The position numbers were made by a program, and so were the translations under genes. DNA of 64,000 bases from positions 73,594,001 to 73,658,000 of the forward strand of contig OX597819.1 in assembly GCA_951406725.2 (NCBI GenBank), given 5' to 3'. Below, piece after piece: positions 1 to 64,000 of this stretch. Within the stretch, counting starts at the first letter, position 1. The number at the start of each line of letters is the position of its first letter. The notes beneath the pieces are model-generated. The model worked only from the letters and a program-made list of their open reading frames with translations, was not told where the DNA came from and did no database searches. The stretch comes from Octopus vulgaris. Lineage: Eukaryota.

Positions 1-35
<35 letters not shown>

Positions 36-984
36 CTATCTATATGTATGTGTGTGTTTGTTATTTGTGTCTGTGTTTGTCCCCCCCACCATCGCTTGAC
101 AACCAATGTTGGTGTGTTTAAGTCCCCATAACTTAGCAGTTTGGCAAAAGAGACCGATAGAATAAGCAGTAGGCTTACAAAGAATAAGTCTTGGAGTTGA
201 TTTGTTCGACTAAAGGTGGTGCTCCAGCAATGGCTGCAGTCGGATGACTGAAACAAGTGAAAGAATAAAAGAATAACGAATGACCCTACTCAGAAATTGG
301 GATGTGTTACTTGTATAGTTTAGAAATGCCTGTTCAGACCATTTGGCCACGTTGCTCGATTTTATGAGTCGGACCCTGCTTACAGTGTGCTCTTCACCGA
401 GGCTCCAGCTGGGTTGGTGGCTGCAGTTGGTCAAACACATATCACATGGTCATAGCTGAGGAGTGGGTAATTCATGGAGTTGGGGAATGATGGGGACTCT
501 GCTCAAGGGATTGCCTGGGAGAACTCAGGAATATTACCAACAATAGGGTGGAATGCAACAATGGTACCAGATTTATTTGATATTTAGAAATGAATCATGG
601 AATATTGTTTTATAGTCACTCATCCTCATCATTTAATGTTTGTCTTCCATGTTAGCAAGGGCTGGATGGTTTGACAGGGTTTAAGGACCTAGGGCCATAG
701 TTTTTGTGGCTGGATGTCTCCTCTAATGCCAACACACTTTGCAGAGTGTACTGGGTGCTTTATTCATGGCACCAGCATTAGTGAGATCACCAAGTAACTC
801 ACAAAACAAAGAAAAGGTGGGGGGAGGTAGGTGGCTTTATGCTGAGTGTCTTGCTATAAAGGAGACACATGGCTACCCCACATTATATAAGGGTGAATGA
901 GAATAGTTGGTAGGGAGATAAAGATGGTAGTGCTGGGGTGCCAGAATATACCCTCAAAGCATAAGAAGTGAGTTTAAAAAATAG

Positions 985-1358
985 GTGCAGGAGTGGCTGT
1001 GTGGTAAGTAGCTTGCTTACCAACCACATGGTTCCAGGTTCATTCCCACTGCATGGCACCTTGGGCAAATGTCTTCTACTTGTAGCCTCAGGCTGACCAA
1101 AGCCTTGTGAGTAGATTTAGTAGACGGGAACATATAAATATATGAGTGTGTGTGTCTGTGTTTGTCTCCCCACCATCACTTGACAACCGATGTTGGTGTG
1201 TTTACGTCCCCGTAACTTAGCGGTTCAGCAAAAGAGACCGATAGAATAAATACTAGGCTTACAAAGAATAAGTCCTGGGGTTGATTTGTTCTACTAAAGG
1301 TGGTGCTCCAGCATGGCCGCAGTCAAATCATTGAAACAAATAAAAGAATAAAAGAATC
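985..1358 (+). mobile_element. tRNA-derived octopus-type SINE, family A (full copy)
   Basis: A/B-box head (tggctgtgtggt...ggttcattcc), CORE-like ccttgggcaa segment, (TG)n linker and aaagaataaaag tail. Related copies at about 40-277, 5190-5360(-), 18070-18250(-), 32080-32450, 36740-37040, 46975-47160, 54375-54765(-) and 60505-60665. Confidence 0.85.
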
Positions 1359-2257
1359 ATGAAAACTGAGTGGATAGGTTGATTTTAGAATGAGAGAAAA
1401 GTGACAGATGGTTAGAGATGGGGACAGAGGTGAATGTAGGGACCAGTGAACTAGGTAAATATCGGTGTGTTGGGCAGTAGAAAGTATTATTACTATTACT
1501 ACTGTTACTGTCGCTGCTACTACTACTACTACAAGTTAGCAGTCATTAAACATTTCAGATCGATGTGCTTAGTGGCACTTCTTGCAGATCTTTATTTTCT
1601 GAGATCGAACCCTGCCAAGGTCAACTTCACTTTTTATCCTTTTGGGAGTCAATAAAATAATGCATCTGTTAAATACCAGATGGAGGCAATTAAAGGGAAA
1701 GGGGTTAGTTGATGCCATTGACCTCAGTGCATGACTGGTACTTTATTTTGGATGAAAGGCAAAGTTGGTTTTAGCTCTCCAGATGTCTCTTTATTTGTGT
1801 TTCTACTACAAAAAAAAATCAACATATAACGTTAACAAACAATAGAATAGGATTGTAGGGGCAGAAACAAAAACCCAAACTACACAAGTCCAGCGACTCC
1901 TTGCTCTCAGTCCCAACTGACCACCTGTGCCTGACCTGTGGCACATCCTTCTGTGCATGCATATGACTGATTGGCCACAGGCAGACACACCCTGCCCTGT
2001 TGTCTTCTCCCATGTAATGTCCTTGGTCATTGTTGACAACAATGGACAAACTAATACTGCAATGCCAATTAGACCAAACCAAGATTCTTCTGCTGTGACA
2101 CCAATTAGATTTAACCAAAATTATTCTCCTGCAATACTATTTCGGTGCTTTATGTTTTCCAAATGTTGCTTTCTTTAAAGGCAGTTTCTAACTGGAAATT
2201 ACACTTCTTCTTGGATTAGTTTATGAGAATTTCCAAGTTTATCTTTTCTAATTGCAG

Positions 2258-2406
2258 ACATCAAAATATGATAGAGAGAGCAATGATGGCAGAATGCTTA
2301 ATATTGCCAACATTCTTGTCAACTTCAAGAGCTTTCCTTCTAGTCTAAGTGAAGATAAAGAACTCTATTTTTCCATCTATGATGCAAGTGAATTGAAATT
2401 CATCAG
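2258..2406 (+). CDS. DOCK3: DOCK exon 1 in window (TSKYDRES...[12 protein letters not shown])
   Basis: ttgcag acceptor, ag|gtcagt donor; matches the DOCK N-terminal C2-like region. Confidence 0.88.
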
Positions 2407-5400
2407 GTCAGTATCAAAGTTATAATTTTTCAATTTTTCTTTCTTCGGGTGCAATAGTTAAGGCATTGAATGAGATTGAATATGTATGTGCAAAAATCTG
2501 TTTTGCCTTTAGATATTATAAAGTTTAGATCAATGCAAGCATGTTTGGGACATATTTGACCTGTAAGAAGGCCATTTTCACAATAGTTTGCCATGGATAA
2601 AAATTTTCATCTTTTGGTAAAAGATATTAGAAACACTAAAGTGAGTTCAGAACATCCTTTATGAACTGATAGATGCATTTCAAGTTACTTTGCTCTCTTC
2701 AGTACCAGATACTGAGCAAGCAACTCTAAACAGACTGGAAGGTTTAACTTTATAAGAAATCAGTTAATATTATTTACTGATTGTGTGCTTCAAATCCCAA
2801 GTCAAAACAAAACATATGGGTGGTGCCCAAAGCAACAGTGAAGAATAAACAAACATTAGAGCAATTCAAATATGAGTGGGGTGTATCTGACCTGTAAAAA
2901 AAGCCATTTTCACTGCAGTCTGCCATGGAGAAAAATTCTTGCTTTAAGTAAAAGGTGTAAACAAAGTTTGGTTAATAGGTTTTGTTTTTTTATTAGAGAC
3001 TGTCTTACCAATATGTTGTACTCAAAATCCAACAGAATATCTTGTTCAAGAAGTCATCCCATTGTAGCTAATTCTGGGATTCATATTTTTGCTTTAGTGT
3101 ATTAGTGTTAGGTTAGATTAATGACTGTTCTTAGTTAAGTGTTTAGTCATTAATCAGATGCATTTTTTTGAGTTTATATCTGTAATATTGCCTTAATGTT
3201 AATTTCTGTATTTTCTAACATGCGTGTCTCCAGTGTGGCCAAAGCCAATTGACTGGAACCACTGAAGAATAAAATAATACATTAAATTGGCCAGGATTGG
3301 GTTTCAGTATCAGGAATTTAGTTTTAGCTGGAAGTATTGTTTTGGTTTGTGAGGTTGTATTCTACCAAAATGATAGAATATCATACATCAAGTGGTCCCT
3401 ATCTATTTTGTTCTCAGTGTATACATTATGTCTGTTCATGTCTCTGGGATCTATGTATATTATTATGGGGTCAGTTTAATCAACTTTACTCTGTTCCAAC
3501 ATATTTGTGATCAGCCTGGTGTCTTTTTTAAGAAATCATTATTATAACCATATTGGTTACAATAAAGAATAAATGAGAAATGAATTGATATTCATGGAGT
3601 TGAGAGAGAGGCCATAATATCTTGGTGCATGGAGAAATATCACCATTAGAGTGAAGAGGCAGAGAATGCTGTGAAGCCATCAAGATTGATGGTGATGCTA
3701 ATAAATTTTGTTTCATTCTGTCTGGTTAGTTAGAATCATAAATTTTTAATTTCATTCTCTTTTTTTTTTTCATGCTCCAGTGAACGTTTCCTTGTTTCAA
3801 TTAATGATCAAGGAATGACTCAACCCATTGAAAAACTGAACAACTGCTATGGTCTATTTTTGGTAAGTTCTGCAACTTCAATAGAAGACTATTTTATACA
3901 AATCTAATTCAATTGTTTGAAATTAATTTCTTCTTTTGTTAAATTCATATCATTCTTCCTTTCATTACCATCATTAGTGTGATGGGTAAAATTGAACTGG
4001 TGTTTTTCAGTGTACTCAAAAGTACAAAGAAACTCTCCAAACTCATTTTAGTAACGTCTCAAATAACTCGAGGAAATTTCCCTCAAACATGTCCCTGTTC
4101 CATTCATGTATCTGTGAGCCAGAACTGTTAATGGAATGCAGCTTTCTTTTCTTTCCTTACCACCAGCACTGTGATATGCCCCCTGCAATAAAAGGCCCTT
4201 AAATCTCTCTCATCCAGATTTCTTAGCAATAAAAGATATCCCGACAGTTCACCATTTAGCCTCTTGGTACCAAATTATTGAATGATATTTTACTTGTCTT
4301 GAATCCATTCACGGCCAAAATCTCTAACAGACTCACTTATGTGTAACTCTCTCAAAGCCAAGATAAGCACCAAAACTATTTCTGTTATACTGATTACATG
4401 ACAGTGGCATTAACTCAAGTTTAACCCTTTCGTTACTGTATTTCTGTTGAGATGCTCTGTGTTTCTTTCAATTACTTTAAATATAACAAATAATTTAGTA
4501 AAATAATTTATCATTAAGCTAGTGTTAGGAACGTAAATTGTGACTAAGGTTTGGTGGAAGATTTTAATTCAAAACTTATGAAAACAAGACACTTGCATAC
4601 AAAGCCAGAGCTGGTTTCAGCCGGATTAGTAATGAAAGGGTTAATAAGCAGCAGCTCTTATATTCCTCACTAGTCTTTCAATACTTCCTTATTTCTCTGT
4701 ATTCCCAGAGGCTATTCTAGTCAAAAGCAATGGAAAGAGAAAAAGTCTTTTACCTGGAAGCATTAAAATCCTTATTTTACATTGTTTCTTTAATGTTTCT
4801 TCCAAAACTATGAAAATTTTTATTAAAATATGTATTTTCTTCCCAAGGATCTTCCATTGGAGAAAGACTTATGGCTTGTCGTACAAATCTACAGAATTGG
4901 TAAATATTTGATTTTGCCCTCCTTTTATGTTGATCTTTTCATTCTTTCATCCTTCATTATCTTTTAATGTCTACCTTTTCCATGCTTTGTATGAGTCAGA
5001 TGGAATTTCTTGAGGCTGATTTTCTTTGGCCAGATGCCCTTCCTGTCACCAACCCTCACCTGTTTCCAAGTAAGGTGTTATTTTCCAATGGCCAGGTATG
5101 TTTCTTCACAGAGGACTGGAAACAGATAACACCACTTGTATGATGGTCATGCTCATTTATAGCCATCACATGATGTCAAGACAAGGGGACACACACGACA
5201 CAACAGGCTTTGTCTAATTTCTATCTCCCAAGTCCACTCAGAAGGTTTGGTTGGGCCTGGGCTAGAGTAGAAGGCACTTGCCCAAGGTGCCATGCAGTGG
5301 GACTGAACCCAAGACCACATGATTGATGAGCAAGCTTCTTACCCACACAACCACACTTACTCCTTTCCTTTTCATGCTTACAAAGACAAATTCTGAGTCA

Positions 5401-8049
5401 GTTGTCTTTTCATATTCGCTATTTTTTGGTGGGCAAAGGACCAGACATATTTTGTAATATCATGAAAAAGAGTGCTTCTGCTCTATTACAGTATGTTACC
5501 TTTTTACTAAATATAACGAGCTAAGTCTCATATTCCTTTGTTTCCCAACTGGGGTACCCTACAGCAGACACTTATATTTGTCACCTCTATACCTTAAATC
5601 TTTCAGCTGGCACAAAGCCAAAACCTCTCAGTACTACTCCTTCCCCTCCTAGTTGAGGGGTCTTTGTCTTGCAATGAACTTGGTGACCCTGTCAGTGCTG
5701 GTGCCACATAAAAAGCACTAGTTGGTGATTGTACCATGCAAAGAGCACTGGTGCTGGTGCCATGTAAACAGCATTGGTTGGTGATTGTGTCGCATAAAAA
5801 GCACCCTGTACACTTTGTAAAGTGGTTGGCTTTAGGAAGGGCATCCAGCCATAGAAACTATATCAAAACAGACTATGGAACCTGGTGTGGCTCCTGACCT
5901 TGCCAGCTCCTGTCAAACCATCCAGCCCATGCCAACATAGAAAACAAATATTAAATGATGATGATGAAGTCTCTCCCTCTCTCTCTTCTCTCTCAGTAAA
6001 CTCTATTTTAAATTCATTATGGGAACTACATTTTAACCTGTAAATCTGAGGCCATTTTTAAATGTGGATAGTCCAGCTTTACTATTGATTGATGATGTTC
6101 TTTCAAGTAAAACTGACCCCTGGTCTACCCAAGAACCGCATCAGGACTACAATTCCTCTTCTCTAACTCTGTCTCTTTTTTATTTCTATGACAACAGGTA
6201 AAATGCTAACCAGTGACACAAGCAAAAAAAGTAGCAGCAACAAGAAGTTTCGCAGACCGTATGGAGCGGCAGGTGAGAGCTTGGCTTCCTTTTTGTCTTA
6301 TATTTCATTTATCTTCCACTGGTGAAAGTTTACATTGAACTCCAAATTCTTCAGTTGATTCTATTAAATTTATCAGTTTGTTTGGCAAAATTTCTTTTGT
6401 AACTATTCAAAAGGTAACCGTTACATTTCTTGTTGTTAGGAAGCATTTGTTTGAGAACAACTCACAAAGCTATTAAACTGATTTCAAATTTGAATTCATT
6501 TAATGTGGCTTCAAGGTCTTCATTGCATGGCTGCGACTTGGTTGTCAATGCAGTTCCATTGCAATTGTAACAGTATCCAGGTTGCAGTTGTGTAACAAAG
6601 ATTTTGACAATACCTGAAATATAAATTAAGATCTAAAGTGAATTTAATAGTTTTGTGTATTATTAAATGGTTCTGCTGTAGTAAAATGTCTTTAGCGTCA
6701 ACATAAAGTTCTTGTATCAAATCACAAGTTCAACTCTATTTTTAAAAGATAAAAGAATATCGTTATCATTAATTTTTGTCTTTTTTCTATTTTCATCCAG
6801 GAATCAATAAAATAATCCTTGCCAATCAACACTGTCCCCTTTTCCCACTAAACACATTTTTTGTATGGAATATTCTTATTGTTATTATTTTCCTTTTTCT
6901 TTCGCTATCTTTCCAGTTTGTTCCTTGAAGGAAATCAACCAAGCCAAGTTTAGTCACGATGAAACTGAAGTGACGCTGAAGGTAACAAGGTCAGTAAAGT
7001 TAACCTTCAGCAAGTTTTTTTCCTTAAGCCTTATAGTCGAGATTGAAAGCAGTGGCCCATGGCTGGTGAGCAGAGAGATATGGAGGGTGTCCTCAAACCA
7101 GAACCCTGGTCTAAATGTTTGCAACAGAGTAGATTCTGCTAAAGACACCCAAGGTATCTGTTGAAGGTGTTAAACTGAGCAGTGGGTTTAAGTCTGCCAC
7201 CCAGTTAGGCCCTTGTGGGATTTGAACTCAGATCACAAAAAGCTGGAACAAATACTGCAAGGTATCATGTCCCATGTTCTTACTATTTAAAAAATCTGCC
7301 TCCTTGGTACTTTTTTTATTGTTTTAGTCAGGAGGGAAGGCAATGTTATTGATTCAGTTCCAGGGCCTCTGGCACTGGTGGCACAGAGACAGGTATTCTT
7401 AAACTGGATGCTGGATTGAATGCTTATAACACAATGGCTCCTCCACTAAAGATTACACTCAGTGTGTCAGGTGTGAAAACAAGTGATGGCTTTTATGTGC
7501 CACTGGCATAAGAGCCAGTCAGGCAGACCTGGCATCGGCCATGTTCATATGGTGTTTTTTACGTGTCACTGGCATGGGAGCCAGTCAGGGGGAACTGGCC
7601 AACTGAATTGAGTTTTTCTATGGCTAAATGCCCTTCCTAACACGAATCACTTTATAGTGTGTACTGGATGCTTTTTTTATGGCACCAGCATTAGAAAGGT
7701 CTCCAAGTAACCCACAAGATGAAAAAAACCTGCTCTGCTAATTAGTGTATACCCCATCTCCTAATTTACCCTCCTCTTCTAATTGGTATAGACACTTCTG
7801 TTAATTAATGTATACTTGTCTTTGTTTTACAGTGTAGATAAAGAGGAATTATTTCACAACTTACATGACAATATTATAAGGAGGGCCTTACAACGGATAC
7901 CAACATCAGAAAAAAATCTCTCAGGTAATGACCCTTCCTAATTTTCAATTCCAGGATCATGTAATTTGGTTCTGAAATAATTAAAATAATCTTATTCATT
8001 AATTTTGCAGTTTGGTTTCTGGAAAAGAAATATTTCTGTTATTGAAACA

Positions 8050-8114
<65 letters not shown>

Positions 8115-11100
8115 AGGCAGTAAGTTGGCAAATAGTTAGCATGTCAGGCAAAATGCTTAGCGGCATTTCGTCTGTCTGTATGTTCTGAGTTCAAATTCCA
8201 CTGTGGTTGACTTTGCCTTTTATCTTTTTGAGGCTGATAAAATAAGTACCAGTTCTGTACTGGGATATATGTAATTGACTTGCTTTTTCCCTCAGGATTG
8301 CTGGCTTTGTGCCAAATTTTGAAGTCATTATTATTATTATTATTATCATTATTATTACATGCTATATTAGCTAGCAGGTATGTTGTCATGAGGTTTAGTG
8401 ACAACAAGTTTCTTCAGGTCTCAAGTAGCTTTCTTAGGATTCTTGTAGAACATGGGATGGTTCTTTTCTGCAGGTCGACAATGCGTGTCTTACTTCAATC
8501 TTTTTCATGGCAGTTTGGCTGCCAAATGCACCAATTTCCACAGGAACAATTGTCACCATTGTTTTCCACAATCTCTTTATCTCTCAATTTTTTCAGTTTC
8601 TTTAGTAGCCATTCTATTACCTTATAGTATTGCAACATCTATGATCTTACTCTGTTTCTTTCTTTTGCCCTCAGATCTCCTTGCAGGGTCTTTATGGGTA
8701 CATCCTATAAATTCCTGTAATTCCTATTCCCTATCACAGCCTCTGTTCATCTTCATACCACTTCTCTGTTATTTCAAGACCATACACGCAGCTAGCATCC
8801 CAATGCACTCTTTTACTTATAGAGTCATGCCTGCATTTATACTCTTTTCATGCTAGTATACTGCACTCACTCAAGAGATGATTAGTATTTTCATCTCCTT
8901 TCTTGCAGATTCTACATGTGCTGTTTGATTGAGTTTTGTTGATTTTTGCCTTTATCAGAATTGTTCCTAATGGCTTGTCCCTGTGTAGCTTCAATTAGCA
9001 ATTTGATTTCTCAATTCAAGTTTCTGTCTTTTAGCCATAACTAGTTTTTTTAAACTTTGAATATCCCCTGCTTGTGCTATGAATTGAACACATAATTCCA
9101 TTTCTTTTTATTTGTTTCTTCTGTTGTTCTTCCTTTTCTGTTTGAATTCTACTGTTTCAGTCACTGTTTGGCTATCCCTAACTGCCAATAATATTCTTTC
9201 TTTACTCTGCACAATATAATTTTTCAAACCTATTTTTACAGTCTTGACTACCTTCTGTTTAATAATCCTCTGCTTCCTTCCTTTCTTGCTTAGTTTCTTT
9301 TAGTGTTACTTTTAGGGTGGCTTGCATTGTGAGTAGCTTTCTAGTTCTACTTAATTTCTGTAGCCCAAACGTCCATTTCAAAAAGGGAACAGAGTATCCC
9401 AGTATTGGCATAGCCCATATATTTATGGCTTTAATGATGTTCTCTCCTTTCAATTTTGTGTCGAGCACCTTCCCAATTCATCTCTTGTACTCTTTAGTGA
9501 CTTTCTCTATTTTTTCCTCTTCCATTATCGTATCATCTTGCAGCACTCCCAGATATTTGTATCCCTCATTATTCCACAGTGATCTAATGATGTGATTTTA
9601 TGCCATCAGAGTCTATCTTCCGGCCTCTCTTCATAATTAACACAGCACATTTAATCACCCCACACTACATTCCAATATCCTTGCTGAATACTCTTACTGT
9701 TTTGGGTTAGAGAATCCAGGTTCTTTTTTTTTTTTTCAAGTATTTATGTATTGTTTGCAGTCATCCATATAAAGCAGGTGATATATTTCTACTTTGGTTT
9801 TGATAAATTTGTAGTCAAGCCTGGATTCTCTCACTACAAATGTTAGAAGGATTACCAGTGTTTTTCTTGCTTTTGGCCCAATGCTCAAAGCAGGCACATT
9901 CCTGTCTTCATAATGGTAACATGTCCCAATGCTCAAAGCAGACACATTCCTGTCTTTCATAACGGTAACATGTGTCTGATAGGCTCCATTTGCTCTTCTT
10001 TCATTCTTTTATTAATTCTTACCTAAAATGATTTCCTGCTTTCAACAAGAAGCATTTTATTTTATTCATTCCTGTTTTCTCTCTCTCTTTCTTCCTCTTT
10101 CTCTGTCTGTCTGTCTCTCTCTCTGGTGGTTTTGTCATTTTGTTCCAATACTTAGAGCAGAAACATTCCTGTCTTCATAATAGCTACACATGTCTGAGAT
10201 TAGCTAGATTTTAACCCAGAACATGAAGGGTAACCCCAAGTTCTGAGAAAAGTTTTTTGTTTGTTGTTCTACTAATGCTTCTAATTTGTTGTTTTATTTT
10301 GGAATTTAAATTATCTTTAATTTGTTCTGTATTTCATTTTATGTTTTTTTTTTTTCTTATAAAACATTAAATGACAGAAAAAATGACAACAGATTTGTGA
10401 AAGAATTCTTTATTCTATAGAAATTGTACCATATTGTTTTCAGGGATTAAATTCCACTATTATTTCAGGGATCCACAATTTGCTAAGTTCTGATTCATAC
10501 TTCCCTAATTTGAGGAATCGCAGTTTTAAAAATTCAGGTGAGGTGAAAAAAAACAAAAACAAAATTTAAAAAATGCCCCCCTCAATGTTGAGGACCATTG
10601 TCTCTGTAGATCCTTTGAGTGCTGGATAACTGTGTGCTTTTATAAAGAAGATCTTTTCTTTGTCATTAATGTAATAAGAGCTTCCCCACCCTTCTATTTT
10701 AGTCAGGTTCATTGGGTTCTATTTGAAATTTTAGAAATCAGCAAAACTATATAGTTTTGGAAATGTCAAAACATGGAGAATTCAAAACTTAATCTTGGTA
10801 TTTGTGTAGACTCCTGCTTGGTTCCCTTTTGGAGTTTGAAAATGGTAGCTGTAAAATACTTCAACCAAGATCATAATTAGATGGGCCATACTAGTTTTTT
10901 GGCCTCAGGAAAATCACTGCTAACATAATCAGGCTTCTCTTCTTCATATTTTAAAACCATTTTACCTTTCTAGGGATCAGTGGATGCCAGAGACATAGAC
11001 ATAATGTGTGAAAGATACAAAAATCAAACATATTCTACTCACCCGTTCTGGTTTATAAATTCTTTGTTGAATTTGCTTATTCCATGTTATTGGTTGAGAA

Positions 11101-14100
11101 ATTCACTTGTAGTCTTCTAGGAGCTGAAGGGAAGTTGTCCAGAAATGTGAAATGACATTCAAGATGGGGACATATTTGTCGTCTGAATCGATTGGCACAG
11201 ACCATGTATGTGAACATCATCATCATCATCATTTAACGCCTGCTTTCCATGCTGGCATGGGTTGGATGGTTTGACTGAAAACTGGTAAGCCAAGGAGCCA
11301 TACCAGGTTCCAATCTGATTTGGCAAGGTTTCTACAGCTGGATGCCCTTCCTAATGCCAACCACTCCAAGAATGCTGTGGGTATTTTTATGTGCCACTGG
11401 CATGGGTGCCATTGATCTGACACCAGCATCGGCCATGACTACAGTCTCACTTGGCTTGACAGATCTACACAAACATGGTATATTGCCAAAAGTCTTGGTC
11501 ACCTGTCACTGTGAGGCCAAACTGCTTCCATGAGGCCAAACTGCCTTCGTGAAGCCAAACTGCCTCCATGACGCCAAACTGCCTTCGTGAGGCCGAACTG
11601 CCTTTGTGAGGCCAAACTGCCTTCGTAAAGCCAAAGTGCCTCTGTGAAGTCAAACTGCCTTCATGAAACCAAACTGCCTCCATGAGGCCAAACTGCCTCC
11701 ATGAGGCCAAACTGCCTTCATAAGACCAAACTGCCTTCATGAGGCCAAACTGTCTTCATGAGTCCAAATTGCCTTTGGGAAGCCAAACTGCTTCTGTGAG
11801 ACCAAACTGTCTTCGTGAAGTCAAACTGCTTCCGTAAGGCCAAACTGCCTTTGTGAAGCCAAACTGCATCTGTGAGGCCTTACTGCCTCTGTAATAGTAT
11901 GTTGAAAATTAATTCAATGCATACAGTAGAAACAGCTTTGAATTAAAATAGGCATCTGTGTATCATATCTAATATATGTACACCTTTGACAGACATCTTT
12001 CATAGGAAGTTAATTAGAAAATAGATTCTTGGTTAATTAGTATTTCTAATAATGCCAATGTATATAGCAACAGTTGACATCACTAAAGATATCACACCTC
12101 AAATTTGGCATCCCTGCTCAAAAAACTACAAGAATACTACATGGTAGATGTAAGGTACTAGCAAGAAAAATTATGATATTCTGAACATGATCCAAGCTGC
12201 CATACTCACTCATGAGAATTTATAAAAAAAAACAACAGCATACAACATTTTTTTGTTACTTTCATATGAAAGTGACCCTTATTTCAAAGCCTTTATTGGA
12301 CTCCTTTACTTAGAAAACACAAAATTAGCATAAGTTTTTAGGTTCATTAGAAACCAATGTATATTTATTTATAGTGGTGGTCACTTTGAAAACTCAAAAT
12401 GGTAGCCATGCAGGTGTCTTTACCAAAGCCAGCCTTAATTTTTAGATTCTCCATTCTCTAATGATTCTAGAAATGTACAGGCTTATTAATTGATGCCCAA
12501 AACTTCTGAAGCTGACTATAAGTAAAATTCTTTATATATTGGAGTGAAATTTCACAAAACCATTGCAAGTTAACATAACATGTAGATCCTATGTATATAA
12601 CCAAGTCTCAGCTTTTTGAGGAATTCTAAAACCTTGTATTATTTCACTAATCATGTCCGTTGATCCTTTATGATATAAAATGACACACACACACACACAC
12701 ACACGCACACACTGGTTGTGTGACTATGGCATCATTGAACCACATACTACATACACTTAAGCCTTGTCACAGCTGCTGTGTAGTAACCCACATCCTTGTC
12801 CCCATATAAGTGTTTAGCTGGTTATTGCATGAATTGAAGTGTTTAGCAGTCAGAATGACATTTAAATGTAAGAAACGTTTATAAAAACTCTCCACACTCC
12901 ATCACTTGGGTTAGATTAATTAATCAGAAATAGTTGACTTGTGCCTAGCATAGAAAACAATGTAAAACATTTTAAAAAATGGATAAAATATAAAGATTAG
13001 TTGAGTCTTTTTTTGTTTTTCAAACAACTTCTTTAACTCTTTAGCATTTAAACTGATCAAAATAATCTACCTCTCCATCATTGAATCTTAAAGCCATAAG
13101 ATAATGCATGAATAATTCAAAACAATGTGAATAAAAATGCATTACATTTGACAGAATAACCTGAATGCTAAAGAGTGAAAGACTTTTCCCTTGCACCATG
13201 TGAACCAATTTACCTTGATCTAGAACTATGCAATGAGTTATGAACCATTGTAGAAATTGCTTTAAGCTGTCGTACATAGGCTGTAAGCTATTTTAGAAAT
13301 AGCTTACAAAAAAAACCTGTTTATTAATCGTATTTGTTTTTAACTATTCATTAGGTCTTATTGTAATTTGCCTCTGTCTCCTCCCATGTCTACAATCAGA
13401 TTTCCCATGCTAATACATCTGGAAATATTTGTATTGAAGCAGCTGTGTTTTATATAATCCAGCTGCTACCAACTGACCTGTGAAATAGAGTTTAAACTTG
13501 TTACACGTACAAACTGGTCCAAGCAGTAGTGTTATTATGGACATTGTCCAACAGCTCTGAATGTATCTCCTGTAGTGAAATATTAATTAACTACTAAGGT
13601 TTTCAAATGAATGATATTAGACATTCTAAGCACAAAATTGATTCAATTAAATCTAAGTGATTAATTAAGTTGTGGAGTTGAAAGACTACAATTAAAAATA
13701 TCAAGAATAATTTATTGTATCTAATTCATTTTTAATGGCTGAACTCAAAGTAGAAAAATTATAAATAACAAGGTAAATATTGAGTGAAACACATTTTGTA
13801 TAGAAAAAGTCAAGGGCTGTCCATGACTTCAACTCAGTATTATTATTTATAGCCTTGTCTACTTGAAGTTCAACCATTAAATACAAATTAGTTCTTGTTC
13901 TCTCAAAGTTTCTAAATTTTGATGATACAAACAACTTCCATTTATTGTATTTAATTTAAGAAGCTGGAGTGGCAGGTATTCTGTGGAATTACAGATAAGG
14001 CAGTTTACTCGGCTGACAAAATAGAAAGGCAGTCGAAATCTTGAGGCTGAGTCTGTTGCTTTTTTGTAACTCAAACTGATACTTGTAATATTTCATACCA

Positions 14101-17100
14101 TTTAGCTTTAATGAAATTTGAACTCATGATCATGGAATCACTGGTTCATCATCTCAAACATTGGATATTATTAGATATTAAGACTGAATTAAAAACAACA
14201 GTCAAAATTATGTTTCAGGAATTAGTAACTCTTCTATAGGAACATTATTGTTCTGAAAACAGATTCTTGAAATTGGTATTGTCTATTGTTTGGTATAGAC
14301 TAACTTTATATTTAGTTACTGTTGTAGAATTTGTTGTATAAGGATAAGTAGTTTGGCATGATGAGTTTAGCATAGACGTCGGCTGTGGCACCACTTGAAC
14401 CCACAAGAACCAGGTTTCAATGGCAAGGGGAACTAAAATGGTTTGTGGTTTGATTACCATAACTGCTGGTTTTTCTGGGTCAGTAGAAGAATTTACAGTC
14501 AATGGAAACATTAAATTATACAGCATTTCCACTTCTGGAGATTCACTGTAAGTTGTACCTGTTTGCAGCTAAGTAGACTGAGGCACTTTTATTCTGCAAC
14601 AGGATATCATCAACCAAGCATTACTTGGCCTGTTACCTTATTGATTCAGCCAAGTACAGGACTGGCCTGGGTCTCCATCAATTCCAATGACAAGTGTTCC
14701 AGCTGGTCCAATGAATGGAACTACTGGCTCATAAAATTACTGTGCAAGTGACCATGTATTCCACAGTACATCTATGCTAACTTAGAGAGATCCAATGAGA
14801 CACAGAGTGTGCCAAGGCTAGCCCTTTGAAATACAGGTACAACTCATTTTTGCAAGCTTAGTAGACGGAAGCAACGGGAAATAAAGTGTCTTGCTCAAGG
14901 ACACACATGCTACCAGGAATCAAACTCACAACCTAATGATTGTGAGCTGAATATCCTGGCCACTAAATCATGTGCCTTCTCCAAATACAACCCTAATCTT
15001 ACATTTAATTAGTTTTATCTCATTAATAAAACAAGGAAACACATCAATAATATTTCTCTGTATGAATTAGTTGTTAATGAGGTAATTTTTGATATTTGTA
15101 ATGTTGGATAAAGTCTGCTGATCTATAGGACAAAGTAACCTGGTAAATAGTTTAACAACAGAGAATATGTCTCCTGTTGGTCTTATTTTAAATCTCAGAT
15201 GGAGAATAGATTAGGAATAGGGAGGAATAAAGACAAGGAAAAACAATTGAGTTTATGGGTAAGAGAAGTGCATTGAACAAATGTACAGAGTACTGAGAGT
15301 GTCTGTAGCAGATCAGGATGGCTACACATGCAGCATGTAGTAAGACTAGCTGAAGACCATCTCGGTACCCTGTGTAGTAGTAATCTCTCTCTCTCTCTGT
15401 CTTTCATATAGTTGTAATATATTTTTAGTTCTTTTGTTAAGCAATTGTGGATTAAGAACAGGAAACACACTCTGCTGATAGTTTGTAAGCGTTTGGTAAT
15501 TTTATTTCCTGGATAACAAAATGAAATGCAACATTAGCAGCAGCAGTGGTGGTGTTGGAAACATCAGGGAACAAAAAAAAAGAAAAGGAAAGGAATACTG
15601 TTCACTAAATAACAAAAGAAAATAAGAGAAGTAGCTTGGTTAATGGTTTGGTTTTCAGGCTATTTGTTTGGATTGTTATTTAATCAATCAGTGGTTGTTT
15701 TTAAGGTACAAGAAGAGGGTGGAGTTAGTTGCATAGCTTGGTGGTTAGGGTGTTGCAAGATTTTGGTTTTGGTTCTTGGACCAAGAAGTGCATTGTGTTC
15801 TTGAGCAAAACACTTTATTCCACATTGCTCCAGTCCACTCAGCTGCATATGGGTCACCCTGTGTCCAGTTCAATGGGGAATGTTGCGATTGACCTCTGCC
15901 ATGGAAATCAGGCAACCAATGCCAAGATTCCTGGAACATGGGACAATAATGTTGAGGGCAGGTGATGATTGAAGGCATAAGTGAAGCTATGTGCAGACAG
16001 GATGCCAAATGCACATTTGCCCAAGGTTAAGAAGCTGAATGGACACAATGCCAAGTGGCCTCAATAATAAAGAAAAAAAAAACATTCCTACCTACATATT
16101 TAATGACCAATTCATCAATTTGGCACTTGAGATTTAACAAGATTAAATTTTAATTTTTGTATGTCCTTTTAGCATCTTGTCCGTTTGGCTTTATCCATTC
16201 GGGATTGTGTCCATTCTCCTCCTTTGCTTTGGCTTCTTGTCCTTCAGCAAAAGTGCATTTGGCATGCCGCCCATGTGCCAGTGAAGCATTATAAGAAGAG
16301 ACAATAGGAAAGTGTGGGGTTTGTGTCGTGTGAAGGGCATTAAAGGCTGAGCATGTTGGTAAGAGAAATGAATGAAATAAGTTTCATAATTGAAGTATAT
16401 AGGCTTCAGTCAAGAATGAAACTGTGTCGAGTCAAACTGCTGAGAGTCGCTTCCATTTTCATAGCAATCTCTATAAATATAAGAAATATTGATCTCTTTT
16501 ATTCAACAAATTACAAGGTTGAGTTTGTTAGGGATCTAATGTAGTTGATTGAATTGATCCGTATCTTATTGAAAGGGATTCTGTTACTCTTTCAGAGGGA
16601 GAAGGTTGAGTTGATCTTGATTTGATTAAAACTTGCAACAGGAATTTGGTCATCTCTGCTACTCTTTTTAGCAGATATAATATTGCCATAATTCTCTGCT
16701 TTCCTTATTTATTAGATATAAACAATTCTTTGAAAGATACTTTTAGTATTGGTGTTTGGACACAATGGTACAACTAACATTCTATCTCAAAGCCCTGCAG
16801 TTTACTTTGCATGAGATCTTAAAAGTAGCTTGTGCATTCTATACATAAACATATATTGTTCTTTTGCAAGAATAATATTGAGAGTAGCTTTGGAGTTTTG
16901 GCTAACGAAGCCATTATCAAAGTCACTGCCAATACTTTTCTGGTTAAAGATTAATAAATTTGTACTCTATACAAAGTATTGAGTAATCATCTAGGTTAAT
17001 GTTAAATTGTTTTTATTGTAAAAACAAACATTAATATATATATGTATATATGTCTGTAGACATATGTGTGTGTGCATACACACATATATACATGTGTATG

Positions 17101-20100
17101 CATCTTAATTGAATATACTTGTACTGCATTTATTTTCTGGCTCACTTAACAAACTTATTCTTTTTGAATGCGGTTATTAATTTGTTGTTTAATAAATTAT
17201 TATTGCTGACACACCTAATCAACTTTAGAGAAGTTAAATTCTCTAAACTCAACAAGGAAACCAAGGTATGTGTTTGGCTTGTTATATTTTACCATTGAAT
17301 ACATTGTTGTCTTTATGAGAAGACTTCATAGGAAATAATATTAAATTGTGTTGACATGGTGGTTGTTGTTGTTGCTATTGTTTTTTCTTCTTAGAATAAT
17401 CGACTTTTCCTTTTCTTGTCATTACATAGTTCTGTTTAGTGTATACATATATATATACATATATATATTCTTTCATTATTTCTTTCTTCTTTGAATTTTT
17501 AATTGACAGACCAAAGCCAAGGAAAGATACCCTTTGCTGGGCTTATTTCCAAGCAACGTAATCCACTTTTATATCCCTAAAAATCCTTTCTTTGATCTTT
17601 TAGTTATATCGTCCCTTATTTGTGTATCATATATGGTGGAAGGCACAGATTATTTCATAGTTGAAACAAAAAAAAAAGAACAACAAACTTTTATATATTT
17701 CAAGTTCCGTTGAATTTTAATGTTTTTTATTTACCCACCATCATCCTTTGATGTGGTTAAACAAGCAGTCCCAACCAGTCGGTATTCACAGTATGAGCTG
17801 TACCATTCATCCATTTGATTACTGAATCAAGACATGGCTTGCAAGGCCTCTGTTTAGGCGATTTTCCTGAGTTAGCATCCCACTCTTGTACCCCAATCCA
17901 TCACAAGGTTACTCACTTGTAGATGAGTGGAGCAATGTGATGAAACGAAATGTGTGGCTCAAGAGCACAATGCAAAGCCAGTCTGGAAATTGAAACCTCG
18001 ATCTCACTGTCACAAATTCAACACTCTAACCACTACACCAGGTGCCACACATTAATAGATTTCGTCTTTCAACTGTTTCAAGCATTTGACTGTGGCCATG
18101 CTGGGGCACCACTCTGAAGGGTTTAGTTGAGTAAATAAATGCTAGTACTATTTTTTAAAAAGTCTGGTACATATTCTATTAGTCTTCTTTGCCAACTACT
18201 AAGTGAAAGGTCATAAACAAACCAACATTGGCTGTCAAGCAGTGGTCAGGTAAACTCTCTCTCTCTCTCACATACACATGTATGGGAGGAATCTTCCATC
18301 AAAGACAAAGCACGAGCATTCAGCTTTTGCTGGACAAATGATTTGTTTATTGTGATCAAATGTGTGTGCCATACATTACCTCACTCTCTTCATGAAATCA
18401 ATAATGCCTGTACAGGTGCACAAGGGTACTAACATGCCAGGTATTAAAATGTGCAAGGATGCAAGCTGCTCAGGTCGGGAATCGAACCCACTATCTAGCA
18501 ATTGAGAGTGCAAACCCCCTAACTACTAGGCCATGTGCCTTAACTTTACACACGCACACACTTAAACATTTCAACAACTCCCATCGTTAAGTATGTAGTA
18601 TTGATAATGTTTTTGCTATAGAGCTGCTTCTATTGTATAATTCAAACATAGACATGTTTGTGTATACATACATACGTGTGTGTGTATATATATATATAAA
18701 TGTAATATATTCTTAGTCTGAAACTACTTTGAAGACGGCCATATTTAATCCAGGTTGTGATTGACATATTGAAGTTAAGTTGTTTGGGGAATTGACTTTT
18801 GTGCAAAAGTCCAGTTTTCAAAGTAATATCACGGGTCGACTATACTTATATCAACAGAGAAACATCATTGATTTTGATTCAGTGATTTCACTGGAGGATC
18901 CTGTTATTTATTCTATGCTCTCTCTCTCTCCATTTGGAAAATTATAAGCTCATGGTTTTTACTTTCGGTAATGTATCTCAGTGAAAATAGTTACTTCCAA
19001 TGTATGGTTTAGCGGTTCTCTAGATGAAGAAATGTTGCTGTAGAAATTAAGATAAAAATCCAAGCATATTGATTCTTTTAATTGTAGTTCAACATATTAC
19101 AAAAAATGTCCAACACCATGACCTCCACTTCAAAATATCAGTTAATTCTTATTATTTTTGGAGTGGTGGGCAATTATTTGATTCTGATCCTAATAGCGAA
19201 CTGGATATCTGTCTCATTAATCTGTGAGATTTCATCAACTAAAATGTTGGTAAATTTTAGAACATTTTACGCTATTTACTTCTTTAATCACCCCCTCCCC
19301 AGTGAATGTTGTAATTTGTCAGACATCAATGGCAGAATTCCAAATGAATTTATTTGTATTTTGCCATTTGGTTTGAGTTAACTATTTTTACCTGTCTTCA
19401 TGAAAGAATTAACCTCTCTCTTCACAACGGAATGGCTAATGTTATTTTGCTGACTTACAAGCTGGTGATTTGGCAGAATTTTGTTAGCATGCTGGACAGA
19501 ATTCCTAGCAGCACTTCTTCTGGCTTTACATTCTAAGGTCAATGTTATCCTTCCTCCCATTAGAATCATTAAAATAACTCCCAATCAAGATGTTATCAAC
19601 CAGTTCCTTCCTTCAAAATTTCAGGCCTTGTACCTACAAGAGAAAGAATTATCATGCTGCTTTTCTAAAACTTCCGAATGGTTAAAGGCGTGATTTTGCT
19701 CTTTGCCTTTATATTCCTTTACTTGTTTCAGTCATTTGACTGTGGTCATGCTGGAGCACAGCCTTAAAGAGTGCTAGTCGAAGAAATCGACTGCAGGATT
19801 TATTCTTTGTAAGCCTAGTACTTATTCTATCGGTCTCTTTTGCCAAATCGCTAAGTTACGGGGACATAAACATACCTGCATCAGTTGTCAAATGGTAAGG
19901 GGGGGGTGACAAACACACAGACACACACATACACACACACACAAATGTATATATATATGACAAGATTCTTTCAGTTTCCGTCTACCAAATCCACTCACAA
20001 GGTTTTGGTCAGCCTGAGGCTATAGTAGAAGACGCTTGCCCAAAGTGCTGCACAGTGGGACTGAACCCGGAACCATATGGTTGGGAGGCAAGCTTCTTAC

Positions 20101-23100
20101 CACAGAGTGATACCTGTGTTGAAGTTTTAGACAACATACATTGTTCCTTGCATCAATCAACATAGCTGAAACAATTGTAATCCTTTGACTTCCTGACTTT
20201 CTGATTTACATTAGGAAGAGTGGCCATTGAGATTAATCTCTGCTGTCATCTTTAATGGAGAGCAATTTCAACCAGTGAAACAAACGTTGAAAATATCTTG
20301 AGCGAACTTTTAATTACAGTTTGATATTTTATATAGAAACTATAAAATGTTTTTGAAGAGATATCTGTACAATAAGTGGGAGCTATCTGGTGAATAGGTG
20401 TTGCTACTTGGAAGTATTTTTTTTTAATTATTGCAAATAGGAAAAAAAAAAATGTAAATAAAGAATTTAATTGAAAAAATATATCTATCCAATTGATCAT
20501 AGATTTTGCTATAAGAAACTAATTAATGAAATATTCTGTGCCTTTCCGCCATATTACTGTAGTTTTGGTAAAAAAAAAAAAAGAGTCCTTCACATTTGTT
20601 TGCATTTGTCATTTGCACTGTTTTTTCTGGAATTATTCTTATTTTCATTTGATTAAAAAACTTGATTAAAGTTGATTTCCTTATTGTCATTAATGAAGTG
20701 TGCACCTGATCAGATAGAAAAAAAACTTATTTGCTGTTTCACATTGCATGCTGTCTATATTTAAAGGATGCATTTTCACCTGTCAGTGTTTACTGATGTA
20801 GAATGTGTAGAATGTAAAACAGATGAATCACAATAGATTTCTTGTCTCATGCCACAGACCTCTTTGTGTTATATTCCTCATTAGTTTTGCACCATAGTGT
20901 TGATCTGGTCTCCAAATAGCATCCTTCACCTCTGAATTGAACAGGTTATGGCATAGAAGAGGAACTAATCAAACACATTGAGAAGACTCTACACACACTG
21001 AAAGAGACCCGGTTCAATGAAACCTTGAAGTTTGATTAGTTTTTCTAATGCAACAACATTATACTCTCTGCACTGTGAATTTTCTAATTATTCCAATATC
21101 CATTGTTGCATCTCATCTTGTCCACAGAGTCAGTCTGCATCAGTTTTGATATGATCATTTGAAATCTTTCTCATGACCATACCATTCTCTAAACATATGG
21201 TTTCCATTCTAAGAATGGTAGAGAGTTTCCTGAAAATGGTTTGCCTTGTATTAACAGAACTGATTGTGAAGAAGCTTCCTTACTTGCTCAACGAAGCCAT
21301 TTTCTGCACCCACACCCCAAAAATATTGCTAAAAAGCAAAATATTTTCAAATTAGTACGTTGTTTGTTTTTCTTTTTGCTTGAAATTCTTTTTGTTTATC
21401 ATTGTTCATAATTTATTTTGTTATGAAACCTGGGTAGGTTGTCTTCTGTTCTTGTATTGTCTTGTGTTTTTTATGCTGTACTATTTTATGTAGTGCTTCT
21501 GTAAACAGATTACTAGTTCTGTCTTCCAGTGAATGAAATCTGTTGACTTTTTTTATTGTGCATCAGGCCTAGTAATGTATGTGAGAGAGAGAGAGAACAT
21601 TTTAAGAGAAATGTTAGTGAATGTTTTGCTATTCCTAAAATAATTGTTTTCCTCTCTACTTTCAGTACATTGTTTCACTATTCTGATATTGACCACTTTG
21701 TCTCTGATAATGACCACATATCTTTCAGCCTCCCTGATGAGGTTAATCACTTGCAGTTATCCTATGTGTCAATGTGGATTAGGATTATAGTTAGTAATAG
21801 GGTAAAATAACAGTCAAGTTGATGGCAGGTTCTTGGTTCTTGGACCTGGAAAAGCCTTGAGCATCAACATGAGATTTCTTCTCGGTCTTTTTTTGACCTT
21901 TTTACACTTACTGTTCCTCTGCTGATACCAGGAAGTTGTGTACCGACAATACTGAAATCCACTCGATTAATCCTTCTCTCTTTCTCTATCAGTCTTATCT
22001 AGTCTCACCCACCACCAGTCTGGAAGGACTTATACAGATCATAGAGAAGAGGAGTAATATACATACATATGAGGGTGAGTCAAAAAGTAATGCCATTTTG
22101 TTTAGGACAGGTATAATTACCAACACAGGAACATGTATCATACATCAAAATGAAGCTGATCCTCTGTGGATCACATCCTTACTTCTCAACATAGTCACCG
22201 TTTCTCTCAATAGCAATGTTCCACCTTCGAATGAGAGCATATACCCCTGCCCTGTAAAATTCTGTTGACTGTTCTTTGAGCCACTTCTTCACTACAGTTT
22301 TCACTTCCTTGTCACCGGAATAAAGTTTGCCTGTCAAACCCTCTTTCGTAACACCAAAGAGATGATAGTCTGAAGGCACTAAATCTGGTGAGTGTGGAGG
22401 TAGTGAAGAAGTGGCTCAAGGAACAGTCGGCAGAATTTTATGGGGCAGGGATATATGCTCTCATTTGAAGGTGGAACATTGCTATTGAAACGGTGACTAT
22501 GTTGAGAAATAGGGATGTGATCCACAGAGGACCAGCTTCATTTTGATGTATGATACATGTTCCTGTGTTGATAATTATACCTGTCCTAAACAAAATGGCA
22601 TTACTTTTTGACTTATATATATTTATGAGAGAGAGGAAAGATAAAAGAAGCTGAGAGGATGTATATTTATTCCATTCAATTACAGCTGTTTCAACAAGAT
22701 TGTGAAACATGTAAACAAATGGAATCAAGATCTACTCTCTCATCTCACTTCTCATATCTGTTCTGTTCACATACGTTCTTTCCACCATTATCTCTCCTGG
22801 ATTTTCAGAATGACACAAAGGTTTATCCTCACCACCCCAACCATGGTTATTCATGTTAGTCATGCACTTGGCAGAAAGTTTAATGTGGTACATATATATA
22901 TATATACATATATATATATAACCTGATCATGTAATTGACGAGACTCTTGGATGTTGTTATACGTTGCTGGTCACAAAGCACTTTGCATTGTTCTTGTTTT
23001 TGAATGGTGTTACGCCACTGGTTAGGAGAGCAGGCCAACATTCCCCAACAGTTGGAAGATTAGTCTGTTGGAGGGTGACTTTTATAGCTGAGTGGACTGG

Positions 23101-26100
23101 GGCAACTTGAAATGAAGTGTTTTGCTCAAGAACGCAATGCATCACTTTATCTGGGAATAGAAACCATGCTCTCACATTTGTGAATGCAACACCCTAACCA
23201 CTGAGCCACATACCTTCACATATCTGCTATTTGTTGTTTTATTATTATACTTGCCCCTAAGGCAGTCAGCTGGCAGAATCGCTAGCATGCTGGGCAAAAT
23301 GTTTGACAGTATTTTACCTGTCACTACATTCTGAGTTCAAATCCTGCTGAGGTCGACTTTGACTTTCATCCTTTTGGGGGTCAATTAAATAGGTTCCAGT
23401 TATGCATTAGGGTCAATGTAATCGACTTAAACCCTTCCCCCAAGCTGCCTTTGTGGCAAAAATTTGAAATAATTATTATACCTGCCCCTTTTCATGTAAG
23501 CCCCACTCAAGCTACCTGAACATACAAATGTATACAGATTCCCTAAATGTTTGCACTCACTCTGTATAATTGAAATAATTTGCTCTGACATATAATTTGA
23601 CTGTTTCTTCTTCTATTAAACCCAGTAGACTAACTTGGTTAGTGTTAACATAATTAATGTAGTGGACATTACAAATCTAATTAGAAATAATTGCACAGTG
23701 AGAAAAAGAAAATTTCAGCTTAGCTGAAATTGTCTTTATTTAATTATTTAAATAATATTATTTAAATAATTTCAGTAAGTTGAGGAGAGAACTTCAGTCA
23801 TGTTTCAGCTGTATGAGGCCTCCTCAGTAAAGTATTAACACTACTGTATTTTCCAAAGTAATTAGCAGTACATTGTTGTGGGTAGCAAGAACACTGCATT
23901 GAGTATGTTAACACTAACTTGCCACATGTTTTTTTTCATATGGCTGGCATCCTTGAGTAGTTAACCCCATATGTTATTGTTTTCATAGCTTACTTAATTC
24001 ATCTTCACATTTAGAGAGCTTTTACTGAACTCAGCCTCTATATCTAACAATGTTAATCACAACAATTTCAAAATCTCACATCCTGTATATATGATATTTG
24101 CTGTTGTTGTTGTTGTTACTATTATTACTGCTGTTGCTGCTGCTACTACTATTGATGAAAATATTAACAAAAAAGAAAAACAAAACATTTTTGTTGTTAC
24201 TATTATCATTGTTTTTGTCATTCTCCAGCAGAGATTCAACTTACAATGCCTATTTCAGTGTTTACCAGCTTCATCTGTGGCCATCATCTTCTCAGTCATG
24301 CTGTTGGTGGCACTAATTTGTTTGCACAAAGACTAAATGTAGTAATACTTTCAACACTCAACAATATATCCCTGAGAGAAACTGAGAAGCTATCCAGATA
24401 TAAAGACGTTAAAATAGAGATAACCAAAACGTGTGGATTGAAAACAAAAGCAAATCTTAGTAACAGGTGCCTTAGAAATGATAAAAAAAGCAAGACACAA
24501 CTAATCAAAACTGCTGAACTTGGAACATAACATGAAGTATTTGATTATATAGAATAGAATAAAAAGAAACAGAAATAAATCAGAACATTGGGTGGTTGGA
24601 GAGAGCTGATAGGGATGACAGAAAAAACATAAGGGATTGAGTGGGTTTGTATAATGCTGGTGTAGGAGTAGACAATTCCATGGAAGAAAAACAGTCAGAG
24701 TAGTAAGCAAAGGGGCAGAAAAGAAAGAACATGTCATTGTGTGTGGGGTGGTTATTTAGTGTTTGGGGAGGGAATCCTTCTGGTTAGGCAGAAGGCCAAG
24801 TTTTGGTTTGGTCTACAGTGTTTCTCAATTTTGTTGCCTCTGGACCCCCTTTTGACTCCTATTTGACTCGGATGGGCCCTTTTACTCATTCAATGTTTCC
24901 AAAAAATCCTGTTATGTTTCGATGATTAAATATTATTAGGAATTGTATTAAAAAAATAATAAACATTTTGTGTATTGTAGAAATATAATCAAATTCTTGC
25001 AGATCAATTTTAACAGCAAAATCTTATGTGGACTCCCAAGGACCATATGGATCCCGGTTGAGAACCACTGGTCTAGAATATGTGCGTAAGAGCTGAGAGT
25101 CTGATTAGCATTTGGACAACGCCTGAATATGGTAGAATTTGAGAAACTGATCAGAGTGGAAGTATTTGCTTGTCTTGGAACAGAAACCCAGTTACCATGG
25201 AAATCCCATCAGAAATTTTGAGATTTAATATTTGAAGCAAGTGTGATAGTTTTAGCTATGATTTTCTCAAGAACAAGATAGGACGTGCTTTGAATGGATT
25301 GTTTGCATTTTTATTTTATATTTTTAATGTTTTTGGATAGTATTGTATCAGACAAGGTTGTCATATTTATATTTTAGTTCTGTGCTTAAGAAATGCAATG
25401 ATCAACATATTTAGATTTTGTGTGGACAATTTCTAGACTTGCAGTAAAACTTACTTTATCGATTTCTGCACCCCCTTTTCTCATTTTACCCCAGTCTAAT
25501 CTTCATTGTCTCTGCCCCCTCCCCATCTTGGGGCTTGTAGTCTCTTGCAAGCTGCATGGTGACCTCTTCAGTGCTGGGGGTACGGAAAAGAGCATCCAGT
25601 ACATTCCATAAGGTGGTTGGCATCAAGAAAGTCACCCAACCATGAAAACTATGCCAAAGCAAACACTGGAGCATGACGATGATGATGATGATGATGGCTG
25701 TGAGTGGAGGTGAAGGAAGAGTAAAGATAACATTTGCATGGAAGTCATGGTGTTGAATGTGGCACCAAAAATGTTCTTAATGTACAGAAGCAGTTCTGTT
25801 GACATAACTGAAGCCTGGAGCACACACGTCAGATTATTCTCTCAAATGTGATGCTTATTCACTCGTATTGTTTAGAATTGCTCATGCATTATTCTGTAGC
25901 TTCAAGATTTTGATGATGTGGTTGTTTGTTTCTATAATGACATTGTAGACTGGATGTGAGAGACCAGATCTGGTCTGTTTGAACAGAAAACATGTAAAAT
26001 ATTTGAGCTGGATTTGACCAGTTTAAATGCTAAAAGATTAAAGAAGGATTTTTTTTCTCCTGAGAGAAAGAAGGAACACATAGATGGGCAACTTAGCCAG

Positions 26101-29100
26101 GAGGTGCTCAGGCCAGACAGGAATTCTTTGTTGATGCTGAATTTCTCTATGACAAGAGATCACTGGTCTGTCATGTAGAAAATTAGGTCTTTTGTAGAGA
26201 TGGCACTAATAAAATGGTATTAATGATTGGCTGAATTATGGAAGTAAGGATATTCAAGATGGTAAAGAAGCAGGTGGTTGTTTTCATCTTTTAGATGTGG
26301 AATAATGTAAGTTAGAGATATAGAGTAATTATTGGAAAAGTCTATTTTCATAGGTTGGCTGATTCTAATAATAGGGAAAAGATTGAAAAGGTCAGTGAGG
26401 TTAGGAACTAGGCTAAAACTACACTGTTTTGAAGGTAATGGTAGGGATCACCATTGAAACGGTTTATGAAGTGATTTGAGGAATTCTGTTGGTAGTTGTA
26501 TGAAGAGAAGTAGATACGGATTAGAAGAGGAGTTTTGGAAAAGTTTTCCTGTCTGTAGAATTTGAAGCAAAGTACAAAACAAACTTGGGTTTACATATGT
26601 TTATGATAATTACAGAGCGACTTTCATTGAAGATAATCTTGCAAAGTTAACAGAAATGTTATGGTAAAAGATCAAAAGTTGTCAGAGGGTCTAAATCCCC
26701 TTTTTCGGGAGGTGAGAAAATTTGCAGGATGTTTCAGTACCTGAAAGCAATGTTTGTTGGCATTATGATGGAGGATGTTTGCCCTTTAGCTATGTTTCTG
26801 GATGACTTTCTCCAGATGCTGAAGGCCATGTTCTTGGGCAGTTATGGGTGAGAAAGTTGGTTGGGGGATTGTGATCTTTGGTTGTATGAAGGACTTTGTG
26901 GATTATATTTAGGAAGACAAAGCTGTCTTGGATACGTAGGAAGGAGAACCTAGCTACTGTGTTGGTGTATCTTGGTTAACTGATTTGAAACAAATCATTT
27001 CAGTATTCTAGCCTAGAAAGTAGCAGAGGAATAGACTATAGCCAGGTGAAAGAAAACCCCACCAAAACCCTGCCAAATATTTTGTTACAGTTCTCAATAT
27101 TAGACCTCTATAAACTGAATTAAGATATTATAAAATTGTTATACCTCACTCACTATGTCACATAGTTTTGTTACAACTCACACAAAGTCTGACTTGTCTT
27201 CTGCCAAAGTAATTATTCTATCAAACAATTGTCCTTCAATTTACAGGTGACTCATTATTACATGTTCTACCTTGACATTTCTTTGATCTTAATTAGTAAC
27301 AGAGTCTCTTGTGAGCTATTTCTCTCCATATTGCATTCATTTTAATTCACTGCAATGCAGTTGAGTCTGTTCTCTCTTCTGTTCTTACTGAAGTAGACTT
27401 TAAATAGAATAATAAATTTAAACAAACACACACACACTTGCTCTTGCTGGATTTGTAAATTTTTCTGTTTAAATCCAACCCATGACTTTTGGGTCTGAAA
27501 GTAGTTTCCCATTTGTCATGTAATGCCTTTATTTGTTTCACATGTTTAATCTGTCCCCCCATCCCACCCCCAATAAACAAGCTCTTTGAAGGAACCAATT
27601 AAATTTGTTAATTGAGTAACTGAATGCTGGGACTGCAGTTTTTATTAATTTTATATTACATGTTTTTTTTTTGTTTTTTTCATTGCAATGTCTTCTGCAG
27701 CAACAGCAGCAGCACTCAAAGGTTTTTTTTTTATGCACTGGTGTTTGTGTTGCAGTTCCTTCAGCAATGTGCAAAGTACTGCCTGAATATGCACTGCAGT
27801 AGTTTTGCTACATTTGAAGAATTTGTCAGCCCTTTTTGACTTTGTATATATGTTTGTGACTGTGTGGATATGAAAATGTATATACAGTAACCCTTTGACT
27901 ATCGCAGGTATTATGTTCCAAAACCTCCCACAAAAATAATTAAATTCTAAAAAAATATAAATACATATCAGCCACAGAAACCCAGATATACAAAGGAGTC
28001 CATGATATAAATTTGCATATATTAACCAGAAAAATCTGTGATGTATTGAGTGTACAATAGGTGAACCGTGATGGTGAGGGATTACTGTATATGTATATAT
28101 ATAGTTCTTTGATAAATTTTTTTATGTTCCTTCTCTTTATTTTAATTGTTATTGTCTTCATCAGTCTATACTATTTTCTCGTTCATTGTTCATGATTTCT
28201 TGTCAATGTTCCACTAGCTTGTCAATGCCTTAACAGTAGAAATCGCTGGGGGCCTTCTTGATTCAAATAACATTGGAAACAAACAAGCAAATTTATCTGA
28301 CAACCCTACACACACACACACACACACACACAATTTGCGTGCCCTTCATTATGCTGCTTATGATGTTTACCATTAATTATATTTTAGTGTTTAATTCTCT
28401 TGTGAATGTTGTGTTGGTCTGCCCTTGTTTCTCACTTCTGTATATTTGTTTCACTGAGTCAGACAAAACCAACTAGAAGGCACAGTTACAACTATTGTTT
28501 CACATCTTTTTGTTGAATATTTTATTTAAATATTATTAGCACCAAAATAACTTCTGCTCTTAGAACTGTGTCTGTAGGTCTTTTATCAGTTAGTAGCATA
28601 AGTCTCTATAATCTATATGATAGCTATAATTTGATCTTTGCCTGTGTGTTGCTACGCTACACTGCCAGCCATTTCTCTCATCAGTTTTCACACCAACTAC
28701 TGCTTAACTCACACTACACTATCAGCTCTTTCTTGAGAGTAAGAGACGGGGAGGCTGTATGTATGCTTCTATGTGTAAAATAGAGATGGAAAGAGTAGGT
28801 GAAATAAATGTGCATGCACACACAGCACAGCAGATACTGCATGATATATGTAGCAATCTACCATCTTTAAGATAGTGTGTTAGCACATATATATATATAA
28901 ATATAAACAAATACATCTTGTTATATTTTGTGCATCAGTTTGTTTTAGTAAGTACAATAGAAAAACTGAGTTTTAAAATATATAACAACATTGACACCTT
29001 GAATATGTATATTGGACATAAAGTGGAAAATGTAAAACAAGAGAGCAGTGTTGATTGATTTGGAATTGGCAATTGAGAATTTCTAGCACGTCTTTCAAGC

Positions 29101-30017
29101 CCAAATTGCAGTTACTTTTGTAGGAAAGAGCACTATTTCCAACAAACCACGAAATATAGAAGTTTATATCCTCTCTTTGAAGTCACAGATAACTTAGCCA
29201 GAGAAGTGCCATTTATTTTACTTTTGTACTTAAAGGAATGAACATGGTTAGATAATTGGCCTTGAATTTCGAAGCATTCACAGGTGTTTTGACCAACAAC
29301 TTATTAAATCATTCATTAGACATCGTATCTAAAAGGGCATATATCACACTTCCTACAGTTCCACATTGTATTGGGTGTGTAATCATAAGAGGCTTTATTT
29401 GTTCTGTTAAGGTTAATTGTCATTAAATAACTCATTATTATCTTTCCATTTCTGTGCCAGCCAGTTGAGCCTTCTTTCTCACCTTCCTTCCTTTCTTCAA
29501 AATGCAGAAACATATCTATGAAGTGTTTGGCATTTTATTTATCGGCATCACACACACACGCACACACTTATATCTGTTCATTGCCTGACTTGTTTTGTTA
29601 TTTTATCATTTATACTGAGTTGCTTTCCCTCATCATTCACCATTTTTGATTTGTATATTTGCGAAATATTTAATTTTTTCATTTCAGTTTGTAAATTTAT
29701 CAAAGATATGTTGCAAATTGCCTGGTCTTTATTTAGTATGTGTGTGTGTGTGTGTGAGAAAGAGAGAGAGGAGAGAGACCTTTCAGAAAAAAATTAAACA
29801 CATGGAGGAAGGTGACTGTGTTTTAAGCCTTTTTTTTTAAATCTTAATTTTCTGTTTGTTTGTTTTGATCATTTATTTTTCAGTTTAGCTTTCTATAAAT
29901 TTTCCAACTTGTCATAGTTTTTGATTTGTTTTTCTTTGCCTTGTTATCGTAAATTGCAATTTTTGTACAAATTTTCAGCCTTTTCCCTCACTGTGACCAT
30001 GCTGAATATATATCCTG

Positions 30018-30061
<44 letters not shown>

Positions 30062-30181
30062 TTGTCTTTTATCTTTGTGTTAACATAATTTTGTCTGATA
30101 AATAGTGATTCCTGTTTTTACAAAATATTTCTGTTTCTTCTAATTGTTGTTGTTATTGTTGTTTCTGTTATATACTCGTGC

Positions 30182-30224
<43 letters not shown>

Positions 30225-31534
30225 TGCTCTTTCATTGAATATTCTGACCCAGTTTTTCTTTTTGTTTTTCTCCCTTTTTCTTCTGAACTTTGTGTTTTCT
30301 TTTATTGACAACCACCTAACCTTTTTAGTAAATAAACATCTTCTGGTTAGGTAGATGGAAAATAATGATATTTTGAATTGCTTTTAGAATATAGAAATGA
30401 CTTGTTTTGAAAGACAAATCAAATAATCTTATATTACGGGAGATCAACATGTATATAGTCTTATATGTTTGCTATAGCAGCTGACCTGGTCTTGTGTCTA
30501 TTACTTTATTCATTTATCAGATTACAGTTATATACAATCATTATTTCCAAAACTGAGAATCTTTTATATATATATATATATAGTGAAGACATGACACGAT
30601 AGGTAAAGAAATTTGAAAAGAAAATACAAAACCGGTTATTTCTCCAAAAACTATGTTACTATACGCAAAATTTTATAATATTTTTCTAAATTAACAACTT
30701 AAATATATTCTTTAACCATAAAATACAAGCCTTCTGTAGTTTTTTCAATCTTTTTTGTTTATATATATATATATATTTGGAGAGGAGATTTTTTTTCTCA
30801 AAGAGTTAAGATTGAGAAGAAAACCTTTTTAGAAAGTCAAAAGACACTAACCTTTGGGAAGAGATTTCACAAAATCTCTGTGGCTTTTGCTTTTATTGAT
30901 GTGCAAGCGCTTGAAAATGTTAAGGACTTAAAGCGCTTGCATATCTATAAAAGCAAAAGCCACATACATTTTGTGAAATCTCTTCCCAATGGTTAGTGTC
31001 TTTTGACTTTCTAAAAAGGTTCTCTTCTTAATCTTAACTTTTTGAGAAAAAATCTTCTCTCCAAATATTATAAATGTATCAAGGAATTTCCAAAACACTC
31101 CATATATATATACATACATATATATATATATAGTAAAGTATTAGCAGATGCTCAGGGAAGGAAAGAAAGATGGTTTAATGTTTTGAGTGAAGCTCTTCTT
31201 CAGAAACAGAGGAAAGTCCAATAGAAAAGGAAGACAGAAGAAAAAAACATTGTTTACATTATTTACAATTGATGGATATTTGTCCTCATCTTGTTTGTTG
31301 TTAACACAACGTTTCAGCCTTAAATATAGAACTGTAGAGGAAAAAAAAATCGCCAACAATTCACATATATAGGCGCAGGCATGGCTGTATGGTAAGAAGC
31401 TTGCTTCCCAACCATGTGGTTCAGGGTTCAGTCCCACTATGCGGCACCTTGGGCAAGTGTCTTCTATTATAGACTGAGGCTGACCAAAGCCTTCTGAGTG
31501 GATTTGGTAGACGGAAACTGAAAGAAGCCCATCG

Positions 31535-31566
<32 letters not shown>

Positions 31567-34500
31567 GTGTGTGTCTGTGTTTGTCCCCCCGCTATTGCTT
31601 GACAACCGATGTTGGTGTGTTTATGTCCCTGTGACTTAGCGGTTAGGCAAAAGAGACTGATAGAATAAGTACTAGGCTTGCGGGGAGTTAGTCCTAGGGT
31701 TGATTTATTTGACTGAAGGTGGTGCACCAGCATGGCCACAGTCAAATGCCTGAAACAAATAAAAGAATACGTGTGTGTGTGTTTGTGTCTCCTTGTCTTC
31801 ATCTCATGTGGTAGATGTAAACAGGTGTCGCTGTAAAACAAGCAATGCTACTCACTTCCAACATTCAGCGGAAAACCTGTCCAGCCATGGGAAAATATTA
31901 CCTTGGAAACATACAAATGTTGGCAACAGGAAGAGCATCCAGCTGTAGAAAAAAAATCTCCCTCAGTAAACTCCATGTGAGCTTTGTAAGCATGGGGAAA
32001 TGGATGTTCTGTAAGAGGGGGCTAGTTGGCCTAGGGAAGCATATAGCTTATTAGTAAGGTTGTTTTTAGCATATAAACATAGGCATGGCTATGTGGTAAG
32101 AAGTTTGCTTGCCAGCCACATGGTTCTGGGTTCAGTCCCTCTGCATAGCACCTTGGGCAAGTGTCTTCTATAGCTTCATGCTGACCAAAGCCTTGTGAGT
32201 GGATTTGGTAGATGGAAACTGAAAGAAGCCTACCAAGTATATATGTGTGTCTGTTTCTCCCACATCATTAACTGGCAACTGGTGTTGGCATGTTTACAAC
32301 ACATTACTTAGCAGTTTGGAAAAAGTGACTGATAAAATAAGTACCAAGCTTTAAAATAATAGTACATGTGTCAATTCATTCAGCTAAAATTTCTTTAAAG
32401 CAATGCCCCAGAATGGCCGCAGTCTAATGATTGAAACACATAAAAGATAAATTTGAACATTTCACAGTTTTGTATGCATATGTCCTCATTAGTAAAATGC
32501 AGATATAATTAATGAAATTTCAGTTTGACTTTACTTAGCCTGTGTTATACTTTTGATAAATTTAATCATAAAAAAAAATAAATTATCAGAATGTTTATCT
32601 TTTTTTTTTGTGAGTTTTGTCCATATTTACACACATCTCTAATCCTGTGCCATTTGTTTTAAAATAGGTCTATATATTGGTCTGCAGCTGTTATTTGGTG
32701 ATCTTCCCTTCCTCAAATCTACCAACCCAATACCTTTCAATAAAGGTGCGGCATTAGTCCAGCAGTGCAGTTTCCCAGAGTCTTTATTGCCAGGTCAAAT
32801 ATTTTTTATTTATTTATTTATTTATCTCTATGCTATTTCCAAATTCTTGCTAATCTTAACAACATATTTCTTTGTGTCAAGGCACATGGCTCAGTGGTTA
32901 GGGCATTTGGTTCACAATCGTAAGGTCGTGAGTTCAATTCCTGGAGATGTGTTGTGTCCTTGAGCAAGACACTTTATTTCACATTGCTCCAGTTCACTCA
33001 GCTGGCAAAAATGAGTAATTGTAGATAAAGGGGCCAGCCTTGTCACATTCTGTGTCACACTGAATCTCCCTGAGAACACCATTAAGGGTACACGTGTCTG
33101 TGGAGTGCTCAGCCACTTGCACATTAATTTCTTGAGCAGGCTGTTCCGTTGATTGTATCAGATGGAACCCTTGTTGTTGTAACCGACGGAGTGCTTGTCT
33201 ATTTCTTAGTGAGGTTTATAAATATTTGGAAACCAATAATTTTTCAGGTCAATTTCTTACCAAAACTTCCTGCAATATCACGACAATGGAATTCTTTCTT
33301 TGCAATGAATTTAGATGTATTGGATGTTACAAGTTATTCTTGTGGAATCTCAGCTGAGATGATTAGATGCAACACCATCACAATCACCATTTTATATACA
33401 TTTTCCAAGCTGACATAGGTTAGAATGGCTTGACATGATCTAACAAACTAGATGACTGTGTCAAGCACCAGTCTATGGTTTGGCATGGTTTCTACGATTC
33501 GATGCCCTTGCTCTCACCAGCCACCTTACAGAGTGTACTGGGTACATTTTTGTGGCACTGGCATCTTACAAGACAAAATGCCTCCAATTAAGTGGGGTTG
33601 TCATTGACTGGGGAGATGTCATTATGCTGGGTAATGTGAGGTTGAACTATGACAGAAGGACAGAGACAGGTGTCTTGCTGTCAGGGAAATACATGGCTAC
33701 CCTGCACAATATACGGGTGGATGGGAGTTACTGGAAAGAAGACAAAGATGGTGTTTATGAGGTGTTGGAGCATAGAAGATGAGAATAAGACAGAATACGG
33801 ACATAGATTTGTCTAGTTTGGAAATTGATAGCATTTATGAATAGATGGAAGCTATTGATGTATGACAGGATGGGTTATTTTGCAGTTTGGTAAATCAGTT
33901 CCACAATTATCTGCAATGTTAAAAGTTAATCATAAAATAGCAGGAATGATATATCTAAAAGACACACTTTTCAAACAAAAGTTCATTCTTTCATCCCTTC
34001 CATTATTCATCATCATCATTTAATGTCTGTTTTCTATGCTGGCATGGTTGGATGGTCTGACAGGAGCTGCACCAGGTTCCATTGTCTGTTTTGGCATGGT
34101 TTCTGTGGCTGGATGCTCTTTCTAATACCCACCACTTTACAGAGTGCACTGGGCAGTGGCAGCTTGTGTTTAGGCACTGCAGAACTGCAGCACCCCTCGT
34201 TTCCACTCCATATTATTGATAACATTCAATATGATGAATAGTATTTTTCTTTAATTATTTCTTTATACTTGTACATTACATAATCCTTAAGCTTAACTTC
34301 AGTAGCCATCCCCTAGTTTATGAAAGAAATACAAAAATCCTTGTATAGAACTGTGCTCTTCACAGTTCCATCTACACACTGTTTGGCTGTTGTGCGTATG
34401 CTTACATGTCTGAGATAAGAAACTTCACATAAGGGAGGGAGAGAGAGCACTGCGTGTACGACAGTTCCACGTGAAAGGTAGTGTCTTTTTTTGACTGTGT

Positions 34501-37500
34501 TGTGCTTAAAAATGTGTTTATATTCTTGAATGTGATAAAGTGTAGAATTAGATTATTATCCTGGGTCCAACTTCAGTGTTGCTGCCTGGATTTGAAAAAC
34601 AGGGCACATTCCCCCCCCCCCCCCGTATTTTGTGATTTGGGGGGATTTTTGAAAAACAAGGGAGAATTTGTGACAGTGTTCAGTGAACAGATTATACACA
34701 CTACTTGGTAGTGGCTAAAACACGAACTGATCAAGTTTATGTATAAATTTCCTTTTTATATGTTTGTTTCTTTTTACACAATATTAAAACAATGGCGAAA
34801 AATTTTCTGAAGAGCAGACCCCCCCCCCACTAATTTTATCTACGAGCTGCCACTGGTTCTTGGTGCTTTTTATGTGGCACCAACACCAGTGCTTATTAAC
34901 TAAGAAAAAAAAATGTGTAAGACTCTGCAATGGTCAGGGGACTTCTACTCCATTTAATAGGAATAGAAGAAAATAAAAGATTAAAATAAATTGACATGAT
35001 ATTTATGAAAAAGGGTCATCTAAGTTGTTATTAGTTGTTATTATGAGGAACCCACAGAAAAGTGGGACAGTAAGCCAAGGAGGATTCCAACAGATCAGCC
35101 AAGCATAAGTCTGGAGTAGAGTTGCTCATATACAAAGTAGAGTGGGTTGCTCTCACGAAATGGTTAAGCATTTTTAATACTGGTGTAAACTGTCACATTT
35201 TGACGGGTTACCTGAAACACACCAGGGATCCGGTTGTATGAAAGGAACATGGCAGGCACTATTTCATTGGCACCATTTTAAGTGTATCCATAATCATTGA
35301 ACCAATTACTTCTGTGCCACTTTTCTGCTCATGCATGATTGCTGAAGCTATTTAAAACCAATATCATTATTACAATTTTAATGGTCATCATCATGTGACA
35401 TCTGCTCTCCTTGCTAGTTTATGACCAGAAAGAGTAAAGGCACAAATACAAGTAGCTGAAATGGGGTTCTTCCAAAATATCTCTGGGCTAATATTACTCA
35501 TCAGGGTGCATAGCTTGGAGATCAGGGCCTCTCTCCAGGTTGAGTTGCTACTTCTCTGCTATGAGGGGTCACAGTCCAACGGACATGTGGTTAGAATGTT
35601 GCAGGAAAAAATTGCAAGACAGATTCTTGAAGCTGAACCAACCAACAGGAGACCTCGGTTGGTCATGTTTGGGAATCCAGCAGGAAAGAGTAATGACGGC
35701 TGCTTTTGATTGGCCCCTAGCAAGGAGGTGCCTGAGGACTCTATGCCTCATGACTAGGAAGGAGGTGCCTGAGGACTCTACGCCTCATGACTAGGAAGGA
35801 GGTGCCTGAGGACTCTACGCCTCATGACTAGGAAGGAGGTGCCTGAGGACTCTACGCCTCATGACTAGGAAGGAGGTGCCTGAGGACTCTATGCCTCATG
35901 ACCCCTCCCCCACAGGAATAGTGGACAGAGGAATGGCTGAATAAATGTTTTTCTTCAATGCTTGTTTGTTAGCACTTTTTTTAAATTTAATTTTTTCTTA
36001 CATTAGGTGATGTACGGAATGATCTGTATATAGTTTTGTCCCATGGAGAGTTCGAGCGAGGCAATAAGACATCGGCAAAGAATGTAGAAGTGACAATGAA
36101 AGCTTTTGATAGCATCGGAGAATCAATTCCTGTAAGTTAAGAAATCATTACCTTGTCTTATATTCTTGTCAGAGCATAAATAAAATGGCGATTTTCCCTT
36201 GTATTTGATTCAGCTGCATCTGTATTGTTTTCTATCAATAACAATACATTTTCATATCTATTTTTGCATGCTAGCTTGGATTAGATGTATATATTACCAA
36301 GGCATTGTTATATAGTTGGCTGCCTTTACAGTCACTAACCCTCATCTGTTTATCAGGTTAGGGATTTTTTTTCTTCACACACAAAATGAGTGGACAATTT
36401 GTTGACAGCAACACTGCTAAAGCTCCCAACATTTGCAGAGCATAAGTGTAAAAACATAGCTGCATACACATGTACACACCTATGCAAAACAGGCTGGCTT
36501 GATGGGCAGGGCAATACATATATATATATTTCTGTCTGTTTATACAGTGTAACTTCTATCCTGTAATGAAATGTGTGTAACATGGAATTAAAAACGGCAA
36601 ATTTTCCAACCTTTCTTTTAATATAAACTTACTCTGCAAATATGATTCTCCAGAACCCCCACCTAATATATATGCTTCATTGAAAATTAACATTCTGAGT
36701 GTGTGTGTGTGTGTGTGTGTGTGTATACACATATACAAACATGGGTGTGTGGTGAGTAGCTTGCTTACCGACCACATGGCTCTGGGTTCATTCCCACTGC
36801 ATGGCATCTTGGGTAAGTATCTCCTACTATAGCCTTGGGCTGACCAAAGCCTTGTGAGTGGATTTGGTTGATGGAAACTGAAAGAAGCCCATCATAGATG
36901 TGTGCGTGTGTCTGTTTTTGTCCCCCCACCATCACTTGACAACTGATGTTGGTGTGTTTACATCCTTGTAACTTAGCAGTTTGGCAATTGAAGCCAATAG
37001 AATAAGTACTAAGCTTACACAGAATAAGTCCTGGGGTCAGTTTATATATATATATATAAAACAAATTATTATCTCTATTTATTGTAATTCATGAGGATTG
37101 TGAATTTATGGCTGTTTTTTCCTTCCTTTTTTCTGCAGGATTGTATTTATCGAGGTATTGGTGAACCACCATCTTCATATTATCATTCCACCGTTTTCTA
37201 TCACTCCAATAACCCAAAATGGAAGGAAACAGTCAAGGTGAGTTATAACTTTTCTGACTAAAATATTCTCATCTATGGATTACCATCTTTGCACACCCAT
37301 ATTCCATCATTTACTAATATTCTGTATTTTTTCTCCTCAGAAACTCCCCACCACCACCACCAATACCATCTTTCCTTCGTCTTTTCTGCCATTGATACAA
37401 TGGTTTTGGTTCCCCCAATCCTATTGGTGTAAATCTAAATGCTGTAAATTTGTTTTTTTATATATAAGTTACACACTCTCCACTCCCGATCTGCTCTTAT

Positions 37501-40500
37501 GCTCACCCTTGCTTCTTGAGTCTCCCTTCACTACCAGCTTATCTTCTTCTCAGCTACTCTCATCTTCCACCATCTTATATAATGCTGAGTAGCCAGCATT
37601 ATATCTCTTCACAAGTAAGACCCTTATGCTTGTCCCTCTATCACACTTTAACCTCCTCTCAAAGACTTCCCCTTCTTTTTTTCCTTTCCTTATATTTTTA
37701 CTGTCTTGTACCCTGTATGTTCCACATCTTCAGTGTATAGCTAAGTTACCTTATCACCACTTAACATCAATCTGCCGGAAATGAACACTGGTCAGCAGAT
37801 AAAGTTGTTAAACAGCGATGATCTTCTTGAAGCTATATTCTCGTTGAATAACACACTCCAACACTTAATTGAGATATTGACATCTCAGGACTGTGAATTT
37901 GGCAAAGAGATAGGTGGCACGTAAAAAGCACCATCCGATCATGGCCGATGCCAGCTCCTCTGGCCTCTGTGCTGCTAGCATGTAAAAAGCACCCACTACA
38001 CTCTTGGAGTGGTTGGCATTAGGAAGGGCATCCAGCTGTAGAAACCTTGCTAGATCAGATTGGGGCCTGGTGCAGCCTCCTGGCTTTCCAGACCCCAGTC
38101 AGACCATCCAACCCATTCCAGCATGGAAAACGGATAATAAATGAAAAAAGGTAATTTGATATGTCTGTTGTCAACAATCTTGCTTCCACAAGTTTGGTTT
38201 GTAGCAGAATCTGAAAAATCTACCATAATAACTTTTATTCTCCGAAGATAATGATTTGTACTTAATTGTTCTGTTATTAATTGAATGATTATGCATATGA
38301 ACCATTGTATAGTGTGGAAACGGTGCCTCAAGCTATTTGAAACAATCATCATTGTCATCATTTAATGTCCATTTTCCATACTAGCATGGTCTGGATGGTT
38401 TGACAGGAGTTGGCAAGCCAGAGAGCTGCACCAAGCTCCATTGCCCGCTTTTGGCATGGTTTTAACAGTGGGATGCCCTTCCTAATGCCAACCACTTTAC
38501 AGAGTGTACTCAGAGCTTTTTTATGTGGCACCAGCATAGGTAGAGAAAATAATTCTTAATTTTTTTGTGTGATTGCTGTGTCTGTCTGTCTGTCTATCTA
38601 TCATCTATTTATCTATCTATCTATCCCTTTATATATATATATATCAGATGAACTGTCTTTACCCCTGTAAACCATAAGGCTGTGTTTTTCCACTTTGCAG
38701 TTTACTTTACCCATAGAGAAGTTCACTGGTGCACACATCCGACTGGAACTGCGGCATTGTTCAAGTAAGTTGTAGCCAAAAAGTTAATCCTCTCTCACAC
38801 ATTTTGTTGTTGTCATTGTTTTTTTTTTACGCAGGTTTTTGAACAGTTTTTGATTTGATTTTTCTCTCTTTATTCTTCATTTGCAGCAAGTGACAAAAAA
38901 CAAGGGGAGAATTTGCTCGGGTTTTCTTTCATCAAAATTACCAATCAAGACATAACACTTACAGATGCCACCCACACTTTGTGTATTTATAAAGTAAGAA
39001 CATTTTCTCTTTAATGTCTGAAGGTATTAAGATGGTGAGTTGGCAGAACCCTTAGCATACCAGGCAAACAACTTAGCAGCATTTCGTCAGCCTTTACGTT
39101 CTCAGCTTGAATTCCATCAAGGTCAACTTGGCCTTTCATCTTTTCGAGATCGATAAGAAAAGTACCAGTTATACACTGGGGTCAATGTAATCGGGCTTAT
39201 CCCCTTCCCTGAGCTTGCTAGCATTATGCCAAAGTTTCACAACATTAATCCCTGCCTATCATGCAGGAGACTGGTGTTCAATTCCCCACTGGGGAGACTT
39301 GTTATTACTTGTGGTGCCCCAACATAGCCACAGCCCTGGAGCTGAAACACATAACAGAATAGTGTGTGTGTGTGTGAACAGATTTAGTAGATCATCATCT
39401 TCATCATCATCCACTTACACTGCTTGCCTGGATTCCTGTGACTCTCTATTGCCATCCAATTCTATAATACTTGGCAGGTGAGAGGAATTGCAGTTGGTGT
39501 TGTCACAAATCTGTTCAATACAGTTCCTTGCATCACATTCTCTTCTAGCTCTTCCTTGTGTTGGCTCTCACAAAAGAGCTTCACTAACAACTTCATCTGT
39601 AGCTCTCTGGCAATGCCCTGTGAATCTTATTCCATGCTCTTTGGTGTCTGTTACTGAATAAAGGTTCCCATTCAATTGCTCATTGGTCAGGCAGTCTCTC
39701 CAGCTAACATTGAAAACCAGTCTTAGCATGCAAATGTAGGCTACATCCTGTCTTCTTTCCAATTTTGAGATAAGAGTCTATGTGATGTAAACACTCACAA
39801 ATTGGTAAAGCTTGGGATGCCATCATCCAGTTATCTCTAGTGTGGCAATGTAGACTTCCAGGCGGCGAGCTGGCAGAAACGTTAGCATGCCGGGCGAAAT
39901 GCGTAGCCATATTTCGTCTGCCGTTACGTTCTGAGTTCAAATTCCGCCAAGGTCGACTTTGCCTTTCATCCTTTCGGGGTCGATAAATTAAGTACCAGTT
40001 ACGCACTGGGGTCAATGTAATCGACTTAATACCTATGTCTGTCCTTGTTTGTCTCCTCTATGTTTAGCCCCTTGTGGGTAATAAAGAAATAGGTATTTTG
40101 TCTATCTTTATGTTCTGAGTTCACATTCCACCGAGATCAACTTTGCCGTTCATCCTTTCAGGATCGATAAATTAAGTACCAGTTGTGTACTGGGGTCGCT
40201 CTAATTGGCTGGCCCCCTCCCCCAAAATTTCGGGTCTTGCACCTCGAGTAGAAAGGAACGTAGACTTCCAGACATGAAAAGGAGTCTCTTTCAAGCAACC
40301 ATTCCCTATGTCCCATTGTGTTTAGGAGATTGAATTTTGAAAAGAAGCCCACCATGTATGTATTTCTGTGCATGGGTGTGTGTGTGTTAAACATGACATC
40401 ATACAAGTGGTGGTATTCATTTACAATCTCGTGTGAAAACATCTCCTGACCAGGGGAAAATGTTACTTCACAAGGAAATAAGTGAGGGTTGGTGACAGGT

Positions 40501-43500
40501 AAGAAAAAATAGGTGGCAACTGGAGAGATTAGATAGGGTTGAGGGGTGACAAGTTATGCAGATGAGTCTGAAAATAGGGAGTGGAGATAGCTGATAGAGC
40601 AGAAACGGGGGGTGAGTTGGGGTGAAGAGTTGCAGAATAGACAGTATTTGTCTATCTCATATATAGTGTGTGTGTGTGGGGGGGGGGGTCTGTTCTGAAG
40701 CTGTGACGATGCTGCTGTTGATGATTTGCAAATTAATGTTTTTGAATCATGTTTTTGAAAGAGAAAAGTGGGCGGGGTGCGGTGGGGGTTTGGCTCTCTT
40801 GACTAATTCAGAGTTACTCCTGAACTGTTGCAATTTATGCTATAGATGTTATAAATTGAACTTCAATTGATGTCTGCCTGAACTAAAGAGGACTGTCTGA
40901 GCCCTTCCCACCCGGTTTCAGTTTAGATAAGATGGGTTTGCATTTACTGAGGCCCATGATTGTTCCTCTCTGCTGAGTGCAAAGAGTGAACCTGTTTTCT
41001 GAATACCCCAGGAGTTGATTGAGTTACCCAACTTCCAACTTGGGTAGTTTTCATGTAAGCATGGACGGGTATAACTGCTGGGAAGGAAGGTTGTTTATAT
41101 GATGTAGTGAGCCCTTGGTAGTTTTGGTTCACTACATCTCTCTCTCCTTCCTCCCCAAAAGCATTTCTTTCGGTTCTGCTTAAAAGTTTGTCTTCGTTTG
41201 ATGTCCTTTATTGGTAATTCTTGCTGTTTTGAGGTATTCTTAAGAAATTCAATCATCCTAACATTGTCTGTGTAACAAAATAACATTACTTTTTCTCTCT
41301 GTTACAGTGTGATACCCTTGTAAATTTAACCTGCATGGATTATTTAAATCTCCCACAAAGTCCTTCGGAAACCTCTCTTTCATCTGTGTCAGCCATCTAC
41401 CAACGGAATTCCAGAGACACTTTGACCATCAGTTCCTGCCTTTGTTCCACAAAGTTTACACAAAACAGTAATATAGAACTTTACCTTTTTTTCTAACATT
41501 GTATTTATTTATTCTGTGAAGTTTCCAAGAGTGGACCTTGGAAGACTCCCTCCTTTGGTGAATTTTTTTTTGTTAGAATTTATACCATCATTTTTACTGC
41601 TTACATGCTTCTATTTATGTAACCCCACATTGTACTGTCCTGTACCAACCCTAATGTTTTTCGTAAGCCCTTAGTGGTAAATAAAAGAAGCATTATTGTT
41701 GTTTTTTGTCTGTGCTAATGACATTGTGGGAGGGTTGGGGTAGCCCAGTCAGCAAGTCTGTGCAGCAGGAGATGACTAAATTCAGTTTCTATGACTTTTT
41801 TATATTATCTATTTATTTTGTAGCTTAAATCAGTGATTTCTAAAGTGGGTGGTGGAAAGATCCAGTTGGGGTGGGGGGCATTGAAGAAAAATGGGGTAAC
41901 CAAAATGGGGCAATGGATGTAAAAAAAAAAACAATAACAAATTAATTAGGTTAAGTTTTCATTGTGAAACACTGTTGTTTTGAATTTGCTGCAGAAAATG
42001 GTTTATGTCTGTGATGGTGAGTGGAGGGGGTGGTTGGAATGTGGCCTTAGAACCAAGGGGGCGGCAGCCTGAAAATGTTTGGTAACCACTGGCTTAAATT
42101 ATCTTGTTCTTATTGTAAGCATATTATTCTAAAAATCAGGACAGGTGCTGGCATGGCAGTGTGGCTAGGGATCTTGCTTCCCAACCACATGGCTCCAGGT
42201 TCCATCCCACTGCATGGCAGCTTAGGCAAGTGTTTTTTTTTTATGGCAATGTGGTTAAGAATTTTGCTTCCCAACCACACGACTCCAGGTTCAGTCCCAC
42301 TGCATGACAGCTTGGGCAAGTGTTTTTTTTTTTTAATCAGTATTGTAGCCCTGGACTACCTTATGAATGTATTTAGTAGACAAAAACTGAAATTTGCAAT
42401 CTGGGTGCTAGGTTCATTCTCGCTTTGTGGAATCCTGTGTAAATGTTATTTTCCACACCTTCAGACCAATCCATATCTTGGAAGTGAAACTGGGTAGATG
42501 GAAACTGTATGGAAACCTATTGAATGGATTGTAATTAAATGTCCGTTTTCCATGCTGACACATGGTTTTACAGGAGGTGGCAAGGCCAGAGAGCTGCACT
42601 AGGCTCCAATGTCTACTTTGGAACAGTTTCTATGGCTGGATACTTTTCCTAATGCCAACAACTTTACAGAGTGTACTGGTGATTTTCATATGGCACCAGT
42701 ATGGTGGGTGGGGTTGTTATGTAGCACCAGCACCACTACTCGATGCAAGGTTGTCAAGTAGCATGCAAAACAAGGGGCTTTCTACTAAGAGAAGGAGAGG
42801 AATCAAGAGAAGTGGCTGTATCTGCTTGAGAATTATGTTAAGGGTTCACATGCCCCTTTCTTGATGACCCTAATGTTGTTATATTGAAGCCGTTGAATAT
42901 GGTGAAATAATTTGTCGTTTCATTTCTTTGTTTGTTTTTTTTTTAATTTGCAGAAGATCTCCTTGATATATTGCAATGGCGAATGAAAACTGACAAAATT
43001 GAACAAAGTTTGGAGAAGCTGATGAGTATTAATGGAAGAGATATTGTCAGGGTAAGCAGAGAGCTTTTCTGTAAAAGTTTTCTTTTTAAGATATTTCTCA
43101 GTTGTCAGAGCATTTTGTAAAGCATCACAGCTCCAAACATACACATCACATGACCATACCAGTGCAGTTGTTTCTCTCGCACACTACATCTGATGCCTCT
43201 TCTGCCCAAATATTCTCTCAAGATATGCTCTGTCATACATGCACACTGACATTGCACATCCAGTGAAGCATACTAGCTTCATTTCTTTCAAGCCTTCGCA
43301 TGTCCTCTGCATTCACAGCTCAAGTTTCGTTGCCATGTAGCATGGCTGTTGACACACGGGCACCATACAGTCTGCCTTTTATTCTGAGAGAAAGGGCCTT
43401 TGTTGCCAACAAAGGTAGAAACTCTCTGAACTTTACCCAGCCTATTCTTATTCTAGCAGCTATACTCATAGAGCATCCACCCCCACTACTAACCAAGTCA

Positions 43501-44334
43501 CTTAAGTAACAGAAGCTATCGACTACTTCTGGATATCCCCCTTGGCATTTGTTGGAGTCTATTTCCTGTACATTTTGTACATCTGCTACACACAAAGACT
43601 ATTTTGCCCTGTTAACTTTCATCTGATATTATTGCACCTCTTTTGTGTCCATACCTTACACCCGGTCCATCTTATAGATTTTCTACCTACATTTTTTCTA
43701 CATATGGAGCAAGGCCATCTACCTGAAGAGATTTGTGATTTTGTCTCCTTTCCTACTTATTAGGACTTTGGTTTTTGCTAAATTAACTCTAAAACCCTTT
43801 GATTCCACTCCTGAAATTTCTTCTCCAAATTCGGTAGTGATTCAGCTTTAAGAACAAGGTCATCATTGAAATTTCCAGTTAACTGTTTTATTGTAGTCAT
43901 CAGATATATCTACTCAAAATTTCATTATCCTTAACTGTGGAGAGCAGTTTTATGTACCAAGGTGTCTTTTGTTGAAGAATCTCATATTTGAAACTAATTT
44001 TTGCTGAGAAACGTTGAGTTTATTAAACATGACAACTCTCTCATTTCCTCCTCCTTTTTTGATTTTCTCCATTCATCCTATCATGTCAACTCTCTCTCTT
44101 TCTTCTCTCCTCTCTATCTCCCTTTCTCTCTGTACAATGTAAAGAGGGATGAGAGAAATCAACCCACCAATGCTTGTATCAGCTATTAGTATTTGAGTTC
44201 ATATTCTGCCAAGGTCAGCTTTGCCTTTCATCTTTTCAGGCTCGATAAAATGAGTACCAGCTGAGTGCTGGGGTTGATGTAATCGACTAGTCCCCTCCCC
44301 TAAAATTTCAGGCCTTGTGCTTGTAGCAGAAAGG

Positions 44335-44396
<62 letters not shown>

Positions 44397-47300
44397 CAAG
44401 GTGGTAGAATCATGAATACGTCGATAAAAATGTTAGTGACATTTCTTCTGACTTGATGATCTGAGTTCAAATGCTGCCAAGGTTGACTTTACCTTTCATA
44501 CTTTCGAGGTCAATAAAATAAGTACCAGTTATGCACTGGGATTGATGTAATCGACTTAACTCCTCCTCTGAAATTGCTGGACTTGTGCCAAAATTTGAAA
44601 CCATCATCATCATCATCATCAAGATGGTGAGCTGGCAGAAATGTTAGCATGCTGGGTGAAATGCTTTGCGGTATTTTGTCCATCTTTACGTTCTGAGTTC
44701 AAATTCCGCCAAGATCAACTTTGCCTTTCATCCTTTCAGGATCGAAAAATTAAGTACTAGTTGTGTACTGGAGTCGATCTAATTGACTTGCCCTGTCCTA
44801 CAAAATTTCAGGCTTTGTGCCTAGTATAAAAAAGATTATTATTATTATTATCACCATCTAAAGATTTACTGTAGTAGTACAATATGTTATTATAGCTTAT
44901 TGTTTATTTTCAGTATTTACATGACATCTTGGATGCTTTGTTTGACATGTTCTGTACAGAATATTTGGAAAAATATAATCAAGTTGTATTTGATGCCTTG
45001 GTAAGTAGAAAAGTAAAGAATATGTGAGCTGAAATAAGTAAAAGACGTGTGTGTGTGTATGTGTGTGTAATGTCATTTTGCTATTTCTTTGAGTTACAAA
45101 GAATCTTTATCCAATAATTATATATATAAAAAAAAAAAATTCAATGTTGATATCTCACAATTGTACTAATCTATATTTTAGGGATGAGGAATTATGTACA
45201 TTATCTACAATAGGTATCCTCACCTTATTTGTTGTTATCACAACATTTCGGCTGATTTACTTTCCTGCCTTCATCAGGTCTTCTGGTGGAATTTCAACCC
45301 CAGCTCTTTATTTGACTAATGGGATACCCTGTTCTCATTCCTAAGGTATTCTTTTTTTACTGATGTTATTTTTTTGTTGATATATTATTACCCAAGTCTC
45401 TGCCTGGGATTGAACTCAGAATCTGACGGTTAGTAGCCCGCAATCTCATCCACTACGCTATATGCTATATAATATCAACAAAAAATAACATCAGCAAAAA
45501 AATAATACCCTAGGAATGAGAACAGAGTACCCCATTAGTCAAATAAAGGGTTGGGTTTGAAATTCCACCAGAACACTTGATGAAAGCTGGAGGGTACATC
45601 AGTCGAAATGTGCTAACAACAAACATGGTGAGGACATCTATCTGTCCATTGTAAATAATGCTCACAAATGTACTTCTAAAATAGGTTTCTGCTTTTTGTT
45701 TTCATGTTCATACCTTATGTACTGGAATATAGGAGTTGGGTATACTCATGTGTCTGTATCATTACCTTTCACTTCTGTCTTTTTTTTTTTAACAGGTCCA
45801 TGTTTTTTATTTGTTAACAAACCGTACATTCAAGCAATATGTTCCTGGCTTCCAGTCATATCTCACTGACACTTTTTCCTCATCTTTAGTGTACAGGTAC
45901 GTTATCTGTTTCGCTTTGAAAGCTCCTTGCCTTCACCTTCAAATGGCTGTTACATCTCAATATTTGTTCTTCATTTCATTTCATTTCTATTACAAATGTT
46001 GCTTCCCAAATATTTGATTCTTCAGAAGTGGTTCACTTTCCAATCACATTGGTTCAGGCTCAGTCCCATTGCATAGCAACTTTGGCAAGTGTCTTTTACT
46101 GCAGCTCCAGCATGGCCAAAGCCTTGTAAGTGGATTTGCTGGACAGGAACTGAAAGAATCCCATCGTGTGTATGTGTTAGCATCTCCTCGTCTTGACATT
46201 GTGTGATGGTTATGAATGAACGTCACCAGTTTCCAACCTTCCATTAAAACATGTCTGGCCATGAAGAAATAGTGACTCACTTGGAAACCGTTTTGTGAGT
46301 AATTTTGAGAGTAAATCTGATATGTTTGGCTCTGTGGAATCCATCCTGGCAGTCAATCATCATCATTTAACATCCGTCTTACTTGCTAAAATGAGTGGGA
46401 TGGTACCACAAGAGCCAGCCAGACACAGTCGACTTCAGTGGAATTTGAACTCAGAATGTAGTGACAGGCAAAATGCTATTAAGCATTTTGTCCAGTGTGC
46501 TAACGATTCTGCCAGCTCACCGCCTTAATAATTATGACGGCGGTGGCAATAACCCTTTCTACTAAAGGTGCAAGGCCTGAAATTTTGTGGGAGGGACCCC
46601 AGTTTTCCACTGGTACTTAATATATCGACCCTGAAAGGATGAAAGGCACAGTCAACCTCAGCGGAATTTGAATTCAGAACGTAGCAACAGGTGTAATACC
46701 AATAAGCATTTCGTCCAGCATGCTAACAATTCTGCCAGCTCACCACCTTAATAATAATAATGATAATGATACATCTGTTGTTTCTATTTCAGACATCTTC
46801 TGCTCTGTTTGAAAGCGAATCTTGATAAAATCATCAATGGCAGTCAAGACAGAATATTAAAAGAGATGTTAAAGGTGATTCTTTTGGGGTTTTTTTTTTG
46901 GTCTTTTTTTTTAAAACTTTTTCTATTTAATGATCTTTTCTGGATTCCCTCCTCTTATTTCTTCTGTAGGGTTTATACTTATGTCATATGTAAACCCTTG
47001 TGTAGCTGTATGGTTGAGAAGCTTGCTTCCCAGCCATGTGTTTTTAGGTTCAATCTCACTGCATGGCACCTGAAGCAGATATCTCCTATTGTAGTCTTGG
47101 GCTGGCCAAAGCCTTGTGAGTAGATTTGATAGATGGAAACTATGTGGAAGCCTGTCATATATATATATATATATATATATAGTTATACCTGATGCCAGTG
47201 CTGTCTGACTGGCACCCATGCCAGTGGCATGTAAAAAGCACTGTTCGAGCGTTGGGCCTCATGGAGGCAGTGATGTCAAACCAAGCGAGATCGTAGTCAT

Positions 47301-49695
47301 GGCTGATGCCAGTGTAGCATAACTGGCTCATTAAAAGCACCCTTCAATCATTGGGCGACATGCTGTGCTTGTGAAGACTTGTCGAACTGAGTGAAATTGT
47401 AGTCATGGCCGATGCCAGTGCTGCCTGACAGGCACCTGTACTGGTGGCATATAAAGAGCACTGTTTGAGCGTTGGGCCTCATGGAGGCAGTGACAGGTGA
47501 CCAAGACCTTTGGCGATATACCGGGCTAGTGTAGACCTGTCAAGCGAAGTGAGACCATAGTGGTTGGCATTAGGAAGGGCATCCAGCTGTAGAAACCTTA
47601 CCAAATCAGATCAGGACCTATTGCAGCCCCCTGGCTTACCAGTTTTCAGTCAAACCGTCCAACCCATGCCAGCATGGAAAGCAGTCATTAATTGAGGATG
47701 ATGATGATGATATATATGTATGTGTTTGTGTGTCCCCTTGTTCTGACATCATGTGATGGCTGTAAATGAACATCATTCATGCAAATGATTTTGTTAGTTT
47801 CCAGTTTCCTTGGAAAACTTGTGAGGTCATGATGGGGAAACGACACCTTACTGAGAAACAGGTGAGGCTTGGTGACAGGAAGGACATTAAAGAATATAAG
47901 TTTTCCTGTCAACACTTTTGTTGCTAGTTATTAAGTACATCTTGTGTCTACAGTGTTTTAAAGTTAGTTTGAATACAAGGTTATTTACAGAATGTAAAAT
48001 GCTAACTTTTCTGACATCTAAACACATACAGCTTGCTAAACACTACAAAATAAAATTTTCTTGCAAGTTACTTGGCAACCCTGCTGGTGCTACATGAAAA
48101 GCCCTCAGCACACAATGTAAAATGGTTAGCATTAGGATAGGCATCCAGCTGTAGAAACCATGTCAAAACAGACAACCGGAGCCTGGTGCAGCTCTCCGGC
48201 CTTGCCAGCTCCTGTCAAAGTGTCCAACCCATACCAGCAAGTTCAGTACAACTGCTTTGACACTGAGAATCGAAATATCCAGAACAAATGCTACAAAGAA
48301 TTTCATCTGATGCTCTATTTCAATATTCAACCACATTGGGGTGGACTTCATTATATTGACTTTGGGAGGGGGAAGTCAAAGATCACTTCAGCAAGATTTC
48401 AACTCAGAATACAAAGAACTGGAACAAATACCATAAACCATTTTAACCGATGCTTTAACAATTCTGCCAATTTCTTGTCTTAAAATTACTAATCTTCTCT
48501 TATTCTAGAGATCATCTTTGTTAAAATTTCTCAACAATTTCTATTTTTTAGGTGTTTAATTACTTGTTCCAGTTTATTGTCCAGTCCAAACTGTTATTCA
48601 ACAGGTAATTAATTAATATCTATATTTAATGTCAGATTATTATTGTTCTAACAGTAAAGAGTATTACTTAGGAACAAAAATTATGCAAATATATTTTATT
48701 TGCCATCTGTTTATTCTCTAGCTGACTCCCCTCATGGTTCCACTGTCCCCCCACCACAATCTTCTGATATTCACCATTGGTCATGTCTCTACCCTTGTTC
48801 ACCATTCACTACACTCACCTCTACCTCTACCCACTTGTCATGCTCCTTTCACATTCCCATGAACTTATCCAGCTGGCCACCCTGTCTGAACCTCTGCTCC
48901 ACTTCCCTTATATTCACCTTGTACCTTGAGGGTACACCCTGACACATTATCACCACCACCATTTTCCCCCTTTCCAGCTGGGGTAACCATGTACTTCCCC
49001 AACAGCAAGACACTTTTTCCAGCCTCCCTCGTCATGTGGCACAAAGCCACCTTCTTCGATAATGCCACCCCATTCCACCAATGGTTCTTATAATGTGAGT
49101 TACTTGGTGACCTCACAAGTGCTGGTACCATGCAAAAAGCACTCTCAAAGTGGTTGGCATTAGGAAGGGCATCCAGCTGTAGAAATTATGTCAAAGAGAC
49201 ATTGGAACCAATTAGATATATTTGTTGGAATAACTGATTTGGACAGATATGTCTAATTATGGGAAATGAGGAAATTCACATGTGTGACCAAAAATTGTCT
49301 GTTTGTCTTTGTCTGTCTGTCTCTATGTCTGTCTATTTAAGTCTGTCTTATTCAATAAAAAATAAAAGTCAAATATTGAGTTCTATTTCTCCTGTTGGTT
49401 CTACCAAATTTGTGTGTTTGTGTATCTTTATTTATTGGGATGGGGGTGTTGGGTAGTTGCATGAAGTAGTGATGGAAAATCTGCAAAGGTTAGACCGGTT
49501 CAAAATATGTTTGCAACAAATTTGAACCCGTACAGATTTTTTCCTGCAGTTTTCTGTTGAGAGAAAAGTCTTGTTTGAGATAAAATGGGTTTGAACACTA
49601 TAGTCAGCTCAGAGCACCCTCTTTTCTACTGGTGAATGCATTTTGAATTCTTTAGTTCTTCCTAATCTCAGATACCAAGAGAGTTACCACTCTTG

Positions 49696-49728
<33 letters not shown>

Positions 49729-51357
49729 CACAAATATTCTATAATTATAATCAGGGATCAGCTAATTGCTTCGCCATGCACTGAACTTAGAAATAGGAGT
49801 TAAAATGCCTTTTATGCTACCATGAAGATCTCCCAGACAGTAACACACTTTTTTACGTAAGCAAAAAGAAAAAATAATGAATCCATATGACTCAGATTAA
49901 CTACATACGCGTTTCAAGATTAAAGTAAAGTTATATTTACTCACTTATTTCCCATCTTCAGTGTAGCATTTCGAGATATAAATTTGAGAGTGTTTAGGAT
50001 TAAATGTGTACGCGAACAAGTGCCATCATATAACTGACATTCAACCAACACTTTCAAAAACATACAGCTGAATGTGAACGCATATTTATCCTCAATACCC
50101 ATATGTGTGTTATAAATAATCCTGCAGAAATTGCAGTTTTCGATCAGGGAATAAATTATATTTCAATAATAATAATAAAAGGGTAAAATTAATTATTTAA
50201 TAATTAATAATTTTACCAAGTAGTTTGGTTCATTAAAATAACCTTTTTAGGTAAAATCATACAAATATTTTATAATTATAAACATAATTATAATCAGGGG
50301 TCAGCTAATTGCTTCACCACACACCAAACTTAGAAATAGGAGTTAAAATGCCTTTTATGCTACCATGAAGATCTCCCAGACAGTAACACACACACACACA
50401 CACATAACATTCAGTTGAATTAGATACTTAAATTGAGGCACCTTGTCAGGTCAGAGTAACATGCACACCAGGGATGTGCCACCAAGGCAGGCAAGGTAGG
50501 CGGTGCCTACTTTGAATAAAATAGATCGATAGCAACATTTTCCTTTTATGGCAAAATATGCACCTAATTCAATAAAATTATGAAGGTTATTCTGATTATT
50601 ATGCATAAAACGCAAATTTAATTTTTTTTGTAGATTAAGTATGCATAATTTGCCCCTGCCTTTCAATCTCCGTATTTAAGCTATGCATAGTAATGCTGTA
50701 GTACACGTGCTGTGTACATTCCTACTTTACGTGCTATAAAGGCAGAAGTAAATCTGCCTTCAACTCAGTCACGTAGCTGTGTTTCGCTTATTTTTTGTCT
50801 TTTGCTACGTAAACATCACCAGCTGCCTACCCTGGGTAATTACTGTCAGCACATGCTTCATGTACACCCAAGCAATATCAAATGAATATCAAACTCTATG
50901 CAGAAGTGTTTGCACTTGATAGTCTTGCAGTGTGTGCAGATAACACGATCCAACTTGGTGAAGAGATCCCCTCTTGGTTGTTCAGACATGTACTTTATAT
51001 AAAAATACTTTCTCTAATATTTCCAAAGTGCAGATTACAGGGTAGGTGAATAAAATATGATTGAGTAGCAGTAGAGGTACAGCTGTCAATTCATTACAGC
51101 CGTTTCAAGCGACTCCTTTAATTGATTAATGAAAACATTACATCATTGCAAAGAAACCATTTTTGTCAGATGATCGCAAAGACTTCAAACACAAAGGACC
51201 AACCAACTGCTTTAACATATTCATGTCACCAAACTGTTTGAAGTCTATGCAGTCATCTGACGAAAATGTTTTCTTTGCAATGATGCTTTCATTAATTAAT
51301 TAAAGGAGTTGCTTGAAATGGCTGTAATGAATTGACACCTGTACATCTTTGCTACTC

Positions 51358-51418
<61 letters not shown>

Positions 51419-54400
51419 GAAATGAAGAAAATGCTGACAAAATAATTTAAGTAATTTAATTAGGTGAAAGTTCTTTTTACTGGTTGCGCATTTGTTATGC
51501 TTATCAAAAGATGTTTTTTTAAGAGTGATAGAGTTCCTTTCTGATAGATTTTTTCCTCTTATCTGGAAAGGAACTCTATCTCTCTTAAAAAAACATCTTT
51601 TGATAAGCATAACAAATGCGCAACCGGTAAAAAGAACTTTCACCTAATTAAATTACTTAAATTACTTAAATTATTTTGTCAGCATTTTCTTCATTTCCTT
51701 TTTTATATATCACAACTCGTGTTCCACATCTCCTTTTTTAAATATATATATATATATATATATAGAAATATGTACTTGGTTATGTTAGTCACTGTATTGA
51801 CCAGACTGTTAGATGTTGCTATAGACTGCTGATCACAGTGCGCTTTGTTACATTATAGTTGCTTTTGAATAATGCTACCCCACTAGCTAGGCAAACAGGG
51901 TATATAAATATATATATATATGGACAGCAAAAGCGAGATAGACTGAGGAAAATGTGGAGGGGACAGGCGGAAGATGAGACTGGGAGGGTGTGCTTGAGAA
52001 GGGAGGATGCCCAAAACCAGGCAAGATGGCGAGATGATGTGAGGGCAGTTGCTATGGCATTGAGATAGATCCAACTACCTCTATTAATAGGGACAAAACC
52101 TGGATTTAAAATGATTGATGATGACGATCAGTGTTTTTGTTTGTGTATCAAGATGTTTGTACATCAAGTGATTGTTGGTTGTGATTATTTATTACTGTAT
52201 GACTTAGTGTATGGAATACTGTTTCATGTTGACAATAAATTTATGCATTGTTTAAAAACAAAATGCCTTTCTTTTATTTCAGAGCATACACTGTTGAAAG
52301 ATCTGATGAATTCCCTCAACTCATATATTTAGTTTTCGAAAAAATGGGGTACCTTGTATCGTTAAATCAAGATAACTTGTCAAGTTGTCAGGTAATGTCA
52401 ACGTTTTATTTATATCAAATTTCTCATTGATTGATTGTGCACATATAGTAATACTTCATCATCATCATTTAACATTCATTGTCCATGCTGGCATGGGTTG
52501 GACAGTTTGACTGGGCTGGCATACTGGAAGGCTACACCAGACTCCAGTCTGATTTGGTATGGTTTTCTATGGCTGGATGCTCTTCTTAATGCCAATCACT
52601 CTGAGAGTGTAATGGCTGCTTTTACATGCCACCAGCATGAGTGCCATTTGTGTGACACTGGTATCTGCCACGACTGTGATTTTGGTTGGCTTGATGGGTC
52701 TTCTTTTCAAGCATGACATAATGCCAAAAGTCTTGTGAGGCCCAACATTCGAAAGGTACTCTGATATTAATATTCTAACTATATAAAGCCATTTAGATAC
52801 GCACTTTACATATAGATATATACTTTTATTAGAACTGCAAAATTATCACAAAAACTGTTACTCAGAGTTTCATGTTCCTGTTCATCAGGTTTGTGTAATA
52901 TAACGTGATGTAATTCAAATACACAAGTAATTATTTAAATTTGATTGGGTCGTTAATTTTCAAAATATAATGGTGTAATATTCATTACTAGCTGGGTGTT
53001 TGGGGGCGGGGTTTGAACATTACCAGTAAGGTGTATATAAATATAAATATTATAATGAGATAAAGAACGAAACCTTGCTTAGAGCGTGATGTGTATGTTT
53101 GCGTGTTTATGCAAAACACATTTCTGATGCAGGGGTCTTGTAGTAGTGGGTAGGTGACAAACATGTAACCAAACAACTTCTTGACTCTCCATATTTGAGA
53201 AAAATAGTAAGAAAATAAATACATGTGAATAAGCAAATCTGACCAAAACAATTTTTGGTGTTTTACAAATCACCAACATGACTCTTCTGTTATGTAATTG
53301 TCATATATATATATGTGTGTGTGTTTGTGTGTGTGTTTGTGTGTGTGTGTGTTGTTATCGTTAGGCCTAGCTCGTCATAAAGTAAATACCACCATGACCG
53401 ATATCCAAACTACGATGGAAAAGGCTATCCATTGGATTTGGTTAAAAAGAGATGATGAGTGATGGCTAAAAGAATATTGAGCTTTATTTAATAACCAGTT
53501 GATCTAGCAAGTGGGGCCCCATATCAGTGATGGGGTAGTGCTGGTGTGCATTGATGCCGTCGAGAGGTAGGCACCGAAGCAGCATGCATTCTATCCTGAT
53601 GACCCCATATACTTGCTGGCTTCTGGTATGCGGAGTTCTTGAGTAGTAGCACTTGCATGTGCAAGTTGTTTGCAAAACATTTTATTATGATTAATGACAT
53701 TGAAAATATAAAAAAAAACGTGGCTAAGTAATTTAATGTGCTAATGATTTTAATGAATTAAGTTATAACATTGATGTGATACTTACTGTATACCTACTTT
53801 TGCACTGTGCCTTTGTATGTGTTATACGAATTTCCAAAAGGGTAATTGTTTTAATTCTTTTTTTTGTTTCTGTCTGTTTCAGATCTTACTGCTGAGCAAC
53901 ATCCCCAACACTTATAATTCCCTGTTAAAACTGCTGAGTAAGAAAGATGTGACAATATATGTTGTCAACATCATCAATTTTATGCCGAAAGAGCTCTCAG
54001 AGTCCCTGTTTAGCAAGAAATTAGAGTTCCTTCACGAAACTCTCAAAAGTGAACTAGTCACTGATAGAGGTAGGTATCATCATCGTCATCATCATCGTTT
54101 AAGTTCTGTTGTCCATGCTGGCACGGGTTGGCTGGTTTGACGAGAGCTGAAGAGCTGCACCAGGCTCCAGTCTGACTTGGCATGGTTTCTACAACTGGAT
54201 GTCCTTCCTAATGCCAACCACTTTACAGAGTGTGCTGGGTGCTTTTTATGTGGTACCACACAGGCACTTTACATGGCAGCGCCACAAGTGCTTTACACCA
54301 CCAGAGGCATCGGTCTTAACACATCTGCTGTTGAGGAAGGGTCATCTTTAAATATATAACTTCCTGTACACATCTTTTATCCCTTGCTTGTTTTAGCCAT

Positions 54401-55929
54401 TGAACTGTGGCCATGCTGGGGAACCTCGTTGAAGTGTTTACATTGAACAAATTGTCCTCAGTACTTATTTTTAAGTCAGTTATGTATTCTATTGGTCTCT
54501 TTTGTCAAAGCTCCAAGTTGTGAGAATGTTAACAAACCAACATTTGTTGTCAAGTGGTGCAGAGTGGTAGACTCATCACACTCACACACACACACATATG
54601 CACACACATGCACAACAGGCTTTCACACAGATTTTGTCTACCAAATTCACTCACAAGTGTTGGTTTGAGGCTACAGCAGAAGACATTTGCCCAAGGTGCC
54701 GTGCAGTGGGACTGAACCCGAAGCCATGTGGTTGCAAAGCAAGCTTCTTAACCACACAGCCAGGCCTGAGCCCTACATCTTAACCAAAGTTTTGAGTCTG
54801 TTGTACAGCCCCCATAATCATATTCATTTTCATGATTTTGTCCTAAACAAGGCTTGAGGTCAGTGTAGTATAAGGAACTACAAAGAAGGAATTCAAAAGA
54901 TCTTGTCTGGAGCAGTTTTGCTTCTGGTCAGTTATTATTATCCTTAAAATGGCAAGCTCGCTAGGTGAAAAGCTTAGCAATGTTTCATCTGCCACAATAT
55001 TCTGAGTTCGAGGTCGACTTAGCCTTTCATCCTTTTGGGGTGTTGATAAAATAAGTACCAGTGTAATCGACTTGATCCCTTCCTCCAAATTTGAGGCCTT
55101 GTGCTTCTAGAAGAAAGGATTATTAAGATGGCAAGCTAGCAGAATGGTTAGCACATCAGACAAAATGCTTTGCAGCATTTATTCTGAGGTCAAATCCTGC
55201 CAAGGCCAAGGTTAGCTTTTTCTTCTATCCTTTTGAGGTCAATAAAATAAAGCACCTTTTAAGTACTGAGGTCAGTGTAATTTCCTAATCCTTACCCCTA
55301 AAACTGATGGCCTTGGGCCCAAATTTACCAGTTGGCAGGATTGTTAGCCTGAAGGGCAAAATACTTAGCAGCATTTCTTTCATTTGTATGTTCTGAGTTC
55401 AAATTCTGCTGAGATTTACTTTGCCTTTCATCCTTTCAGGGTCAATAAAATAAGTACCAGTGAAACACTGGGGTTGATGTAATTGTCTTAGCACCTCCCC
55501 TGAAGTTGCTGGCCTTGTACCAAAATTTGAAATTATCACCATCACCATCATAATCATCATCATCATCATTATCATTTAAGGTTGCAAGCTGACAGAATTG
55601 TTAGCACGCCATGTAAAATGCTGCTGAGGTCGACTTCGCCTTTTATCCTGTCATGGTTGATAAATTAAGTACCAGTGAAACACTGGGGTTGATTTAATTG
55701 ACTTACCCCTCCCCCAAATTTGGTTTTGCACATTGTGTTGTTCTCGAGAATGTTTAAGAAAATTATGTGTTTGTTTTAAAATTTGAAATTACATAGACAG
55801 TATTTTACGTAGGATATGGGCAGTTCCCATGAGCACTATCCTTTGAATTTCTGCCATTTTGGGGTTTCCTGGTATCTGGGCTAGGTAGCAATCATTTGCT
55901 ATCATTTTGCTGTCATTTGCTATCATTCC

Positions 55930-55982
<53 letters not shown>

Positions 55983-57124
55983 TCCTTAGATTCTCGAATG
56001 ATGCTGCTGCCTCTCTGTATGTCTCAAATCAAACGCTGTTTCATTGGGAAGCAATTATATACCCTGGCTACAACCATTTTGGGTGATATCCTTTGCTTCC
56101 TCCATTCACTAAAATTAGTAAGTAGCCTTTATTTTCATGACCTTTTTTTTTTTGTTGTTGTTTAGTTGTTCCATGTTGTGGAACAAATTTGAAGACAAAA
56201 CCTCAAATGCTTGTCTCTTGAAATCAAAAAGAAAAACTCTGCATAGAAGACATTGCTTGATCAGTTCTTACCCTTTTGTTTGTTCCAGTCACTACCCTGT
56301 GACCATGCTGGAGCAGTGACTTGTCAAACAAATGTCATCCCCATTATCTTTTTTTAAGTCTAGTACTTGTTTTATCTTCTTTGCCAAACCACGTATATTT
56401 ATTGGGATGTAAACAAACTAACACTGTTATCAAGAAGTGCTGGATGGGCAAACACAAAAATGCATGCTCTCACACACACACATGCTCACATGCATGCATG
56501 CTCACCCATGATGGGCTTCCATACAGTTTCCATCTACCAAATCCACTCAGAAGGCTTTGGTCAGCCTGAGGCTATAATAGAGGTCATTTGCCCATATTTC
56601 TGGTTTCCTAGGAACAGCATGAACAAAATCTCTATTGGATTCTTGCTAAAATGGTAATAGACAACACACGTAGAAAAAAAAAGATAAAAATATTCAAAAT
56701 AGACAAATGATCACATTGCAGCTTTGTGGTCAAGTGTGTTTAAGACTCATTGTTAATGGTGTCCACAATAGGTACAGTTCTATATTCAAGAGATGAGGAA
56801 CTATGTACATTATTTACATTTTATGGATATTTGTCCTCATCTTGTTTGTTGTTAACACAATGTTTCGGCTGATATATCCTCCGGCCTTCATCAGGTGTCT
56901 TGGAATAATTTTGAACTTGGGTTCTCATTCCTAAAGTATTTTTCAATGTTGTTGTTGTTGTTATTATTATTATTATTATTATTGTTATTATTATTATTCA
57001 CGTCACTGCTTGGAATCGAACTCGGAATCTTGGGGTTAGTAGCTCCTAACCATGGGCATATGGTATAGTGGTTAAAAGCGCGGTCTACTAACCCCAAGAT
57101 TCTGAGTTTGATTCCAGGCAGTGG

Positions 57125-57171
<47 letters not shown>

Positions 57172-60100
57172 TAGAAAAATACCTTAGGAATGAGAACCCA
57201 GGTTCGAAATTTCCCCAAGACACCTGATGAAGGCTGGAGGGTATATCAGCCAAAACGTTGTGTTAACAACAAACAAGATGAGGACAAATATCCATCAAAT
57301 GTAAATAATGTCCACAATAGGTGTTGTTAACTTTTGATTTTGATCGCAGTGAAAATGGATTTTGCAATGAAACAAGTGTGTGAACCGAGCACTTCATCTT
57401 GTAAATGAAGAAGGCCTTGACTCTTTTGCAGTTGAGGAAATTATTAATGATATTTGTTCATTGGACAATGAGTTTACTCTTACACCAGCAGTGATACGGG
57501 CAATCAAATCAGTGAATGAGATGAGGAGAGCAGTGACCCGCTTAAAGAAATAAAGTAGTTGAGAGGATAGGCCTATCATTGTTATTCTCCTGAATTGTTT
57601 TGTGAATCTGTCCATTTAAGTTTTCCTGCAATGGTTACTCTTGAGCTGTGTCTGCAATTATTTATTTTATTTTGCTCAGGAGCCTAAGTAGAGGGAGAAG
57701 TTAGACATAGGGGCCCAGGTCTGAGAGGGTTAATAATGACAATTATTTTACAAAATTCTTTATTATTTTGAAAATCAATTGAAACAAATGCAGAAATATA
57801 CTAACAAAAGGGTTTTTAAAAAAGAGTTCTTTCTGAAATCTATTTTCTCATGCCTATAATGTTAAAATTATAAAATTAGGATGAATCTGAATGTCAGCTT
57901 GAGATTTTCATTAGAACCTGTATTTGGTGTTTATTTTGTTTGAGTTTTATTTCTTGTTATCCAATCATTAAGTTATTCCCTCTTGGACCTGCCTCGGGGT
58001 CCTGGGACATGACCTCTTCATACTCCTGCCCTTCCCAGAGCAAGCTGCTGGCTTATTGCTGCTTGTACAAGCATTGGGCAAAGACTACAGTATATTTTTC
58101 AAATGGACTCCTCTACTTAAGATCTGAATGCTCCCTTTGTTAACCAGCACAACAGAGATGCTGTATGGTTATTCTTTTAAATCCTTCTCGTATTGTCTCT
58201 AAGATGTAGAAAAGAGTAGAGAAGAAAAAGTCATAAAGAAAGATTGATAGAAGTAGAGGCAGTATACAAAGATATGGAAAGAGAAAATGGGCAAGAGAGA
58301 CTGTTTCCAAGGAAACAGTAGAAGAAAAGAGATGCAAGTGTAAGACATTAAAAGATAAGCCTTTGTCACAGCGAATAAAATCTTGAAAATTACGTTTTGA
58401 TAAAAAATTAATTGGAATTATAAGAATTTTCTAGAATTGGAATTATAAGAATTATCTAGACAGTGTTGATTTTAATAATTGCATTCTTTTATTAGAAATT
58501 CCATACAACTAATAAGCAGCTTTCTTATTAAAATATAGATACACGCACACACACACACACAAACCTGCACAAACCCTGATTGGAACCGTTTTAGCTTTCA
58601 ATCCTCTCCTTCTCTAAAAAATCTCCTTCAATGTTATTCCCTCTGAACATTTTTCATTTGTTTGACCCATTTTTTTGCCAGACTTCCTTTTTTATGACTT
58701 CAGAAATTTCAATTAATTTCTTAATTTAATTCTTGTTTTCAATTGTTTTAATTGTCTTCTTGGTTTATTTCATTTCAGAAAGATCCTGACTCTGTGTCTG
58801 AAGAGATCCGTATTGTTATAACTTCAATTTTTCAAGTAGTGTTAAGAGCTATTGATGTTTATGATATTTCCGTGAGTATTATTATAACAGCCTCTTCTTT
58901 TGTAAATGTGAAGTGGTGGTCTTCCTTCTTAACCTACTCAGCTTTTGAAGTTCATCACGTCAACACTAAGCACATATTTGATGAGTCACAGTTGGTTGTT
59001 TTGGATAAAGTTCCATTTGAAAGCTTTATTCCAGTGGTTCCCAACCTTTTCACTACTAAATTTTCCCACTGACCCCTAGTACTACCTTTGCAGACTACCA
59101 GGGGTCCGTGGGCCGCAAGTTGGGAACCACTGGTTTATTCATTTGTATTCAGACTGCCTTTAAAAAGAAAAAAGACAAAATGGTCATAATTTGCATGTTT
59201 TAAGTCCATTCGATTTCTTTGATTTCTTTGGCATTACTACCATTTCTCTGGTATTACTACCTGTAATATTTTAGGGATAAGTTGTGTGTTGTCTTTGAAT
59301 TAATATACTCTGATTCCTCTGAAATCTATGGACTTTGGCAACAAAACTCGACATAAATACCATATTTTGTGTCATGGAAGACACATCTTGACTTTGGAAA
59401 TGTAATTCTAGGAAAATATTTTTCACACATATCAAAGCTCCATCCATATAATTGGGAGGTGATAGCAGAAGTACACTAAATGCCTGTTATCCAACAAAAC
59501 TGGTGGACGTAGCATCGAAGTGCTTGTCAAGAGGTGTTGTTTGGTTCTTGATGTTGGTGGAAAATGTCTTTCTAGAGCTGCATGTAAAAATAATTTACAA
59601 CACTTGGGATCAATTAACTGACATTTTATTTACTGCAGACAATGATTTCTATGTTGGTTTTTGAATGACAAACAAGGACATTGACACTACCGGGGGTGGG
59701 GGGAGCCATACTGCTGGGATCTATGACAATTTAACTGGTATATAGCAATCTGTGTCTGGCCTATTCATTGATGGCAAAATTTGTCTCTTCTAAACAGCCA
59801 TGAGAATGGAAACACATCAAACGACTACCTCAGCATTCTTGAGATTCCCCCAAAATCCCACTTTCACATAGGGCTCAATGAGAAATTCTAGAAAGTTGAA
59901 TTTGGATTTGGCGTGACACAGGTTGGTTGGTTTAATTGGCCTATCATGTGAAACAACAGTGGCTTAGCCGTGATGTTTACTTGGCTATCCAGTGATCCGA
60001 TTTCAAATCTGCTACATACTCATATCAGGTTTTGAACAAAATCATCAGATATTGATTACCTGTCGGTTATTTGCTGCCAGGTATTATTGTTGTACACAAC

Positions 60101-63071
60101 ACCATGTTCTGCACTTTAACTCTCTTGTAATTATCCATATGACACACCATAATGCTTGGACCACACCCAAAGTGTGACTTCCAAACCACTGAATACAGTT
60201 CCAAAGGAGATTTTATTTTGGATTTACACAACTACCCTTTTGTTTTCTTTGCTTTTTACAGATTTATCATTTCATTTGAGCTTTTGTTTTTTTGTTTTTT
60301 TTTGTTAGCGTGCTGTTGTTAGCTGTTTTGTTGAAATGTTGAGAATCATGGATGATGATCACTATACTGCCTTATTTGAAGCTTATGCTCAAGGAATTCC
60401 TCTAAGGGTCAGTATCTCTTATATTTTTCAAACCCTTATTGTATATATTATAAAGAGTTTATAAATACACGCATTTTAGTACACTTTTTGTTACAATATG
60501 TGCAGGCACAGGTGTAGCTGTGTAGTAAGAAGTTTGCTTCCCAACCACATTGTTGCATGTTCAGTTCCACTGTGTGGCAACTTGGGCAAGCGTCTTCTAT
60601 TATAGCCTTGGGCTAACCAGAGCTGTGTGAGTGGATTTGGTAAATGGAAACTGAAAGAAGCCCATTTTGTGTGTGTTTACAGACATACACGATGGGGCAG
60701 TAACAGGTGGGTTGGAACCAAAAGGGTTAAACTTTCCACTAAGGAATATGTCTGTCAACTGATTAACCCTTTTATTACCATATTTCTGACCAAATGCACA
60801 TTGTCTTTGATTTAATTAATTTTTGAAAATAATGAAGAATTTAGTAATAATCAGGTATTTGGAATATAAATTAAGATGGAATTTAGATGGAAGGTTTTAA
60901 TTTAGATTCCTTTAAAACAGGAAATTTATCTCATAGAACTAAGGGTGGGCTCGAGGAGGTTTTTTTTTTCAAAAGAGTCGAGTTTCCAGTTTATTCTTGC
61001 ATGTTCTTCAAGGTGTTTATTTATCAAGTACTCAATGTGGTAACCAAGTGAACCCTGAACTTTGATTAACTTTTTAGCATTGAAACTGGCCATTATCCAG
61101 CCAGAATATTCTAGTTGAAATTTACAGAAAAACAAAAGATGAAGACAGGTGTGTAAACAACAAGCAGGTGTAATAGTTTGATGCTCAGGAAGGTGAGAAA
61201 GTCTTTTACGCTTCGAGCCTACGCTCTTCAACAGAAAGGAACACAAGGAAATAAAAACAGAGAGAATAAAATTATTCTCCCCGTTCTGTGTTCAAACTGG
61301 CTAGATCTGACCTGTCACATGTTCTTCTAAAAATAAACAATCACATCATCGAAATCTCAAAGCCACAAGATAATGCATGATTAGTTCAGAGCAATATGAA
61401 TAAATAAGCATTACATTTGACAGAGTTATCTGAATGTTAAAAGGTTAAATATATAAAAGTTTTAAATCCCAATCATTTCTTTTTTTTTATAGGAATTATA
61501 TTTTTACATTTTTGTTTTTCAGGAATTTCTAAACCTGGTCTTAGTTACATTTCATAATTTAATCAATTTTGACACTTTCCCCTGTGATTGGTCTGTCATG
61601 CGAATGGTTATGAACAAGTAAGAATTTTGTTTTGAATTTCTCATTATTATTGTGATATTAGAAGAATCTGATTTTTGTTACCAGTAAATTGTATGGTCAT
61701 TGTTGTACTAAAAACTTGATCGGTTCAAGTCTTTTTTATAGACATTCTGAGTGTATTGTCTGTCATATAGACATGACAGATTATTATTATTATTATATAT
61801 GAAGGTGGCGAGCTGGCAGAATCGTTAGCATGCTGGGCGAAATGCTTAGTGGTATTTTGTCCGTCTCTACATTCTGAATTCAAATTCCACCATGGTCGAT
61901 TTTGCCTTTCAGGGTTGATTAAATAAGTACCAGTTATGCACTAGAGTGAGGGGGTTTAATGTATTCAACTAACCCGTCTCCTCAAAACTGCTGGCATTGT
62001 GCCACAATTAGAAAAAAATTATTCCTATCTGCCAACTGGGATGATGGCAATTACACTCCTTTATATTCAGTGCCATAATTGTGCTCCCTCTCTCTTTATA
62101 TATATCAGGTCATCCCATAAGTTCTGTCTGATTTTATCCTTTTTAAAATTGAATGAAATTTAATAGTATTTTAGAATGTCTAATGGAATCAGAAATTATT
62201 TTTATGCATTTGTGTACATTTAAACAAATTAAATATTATTTTACAGAATAATAGAATTAAAATTTCTTTGATTAAAACCCTTTCTAATATGACTACATCA
62301 TATGCCCATGAGTATATGGTGTAGTGGTTAAGAGCACAGGTTACTAACCCCAAGATTCTGAGTTTGATTCCAGGCAGTGACCTTAATAACACCGAAAAAT
62401 ACCCAAGTTTTTTTTTTACTATTGCGAAAGAATAATAAGGCTGGAGGGTATATCAGCCAAATTGTGGTGTTAACGACAAACAAGATGAGGACAAATATCC
62501 GTCAAATATAAATAACGTAAATGTCATTACTTATCTAATGTTTTCTGTTATCGTTTCAGTGTCATATTGACTTCAATTCACTATTTTGCTCGTGCTCTGT
62601 CTGACAACTTCTTACTGGACACCAACTTTGAATACCAAGTAAGTTTAGTGAAACATTTTCTGTTGTTTTTTTCAGCTTGTTAAAACTCCAGTTTTCTGTC
62701 AAACAGTGCTATGAGCTGAATTACTTATGTAATCCTGTGTTACAATATATGGAGTAACCTGCTAGAAATAGCAGTCAAATATTTCTCCAATTTCTCTATT
62801 GTTTTTTTTGTTTTTTTTTTAAGGAAGGATATATTGGATAATGCAATCTAAGATATATTATGTCTGAGAAAGACAGGATGGGCACAGATGGAATGTCTTT
62901 GAGTAGCAATCTACTTGATTAGACTGACTTGGGGCTGAAAAAAAATGCTTTCTTTAAATTTGAACTCAATAGAGGTGATCTATCTAGTAGACCAGTGGTT
63001 CCCAACCTGGGATCCATGGACCCCTGGTGGTCCGCAAAAGTAGTACTGGGGGTCCGTGAACTAAATTCAAA

Positions 63072-63107
<36 letters not shown>

Positions 63108-63479
63108 ATGATAAGCATATCAAAAGGTGTCTGTGGGAAAACTCATTGAAATAGAAGGGTTGGGAACCACTGTACTAGATCCTTAATGTACTTGTAGAAT
63201 CAGTGCCTTGTCTACCCAATGGCACAGGGAGGTGCTAGCAGTAGGAGTCCCTGATTTTGGTGAGAAGAGAGCTTGATACCTCATTCTTTCTGCCATTCCT
63301 TTGTCGCAACAGACAAACTCAAAATAACTGAATTGGGGATTGATAGAATTTCCAATGTATTTCTGTTTCTATTTTCAGCTCTGGAACAATTACTTCCACC
63401 TGGCTGTTAGCTTTATAATTCAACCAAGTCTTCAACTAGAGAATTTTTCAATAGCCAAAAGTCAGAAGATAAAGGAAAG
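2258..63479 (+). CDS. DOCK3: DOCK3/DOCK4-like dedicator of cytokinesis (DOCK-B/sponge-like Rac GEF), internal part of a multi-exon gene; 25 exons in window, 5' and 3' ends outside
   Basis: The spliced exons give one open frame with DOCK motifs: [78 protein letters not shown] and [26 protein letters not shown] and YHSNNPKW favour DOCK3/4 over DOCK1/2/5. All introns are GT-AG with matching phases. Confidence 0.93.
3781..3862 (+). CDS. DOCK3: DOCK exon 2 ([28 protein letters not shown])
   Basis: poly-T tract and ctccag acceptor, gtaagt donor; phase 2 to 0. Confidence 0.92.
4425..4640. mobile_element. TTAA-flanked MITE (piggyBac-like)
   Basis: TIRs ccctttcgttac / gtaatgaaaggg with TTAA on both sides; related copy from about 60765. 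Confidence 0.8.
4848..4899 (+). CDS. DOCK3: DOCK exon 3 ([17 protein letters not shown])
   Basis: cccaag acceptor, gtaaat donor; phase 0 to 1; DOCK DL...IxRIG motif. Confidence 0.88.
6198..6272 (+). CDS. DOCK3: DOCK exon 4 ([25 protein letters not shown])
   Basis: caacag acceptor, gtgaga donor; conserved RRPYG motif. Confidence 0.93.
6917..6989 (+). CDS. DOCK3: DOCK exon 5 ([24 protein letters not shown])
   Basis: ttccag acceptor; ag|gtcagt donor gives the phase 2 needed by the next exon. Confidence 0.85.
7833..7924 (+). CDS. DOCK3: DOCK exon 6 ([30 protein letters not shown])
   Basis: ttacag acceptor, gtaatg donor; resembles the DOCK3 HENIIR segment. Confidence 0.88.
8053..8110. repeat. 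(ATT)n microsatellite
   Basis: Direct; similar tracts at 30022-30060, 30185-30222, 44336-44396 and 55931-55981. Confidence 0.95.
8360..9870 (-). mobile_element. Degenerate R4/Dong-like non-LTR retrotransposon, 3' fragment
   Basis: Minus-strand remnants [36 protein letters not shown] and terminal LQK...RILRKLLET; the 3' end abuts a (TAA)n tract, as is typical of the Dong group. Confidence 0.8.
9879..10197. repeat. ~48-bp direct repeat, two tandem copies plus one dispersed copy
   Basis: ccaatgctcaaagcagrcacattcctgtcttcataa at about 9879, 9926 and 10145. Confidence 0.8.
11216..11510 (-). mobile_element. SINE family B with ggaagggcatccagctgtagaaac core and (GAT)n tail
   Basis: Recurrent core and ttaaatgatgatgat tail. 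Other copies at about 620-810, 5650-5967, 34008-34160, 37910-38145, 38345-38540, 47190-47710, 52455-52760, 54076-54300 and 63585-63820. Confidence 0.8.
11511..11892. repeat. 19-bp minisatellite, ~20 copies (tgaggccaaactgccttcg)
   Basis: Directly visible tandem array attached to a family B SINE. Confidence 0.95.
19713..20118 (-). mobile_element. tRNA-derived SINE family A (full copy, antisense)
   Basis: Reverse-complement match to 985-1358. Confidence 0.85.
22068..22613. mobile_element. Palindromic mariner-derived non-autonomous element
   Basis: Minus-strand peptide PSDYHLF...[13 protein letters not shown]...NGDYVEK is the mariner transposase C-terminus. The same 3' end is repeated in inverted orientation at 22399-22613. 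Confidence 0.88.
23792..23832 (-). ncRNA. Decayed minimal hammerhead motif
   Basis: CUUUA-CUGAGGA-GGC..GCU-GAAAC-AU-GAC-UGAAG; the cleavage triplet reads GAC instead of GUC. Confidence 0.45.
24290..24540 (+). mobile_element. R4/Dong-like LINE restriction-like endonuclease fragment
   Basis: [30 protein letters not shown] resembles the RLE EK..KY.DL..E motif. Confidence 0.65.
24816..25070. mobile_element. hAT-type MITE
   Basis: TIR cagtgtttctcaa / ttgagaaccactg. Confidence 0.7.
27885..28087. mobile_element. Tigger/pogo-like MITE
   Basis: TA-flanked TIRs cagtaaccct / agggattactg. Confidence 0.7.
30773..31068. repeat. Long near-perfect inverted repeat (~140-bp arms, 18-nt loop)
   Basis: 30773-30912 is the reverse complement of 30931-31068 with few mismatches; flanked by (TA)n. 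Confidence 0.92.
31370..31770 (+). mobile_element. tRNA-derived SINE family A (full copy)
   Basis: Same head, body and tail as 985-1358, with an internal (TA)n. Confidence 0.85.
32668..32793 (+). CDS. DOCK3: DOCK exon 7 ([42 protein letters not shown])
   Basis: aaatag acceptor, cag|gtcaaa donor; phase 1 to 1; aligns by eye to DOCK3 GLIISLQLLRGD...FPDVIMPG. Confidence 0.9.
32879..33195 (+). mobile_element. tRNA-derived SINE, family D (CORE/Deu-like body)
   Basis: tggctcagtggtt A box, gagttcaattcc B box, gtgtccttgagcaagacactt and tcactcagctg segments. Related copies at about 14580-14980(-), 15730-15900, 17780-18050(-) and 22920-23220(-). Confidence 0.75.
35410..35945 (+). mobile_element. RTE-clade (Rex3/Expander-like) LINE 3' fragment containing a 37-bp VNTR
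   Basis: [14 protein letters not shown]...[18 protein letters not shown]...GHVVRM...PTNRRPR matches the RTE C-terminus. Confidence 0.75.
35717..35902. repeat. 37-bp minisatellite, 5 copies (ctaggaaggaggtgcctgaggactctacgcctcatga)
   Basis: Five near-identical tandem units. Confidence 0.95.
36007..36131 (+). CDS. DOCK3: DOCK exon 8, start of DHR-1 ([42 protein letters not shown])
   Basis: cattag acceptor, gtaagt donor; hallmark DHR-1 motif. Confidence 0.96.
37139..37237 (+). CDS. DOCK3: DOCK exon 9 ([33 protein letters not shown])
   Basis: ctgcag acceptor, gtgagt donor; DHR-1 YH..P.W.E motif. Confidence 0.96.
38701..38764 (+). CDS. DOCK3: DOCK exon 10 ([21 protein letters not shown])
   Basis: ttgcag acceptor, gtaagt donor; DHR-1 H.R.E.RHCS motif. 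Confidence 0.95.
38887..38993 (+). CDS. DOCK3: DOCK exon 11 ([36 protein letters not shown])
   Basis: ttgcag acceptor, gtaaga donor; TL.D..H.L..YK motif. Confidence 0.94.
39400..39849 (-). mobile_element. Degenerate RTE-like LINE 3' fragment interrupted by a SINE
   Basis: [23 protein letters not shown]...IRFTGHCQR peptide; (GAT)n tail. Confidence 0.7.
39862..40259 (+). mobile_element. Young dimeric tRNA-derived SINE, family C (Meta-like central domain), with TSD
   Basis: ggcggcgagctggcagaa head and gtcgactttgcctttcatcctttcggggtcgataaa core, CpGs intact. Flanked by the direct repeat gtagacttccag (39850-39861 and 40260-40271). Older copies at about 8113-8325, 23258-23470, 39028-39240, 44190-44835, 46420-46750(-), 54945-55720 and 61800-62010. 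Confidence 0.88.
41308..41467 (+). CDS. DOCK3: DOCK exon 12, end of DHR-1 (CDTLVNL...CSTKFTQN)
   Basis: ttacag acceptor, gtaata donor; STK.TQN motif. Confidence 0.93.
41831..42091. mobile_element. hAT-type MITE
   Basis: cagtg...cactg termini with a perfect 8-bp TSD gcttaaat (41823-41830 and 42092-42099). Confidence 0.85.
42954..43051 (+). CDS. DOCK3: DOCK exon 13 ([33 protein letters not shown])
   Basis: ttgcag acceptor, gtaagc donor; DLL..L.W motif. Confidence 0.94.
43130..43860 (-). mobile_element. RTE-clade LINE fragment
   Basis: [41 protein letters not shown]...KGRLY...AMLHGNET. Confidence 0.85.
44914..45000 (+). CDS. DOCK3: DOCK exon 14 ([29 protein letters not shown])
   Basis: tttcag acceptor, gtaagt donor; L.DILDALF and VFDAL motifs. 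Confidence 0.95.
45168..45660. mobile_element. Palindromic tRNA-head + hammerhead short retroelement, copy 2
   Basis: Same architecture as 56774-57308; TSD ctcacaattgtact / ctcacaaatgtact. Confidence 0.78.
45796..45896 (+). CDS. DOCK3: DOCK exon 15 ([33 protein letters not shown])
   Basis: poly-T tract and aacag acceptor, gtacgt donor; phase 0 to 2. Confidence 0.92.
46793..46874 (+). CDS. DOCK3: DOCK exon 16 ([27 protein letters not shown])
   Basis: tttcag acceptor, aag|gtgatt donor; phase 2 to 0. Confidence 0.9.
48552..48604 (+). CDS. DOCK3: DOCK exon 17 ([17 protein letters not shown])
   Basis: ttttag acceptor, gtaatt donor; YLF.FIVQS motif. Confidence 0.93.
49729..50391 (-). mobile_element. 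Partial-tandem retrozyme/Penelope pLTR-like element
   Basis: ~120-bp terminal direct repeat (period ~543 bp) and an internal hammerhead on the minus strand; sits between (TA)n and (CA)n tracts. Confidence 0.7.
49901..49966 (-). ncRNA. Minimal type I hammerhead ribozyme motif
   Basis: CUACA-CUGAAGA-long stem II-GAAAC-GC-GUA-UGUAG; stem I CUACA/UGUAG; palindromic ACGCGU in place of stem III. Confidence 0.8.
51062..51358. repeat. Long inverted repeat (~125-bp arms, ~43-nt loop)
   Basis: 51062-51191 is reverse-complementary to 51235-51358. Confidence 0.92.
51253..51330 (+). ncRNA. Hammerhead ribozyme motif with long stem II
   Basis: UCAU-CUGACGA-~50 nt stem II-GAAAU-GGCU-GUA-AUGA; the inverted twin at 51091-51173 reads GAAACGGCUGUA. 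Confidence 0.62.
51361..51413. repeat. (TA)n microsatellite
   Basis: Direct; separates two large hairpin elements. Confidence 0.95.
51412..51706. repeat. Long near-perfect inverted repeat (~135-bp arms, ~12-nt loop)
   Basis: 51412-51546 is reverse-complementary to 51559-51706; flanked by (TA)n. Confidence 0.93.
52283..52391 (+). CDS. DOCK3: DOCK exon 18 ([36 protein letters not shown])
   Basis: tttcag acceptor, cag|gtaatg donor; phase 2 to 0. Confidence 0.88.
52847..52895 (-). ncRNA. Decayed minimal hammerhead motif
   Basis: CACAAAC-CUGAUGA-ACA-GGAA-CAU-GAAAC-UCUGA-GUA-ACAGUUUUUGUG. Confidence 0.5.
53883..54069 (+). CDS. DOCK3: DOCK exon 19 ([16 protein letters not shown]...KSELVTDR)
   Basis: tttcag acceptor, gtaggt donor; open 187 nt, phase 0 to 1. 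Confidence 0.88.
55990..56117 (+). CDS. DOCK3: DOCK exon 20 ([15 protein letters not shown]...FLHSLKL)
   Basis: ccttag acceptor, gtaagt donor; SR..LLP motif. Confidence 0.92.
56854..56899 (-). ncRNA. Minimal type I hammerhead ribozyme motif (slightly decayed)
   Basis: GACAC-CUGAUGA-A-GGCCG..CAGCC-GAAAC-AUU-GUGUU. Confidence 0.7.
57219..57264 (+). ncRNA. Minimal type I hammerhead ribozyme motif (GAAA changed to AAAA)
   Basis: GACAC-CUGAUGA-A-GGCUG..CAGCC-AAAAC-GUU-GUGUU. Confidence 0.65.
58779..58871 (+). CDS. DOCK3: DOCK exon 21 ([31 protein letters not shown])
   Basis: tttcag acceptor, gtgagt donor; phase 0 to 0. Confidence 0.86.
59032..59132. mobile_element. hAT-type MITE
   Basis: TIR cagtggttcccaac / gttgggaaccactg; TSD ctttattc / gtttattc. 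Confidence 0.8.
60309..60407 (+). CDS. DOCK3: DOCK exon 22 ([33 protein letters not shown])
   Basis: poly-T tract and gttag acceptor, gtcagt donor; VSC...LR.M.D.HY motif. Confidence 0.93.
61202..61239 (-). ncRNA. Variant minimal hammerhead motif
   Basis: CUUU-CUGUUGA-A-GAGC-GUAG-GCUC-GAAGC-GUA-AAAG. Confidence 0.5.
61523..61617 (+). CDS. DOCK3: DOCK exon 23 ([31 protein letters not shown])
   Basis: tttcag acceptor, gtaaga donor; FP.DW.VMR motif. Confidence 0.95.
62560..62638 (+). CDS. DOCK3: DOCK exon 24 ([26 protein letters not shown])
   Basis: tttcag acceptor, gtaagt donor; phase 2 to 0. Confidence 0.93.
62993..63172. mobile_element. hAT-type MITE, same family as 59032-59132
   Basis: TIR cagtggttcccaacc / ggttgggaaccactg; shared internal gggtccgtg segment. 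Confidence 0.8.
63379..63479 (+). CDS. DOCK3: DOCK exon 25 ([33 protein letters not shown])
   Basis: tttcag acceptor, gtgagg donor; hallmark LWNNYF.LAV.F..Q.SLQLE motif. Confidence 0.96.
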
Positions 63480-64000
63480 GTGAGGAAAGAGTCTTCTTTG
63501 TCACTACCAGCAGTTTCTTCTTTTCCTTTCTTCTCTTCTCTTCCTTCCTCCTCTTCCCACTTCACTTCTTCTTTCCCCTCCCCCTGTCTTGACATCATGT
63601 GATAATTGTAAATGAGTGTCACTGTCCTATAAACAGTGTTGTTCATTTCCAATCTTCTGTGAATAACATGTCTGGTCATGAAGGAAATATTACTCAGCTT
63701 GAAAACAGGAGAAGGTTGGTGACAGGAAGGGCATCCAGCCATAGAAAAGCTGCTTCATCAAATTCCATTTGACCTATACAAACATGGAGGAGTGGACATT
63801 AAAACGATGATGATGATGATGGTGTGTGTGTGTGTCAACATCATAGGATAGTAGTAAATGATTGTCCCCATCACTCAAGCTGAGCTCCTCATTTCCAGTC
63901 TTCGCTAGAAATATGTCAAGCTTCAGGAAAATATTACTTTACATGGTAAGAGGCGCAGGAGACAAGAAAAGCATAGAAAATTTGCCTCACTGAATTCCAG

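Follow-up and report, generated by a model that had tools for sequence, protein, structure and literature searches.

Minimal type I hammerhead ribozymes (min-HHRs) have been described for metazoan Penelope-like elements (PLEs) by Cervera and De la Pena (2014, PMC4209133). As given in the available parts of that paper, these motifs lack helix III, have a palindrome at 15.2-16.2 and a short helix I, show a covariant U3-A8 and, in several families, open stem II with an additional nucleotide inserted between 9 and 10.1. Many divergent families occur per genome, mostly as single motifs, with some pairs on opposite strands 100-700 bp apart. The excerpted descriptions of the other close systems cover Penelope/Poseidon elements such as green anole Poseidon (PMC11167929), Neptune/Nematis-type PLEs (PMC8557442) and the non-LTR retrozymes (PMC7229834, 10.64898/2026.07.22.740005), which have type I hammerheads, short units and a relationship to PLEs. 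Since it is already established that PLE ends in animal genomes carry min-HHRs in large numbers and many forms, their presence alone adds little that is new. The hammerhead motifs in the octopus DNA studied here are real minimal type I hammerheads of the PLE kind and share all the properties listed from PMC4209133. Our main reading, to which we assign a probability of about 0.8, is that they lie in the ends of dispersed repeats, two families directly following Penelope-type GIY-YIG ORFs and the others likely being Penelope ends as well, and that both intron orientations are about equally frequent, likely because a lone min-HHR does not cut.

Hammerhead motifs and host gene

The window, meaning the whole 64,000-nucleotide stretch analyzed, is enclosed by a DOCK gene on the plus strand, the gene in which the sequence-only reading had placed the motifs. 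Besides the DOCK_N and TPR_DOCK exons listed below, further DOCK-like exons were recognized by eye (not Pfam-scored) at 2258, 3781, 36007, 37139, 44914 and 45796, and the hammerhead motifs of the window all lie outside the located exons.

1..64000, plus strand: host DOCK gene, with DOCK_N, C2 and TPR regions
2.6 kb upstream of the window, plus strand: DOCK_N exon
63367-63486, plus strand: TPR_DOCK exon
2672..2702, minus strand: min-HHR of an old dispersed family, intact core, missed by the sequence-only reading
23792..23833, minus strand: min-HHR of family B, U16.1>A (motif 23827)
31134..31326, minus strand: min-HHR with mutated G12, from a further family (31134-31247), adjoining a family-A tail fragment (31249-31326), both missed by the sequence-only reading
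45172..45660, both strands: family A head-to-head pair
49906..49961, minus strand: min-HHR of family C, fully intact, 6-bp stem I, ACGCGU palindrome (motif 49961)
51055..51350, both strands: family D inverted pair with a long stem II region
51440..51667, both strands: family E inverted pair, U3-A8 core, GCAA instead of GAAA, terminal repeat of a GIY-YIG PLE
52859..52888, minus strand: min-HHR of family F, core intact, though the window copy lacks the 5' strand of stem I (motif 52888)
56773..57318, both strands: family A head-to-head pair, plus-arm core G12A
57055..57130, plus strand: tRNA-like segment within the terminal repeat of family A, carrying A and B boxes
61127..61294, minus strand: min-HHR of family G, family-wide U at core position 6, A15.1>G here (motif 61234)
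62314..62522, plus strand: family A sense copy, tRNA-like segment and tail, 5' half of the core deleted, without a long opposite arm

A hammerhead-like core was present at every site named by the sequence-only reading, and a palindrome or near-palindrome of 2-7 nt stands where stem III is missing, as that reading had claimed. Its count of five to six unrelated families was too low: the named sites form seven, with 45237/45572, 56854/57219 and 62430 all belonging to family A, and the sites at 2702 and 31134 add two more. In the tested motifs helices I and II are present and the palindrome replaces helix III. The core CUGANGA / GAAA / UH (or U3-A8) is found in 49961, 2702, 51257, 52888, 45277 and 56894, and only 49961(-) and 2702(-), both antisense, satisfy the full descriptor. 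Other copies are core-mutated, and families E and G deviate family-wide, with GCAA in 6/6 family-E arms outside the window and in both window arms, and U at position 6 in all 17 family-G copies whose core is covered; these two core changes go unmentioned in the available parts of PMC4209133. In the pair at 45172..45660, the minus arm has a tRNA-like segment and an HHR (C3 at 45277) with a stem I of just 2 bp, and the plus arm is 5'-truncated with a core at 45577 that has a U3:G8 mismatch.

The sequence-only reading had also proposed a large and diverse hammerhead mobilome, and this was supported by 89 family matches across 23 of 32 gene spans (1.79 Mb). Genome-wide DNA searches with four families returned 44 to 2042 first-look candidates per family, including 483 for family C (39 other loci at 87-92% identity among 40 scored) and 816 for family D, several as inverted pairs. 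For the 2702 family, 39 of the 40 places scored lay elsewhere (69-89% identity), and family B had three relatives in the 1.79 Mb of other gene spans.

Families A and E as Penelope-like terminal repeats

Family A forms the 3' terminal repeat of a PLE, now decayed, with reverse transcriptase (RT) and GIY-YIG domains. At loci L191 and L195, the RT and a GIY-YIG-like C-terminus run directly into the tRNA-like segment and HHR tail. The ORF matches RVT_1 (E=1.7e-7); the GIY-YIG motif was recognized by eye, and a 107-aa piece gave no Pfam GIY-YIG match. The tail follows the ORF in 10/10 ORF-bearing copies fetched, and locus L241 has an inverted arm upstream of the ORF. The 3' ends of family-A tails are bimodal, with 32/71 at positions 135-144 and 31/71 at 165-171, and this spacing of about 30 nt matches the PLE tail of 30-40 bp given in the available text of PMC8557442 and PMC11167929. 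The same tail pattern is seen at 56773..57318, where the outer end of the minus arm is long and that of the plus arm short. Family A resembles green anole Poseidon, as far as the excerpts of PMC11167929 describe it, in having RT followed by a C-terminal GIY-YIG without an extra zinc-finger linker (judged by eye), an HHR within its terminal repeat, 3' ends at two sites spaced by about 30 nt and an ATG-led open frame that continues through the HHR and tail. It differs from the Poseidon described there in that a tRNA-like A/B-box segment and an (AAT)n tract separate its stop codon from the HHR, and all 150 of its ORF copies scored are decayed, none having an open frame above 569 aa.

Family E has a GIY-YIG ORF (Pfam GIY-YIG, E=3e-7), with an RT motif recognized by eye, about 720 nt upstream of it, and at locus L052 an inverted copy stands upstream of the ORF. 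A CxxC-type linker before GIY-YIG, (TA)n copy ends and the inverted upstream arm are as outlined for Neptune/Nematis-type PLEs in the available part of PMC8557442, a likeness that rests on features and not on a tree; the GCAA core variant sets family E apart. Both families have the RT and C-terminal GIY-YIG ORF upstream of an HHR repeat, the 5' truncation and the inverted upstream arm that define EN+ PLEs, and the optional 30-40 bp tail was found in A, where it was examined. The carriers are PLE terminal repeats in families A and E, and likely in the other families too; among 30 GIY-YIG loci, families B, C, D, F and G showed no direct linkage, and matches to F and G there resembled independent insertions. 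A further point against the main reading is that the 17 family-G copies outside the window are all solitary, which sets them apart from families A, D, E and F.

Going by published work on such enzymes, the PLE enzyme would start reverse transcription shortly past the hammerhead and usually halt early. An early stop would leave a terminal piece of 100-300 nt, often with a second, inverted and 5'-truncated arm, which is the structure observed. With no stem III, cleavage is predicted to need a second copy paired via the palindrome, and probably PLE protein too. Because of this predicted need, a solitary intronic copy would be near-neutral either way round and would decay via point mutation. Cofolding favored a palindrome-paired dimer for 49961 and 51600, and the dimer predicted for one family-A copy was not paired through the palindrome. 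In three raw RNA runs from one study, family A accounted for 5030-7216 reads each, from many copies; the libraries are unstranded and fragmented, and read starts and ends showed no pile-up, which is uninformative on cleavage.

tRNA-like segment of family A

The most unusual feature of the family A repeat is the tRNA-like A/B-box segment with its 5'-end pile-up. Arm starts fall within -12..+8 nt of the segment start in 27/46 head-bearing arms (25/42 once two double-counted loci are removed), and just 5 of the 46 reach >30 nt upstream of it. It is possible, though somewhat doubtful, that in its short form family A behaves like a SINE: RNA polymerase III would transcribe the unit from the tRNA-like segment, and the PLE enzyme would copy it in trans. 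Besides the clustered arm starts, this is favored by A and B boxes kept across 33 aligned heads, the head expected of a tRNA-derived SINE, and by tRNA-Thr(TGT) being the best of 10 genomic tRNA genes for 3/3 heads tried, exceeding 200 shuffles each. However, the head of such a SINE should be missing from its autonomous partner, and here the tRNA-like segment is present in 8/10 ORF-bearing copies and so is not an independent SINE head. A fixed start site of any polymerase, together with RT initiating inside the upstream repeat, could equally produce the pile-up, as could fold-back at a small hairpin in that repeat. Rfam also gave no tRNA match, and ARAGORN called the segment only at a threshold giving many false calls too. 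At its default score ARAGORN called no tRNA in the window, and the tRNA matches returned by a phage search with the family-A head were all weak, at E 0.6 and 2. Family A as an independent tRNA-headed SINE was dropped when the tRNA-like head and tail were found attached to the PLE ORF.

Judged from sequence, a more elaborate reading is tentative and rather unlikely: a Poseidon-type Penelope element may have captured a tRNA-derived Pol III promoter, its terminal repeat, thereby transcribed on its own, may spread as a SINE-like hammerhead unit via the Penelope enzyme, and whole families with A6U and A13C cores may be natural hammerhead variants able to cut. If the segment were a working Pol III promoter, it would show how the terminal repeat of a Penelope element can become SINE-like; no description of such a transition was found in literature searched without most subscription papers and Repbase/Dfam entries.

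Orientation of intronic copies

The sequence-only reading had stated that every solitary motif is antisense and that sense copies occur only inside long palindromes and are mostly core-mutated, and had inferred that selection purges active sense self-cleavers from introns. The analysis did not support these claims. Seven of the eight solitary copies in the window are antisense (p=0.07), the sense one being 62314-62522, which is solitary at 1.5-kb pairing distance and has only about 12 nt of inverted head. The sense arm of family D has an intact core (C3 at 51257) whereas its antisense arm has G8A, 51600(+) agrees with the family E sequence, and damage is found in the antisense copies 23827 (U16.1>A), 61234 (A15.1>G), 52888 (stem I without its 5' strand) and 45277 (2-bp stem I).

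The wider counts come from a small sample, the 1.79 Mb within 32 gene spans (myosins, spectrin-repeat genes, ion channels and 30 kb downstream of the window), with gene strands taken from Pfam exon matches instead of annotation. Family matches <40 bits or with <15 nt motif overlap were excluded, the 1.8-kb overlap of L072/L073 was removed, and L108/L109, an apparent local duplicate, was counted twice. Solitary copies were 28 antisense to 26 sense (95% interval of the sense share 34-62%), core-intact ones 13 to 10 (23-66%), and strict-descriptor motifs in the other gene spans 7 to 7; without the U6 family, core-intact solitary copies were 8 sense to 6 antisense. A hammerhead-free SINE in the same DNA had a 134:70 strand split (p=9e-6), so the orientation test is able to detect bias. 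A strong purge, with a sense share of at most 10%, is rejected (P=3e-5), a mild antisense bias of up to about 2:1 may be compatible with the counts, and the 7:1 excess in the window is most likely sampling noise.

Mild selection against intact sense hammerheads, some of them cleaving pre-mRNA as dimers or with the help of protein, is improbable. It would agree with the window ratio, with both fully intact window motifs being antisense, with the nonsignificant 11:6 antisense excess of family G, and with core-intact solitary copies that fit a 2:1 bias (P=0.20). Against it, all solitary copies depart from a 33% sense share (P=0.015), intact and mutated copies do not differ significantly in orientation (Fisher p=0.77), four solitary sense motifs satisfy the descriptor (L094, L137, L221, L232), and intact arms within pairs are 10 sense versus 8 antisense. 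Published single min-HHRs showed no in vitro cleavage, which removes the premise of selection against sense copies. Xenopus retrozymes are reported to be depleted from introns, strand not being considered for that depletion in the available text (10.64898/2026.07.22.740005), and our literature search found no paper on the intronic orientation of min-HHRs. The orientation result is a useful negative, showing that cores in sense are tolerated in introns, which fits a ribozyme silent as a monomer.

Retrozymes and chance matches

The sequence-only reading had described a hammerhead/retrozyme mobilome, and its size and diversity are supported; its carriers are PLE terminal repeats and not tandem retrozymes in families A and E, and probably in the rest. 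It is quite improbable that the families belong to the non-LTR retrozymes, which form tandem units without protein and replicate through circular RNA. The type I hammerheads do sit in short non-coding repeats, and retrozymes have themselves been proposed as PLE derivatives in the available text of 10.64898/2026.07.22.740005. However, retrozymes as outlined in the accessible parts of their descriptions are head-to-tail units with an HHR in each and no ORF, whereas no head-to-tail HHR arrays occur among the window's listed repeat families, copies are 5'-truncated to varying extents or inverted, with fixed 3' ends, and ORFs are attached to families A and E.

An Rfam scan of the window and locus L006 found no hammerhead and no tRNA. 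Rfam hammerhead models require helix III, and for this reason the blank is uninformative for hammerheads. Chance matches in AT-rich DNA are a practically untenable account, which the family-level evidence refutes: when one core mismatch is permitted, a shuffle yields 65 motifs against 112 observed, so a lone degenerate match proves little, but each named motif belongs to a multi-copy family centered on it, and strict motifs exceed the shuffled controls proposed by the sequence-only reading, with 2 core-intact full motifs in the window versus none in any of 40 dinucleotide block shuffles and 15 core-intact, G10.1, palindromic motifs in the 1.79 Mb of other gene spans versus 0 in one shuffle.

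Hammerhead motifs in the window and their families

The whole window lies inside one DOCK gene on the + strand, as indicated by the following exons, between which others were recognised by eye:

2.6 kb upstream of the window, DOCK_N exon
63367-63486, TPR_DOCK exon, with a further one just past the window end

The hammerhead motifs described in the sequence-only reading are real. A core, stem II, a stem I built from the flanks and a short palindrome replacing stem III are present at every place it named. The shuffle control that it proposed shows an excess of strict motifs: a minimal-form descriptor matched two motifs with intact cores in the window, at 49961 and at the previously overlooked 2702, and no motif in any of 40 shuffles, and the 1.79 Mb sampled from other gene spans gave 15 strict motifs versus none in one shuffle. 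With one core mismatch allowed, these spans gave 112 motifs compared with 65 in the shuffle, and degenerate copies therefore need family evidence, which exists. The copies at 45237/45572, 56854/57219 and 62430 and a fragment at 31249 form a single family (A). Together with families B (23792), C (49901), D (51091/51253), E (51597), F (52847) and G (61202), and counting those of 2702 and 31134, the window contains nine minimal hammerhead families. A search of the genome (2.8 Gb, 227 contigs) returned 2042 first-look candidates for family A, 483 for C, 816 for D and 44 for the 2702 family, and the 1.79 Mb of gene spans held 3, 3, 9 and 17 matches to B, E, F and G, respectively. Young intact motifs are clustered near a contig end within a myosin gene span (L081-L088, C15:200-280 kb).

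The window also contains a 19-bp minisatellite array (11427-11958), long inverted repeats at 22078-22613 (97%) and 30791-31052 (93%) that the hammerhead scans missed, and a ~105-bp direct repeat (~49745-49850 and 50285-50390) on either side of the family C hammerhead region.

Relationship to Penelope-like elements

The window motifs are of an already known kind, with an anatomy like that of the minimal hammerheads described for Penelope-like elements (PLEs) in PMC4209133. Two families, A and E, are directly tied to PLE ORFs. Family E lies ~720 nt downstream of a GIY-YIG ORF in another stretch of the genome (L052), with an inverted copy upstream. Five family A heads run upstream into a common sequence, identified in L191 and L195 as the terminal part of an RT and GIY-YIG-like ORF. 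This ORF piece has 3076 candidates, and the 150 scored were decayed and 79-100% identical. The tail lies 3' of the ORF in all 10 fetched copies, 8 of which also carry a tRNA-like segment. The family A tail ends at two sites ~30 nt apart, and arms occur on both strands in 27 of 47 clusters (20/30 from the search and 7/17 from unselected DNA, two loci being counted twice), two features in common with published PLEs (PMC8557442, PMC11167929). Over a reading of family A as a tRNA-headed SINE, the ORF linkage favors a PLE terminal repeat, alongside which a SINE-like short form may exist. The other seven families (B, C, D, F, G, 2702 and 31134) are likely also PLE ends, as judged from anatomy, from the inverted pairs of C, D and F and from the (TA)n at which F, G and 31134 terminate 3', rather than from ORF linkage. 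Separately, a young GIY-YIG PLE family in L037 has probably been active recently. It shows many open frames of 781 aa, tandem sub-repeats over a long 3' region, and a hammerhead of the U3-A8 type.

An unusual feature of family A is its tRNA-like segment, which has A and B boxes and, of the 10 genomic tRNA genes compared (five amino-acid types), most resembles tRNA-Thr(TGT). The start of this segment is also the start of 27 of 46 head-bearing arms, which may reflect initiation by Pol III or, alternatively, internal priming together with a fixed start of any kind. A recurrent strand-switch joint at L003:1672-1727, with 138-166 reads in each of three RNA runs (X22-X24), is probably an expressed inverted family A copy.

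Orientation of intronic copies

Selection had been proposed to remove sense-strand self-cleavers from introns. The orientation test covered 180 stretches between located exons of the same gene (1,788,500 bases, 32 spans), drawn from myosin, ion-channel and spectrin-repeat genes and from the 30 kb that follow the window, which were assumed to belong to DOCK. In 27 of the 32 spans the assigned sense strand had a negative AT skew, supporting the strand assignments. The strict descriptor gave 7 sense and 7 antisense motifs, and the family-based count gave 89 matches in 23 of the 32 spans, as follows.

Orientation of family-based matches (sense:antisense; pairing distance 1.5 kb unless stated)
Solitary, all: 26:28
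Solitary, core-intact: 10:13 (8:6 if U6 family G is not classed intact)
Solitary, mutated: 12:11
Solitary, truncated: 4:4
Paired, intact arms: 10:8
Solitary, all, 7 kb: 24:26
Solitary, core-intact, 7 kb: 9:12

The solitary and core-intact counts leave the proposed selection unsupported, and there is no strong strand bias of intronic copies. For intact copies, sense shares of 10% (P=3e-5) and 20% (P=0.009) are rejected, whereas 33% is not (P=0.20). The solitary copies in the window (1 sense, 7 antisense; p=0.07) do not differ significantly from those in the other genes (Fisher p=0.12). Preferential damage to sense copies fails in the window, where the family core is retained at both 51257(+) and 51600(+), and antisense 23827, 51091, 52888, 61234 and 45277 are each damaged. 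A clear bias was present in one of four hammerhead-free control repeats (134:70, p=9e-6; 20 genes versus 8) and absent from the other three. The biased control is a tRNA-type SINE with an (ATT)n tail (44618-44858 family; 8:1 in the window), and its sense bias may come from target or tail asymmetry, as sense strands carry 170 (ATT)6+ and 76 (AAT)6+ tracts.

Cleavage and core variants

The copies occur as truncated and inverted terminal pieces. A lone intronic copy would impose little host cost in either orientation, because it has no partner. PMC4209133 reports no cleavage by a single Schistosoma minimal hammerhead and no more than low activity for dimers. For anole Poseidon, PMC11167929 describes hammerhead cleavage only with added protein, insertion in vitro that does not need this cleavage, and reverse transcription that begins internally at two sites, which define the tail. 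In cofolding predictions, two copies of 49961 or of 51600 pair by way of the palindrome, unlike those of the family A motif examined, in which the palindrome includes a G-U pair.

Two families have unusual cores. Family E (51440-51667; L052, L046, L152 and L213) has a U3-A8 core with GCAA replacing GAAA in 8/8 arms. Family G (61127-61294), in which all copies are solitary, has U at core position 6 in all 17 core-covered copies. A low-activity A6C variant is described in PMC3088659, the main text of which does not contain the term A6U. The 31134 family resembles a sister of family G, but with the usual A6.

Follow-up and report, generated by a model that had tools for sequence, protein, structure and literature searches.

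The element and its host intron

The window, by which we mean the whole stretch of 64,000 nucleotides of Octopus vulgaris DNA analysed here, is the middle of a single DOCK3-like gene. When DOCK3 of Octopus bimaculoides was mapped onto it and only stretches of at least 70% identity were counted, 26 plus-strand stretches were found between 2252 and 63480, covering residues about 231-1110. The exon at 53883-54068 encodes 62 aa that agree at 100% with an O. bimaculoides protein annotated as dedicator of cytokinesis 3 and at 87% with one from Argonauta (2 hits among 129 candidates). A second exon in the window gives a Pfam DOCK-C2 match (E 5e-8). As exons lie on either side (from 48552 and from about 52283), the element described below sits in a 3.7-kb intron of this gene, and its ribozyme is therefore antisense to the pre-mRNA. 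The positions of all features are given in Table 1.

Table 1. Features of the element and its surroundings (positions in the window; RNA sense of the element is the minus strand)
Feature	Position	Strand	Remarks
Host intron of DOCK3-like gene	48605..52282	+	between exons 48552-48604 and 52283-52391
(TA)13 + C	49703..49729	.	host target microsatellite at the RNA-sense 3' end
Terminal repeat copy A	49730..49848	-	RNA-sense 3' end of unit; presumed start of reverse transcription
16-mer	49814..49829	-	complementary at 14/16 to 49969-49954; second copy at 50357-50372
G-U-rich hairpin	49813..49848	-	11 bp, -9.1 kcal/mol, none on plus strand; also in copy B, 50356-50391
Unique body	49849..50260	-	412 nt, 27% G+C, no coding frame with homologues
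Type I hammerhead, PLE-like	49901..49966	-	stem I 5-6 bp, CUGAAGA, extra U, long weak stem II, GAAA, ACGCGU
Distal extension of helix I around ribozyme (predicted)	49880..49985	-	from folding
Terminal repeat copy B	50261..50391	-	upstream partial unit, pseudo-LTR, with 12-nt local duplication
(AC)n tract	50386..50406	.	first six bases overlap the element's ACACAC end; microhomology, RNA-sense 5' junction

The repeat anatomy, the ribozyme motif, the junction sequences and the host context are read directly from the DNA. The element occupies 49730-50391 and is 662 nt long, i.e. 1.22 units of 543 nt. Its ends are repeated with 102 of 108 nt identical (94.4%; 49741-49848 against 50284-50391, E 1e-43) at a period of 543, and the partial tandem of about 543 bp (a 1.2-mer) claimed by the first-pass annotation is borne out by this alignment. 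In the distal part of the repeat, 49730-49753 aligns with 50261-50284 at a period of 531, because the right copy holds 12 extra nucleotides. These form a local duplication, and the alignment crosses it with one more substitution, so that the whole 119-nt block of copy A differs from copy B by 7 substitutions and the 12-nt indel. The 543-nt unit is non-coding, has a G+C content of 29% and contains a type I hammerhead. Repeat alignment and junction mapping thus give a partial tandem that forms a pseudo-LTR (pLTR), with the ribozyme upstream of the 3' end.

Both outer ends of the element lie in microsatellites, as the annotation had also noted: (TA)13 occupies 49703-49728, and the (AC)n tract begins at 50386. 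Read in the RNA sense, the 5' start GTGTGT merges with the (TG)n tract, and the 3' end passes into GT and then (AT)13; this 3' junction is uncertain by a few bases, as the terminal ACA of the element overlaps the CA step. The predicted ribozyme cut site is 176 nt from the 3' end and about 485 nt from the other end. No target-site duplication is resolvable at the (TA)n/(CA)n junctions. Judged from these sequences, the empty site would most simply have been a compound microsatellite of the form (TA)n(CA)n, microhomology of a few bases being present on each side. Insertion into a microsatellite is only moderately diagnostic here, because microsatellites are frequent in the window.

The absence of an open reading frame, likewise part of the earlier description, was confirmed. 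The longest stop-free frame in the element has 73 codons; all Pfam matches to it had E values of 0.34 or more, and two protein libraries yielded no homologue. Frame, Pfam and homologue searches of the element gave no reverse transcriptase (RT) or GIY-YIG frame, nor was there an RT or GIY-YIG match among the 150 longest of the 350 stop-free window frames of at least 55 aa. A tRNA-derived SINE with a hammerhead was also considered and rejected, since ARAGORN found no tRNA gene, and hence no tRNA-like head, in 49000-51000, although a decayed head could be missed. A second copy of the element was found neither within the 64-kb window nor in phage and plasmid collections, and five short element motifs gave no relevant match in the supplement of PMC8557442. 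A 17-nt pattern that occurs in 22 prokaryotic loci is a chance match, because roughly 69 would be expected by chance, more than were seen; the alignments extend over at most 17-29 nt. As copies were sought within the 64-kb window, the family status and the unit length rest on one locus.

Several other repeats were observed in the window. Dispersed families of 100-330 nt with 65-85% identity account for 262 self-matches (e.g. 49094-49209, 52452-52646 and 54079-54266) and are presumably octopus SINEs. A long imperfect palindrome at 51073-51348, with arms of 66 and 51 nt that are 90-91% complementary, ends at (TA)27 and looks to us like a fold-back or MITE-type element; a second one lies between TA tracts at 51406-51710 (arms of 102 and 57 nt, 96-97% complementary). 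Neither has another copy in the window. The purine-rich stretch at 51920-52130, which follows a TA tract and ends in GAT repeats, resembles what we take to be the 3' end of an RTE-type LINE. Minisatellites are present at 11511-11888 (19 nt x 20), 35717-35902 (37 nt x 5, 97% match) and 42153-42332 (90 nt x 2).

The hammerhead motif and the antisense 16-mer

In the minus-strand motif, the conserved CUGANGA, GAAA and NUH are present and helices I-III follow each other in type I order. Stem I pairs CUACA (49966-49962) with UGUAG (49905-49901) by 5 Watson-Crick pairs, to which one G-U pair is added. The core reads CUGAAGA at 49961-49955 and GAAA at 49915-49912, and an extra U at 49954 follows A9, standing between A9 and 10.1. 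The palindrome ACGCGU (49912-49907) comprises 15.2-16.2 and loop 3, and its self-duplex has a predicted energy of -7.5 kcal/mol. With the cleavage triplet GUA and A17 at 49906, the cut is predicted between 49906 and 49905. The 38-nt stem II region opens with GGGA and closes with UCUU. Thus the perfect 5-bp stem I, the intact core and ACGCGU stand as first annotated, whereas the extended stem II proved to be long but weak: its closure consists of two G-U wobbles, and the usual G10.1-C11.1 is replaced by G-U in both registers. A further CGCG-centred near-palindrome was seen at 50008-50017, about 100 nt upstream of the ribozyme's own (49895-49911), the two being alike at 13 of 17 nt.

According to PMC4209133, the ribozymes of metazoan Penelope-like elements (PLEs) have a nucleotide between 9 and 10.1, palindromic 15.2-16.2 plus loop 3, a conserved G10.1-C11.1, and helices I and II that are short and long, respectively; in vitro, the single motif gave no cleavage and dimers gave low cleavage, a dimer mechanism that is also summarised in PMC6155905. 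By analogy, the palindromic two-pair stem III found here should need a dimer for ribozyme action. The U of G10.1-U11.1 precedes G12 and therefore could be explained by CpG decay; it could equally be the natural U-before-GAAA variant of Hydra-clade PLEs, and because that variant is natural in many of them, the closing-pair U is not callable as damage.

When the whole window was dinucleotide-shuffled 300 times, no motif arose that had a stem I of at least 5 Watson-Crick pairs together with a stem II of at least 4 pairs, these thresholds having been chosen after the motif was seen; a looser motif was reached in 8 of the 300. A hammerhead pattern search returned one match in the window against none in 100 shuffles, and 49966-49901 was the sole match in a relaxed scan of both strands of the window in which a U3-A8 core was allowed and helix III was optional. 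A loose hammerhead-like match on the minus strand at 23827-23765 (stem I of 4, stem II of 2) was set aside as lying at shuffle level (8/300). That the motif is a chance match in an unrelated duplicated repeat would agree with the Rfam result, as no hammerhead reached the gathering score anywhere in the window and the 27 weak matches up to E 10 in 49500-50600, most of them on the TA tract, included no hammerhead; it would also agree with a ribozyme folding energy no better than that of shuffles (z -0.05 and -0.87). However, the two shuffle series (0/300 and 0/100) did not reproduce the motif, and the extra U and the palindrome fit the published features of PLE ribozymes although the descriptor scan did not require them. 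We therefore regard a chance match as scarcely credible, and the motif adds a ribozyme missed by Rfam.

In the 106-nt local context (49880-49985), the ribozyme-competent fold has a predicted energy of -16.7 kcal/mol against a minimum of -17.0 kcal/mol, a gap of only 0.3. The motif might instead have been retained by the host for an action on the DOCK3-like transcript, as with the intronic hammerheads conserved in amniotes; its intronic position and intact core nucleotides would fit this. Yet it is antisense to the pre-mRNA, its stem III should need a dimer, its stem II is wobble-closed and the surrounding structure bears the marks of a mobile insertion; we consider a host function highly improbable.

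The terminal repeat contains a 16-mer whose target is the 5' strand of ribozyme stem I plus the CUGAAGA core (predicted duplex, -16.7 kcal/mol). It can also sit inside a predicted G-U-rich hairpin that is formed on the minus strand only. Shuffles equalled the match in 1 of 1000 cases when the 22-nt 5' half of the ribozyme was the target and in 19 of 1000 when it was the whole ribozyme; in real stretches of the window the counts were 3/264 and 7/264, respectively. The significance of the complementarity is thus modest, at an honest level of 1-3%, for a test made post hoc. A second, plus-strand hammerhead in the repeat, suggested by the 16-mer, was discarded: it is without GAAA, and the plus strand does not fold there.

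In folding predictions, transcripts starting at 49985 and ending at 49899-49870 form stem I with a probability of 0.84-0.97. In the transcript from 49985 to 49810, stem I falls to 0.01 and the antisense helix rises to 0.99, while transcripts from 49985 running beyond 49810 use other pairings and those from 50391 never form stem I. In the predicted circle, the 16-nt antisense helix has a probability of about 0.2 in one version and 0 in the other. The idea that the circle keeps the ribozyme off was dropped: stem I is at 0.004 in the native circle, and this does not speak for an off state, because 27 of 60 shuffled contexts also remain below 0.01.

These observations bear on a bolder possibility, namely that the locus is the founding copy of an undescribed cephalopod family of circular-RNA retrozymes, with a 543-nt unit, a dimer-dependent PLE-type hammerhead and a 16-nt antisense off switch, and that the 1.22 units are the footprint of a PLE enzyme rounding the circle. 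The switch would be held in its hairpin, or would pair with the catalytic core once transcribed, in the manner of viroids and plant retrozymes. We regard this as quite unlikely. In most animal retrozymes the circle leaves the ribozyme free, unlike in plant retrozymes and viroids, according to PMC7229834; a conserved 16-mer blocker, if true, would be of interest for that reason.

Origin of the element and its template

We read the locus, as the probable though not assured explanation, as one insertion of a non-autonomous PLE derivative of the animal non-LTR retrozyme kind, its unit measuring about 543 nt. Although genuine, it is an ordinary member of a known mobile-element class, PLE-linked hammerheads being reported in thousands from many animal genomes (PMC4209133). 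Several features support the PLE derivation. The motif exceeds chance and is the sole match of the relaxed scan; the extra nucleotide between 9 and 10.1, the palindrome spanning 15.2-16.2 and loop 3 and the 5-bp helix I are as described in PMC4209133. The pLTR-type partial tandem, the ribozyme near the 3' end and the microsatellite target are PLE features: PMC8557442 describes partial tandems with a truncated upstream copy, 3'-end ribozymes and (TA)n or (CA)n targeting for PLEs, and notes that insertion into microsatellites hides target-site duplications. Octopus possesses an autonomous, ribozyme-bearing PLE with (TA)n preference, Hydra-1_Obim, and dispersed solo monomers as well as units of 51-972 bp have been described for PLE-related retrozymes (bioRxiv 10.64898/2026.07.22.740005). 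On the other side, the window holds no second copy, the search with five short motifs tied the element to no named PLE (all three stems of the Hydra-1_Obim ribozyme are different), the highly conserved G10.1-C11.1 is G-U here, the target-site duplication is not resolvable, the predicted circle is not unusually stable and CpG loss is uneven.

We infer retrotransposition, a mobilising enzyme, cleavage and any circle from this anatomy. A source locus elsewhere would yield minus-sense RNA, either circular or longer than one unit. With its reverse transcriptase and GIY-YIG endonuclease, a PLE protein would nick the (TA)n(CA)n microsatellite in the intron, and cDNA would be primed 176 nt downstream of the ribozyme cut site. 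The enzyme would then read past the uncut ribozyme into the next unit, and synthesis would end after 1.22 units at the GTGTGT microhomology with the target. In the source RNA, GUA may be cut only if two copies pair via ACGCGU, perhaps with the help of protein; such dimer cleavage could free monomers that are then ligated into circles.

CpG content bears on the age of the insertion and on its template. The observed/expected ratio is 1.03 in the body, against 0.24 in the window and 0.09 in the left flank. Within the 108-nt block, three sites account for 5 of the 6 substitutions, all five of CpG type (C-to-T twice in one copy, G-to-A three times in the other), and the ancestor of the repeat was therefore also CpG-rich, unlike the host intron. 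As gene bodies are methylated in octopus (PMC9476566) and a ratio of 1.03 is expected of DNA newly arrived in such a gene body, the element looks like a fairly recent insertion, as judged from its composition. Loss is uneven, 5 of 6 CpGs being gone in the repeats while 8 survive in the body; a common loss rate is disfavoured with p from 0.014 to 0.17, depending on the starting number assumed. The DNA adjoining the element at 50420-50860 has a CpG ratio of 0.55 and a G+C-rich start, and is possibly another young insertion.

CpG decay in the repeats while the body keeps its CpGs is also what one would expect if the 119-nt repeat were host DNA, doubled either as an exceptionally long target-site duplication or by a local event at a later time, and the insertion were the 412-nt body only; the repeat has no other match in the window, which agrees with this. 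Its ancestor, however, had 3 CpGs or more within 119 nt, in contrast to a ratio of 0.09 in the host flank, the microsatellites stand at the outer ends of both repeats and not at the ends of the body, and the repeat carries the 16-mer complementary to the ribozyme. We thus hold a host duplication to be very unlikely.

The one serious rival, unlikely as it is in our estimate, differs from the PLE derivative only in whether the 543-nt unit is real. It holds that two 5'-truncated pieces of an autonomous PLE were joined by a template jump, a 3' end of 531-543 nt being preceded by one of 120-131 nt; the 543-nt period would then reflect only the chance point at which the enzyme halted, with neither a 543-nt unit nor a circle behind it. 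High 5' truncation and a truncated upstream copy are the normal PLE insertion pattern in PMC8557442, most PLE-type ribozymes are single motifs in truncated PLEs according to PMC4209133, uncleaved RNA was the dominant substrate in vitro (PMC11167929), and two templates would account for the differing repeats. Against it, no trace of a coding tail was found in the upstream part of the body by Pfam and homologue searches with the 73-codon frame, which counts for little if the 3' untranslated region is long or the frame has decayed.

Returning to the non-autonomous PLE derivative, the question is what was copied. Neither end of the element coincides with the cleavage site, and the DNA preserves the ribozyme junction; the template was therefore uncut or re-ligated there. 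Circles have been proposed as templates for more-than-unit cDNA (PMC4209133, PMC7229834), and the one PLE assayed in vitro used uncleaved RNA as its dominant substrate (PMC11167929). An uncleaved linear tandem transcript accounts for the anatomy as well as a circle does. A single circular template would give repeats identical at birth; the CpG-type differences fit such repeats decaying after insertion, while the uneven CpG loss weakly favours repeats that already differed at insertion, as would be expected from a linear multimer or a template jump. The predicted circle, folded from a copy that has decayed, has 64-65% of its bases paired, at z -1.05 (11/60 shuffles as good) in one version and z -1.23 (7/60) in the other. 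On balance we lean slightly towards a linear uncleaved multimer. The first-pass annotation had proposed a copy reverse-transcribed from a circular or oligomeric self-cleaving RNA. Its assignment to the non-coding hammerhead partial tandems of the PLE-pLTR/non-LTR retrozyme kind fares well, and the element was most likely made by reverse transcription; the circular template fares less well, given ends off the cleavage site, differing repeats and a circle that folds no better than shuffles.

With a single ribozyme and a weak stem II, the locus is unable to release a monomer by self-cleavage. The present copy is most likely an inert dead end, because it has one ribozyme, a wobble-closed stem II and an orientation antisense to the host transcript.

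Relation to known retrozymes and PLEs

The class, its anatomy and the PLE link are already published, and with PLE-linked hammerheads numbering in the thousands the class is ordinary. The element is a probable new non-autonomous PLE-type family in octopus; no description of it was found in open-access text, and repeat libraries may already list it. Such a family would extend the 2026 retrozyme-PLE survey, because that survey covered no mollusc. Its use would be as a probe of the template of PLE partial tandems, a circle or an uncleaved linear multimer. As a short non-coding family with copies of 1.x units, it would allow this question to be addressed with genome sequence only: a shared junction together with repeats that were identical at birth would indicate a single continuous template, and how the enzyme starts would show in whether the 3' ends are fixed or scattered. 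Hammerheads have been noted in cephalopods before, 235 Rfam matches being reported in the giant squid (PMC6962438), and Penelope elements are reported as abundant in coleoids (PMC8967140).

Compared with the animal non-LTR retrozymes described in PMC7229834 and bioRxiv 10.64898/2026.07.22.740005, the octopus element is alike in being non-coding, in its low G+C content, in its type I hammerhead, in its head-to-tail repeat and in having no LTR features; solo monomers are described among them, and axolotl HHR_Amex1 has a similarly weak palindromic stem III. It differs in its PLE-type extra nucleotide and 38-nt helix II region, and its ribozyme is nearer to the dimer-dependent PLE-type motifs, weak in vitro, than to the canonical ribozymes of invertebrate retrozymes proven to form circles. 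The circles of coral, mussel and axolotl measure 170-400 nt; the octopus unit of 543 nt is longer, though within the 51-972 bp predicted in the 2026 survey. That preprint defines an active retrozyme by at least 2 units, each with a complete ribozyme; with 1.22 units and one ribozyme, the octopus locus falls outside this definition and belongs with the copies that the preprint calls solo monomers, cleavage having been reported there in 1 of 9 dimers tested. Unit sequence that is complementary to the ribozyme and could block it also occurs in plant LTR retrozymes and hammerhead viroids, as summarised in PMC7229834, but these carry type III ribozymes, have LTRs with PBS and PPT, are high in G+C and form strongly self-paired circles. 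In comparison, the octopus complement is 16 nt long, of modest significance and subject to a competing local hairpin.

The likeness to the pseudo-LTRs of EN+ PLEs that carry minimal or palindromic hammerheads (PMC4209133; PMC8557442; PMC11167929) extends to the partial tandem with a truncated upstream copy, the microsatellite target, the sense-orientation ribozyme upstream of the 3' end, the extra nucleotide and the palindromic stem III. The place of an AUG, formed where stem II begins, resembles that of the start codon in the anole Poseidon element, although this AUG meets a stop after four codons, unlike in these elements. The octopus copy further differs in being without an RT or GIY-YIG frame and in having G10.1-U11.1 in place of G-C; neither the inverted 5' piece nor the 30-40-nt tail of EN+ PLEs is identifiable from one octopus copy.

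The nearest named comparison is Hydra-1_Obim, an autonomous Hydra-clade PLE of O. bimaculoides with a hammerhead and (TA)n preference (PMC8557442 supplement). It shares with the octopus element the host genus, the (TA)n preference and a type I hammerhead near the 3' end, and several Hydra-clade ribozymes in that supplement have U before GAAA, as here. It differs in stems I, II and III and in the cleavage triplet, and Hydra-clade stem III has 3-4 bp as against the two-pair palindrome of the octopus element. Because the stems differ, Hydra-1_Obim is neither its parent nor a member of the same family; by analogy, it exemplifies the kind of enzyme that could move the octopus element.

Follow-up and report, generated by a model that had tools for sequence, protein, structure and literature searches.

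The palindromic repeat at 56774-57308 of the 64-kb stretch of Octopus vulgaris DNA that we analyzed (the window) is probably one insertion of two 5'-truncated pseudo-LTRs (pLTRs), placed head to head, of an autonomous Penelope-like element (PLE), whose RNA likely starts at a tRNA-derived cassette and is likely the product of RNA polymerase III (Pol III). If so, the tens of thousands of repeats in this genome that look like tRNA-derived SINEs would be Penelope ends. The sharp ends of thousands of copies would map the start of the RNA together with two RT start sites, making the origin of the inverted insertions testable.

The components named by the first-pass annotation, namely, two head-to-head arms, a 14-bp TSD, a tRNA-like head and a minimal hammerhead, are all present in the sequence (Table 1). 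The TSD, TGTCCACAATAGGT, occurs exactly twice within the window. An inverted arm does precede the plus arm, but it is not a copy of the whole unit, as had been proposed: it extends from 56774 to about 57052, has lost most of its A box and bears an extra 33-nt tail. Similarly, the hammerhead, described as a complete minimal type I ribozyme, is of the PLE kind and intact in the family majority, but damaged in both arms here, with AAAAC in place of GAAAC in the plus arm; in the minus arm, stem II contains a C-A mismatch and AACGUU has become AACAUU. The locus is an ordinary dead copy.

Table 1. Features of the palindromic insertion, in window positions.
Feature	Positions	Strand	Basis or remark
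TSD, left copy, 14 bp	56760..56773	+	exact repeat; family-wide duplications
33-nt PLE tail, minus arm alone; parent ORF codons ~41-52	56774..56806	-	runs on into N-terminal ORF in L116, L114/L200
Minus-arm body: ORF start (ATG 56928) and damaged hammerhead	56807..56953	-	sequence
Minus-arm hammerhead: CUGAUGA from 56894, GAAAC from 56866, stem II mismatch, AACAUU	56807..56953	-	
(AAT/AAC)n linker, minus arm	56954..56998	-	
3' part of minus-arm tRNA-like head; B box 57023-57012, A box mostly lost	56999..57052	-	
Head-to-head junction; remnant of self-complementary GCCC-AY-GGGC motif; tRNA +1 at 57054	57050..57060	.	
tRNA-Arg-derived head: A box 57061-57071, B box 57104-57115; predicted Pol III type 2 promoter of pLTR	57054..57128	+	
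(AAT)n linker, plus arm	57129..57169	+	
Parent RT/endonuclease ORF, first ~40 codons (MRTQVRNF start), to no-tail 3' end	57190..57311	+	
Minimal type I hammerhead within ORF: stem I GACAC/GUGUU, CUGAUGA 57224-57230, stem II 57232-57251	57219..57264	+	
Plus-arm hammerhead, 3' part: core AAAAC (G12 lost), GUU; predicted cut after 57259	57219..57264	+	
TSD, right copy	57309..57322	+	first 3 nt match element end too

The parent element and its hammerhead

By its sequence, the head-(AAT)n-hammerhead stretch is the pLTR of an autonomous PLE. RT/endonuclease coding sequence was found upstream of the head, and the unit begins with an ORF, about 835 codons long in our script consensus, for an RT followed by a putative endonuclease region at the C-terminus; after its stop come a spacer of 30 nt, the tRNA-like head, (AAT)n and the next ATG. 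One copy, L200, is a complete pLTR-ORF-pLTR, and another, L114, is a partial tandem with the head likewise between ORF stop and ORF start, a position at odds with the separate non-autonomous fusion of tRNA and hammerhead originally envisaged. In both, and in L116, the tail continues into the ORF. The hammerhead and the tail encode the N-terminus of the ORF (first 52 codons). The 'conserved tail' of the first-pass annotation exists, but it is coding sequence (the first ~52 codons).

L196 has a 569-aa open frame with an RVT_1 match (E 2.7e-6; 27.7 bits, just below the 29.6 cut-off), for which 2735 homologs score E<=1e-30; RT motifs align with those of relatives. This is the longest stop-free RT stretch, and none of the copies found has an intact ORF. 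The expected pairing of RT with a GIY-YIG endonuclease is thus borne out for the RT, whereas Pfam gives no GIY-YIG on the family protein itself; its C-terminal region does align with homologs, with CxC, GET, EH and a later H conserved, and one homolog, P0069, has PF01541 (E 1.6e-5). By eye, the protein alignment has no Zn-finger-like motif between RT and endonuclease. The closest proteins (P0001-P0008) are 53-68% identical, and P0003, at 55%, shares the N-terminal stretch of the family ORF. In a sister subfamily, the head is likewise kept after the ORF, and 27 nt are inserted in frame ahead of the hammerhead. Searches found no relatives in viral contigs and no close match among solved structures.

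The family has four of the features by which EN+ PLEs are recognized, namely, a single RT ORF, a pLTR-ORF-pLTR arrangement, an inverted truncated copy with tail and TSD, and a hammerhead overlapping the ORF start. According to excerpts of their descriptions, the Penelope/Poseidon EN+ PLEs anole PAc (PMC11167929) and Adineta Pen2a (PMC3846280) likewise have one ORF, about 840 aa long, for RT and a C-terminal endonuclease (putative in our family), an ORF start overlapping the hammerhead, a pLTR whose optional 30-40-nt tail belongs to the ORF N-terminus, and an inverted 5'-truncated pLTR with short TSD and two 3' ends; their TSDs, however, measure 8-10 bp, as opposed to 11-15 bp in our family. 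We also considered a metazoan non-LTR retrozyme, made of non-coding tandem monomers that have a classical type I hammerhead and spread by circular RNA, and rejected it, since the unit belongs to a coding element and short tandems are rare (L007 and L019 among 30 loci).

Rfam matched neither a hammerhead nor a tRNA when run on the locus, four family loci and the 64-kb window, and ARAGORN found no tRNA at the locus. The hammerhead is called here from its core letters and from comparison with related elements; folding of single arms was uninformative (z -1.1, -0.5 and +0.6). The comparison supports a minimal type I motif of the PLE kind. First, the CUGAUGA/GAAAC core is intact in the family majority, and its sole non-CpG polymorphism falls on free position 7. 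Second, in related elements, 18 of 20 distinct motifs have at least 4 pairs in stem II and 18 have at least 3 in stem I, with differing letters. No compensatory changes were seen within the family, and the mismatch of the sister subfamily shortens stem I uncompensated. Excerpts from PMC4209133 on the minimal hammerheads of metazoan PLEs describe the same CUGAnGA core, with an additional base ahead of stem II, a G10.1-C11.1 pair, a short stem I and a palindromic, loopless stem III, so that nothing essential differs, and also report pairs on opposite strands, 100-700 bp apart. Cleavage is predicted to require a dimer or assistance from protein, and insertion would not depend on it.

The tRNA-like head and the start of the RNA

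That the head derives from a tRNA and has A and B boxes, as first proposed, was upheld: among the eight isotype/anticodon classes compared, its best match is tRNA-Arg, with a score of 63 (z 9.4) against a genomic tRNA-Arg-TCG. No tRNA-like segment was found in 27 related 3' regions (0/27; best score 46 versus 63), and hits of relaxed ARAGORN on related loci were discarded as noise. Copies tend to begin at this head, at which 33 of the 39 arms that reach it stop, as do 25 of the 30 copies in a second, independent set chosen by the head, in which three deletion-bearing read-through copies were reassigned by eye. Genome-wide, 351 loci have a perfect fold-back junction, versus 375 read-through arms.

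The 2664-nt unit, UTR included, lacks any T4 run, as counted on the script consensus. This absence is uncommon among synonymous shuffles (P 0.027), and T4 runs are present in 43 of 44 related ORFs, controls that are single assembled copies; 12 T-matched controls predict 6.5 runs (P 0.0015). In decayed copies of the family, T4 runs number 0-4 per 2-2.7 kb. The sole T4-free control, L207, has the highest best-segment identity of the 44 (48%), a T-rich UTR and no tRNA head; thus, no Pol III promoter is needed for an ORF to become T4-free. Three unstranded RNA-seq runs of one study, whose species label differs from the best DNA match, had no start or end pile-ups, and 73-79% of their reads continue into unlike sequence; for this reason, they are uninformative on Pol III use or cleavage.

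Together, the cluster of 5' ends at the head and the T4-free 2.66-kb unit suggest Pol III transcription of a protein-coding retrotransposon, and Pol III use of the head is plausible on these sequence features. A bolder extension, which we put forward only tentatively, is that an autonomous element captured a tRNA-Arg-type promoter into its pLTR and purged Pol III terminators from its 2.5-kb ORF, so that one Pol III transcript would serve as both mRNA and template, and tens of thousands of SINE-looking stubs would be shed as by-products. According to excerpts from PMC10886601, transcription is assigned to Pol II for autonomous retrotransposons and to Pol III for SINEs; a PLE combining a tRNA-type promoter with an ORF free of terminators would cut across this division, raise the question of uncapped-RNA translation, possibly give the PLE hammerhead a role, and offer a snapshot of SINE birth from within its own autonomous element. 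Pol III transcription would also leave a 2.5-kb ORF to be translated from uncapped RNA, a difficulty for this reading.

The same autonomous PLE may instead be transcribed by Pol II, with the tRNA segment as a passenger in the UTR, left by an old SINE or tRNA retrocopy, and the hotspot of ends explained by pausing of the RT, or by self-priming, at the GCCC-AY-GGGC hairpin. We regard this as rather unlikely, although several observations speak for it. A head followed by (AAT)n resembles an inserted SINE with its tail, and L207 is T4-free without a head. Rotifer PLEs have palindromes at the 5' end of the pLTR and self-priming, so the hairpin alone might create the hotspot, and the promoters described for PLEs are of Pol II type, TATA/Inr-like in Pen2a (excerpts from PMC3846280) and TATA-less and internal in D. 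virilis Penelope (excerpt from PMC2377424), both unlike the cassette proposed here. Moreover, arm pairs agree at a polymorphic head site in 12 of 16 cases, versus 8.1 by chance (p 0.044). Nonetheless, the two arms of our locus differ at this site, and many head-ending arms stop 0-7 nt before tRNA +1 with no fold-back junction. In addition, both subfamilies keep the A and B boxes while the linker after them has wholly changed, the lack of T4 runs extends over the UTR, and 30 sampled copies have no other shared body after the head.

What is unusual here is an A/B-box cassette in the pLTR of a PLE. The passages on PLEs in PMC11167929, PMC3846280 and PMC2377424 mention no tRNA-derived cassette, and our literature search gave no report of a tRNA-type promoter in a PLE or of this family, which the supplementary PLE lists of PMC4209133 and PMC8557442 may include. 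The closest parallels, again from excerpts, are of two kinds. In the SINE-like schistosome repeats of the Sm-alpha kind (PMC6765202), a promoter of Pol III type lies upstream of a hammerhead, and each downstream unit would be driven by the one upstream, but they are short non-coding tandem repeats, whereas here head and hammerhead lie in a coding element with a PLE footprint. The TRIMp3 elements Cassandra, Helenus and Ajax have a small-RNA-gene promoter in their terminal repeat, possibly by SINE insertion, but are non-autonomous LTR elements of 0.3-1.3 kb, in contrast to an autonomous 2.66-kb PLE, and their autonomous partners, it is argued, must use Pol II (PMC10886601).

Formation and lineage of the short copies

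The inverted layout, the one-sided tail and the duplications are the known Penelope footprint, in keeping with the Penelope machinery invoked from the start. Among 37 inverted insertions, 17 are flanked by duplications of at least 11 bp, versus 6 of 300 mismatched-flank controls, and 28 have a one-sided tail (p 0.0013). The 3' ends of 102 arms include 47 without and 47 with the tail, two ends about 33 nt apart.

These footprints could be produced as follows. A tandem copy would be transcribed from about 6 nt before tRNA +1, and the RT/endonuclease would nick both strands with a stagger. Priming, by analogy with anole PAc in vitro, may start internally at two sites, close to ORF nucleotides +122 and +155. 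Where the sites nearest the RNA 5' end are primed, cDNAs of 250-290 nt would run off the end of the RNA and become joined head to head via the self-complementary GCCC-AY-GGGC end or microhomology; where the downstream pLTR is primed, ORF-containing copies would result. Short copies would then be mostly dead ends. Arms of the same locus share 7 non-consensus bases (null mean 2.9, maximum 9), and the arm-pair data fit some fold-back copying, but do not tell it apart from two separate cDNAs.

As first annotated, the short copies would instead be a non-autonomous, Pol III-driven SINE, made of tRNA head and hammerhead end and moved by Penelope proteins in trans, which we judge improbable. Most copies are indeed short and begin at the head, any copy's intact head could be transcribed, and a tandem trimer without head exists (L007). 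Yet the head belongs to an autonomous element, and short, head-start arms form no lineage of their own relative to ORF-linked arms by the sequence comparisons made: median non-CpG divergence is 3.8% in both the 41 ORF-linked and the 40 head-start arms, between-minus-within distance gives p 0.84, nearest neighbors share the label in 41 of 81 cases, and the one alignment column that reached p 0.004 is a gap-rich CpG site. With neither a lineage nor a divergence split, and with the head inside ORF-bearing copies, a separate SINE is not supported. Furthermore, the RNA of PAc has to reach ORF nucleotide +172, past the RT starts at +111-118, in the excerpted account of PMC11167929, whereas short copies end at the start sites. 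With 81 arms sampled, some re-mobilization of short copies is possible.

OR1 and OR2, two tRNA-derived SINEs of octopus, are of tRNA-Arg origin. Together with a third, OK, they were reportedly described by Ohshima and Okada in 1994; an excerpt of PMC4758252 classes OR2 as a CORE SINE. Likened by description rather than by sequence, our family shares with them a tRNA-derived head in a cephalopod genome, and the short copies may already be known under one of these names.

Finally, the notion that the palindrome is a functional unit, whose arms supply a dimeric or two-stranded ribozyme switch, appeals to the hammerhead sequence in both arms and to the predicted dimeric action of minimal hammerheads (excerpt from PMC4209133), but is very improbable, as arms on opposite strands give one hammerhead and its antisense per transcript, both motifs are disrupted and decay of the arms matches the rate of the family.

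Copy number can be gauged loosely in two ways: 4708 exact matches to the hammerhead core, a pattern fitted by 4 of 42 ORF-linked arms, imply about 50,000 copies, and one arm in 282 kb of unselected stretches implies about 10,000. In a search of sequencing runs, no RNA run was among the matches listed, and runs under five organism codes share 0.23-0.50 of the query words.

Structure of the locus and its parent element

Re-inspection of the sequence bore out the palindrome described in the first-pass annotation, namely, two arms oriented head to head within a 14-bp duplication that occurs just twice across the whole window. The arms had been taken for copies of one unit; the plus arm is a nearly full one, the minus arm is not, with its eroded A box and unshared tail. 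Hammerhead sequence is present in both, but neither motif is intact, each arm having at least one harmful change; Rfam and ARAGORN made no call at the locus. This is an ordinary dead insertion, very probably the stub of an autonomous Penelope-like element (PLE).

Features of the locus and of a related insertion in the window (arms compared with the family majority)
Feature	Position	Strand	Remarks
Minus arm	56774 to about 57052	-	with 33-nt tail; A box mostly lost
Plus arm	57050-57311	+	near-complete from tRNA +1 (57054); without 33-nt tail
Parent-ORF ATG	57190	+ (plus arm)	start codon
Inverted insertion of sister subfamily	45170-45660		head on minus arm; 719 candidates in genome

The copy-number search proposed earlier, using the body (the region after the tRNA-like head) against the 2.8-Gb genome (227 contigs), returned 349 candidates, the 40 scored being 95–100% identical, and most of 30 fetched loci have a second, inverted arm. 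Three of these (L013, L018, L020) have common sequence upstream of the head; used as a query, it recovered 30 loci, where it extends into a coding region. Conceptual translation of that region shows RT motifs and a C-terminus resembling an endonuclease. On walking upstream, the tail was seen to pass directly into the N-terminus of the same RT/endonuclease ORF (loci L116 and L114), and L200 holds an entire pseudo-LTR (pLTR)-ORF-pLTR. This is a Penelope-type element of autonomous structure that shares the arm's 3' tail, as the proposed check had asked for.

The family consensus, built by script from fetched copies, is a 2664-nt unit with a single 835-codon frame, ordered ORF, stop, 30 nt, head, (AAT)n, ATG, and the hammerhead occupies about codons 10–25. 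No intact ORF was seen among the family copies inspected; one copy (L196) has a real 569-aa frame with 2735 homologs and an RVT_1 match just under the cut-off. A homologous protein, P0003 (847 aa, 55% identical), has the same N-terminal peptide across the hammerhead. The other features of a PLE are present; the endonuclease is a candidate one, its region aligning with homologs, and Pfam calls GIY-YIG on a homolog and not on the family protein. Placement in the Penelope/Poseidon clade is tentative, inspection by eye having shown no Zn-finger-like motif between RT and endonuclease region.

Short copies and insertion footprint

The first-pass annotation proposed a separate non-autonomous short retroelement, a reading we now think unlikely, as the head lies inside the ORF-bearing element. 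First, median non-CpG divergence is 3.8% in both the 41 ORF-linked and the 40 head-start arms. Second, these groups have polymorphisms in common (the lone differing column is a gap-rich CpG, p 0.004), a distance test on the 81 arms detected no lineage split (p 0.84), and the nearest neighbour carries the same label in 41. Third, the Penelope body comes next in 24 of 30 copies picked on the head, among which no other shared body follows it. Because of this equal divergence, shared polymorphism, lack of label clustering and lack of another body, short and long copies are, judging from sequence, products of common source elements. The former are probably poor templates, by analogy with the anole PLE PAc, which requires ORF sequence beyond the RT start sites (PMC11167929, in part). 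Despite its predicted small-RNA-type promoter, the family does not belong with the tRNA SINEs, since the head is part of an autonomous element and head-start copies showed no lineage of their own among the 81 arms; nor does it belong with the retrozymes as defined in the available part of PMC7229834.

Arms were mapped in three samples chosen independently of 5' structure, dropping those at locus edges or without a 3' part. The hammerhead pattern supplied 45, similarity to the body 50, and the window together with random stretches 7; of these 102 arms, 47 lack the tail and 47 have it. Across all fetched loci, exactly one tail is present in 28 of 37 inverted insertions (p 0.0013), and 17 of the 37 have an 11–15-bp duplication with at most one mismatch, versus 6 of 300 controls. 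This is the layout of the Adineta element Pen2a and other PLEs, whose one-tailed inverted insertions with short duplications are described in the available parts of PMC3846280 and PMC8557442; the proposed Penelope machinery is supported. For PAc, the portion available of PMC11167929 reports that the tail falls between two internal RT start sites, that both DNA strands are cut and extended, and that the hammerhead contains the ORF start, its cleavage being protein-assisted and dispensable for insertion in vitro. On these partial accounts, our element appears to work like PAc and Pen2a. The arms would be joined either through self-priming or when two cDNAs anneal; at a polymorphic head site, arm pairs agree in 12 of 16 cases, and those of this locus disagree.

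Body plus tail also occurs without a head as a head-to-tail trimer (L007:1121-1676) and dimer (L019), possibly because priming was repeated or the template was a small circle. A 9-nt unit adjoining the no-tail end (e.g. L025, L010) is present in one to six copies, always in the ORF frame. In L003, the AAT linker of a copy, ahead of the matched body, contains what resembles a LINE 3' end with an (AACT)n tail, probably of CR1 type.

The tRNA-like head and probable Pol III initiation

The A/B-box head proved tRNA-like, aligning best with genomic tRNA-Arg-TCG (score 63, z 9.4; 27 distinct genes of 8 classes compared), and it sits in the autonomous unit. Nothing comparable is present in any of 27 related elements whose 3' sequence reaches at least 250 nt (best score 46), and literature searches listed no description of a tRNA-type promoter in a PLE. 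Of head-reaching arms, 33 of 39 end at the head and 6 run on, the former matching 0–7 nt upstream of tRNA +1 or beginning a few bases inside. In a head-selected sample of 30, where one pair is a duplicate and two loci contribute both of their arms, the script placed 21 at the hotspot and 7 slightly later, with 2 reading through; inspection by eye added 3 deletion-bearing copies to those that read through, so that 25 stop at the head. Genome-wide, the fold-back junction is perfect at 351 loci, against 375 read-through arms. An RNA start about 13 nt ahead of the A box is what a type 2 Pol III promoter would give.

The sense strand of the 2664-nt consensus unit has no TTTT (T4) run (P 0.027 against synonymous shuffles). 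Such runs occur in 43 of 44 related ORFs of at least 400 aa, and from 12 of them with a T content near that of the unit one would expect 6.5 (P 0.0015), comparisons that set a consensus against single copies. Both hotspot and T4 absence may instead arise without a Pol III promoter: the nearest of the 44 controls (L207:2601-4744) is a related PLE with a T4-free ORF, a T-rich UTR and no tRNA head, and 5' palindromes occur in other PLEs that carry no tRNA cassette. RNA-seq over the family gave nothing beyond apparent read-through. We nevertheless favour transcription by Pol III, which would start at the head of the pLTR in the autonomous PLE. Given the PLE stub, such initiation is reasonably likely; the two together are somewhat less so, though still favoured, since our high confidence in the first is multiplied by a lesser one in the second. 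That one Pol III RNA doubles as mRNA is a more tentative idea. As far as the sources available in part go, schistosome hammerhead SINEs (PMC6765202) and TRIMp3 elements (PMC10886601) likewise have a small-RNA promoter, and D. virilis Penelope has an internal promoter without TATA (PMC2377424).

The hammerhead and other repeats in the window

The proposed CUGAUGA/GAAAC core is complete and minimal in the family majority, with GUU at the predicted cut site, but the anticipated covariation did not appear, no compensatory stem changes being found within the family. GAAAC is affected by CpG decay, and the sole further core polymorphism is at free position 7 (14/135). Since 20 distinct motifs beside related ORFs retain the core with stems paired yet different in letters, the minimal hammerhead class is supported across elements, as a predicted ribozyme; these motifs and the family's match the min-HHR of PMC4209133, as available in part. 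The portions available of PMC6962438 and PMC4758252 mention squid hammerheads without detail and name OR2 as a CORE SINE, respectively.

The sister subfamily keeps the order of ORF, head and hammerhead, with a non-AAT linker replacing (AAT)n, an extra 27 nt in frame before the hammerhead, and a weakened stem I. Another family copy (62292-62522) has a decayed fold-back junction and a second arm reduced to a stub, and a very short one (31249-31335), apparently within a 12-bp A-rich duplication, joins a 70-nt minus arm to the plus-strand last ~17 nt of the tail. The window also holds another kind of tRNA-like head in two tandem 90-bp copies, both with a terminal T run (42153-42332), A/B-box cassettes from other repeat families at 32887 (+), 23283 (+) and 18525 (-), and two minisatellites, one built of a 19-mer repeated about 20 times (11511-11888), the other of a 37-mer in 5 copies of 97% identity (35717-35902).
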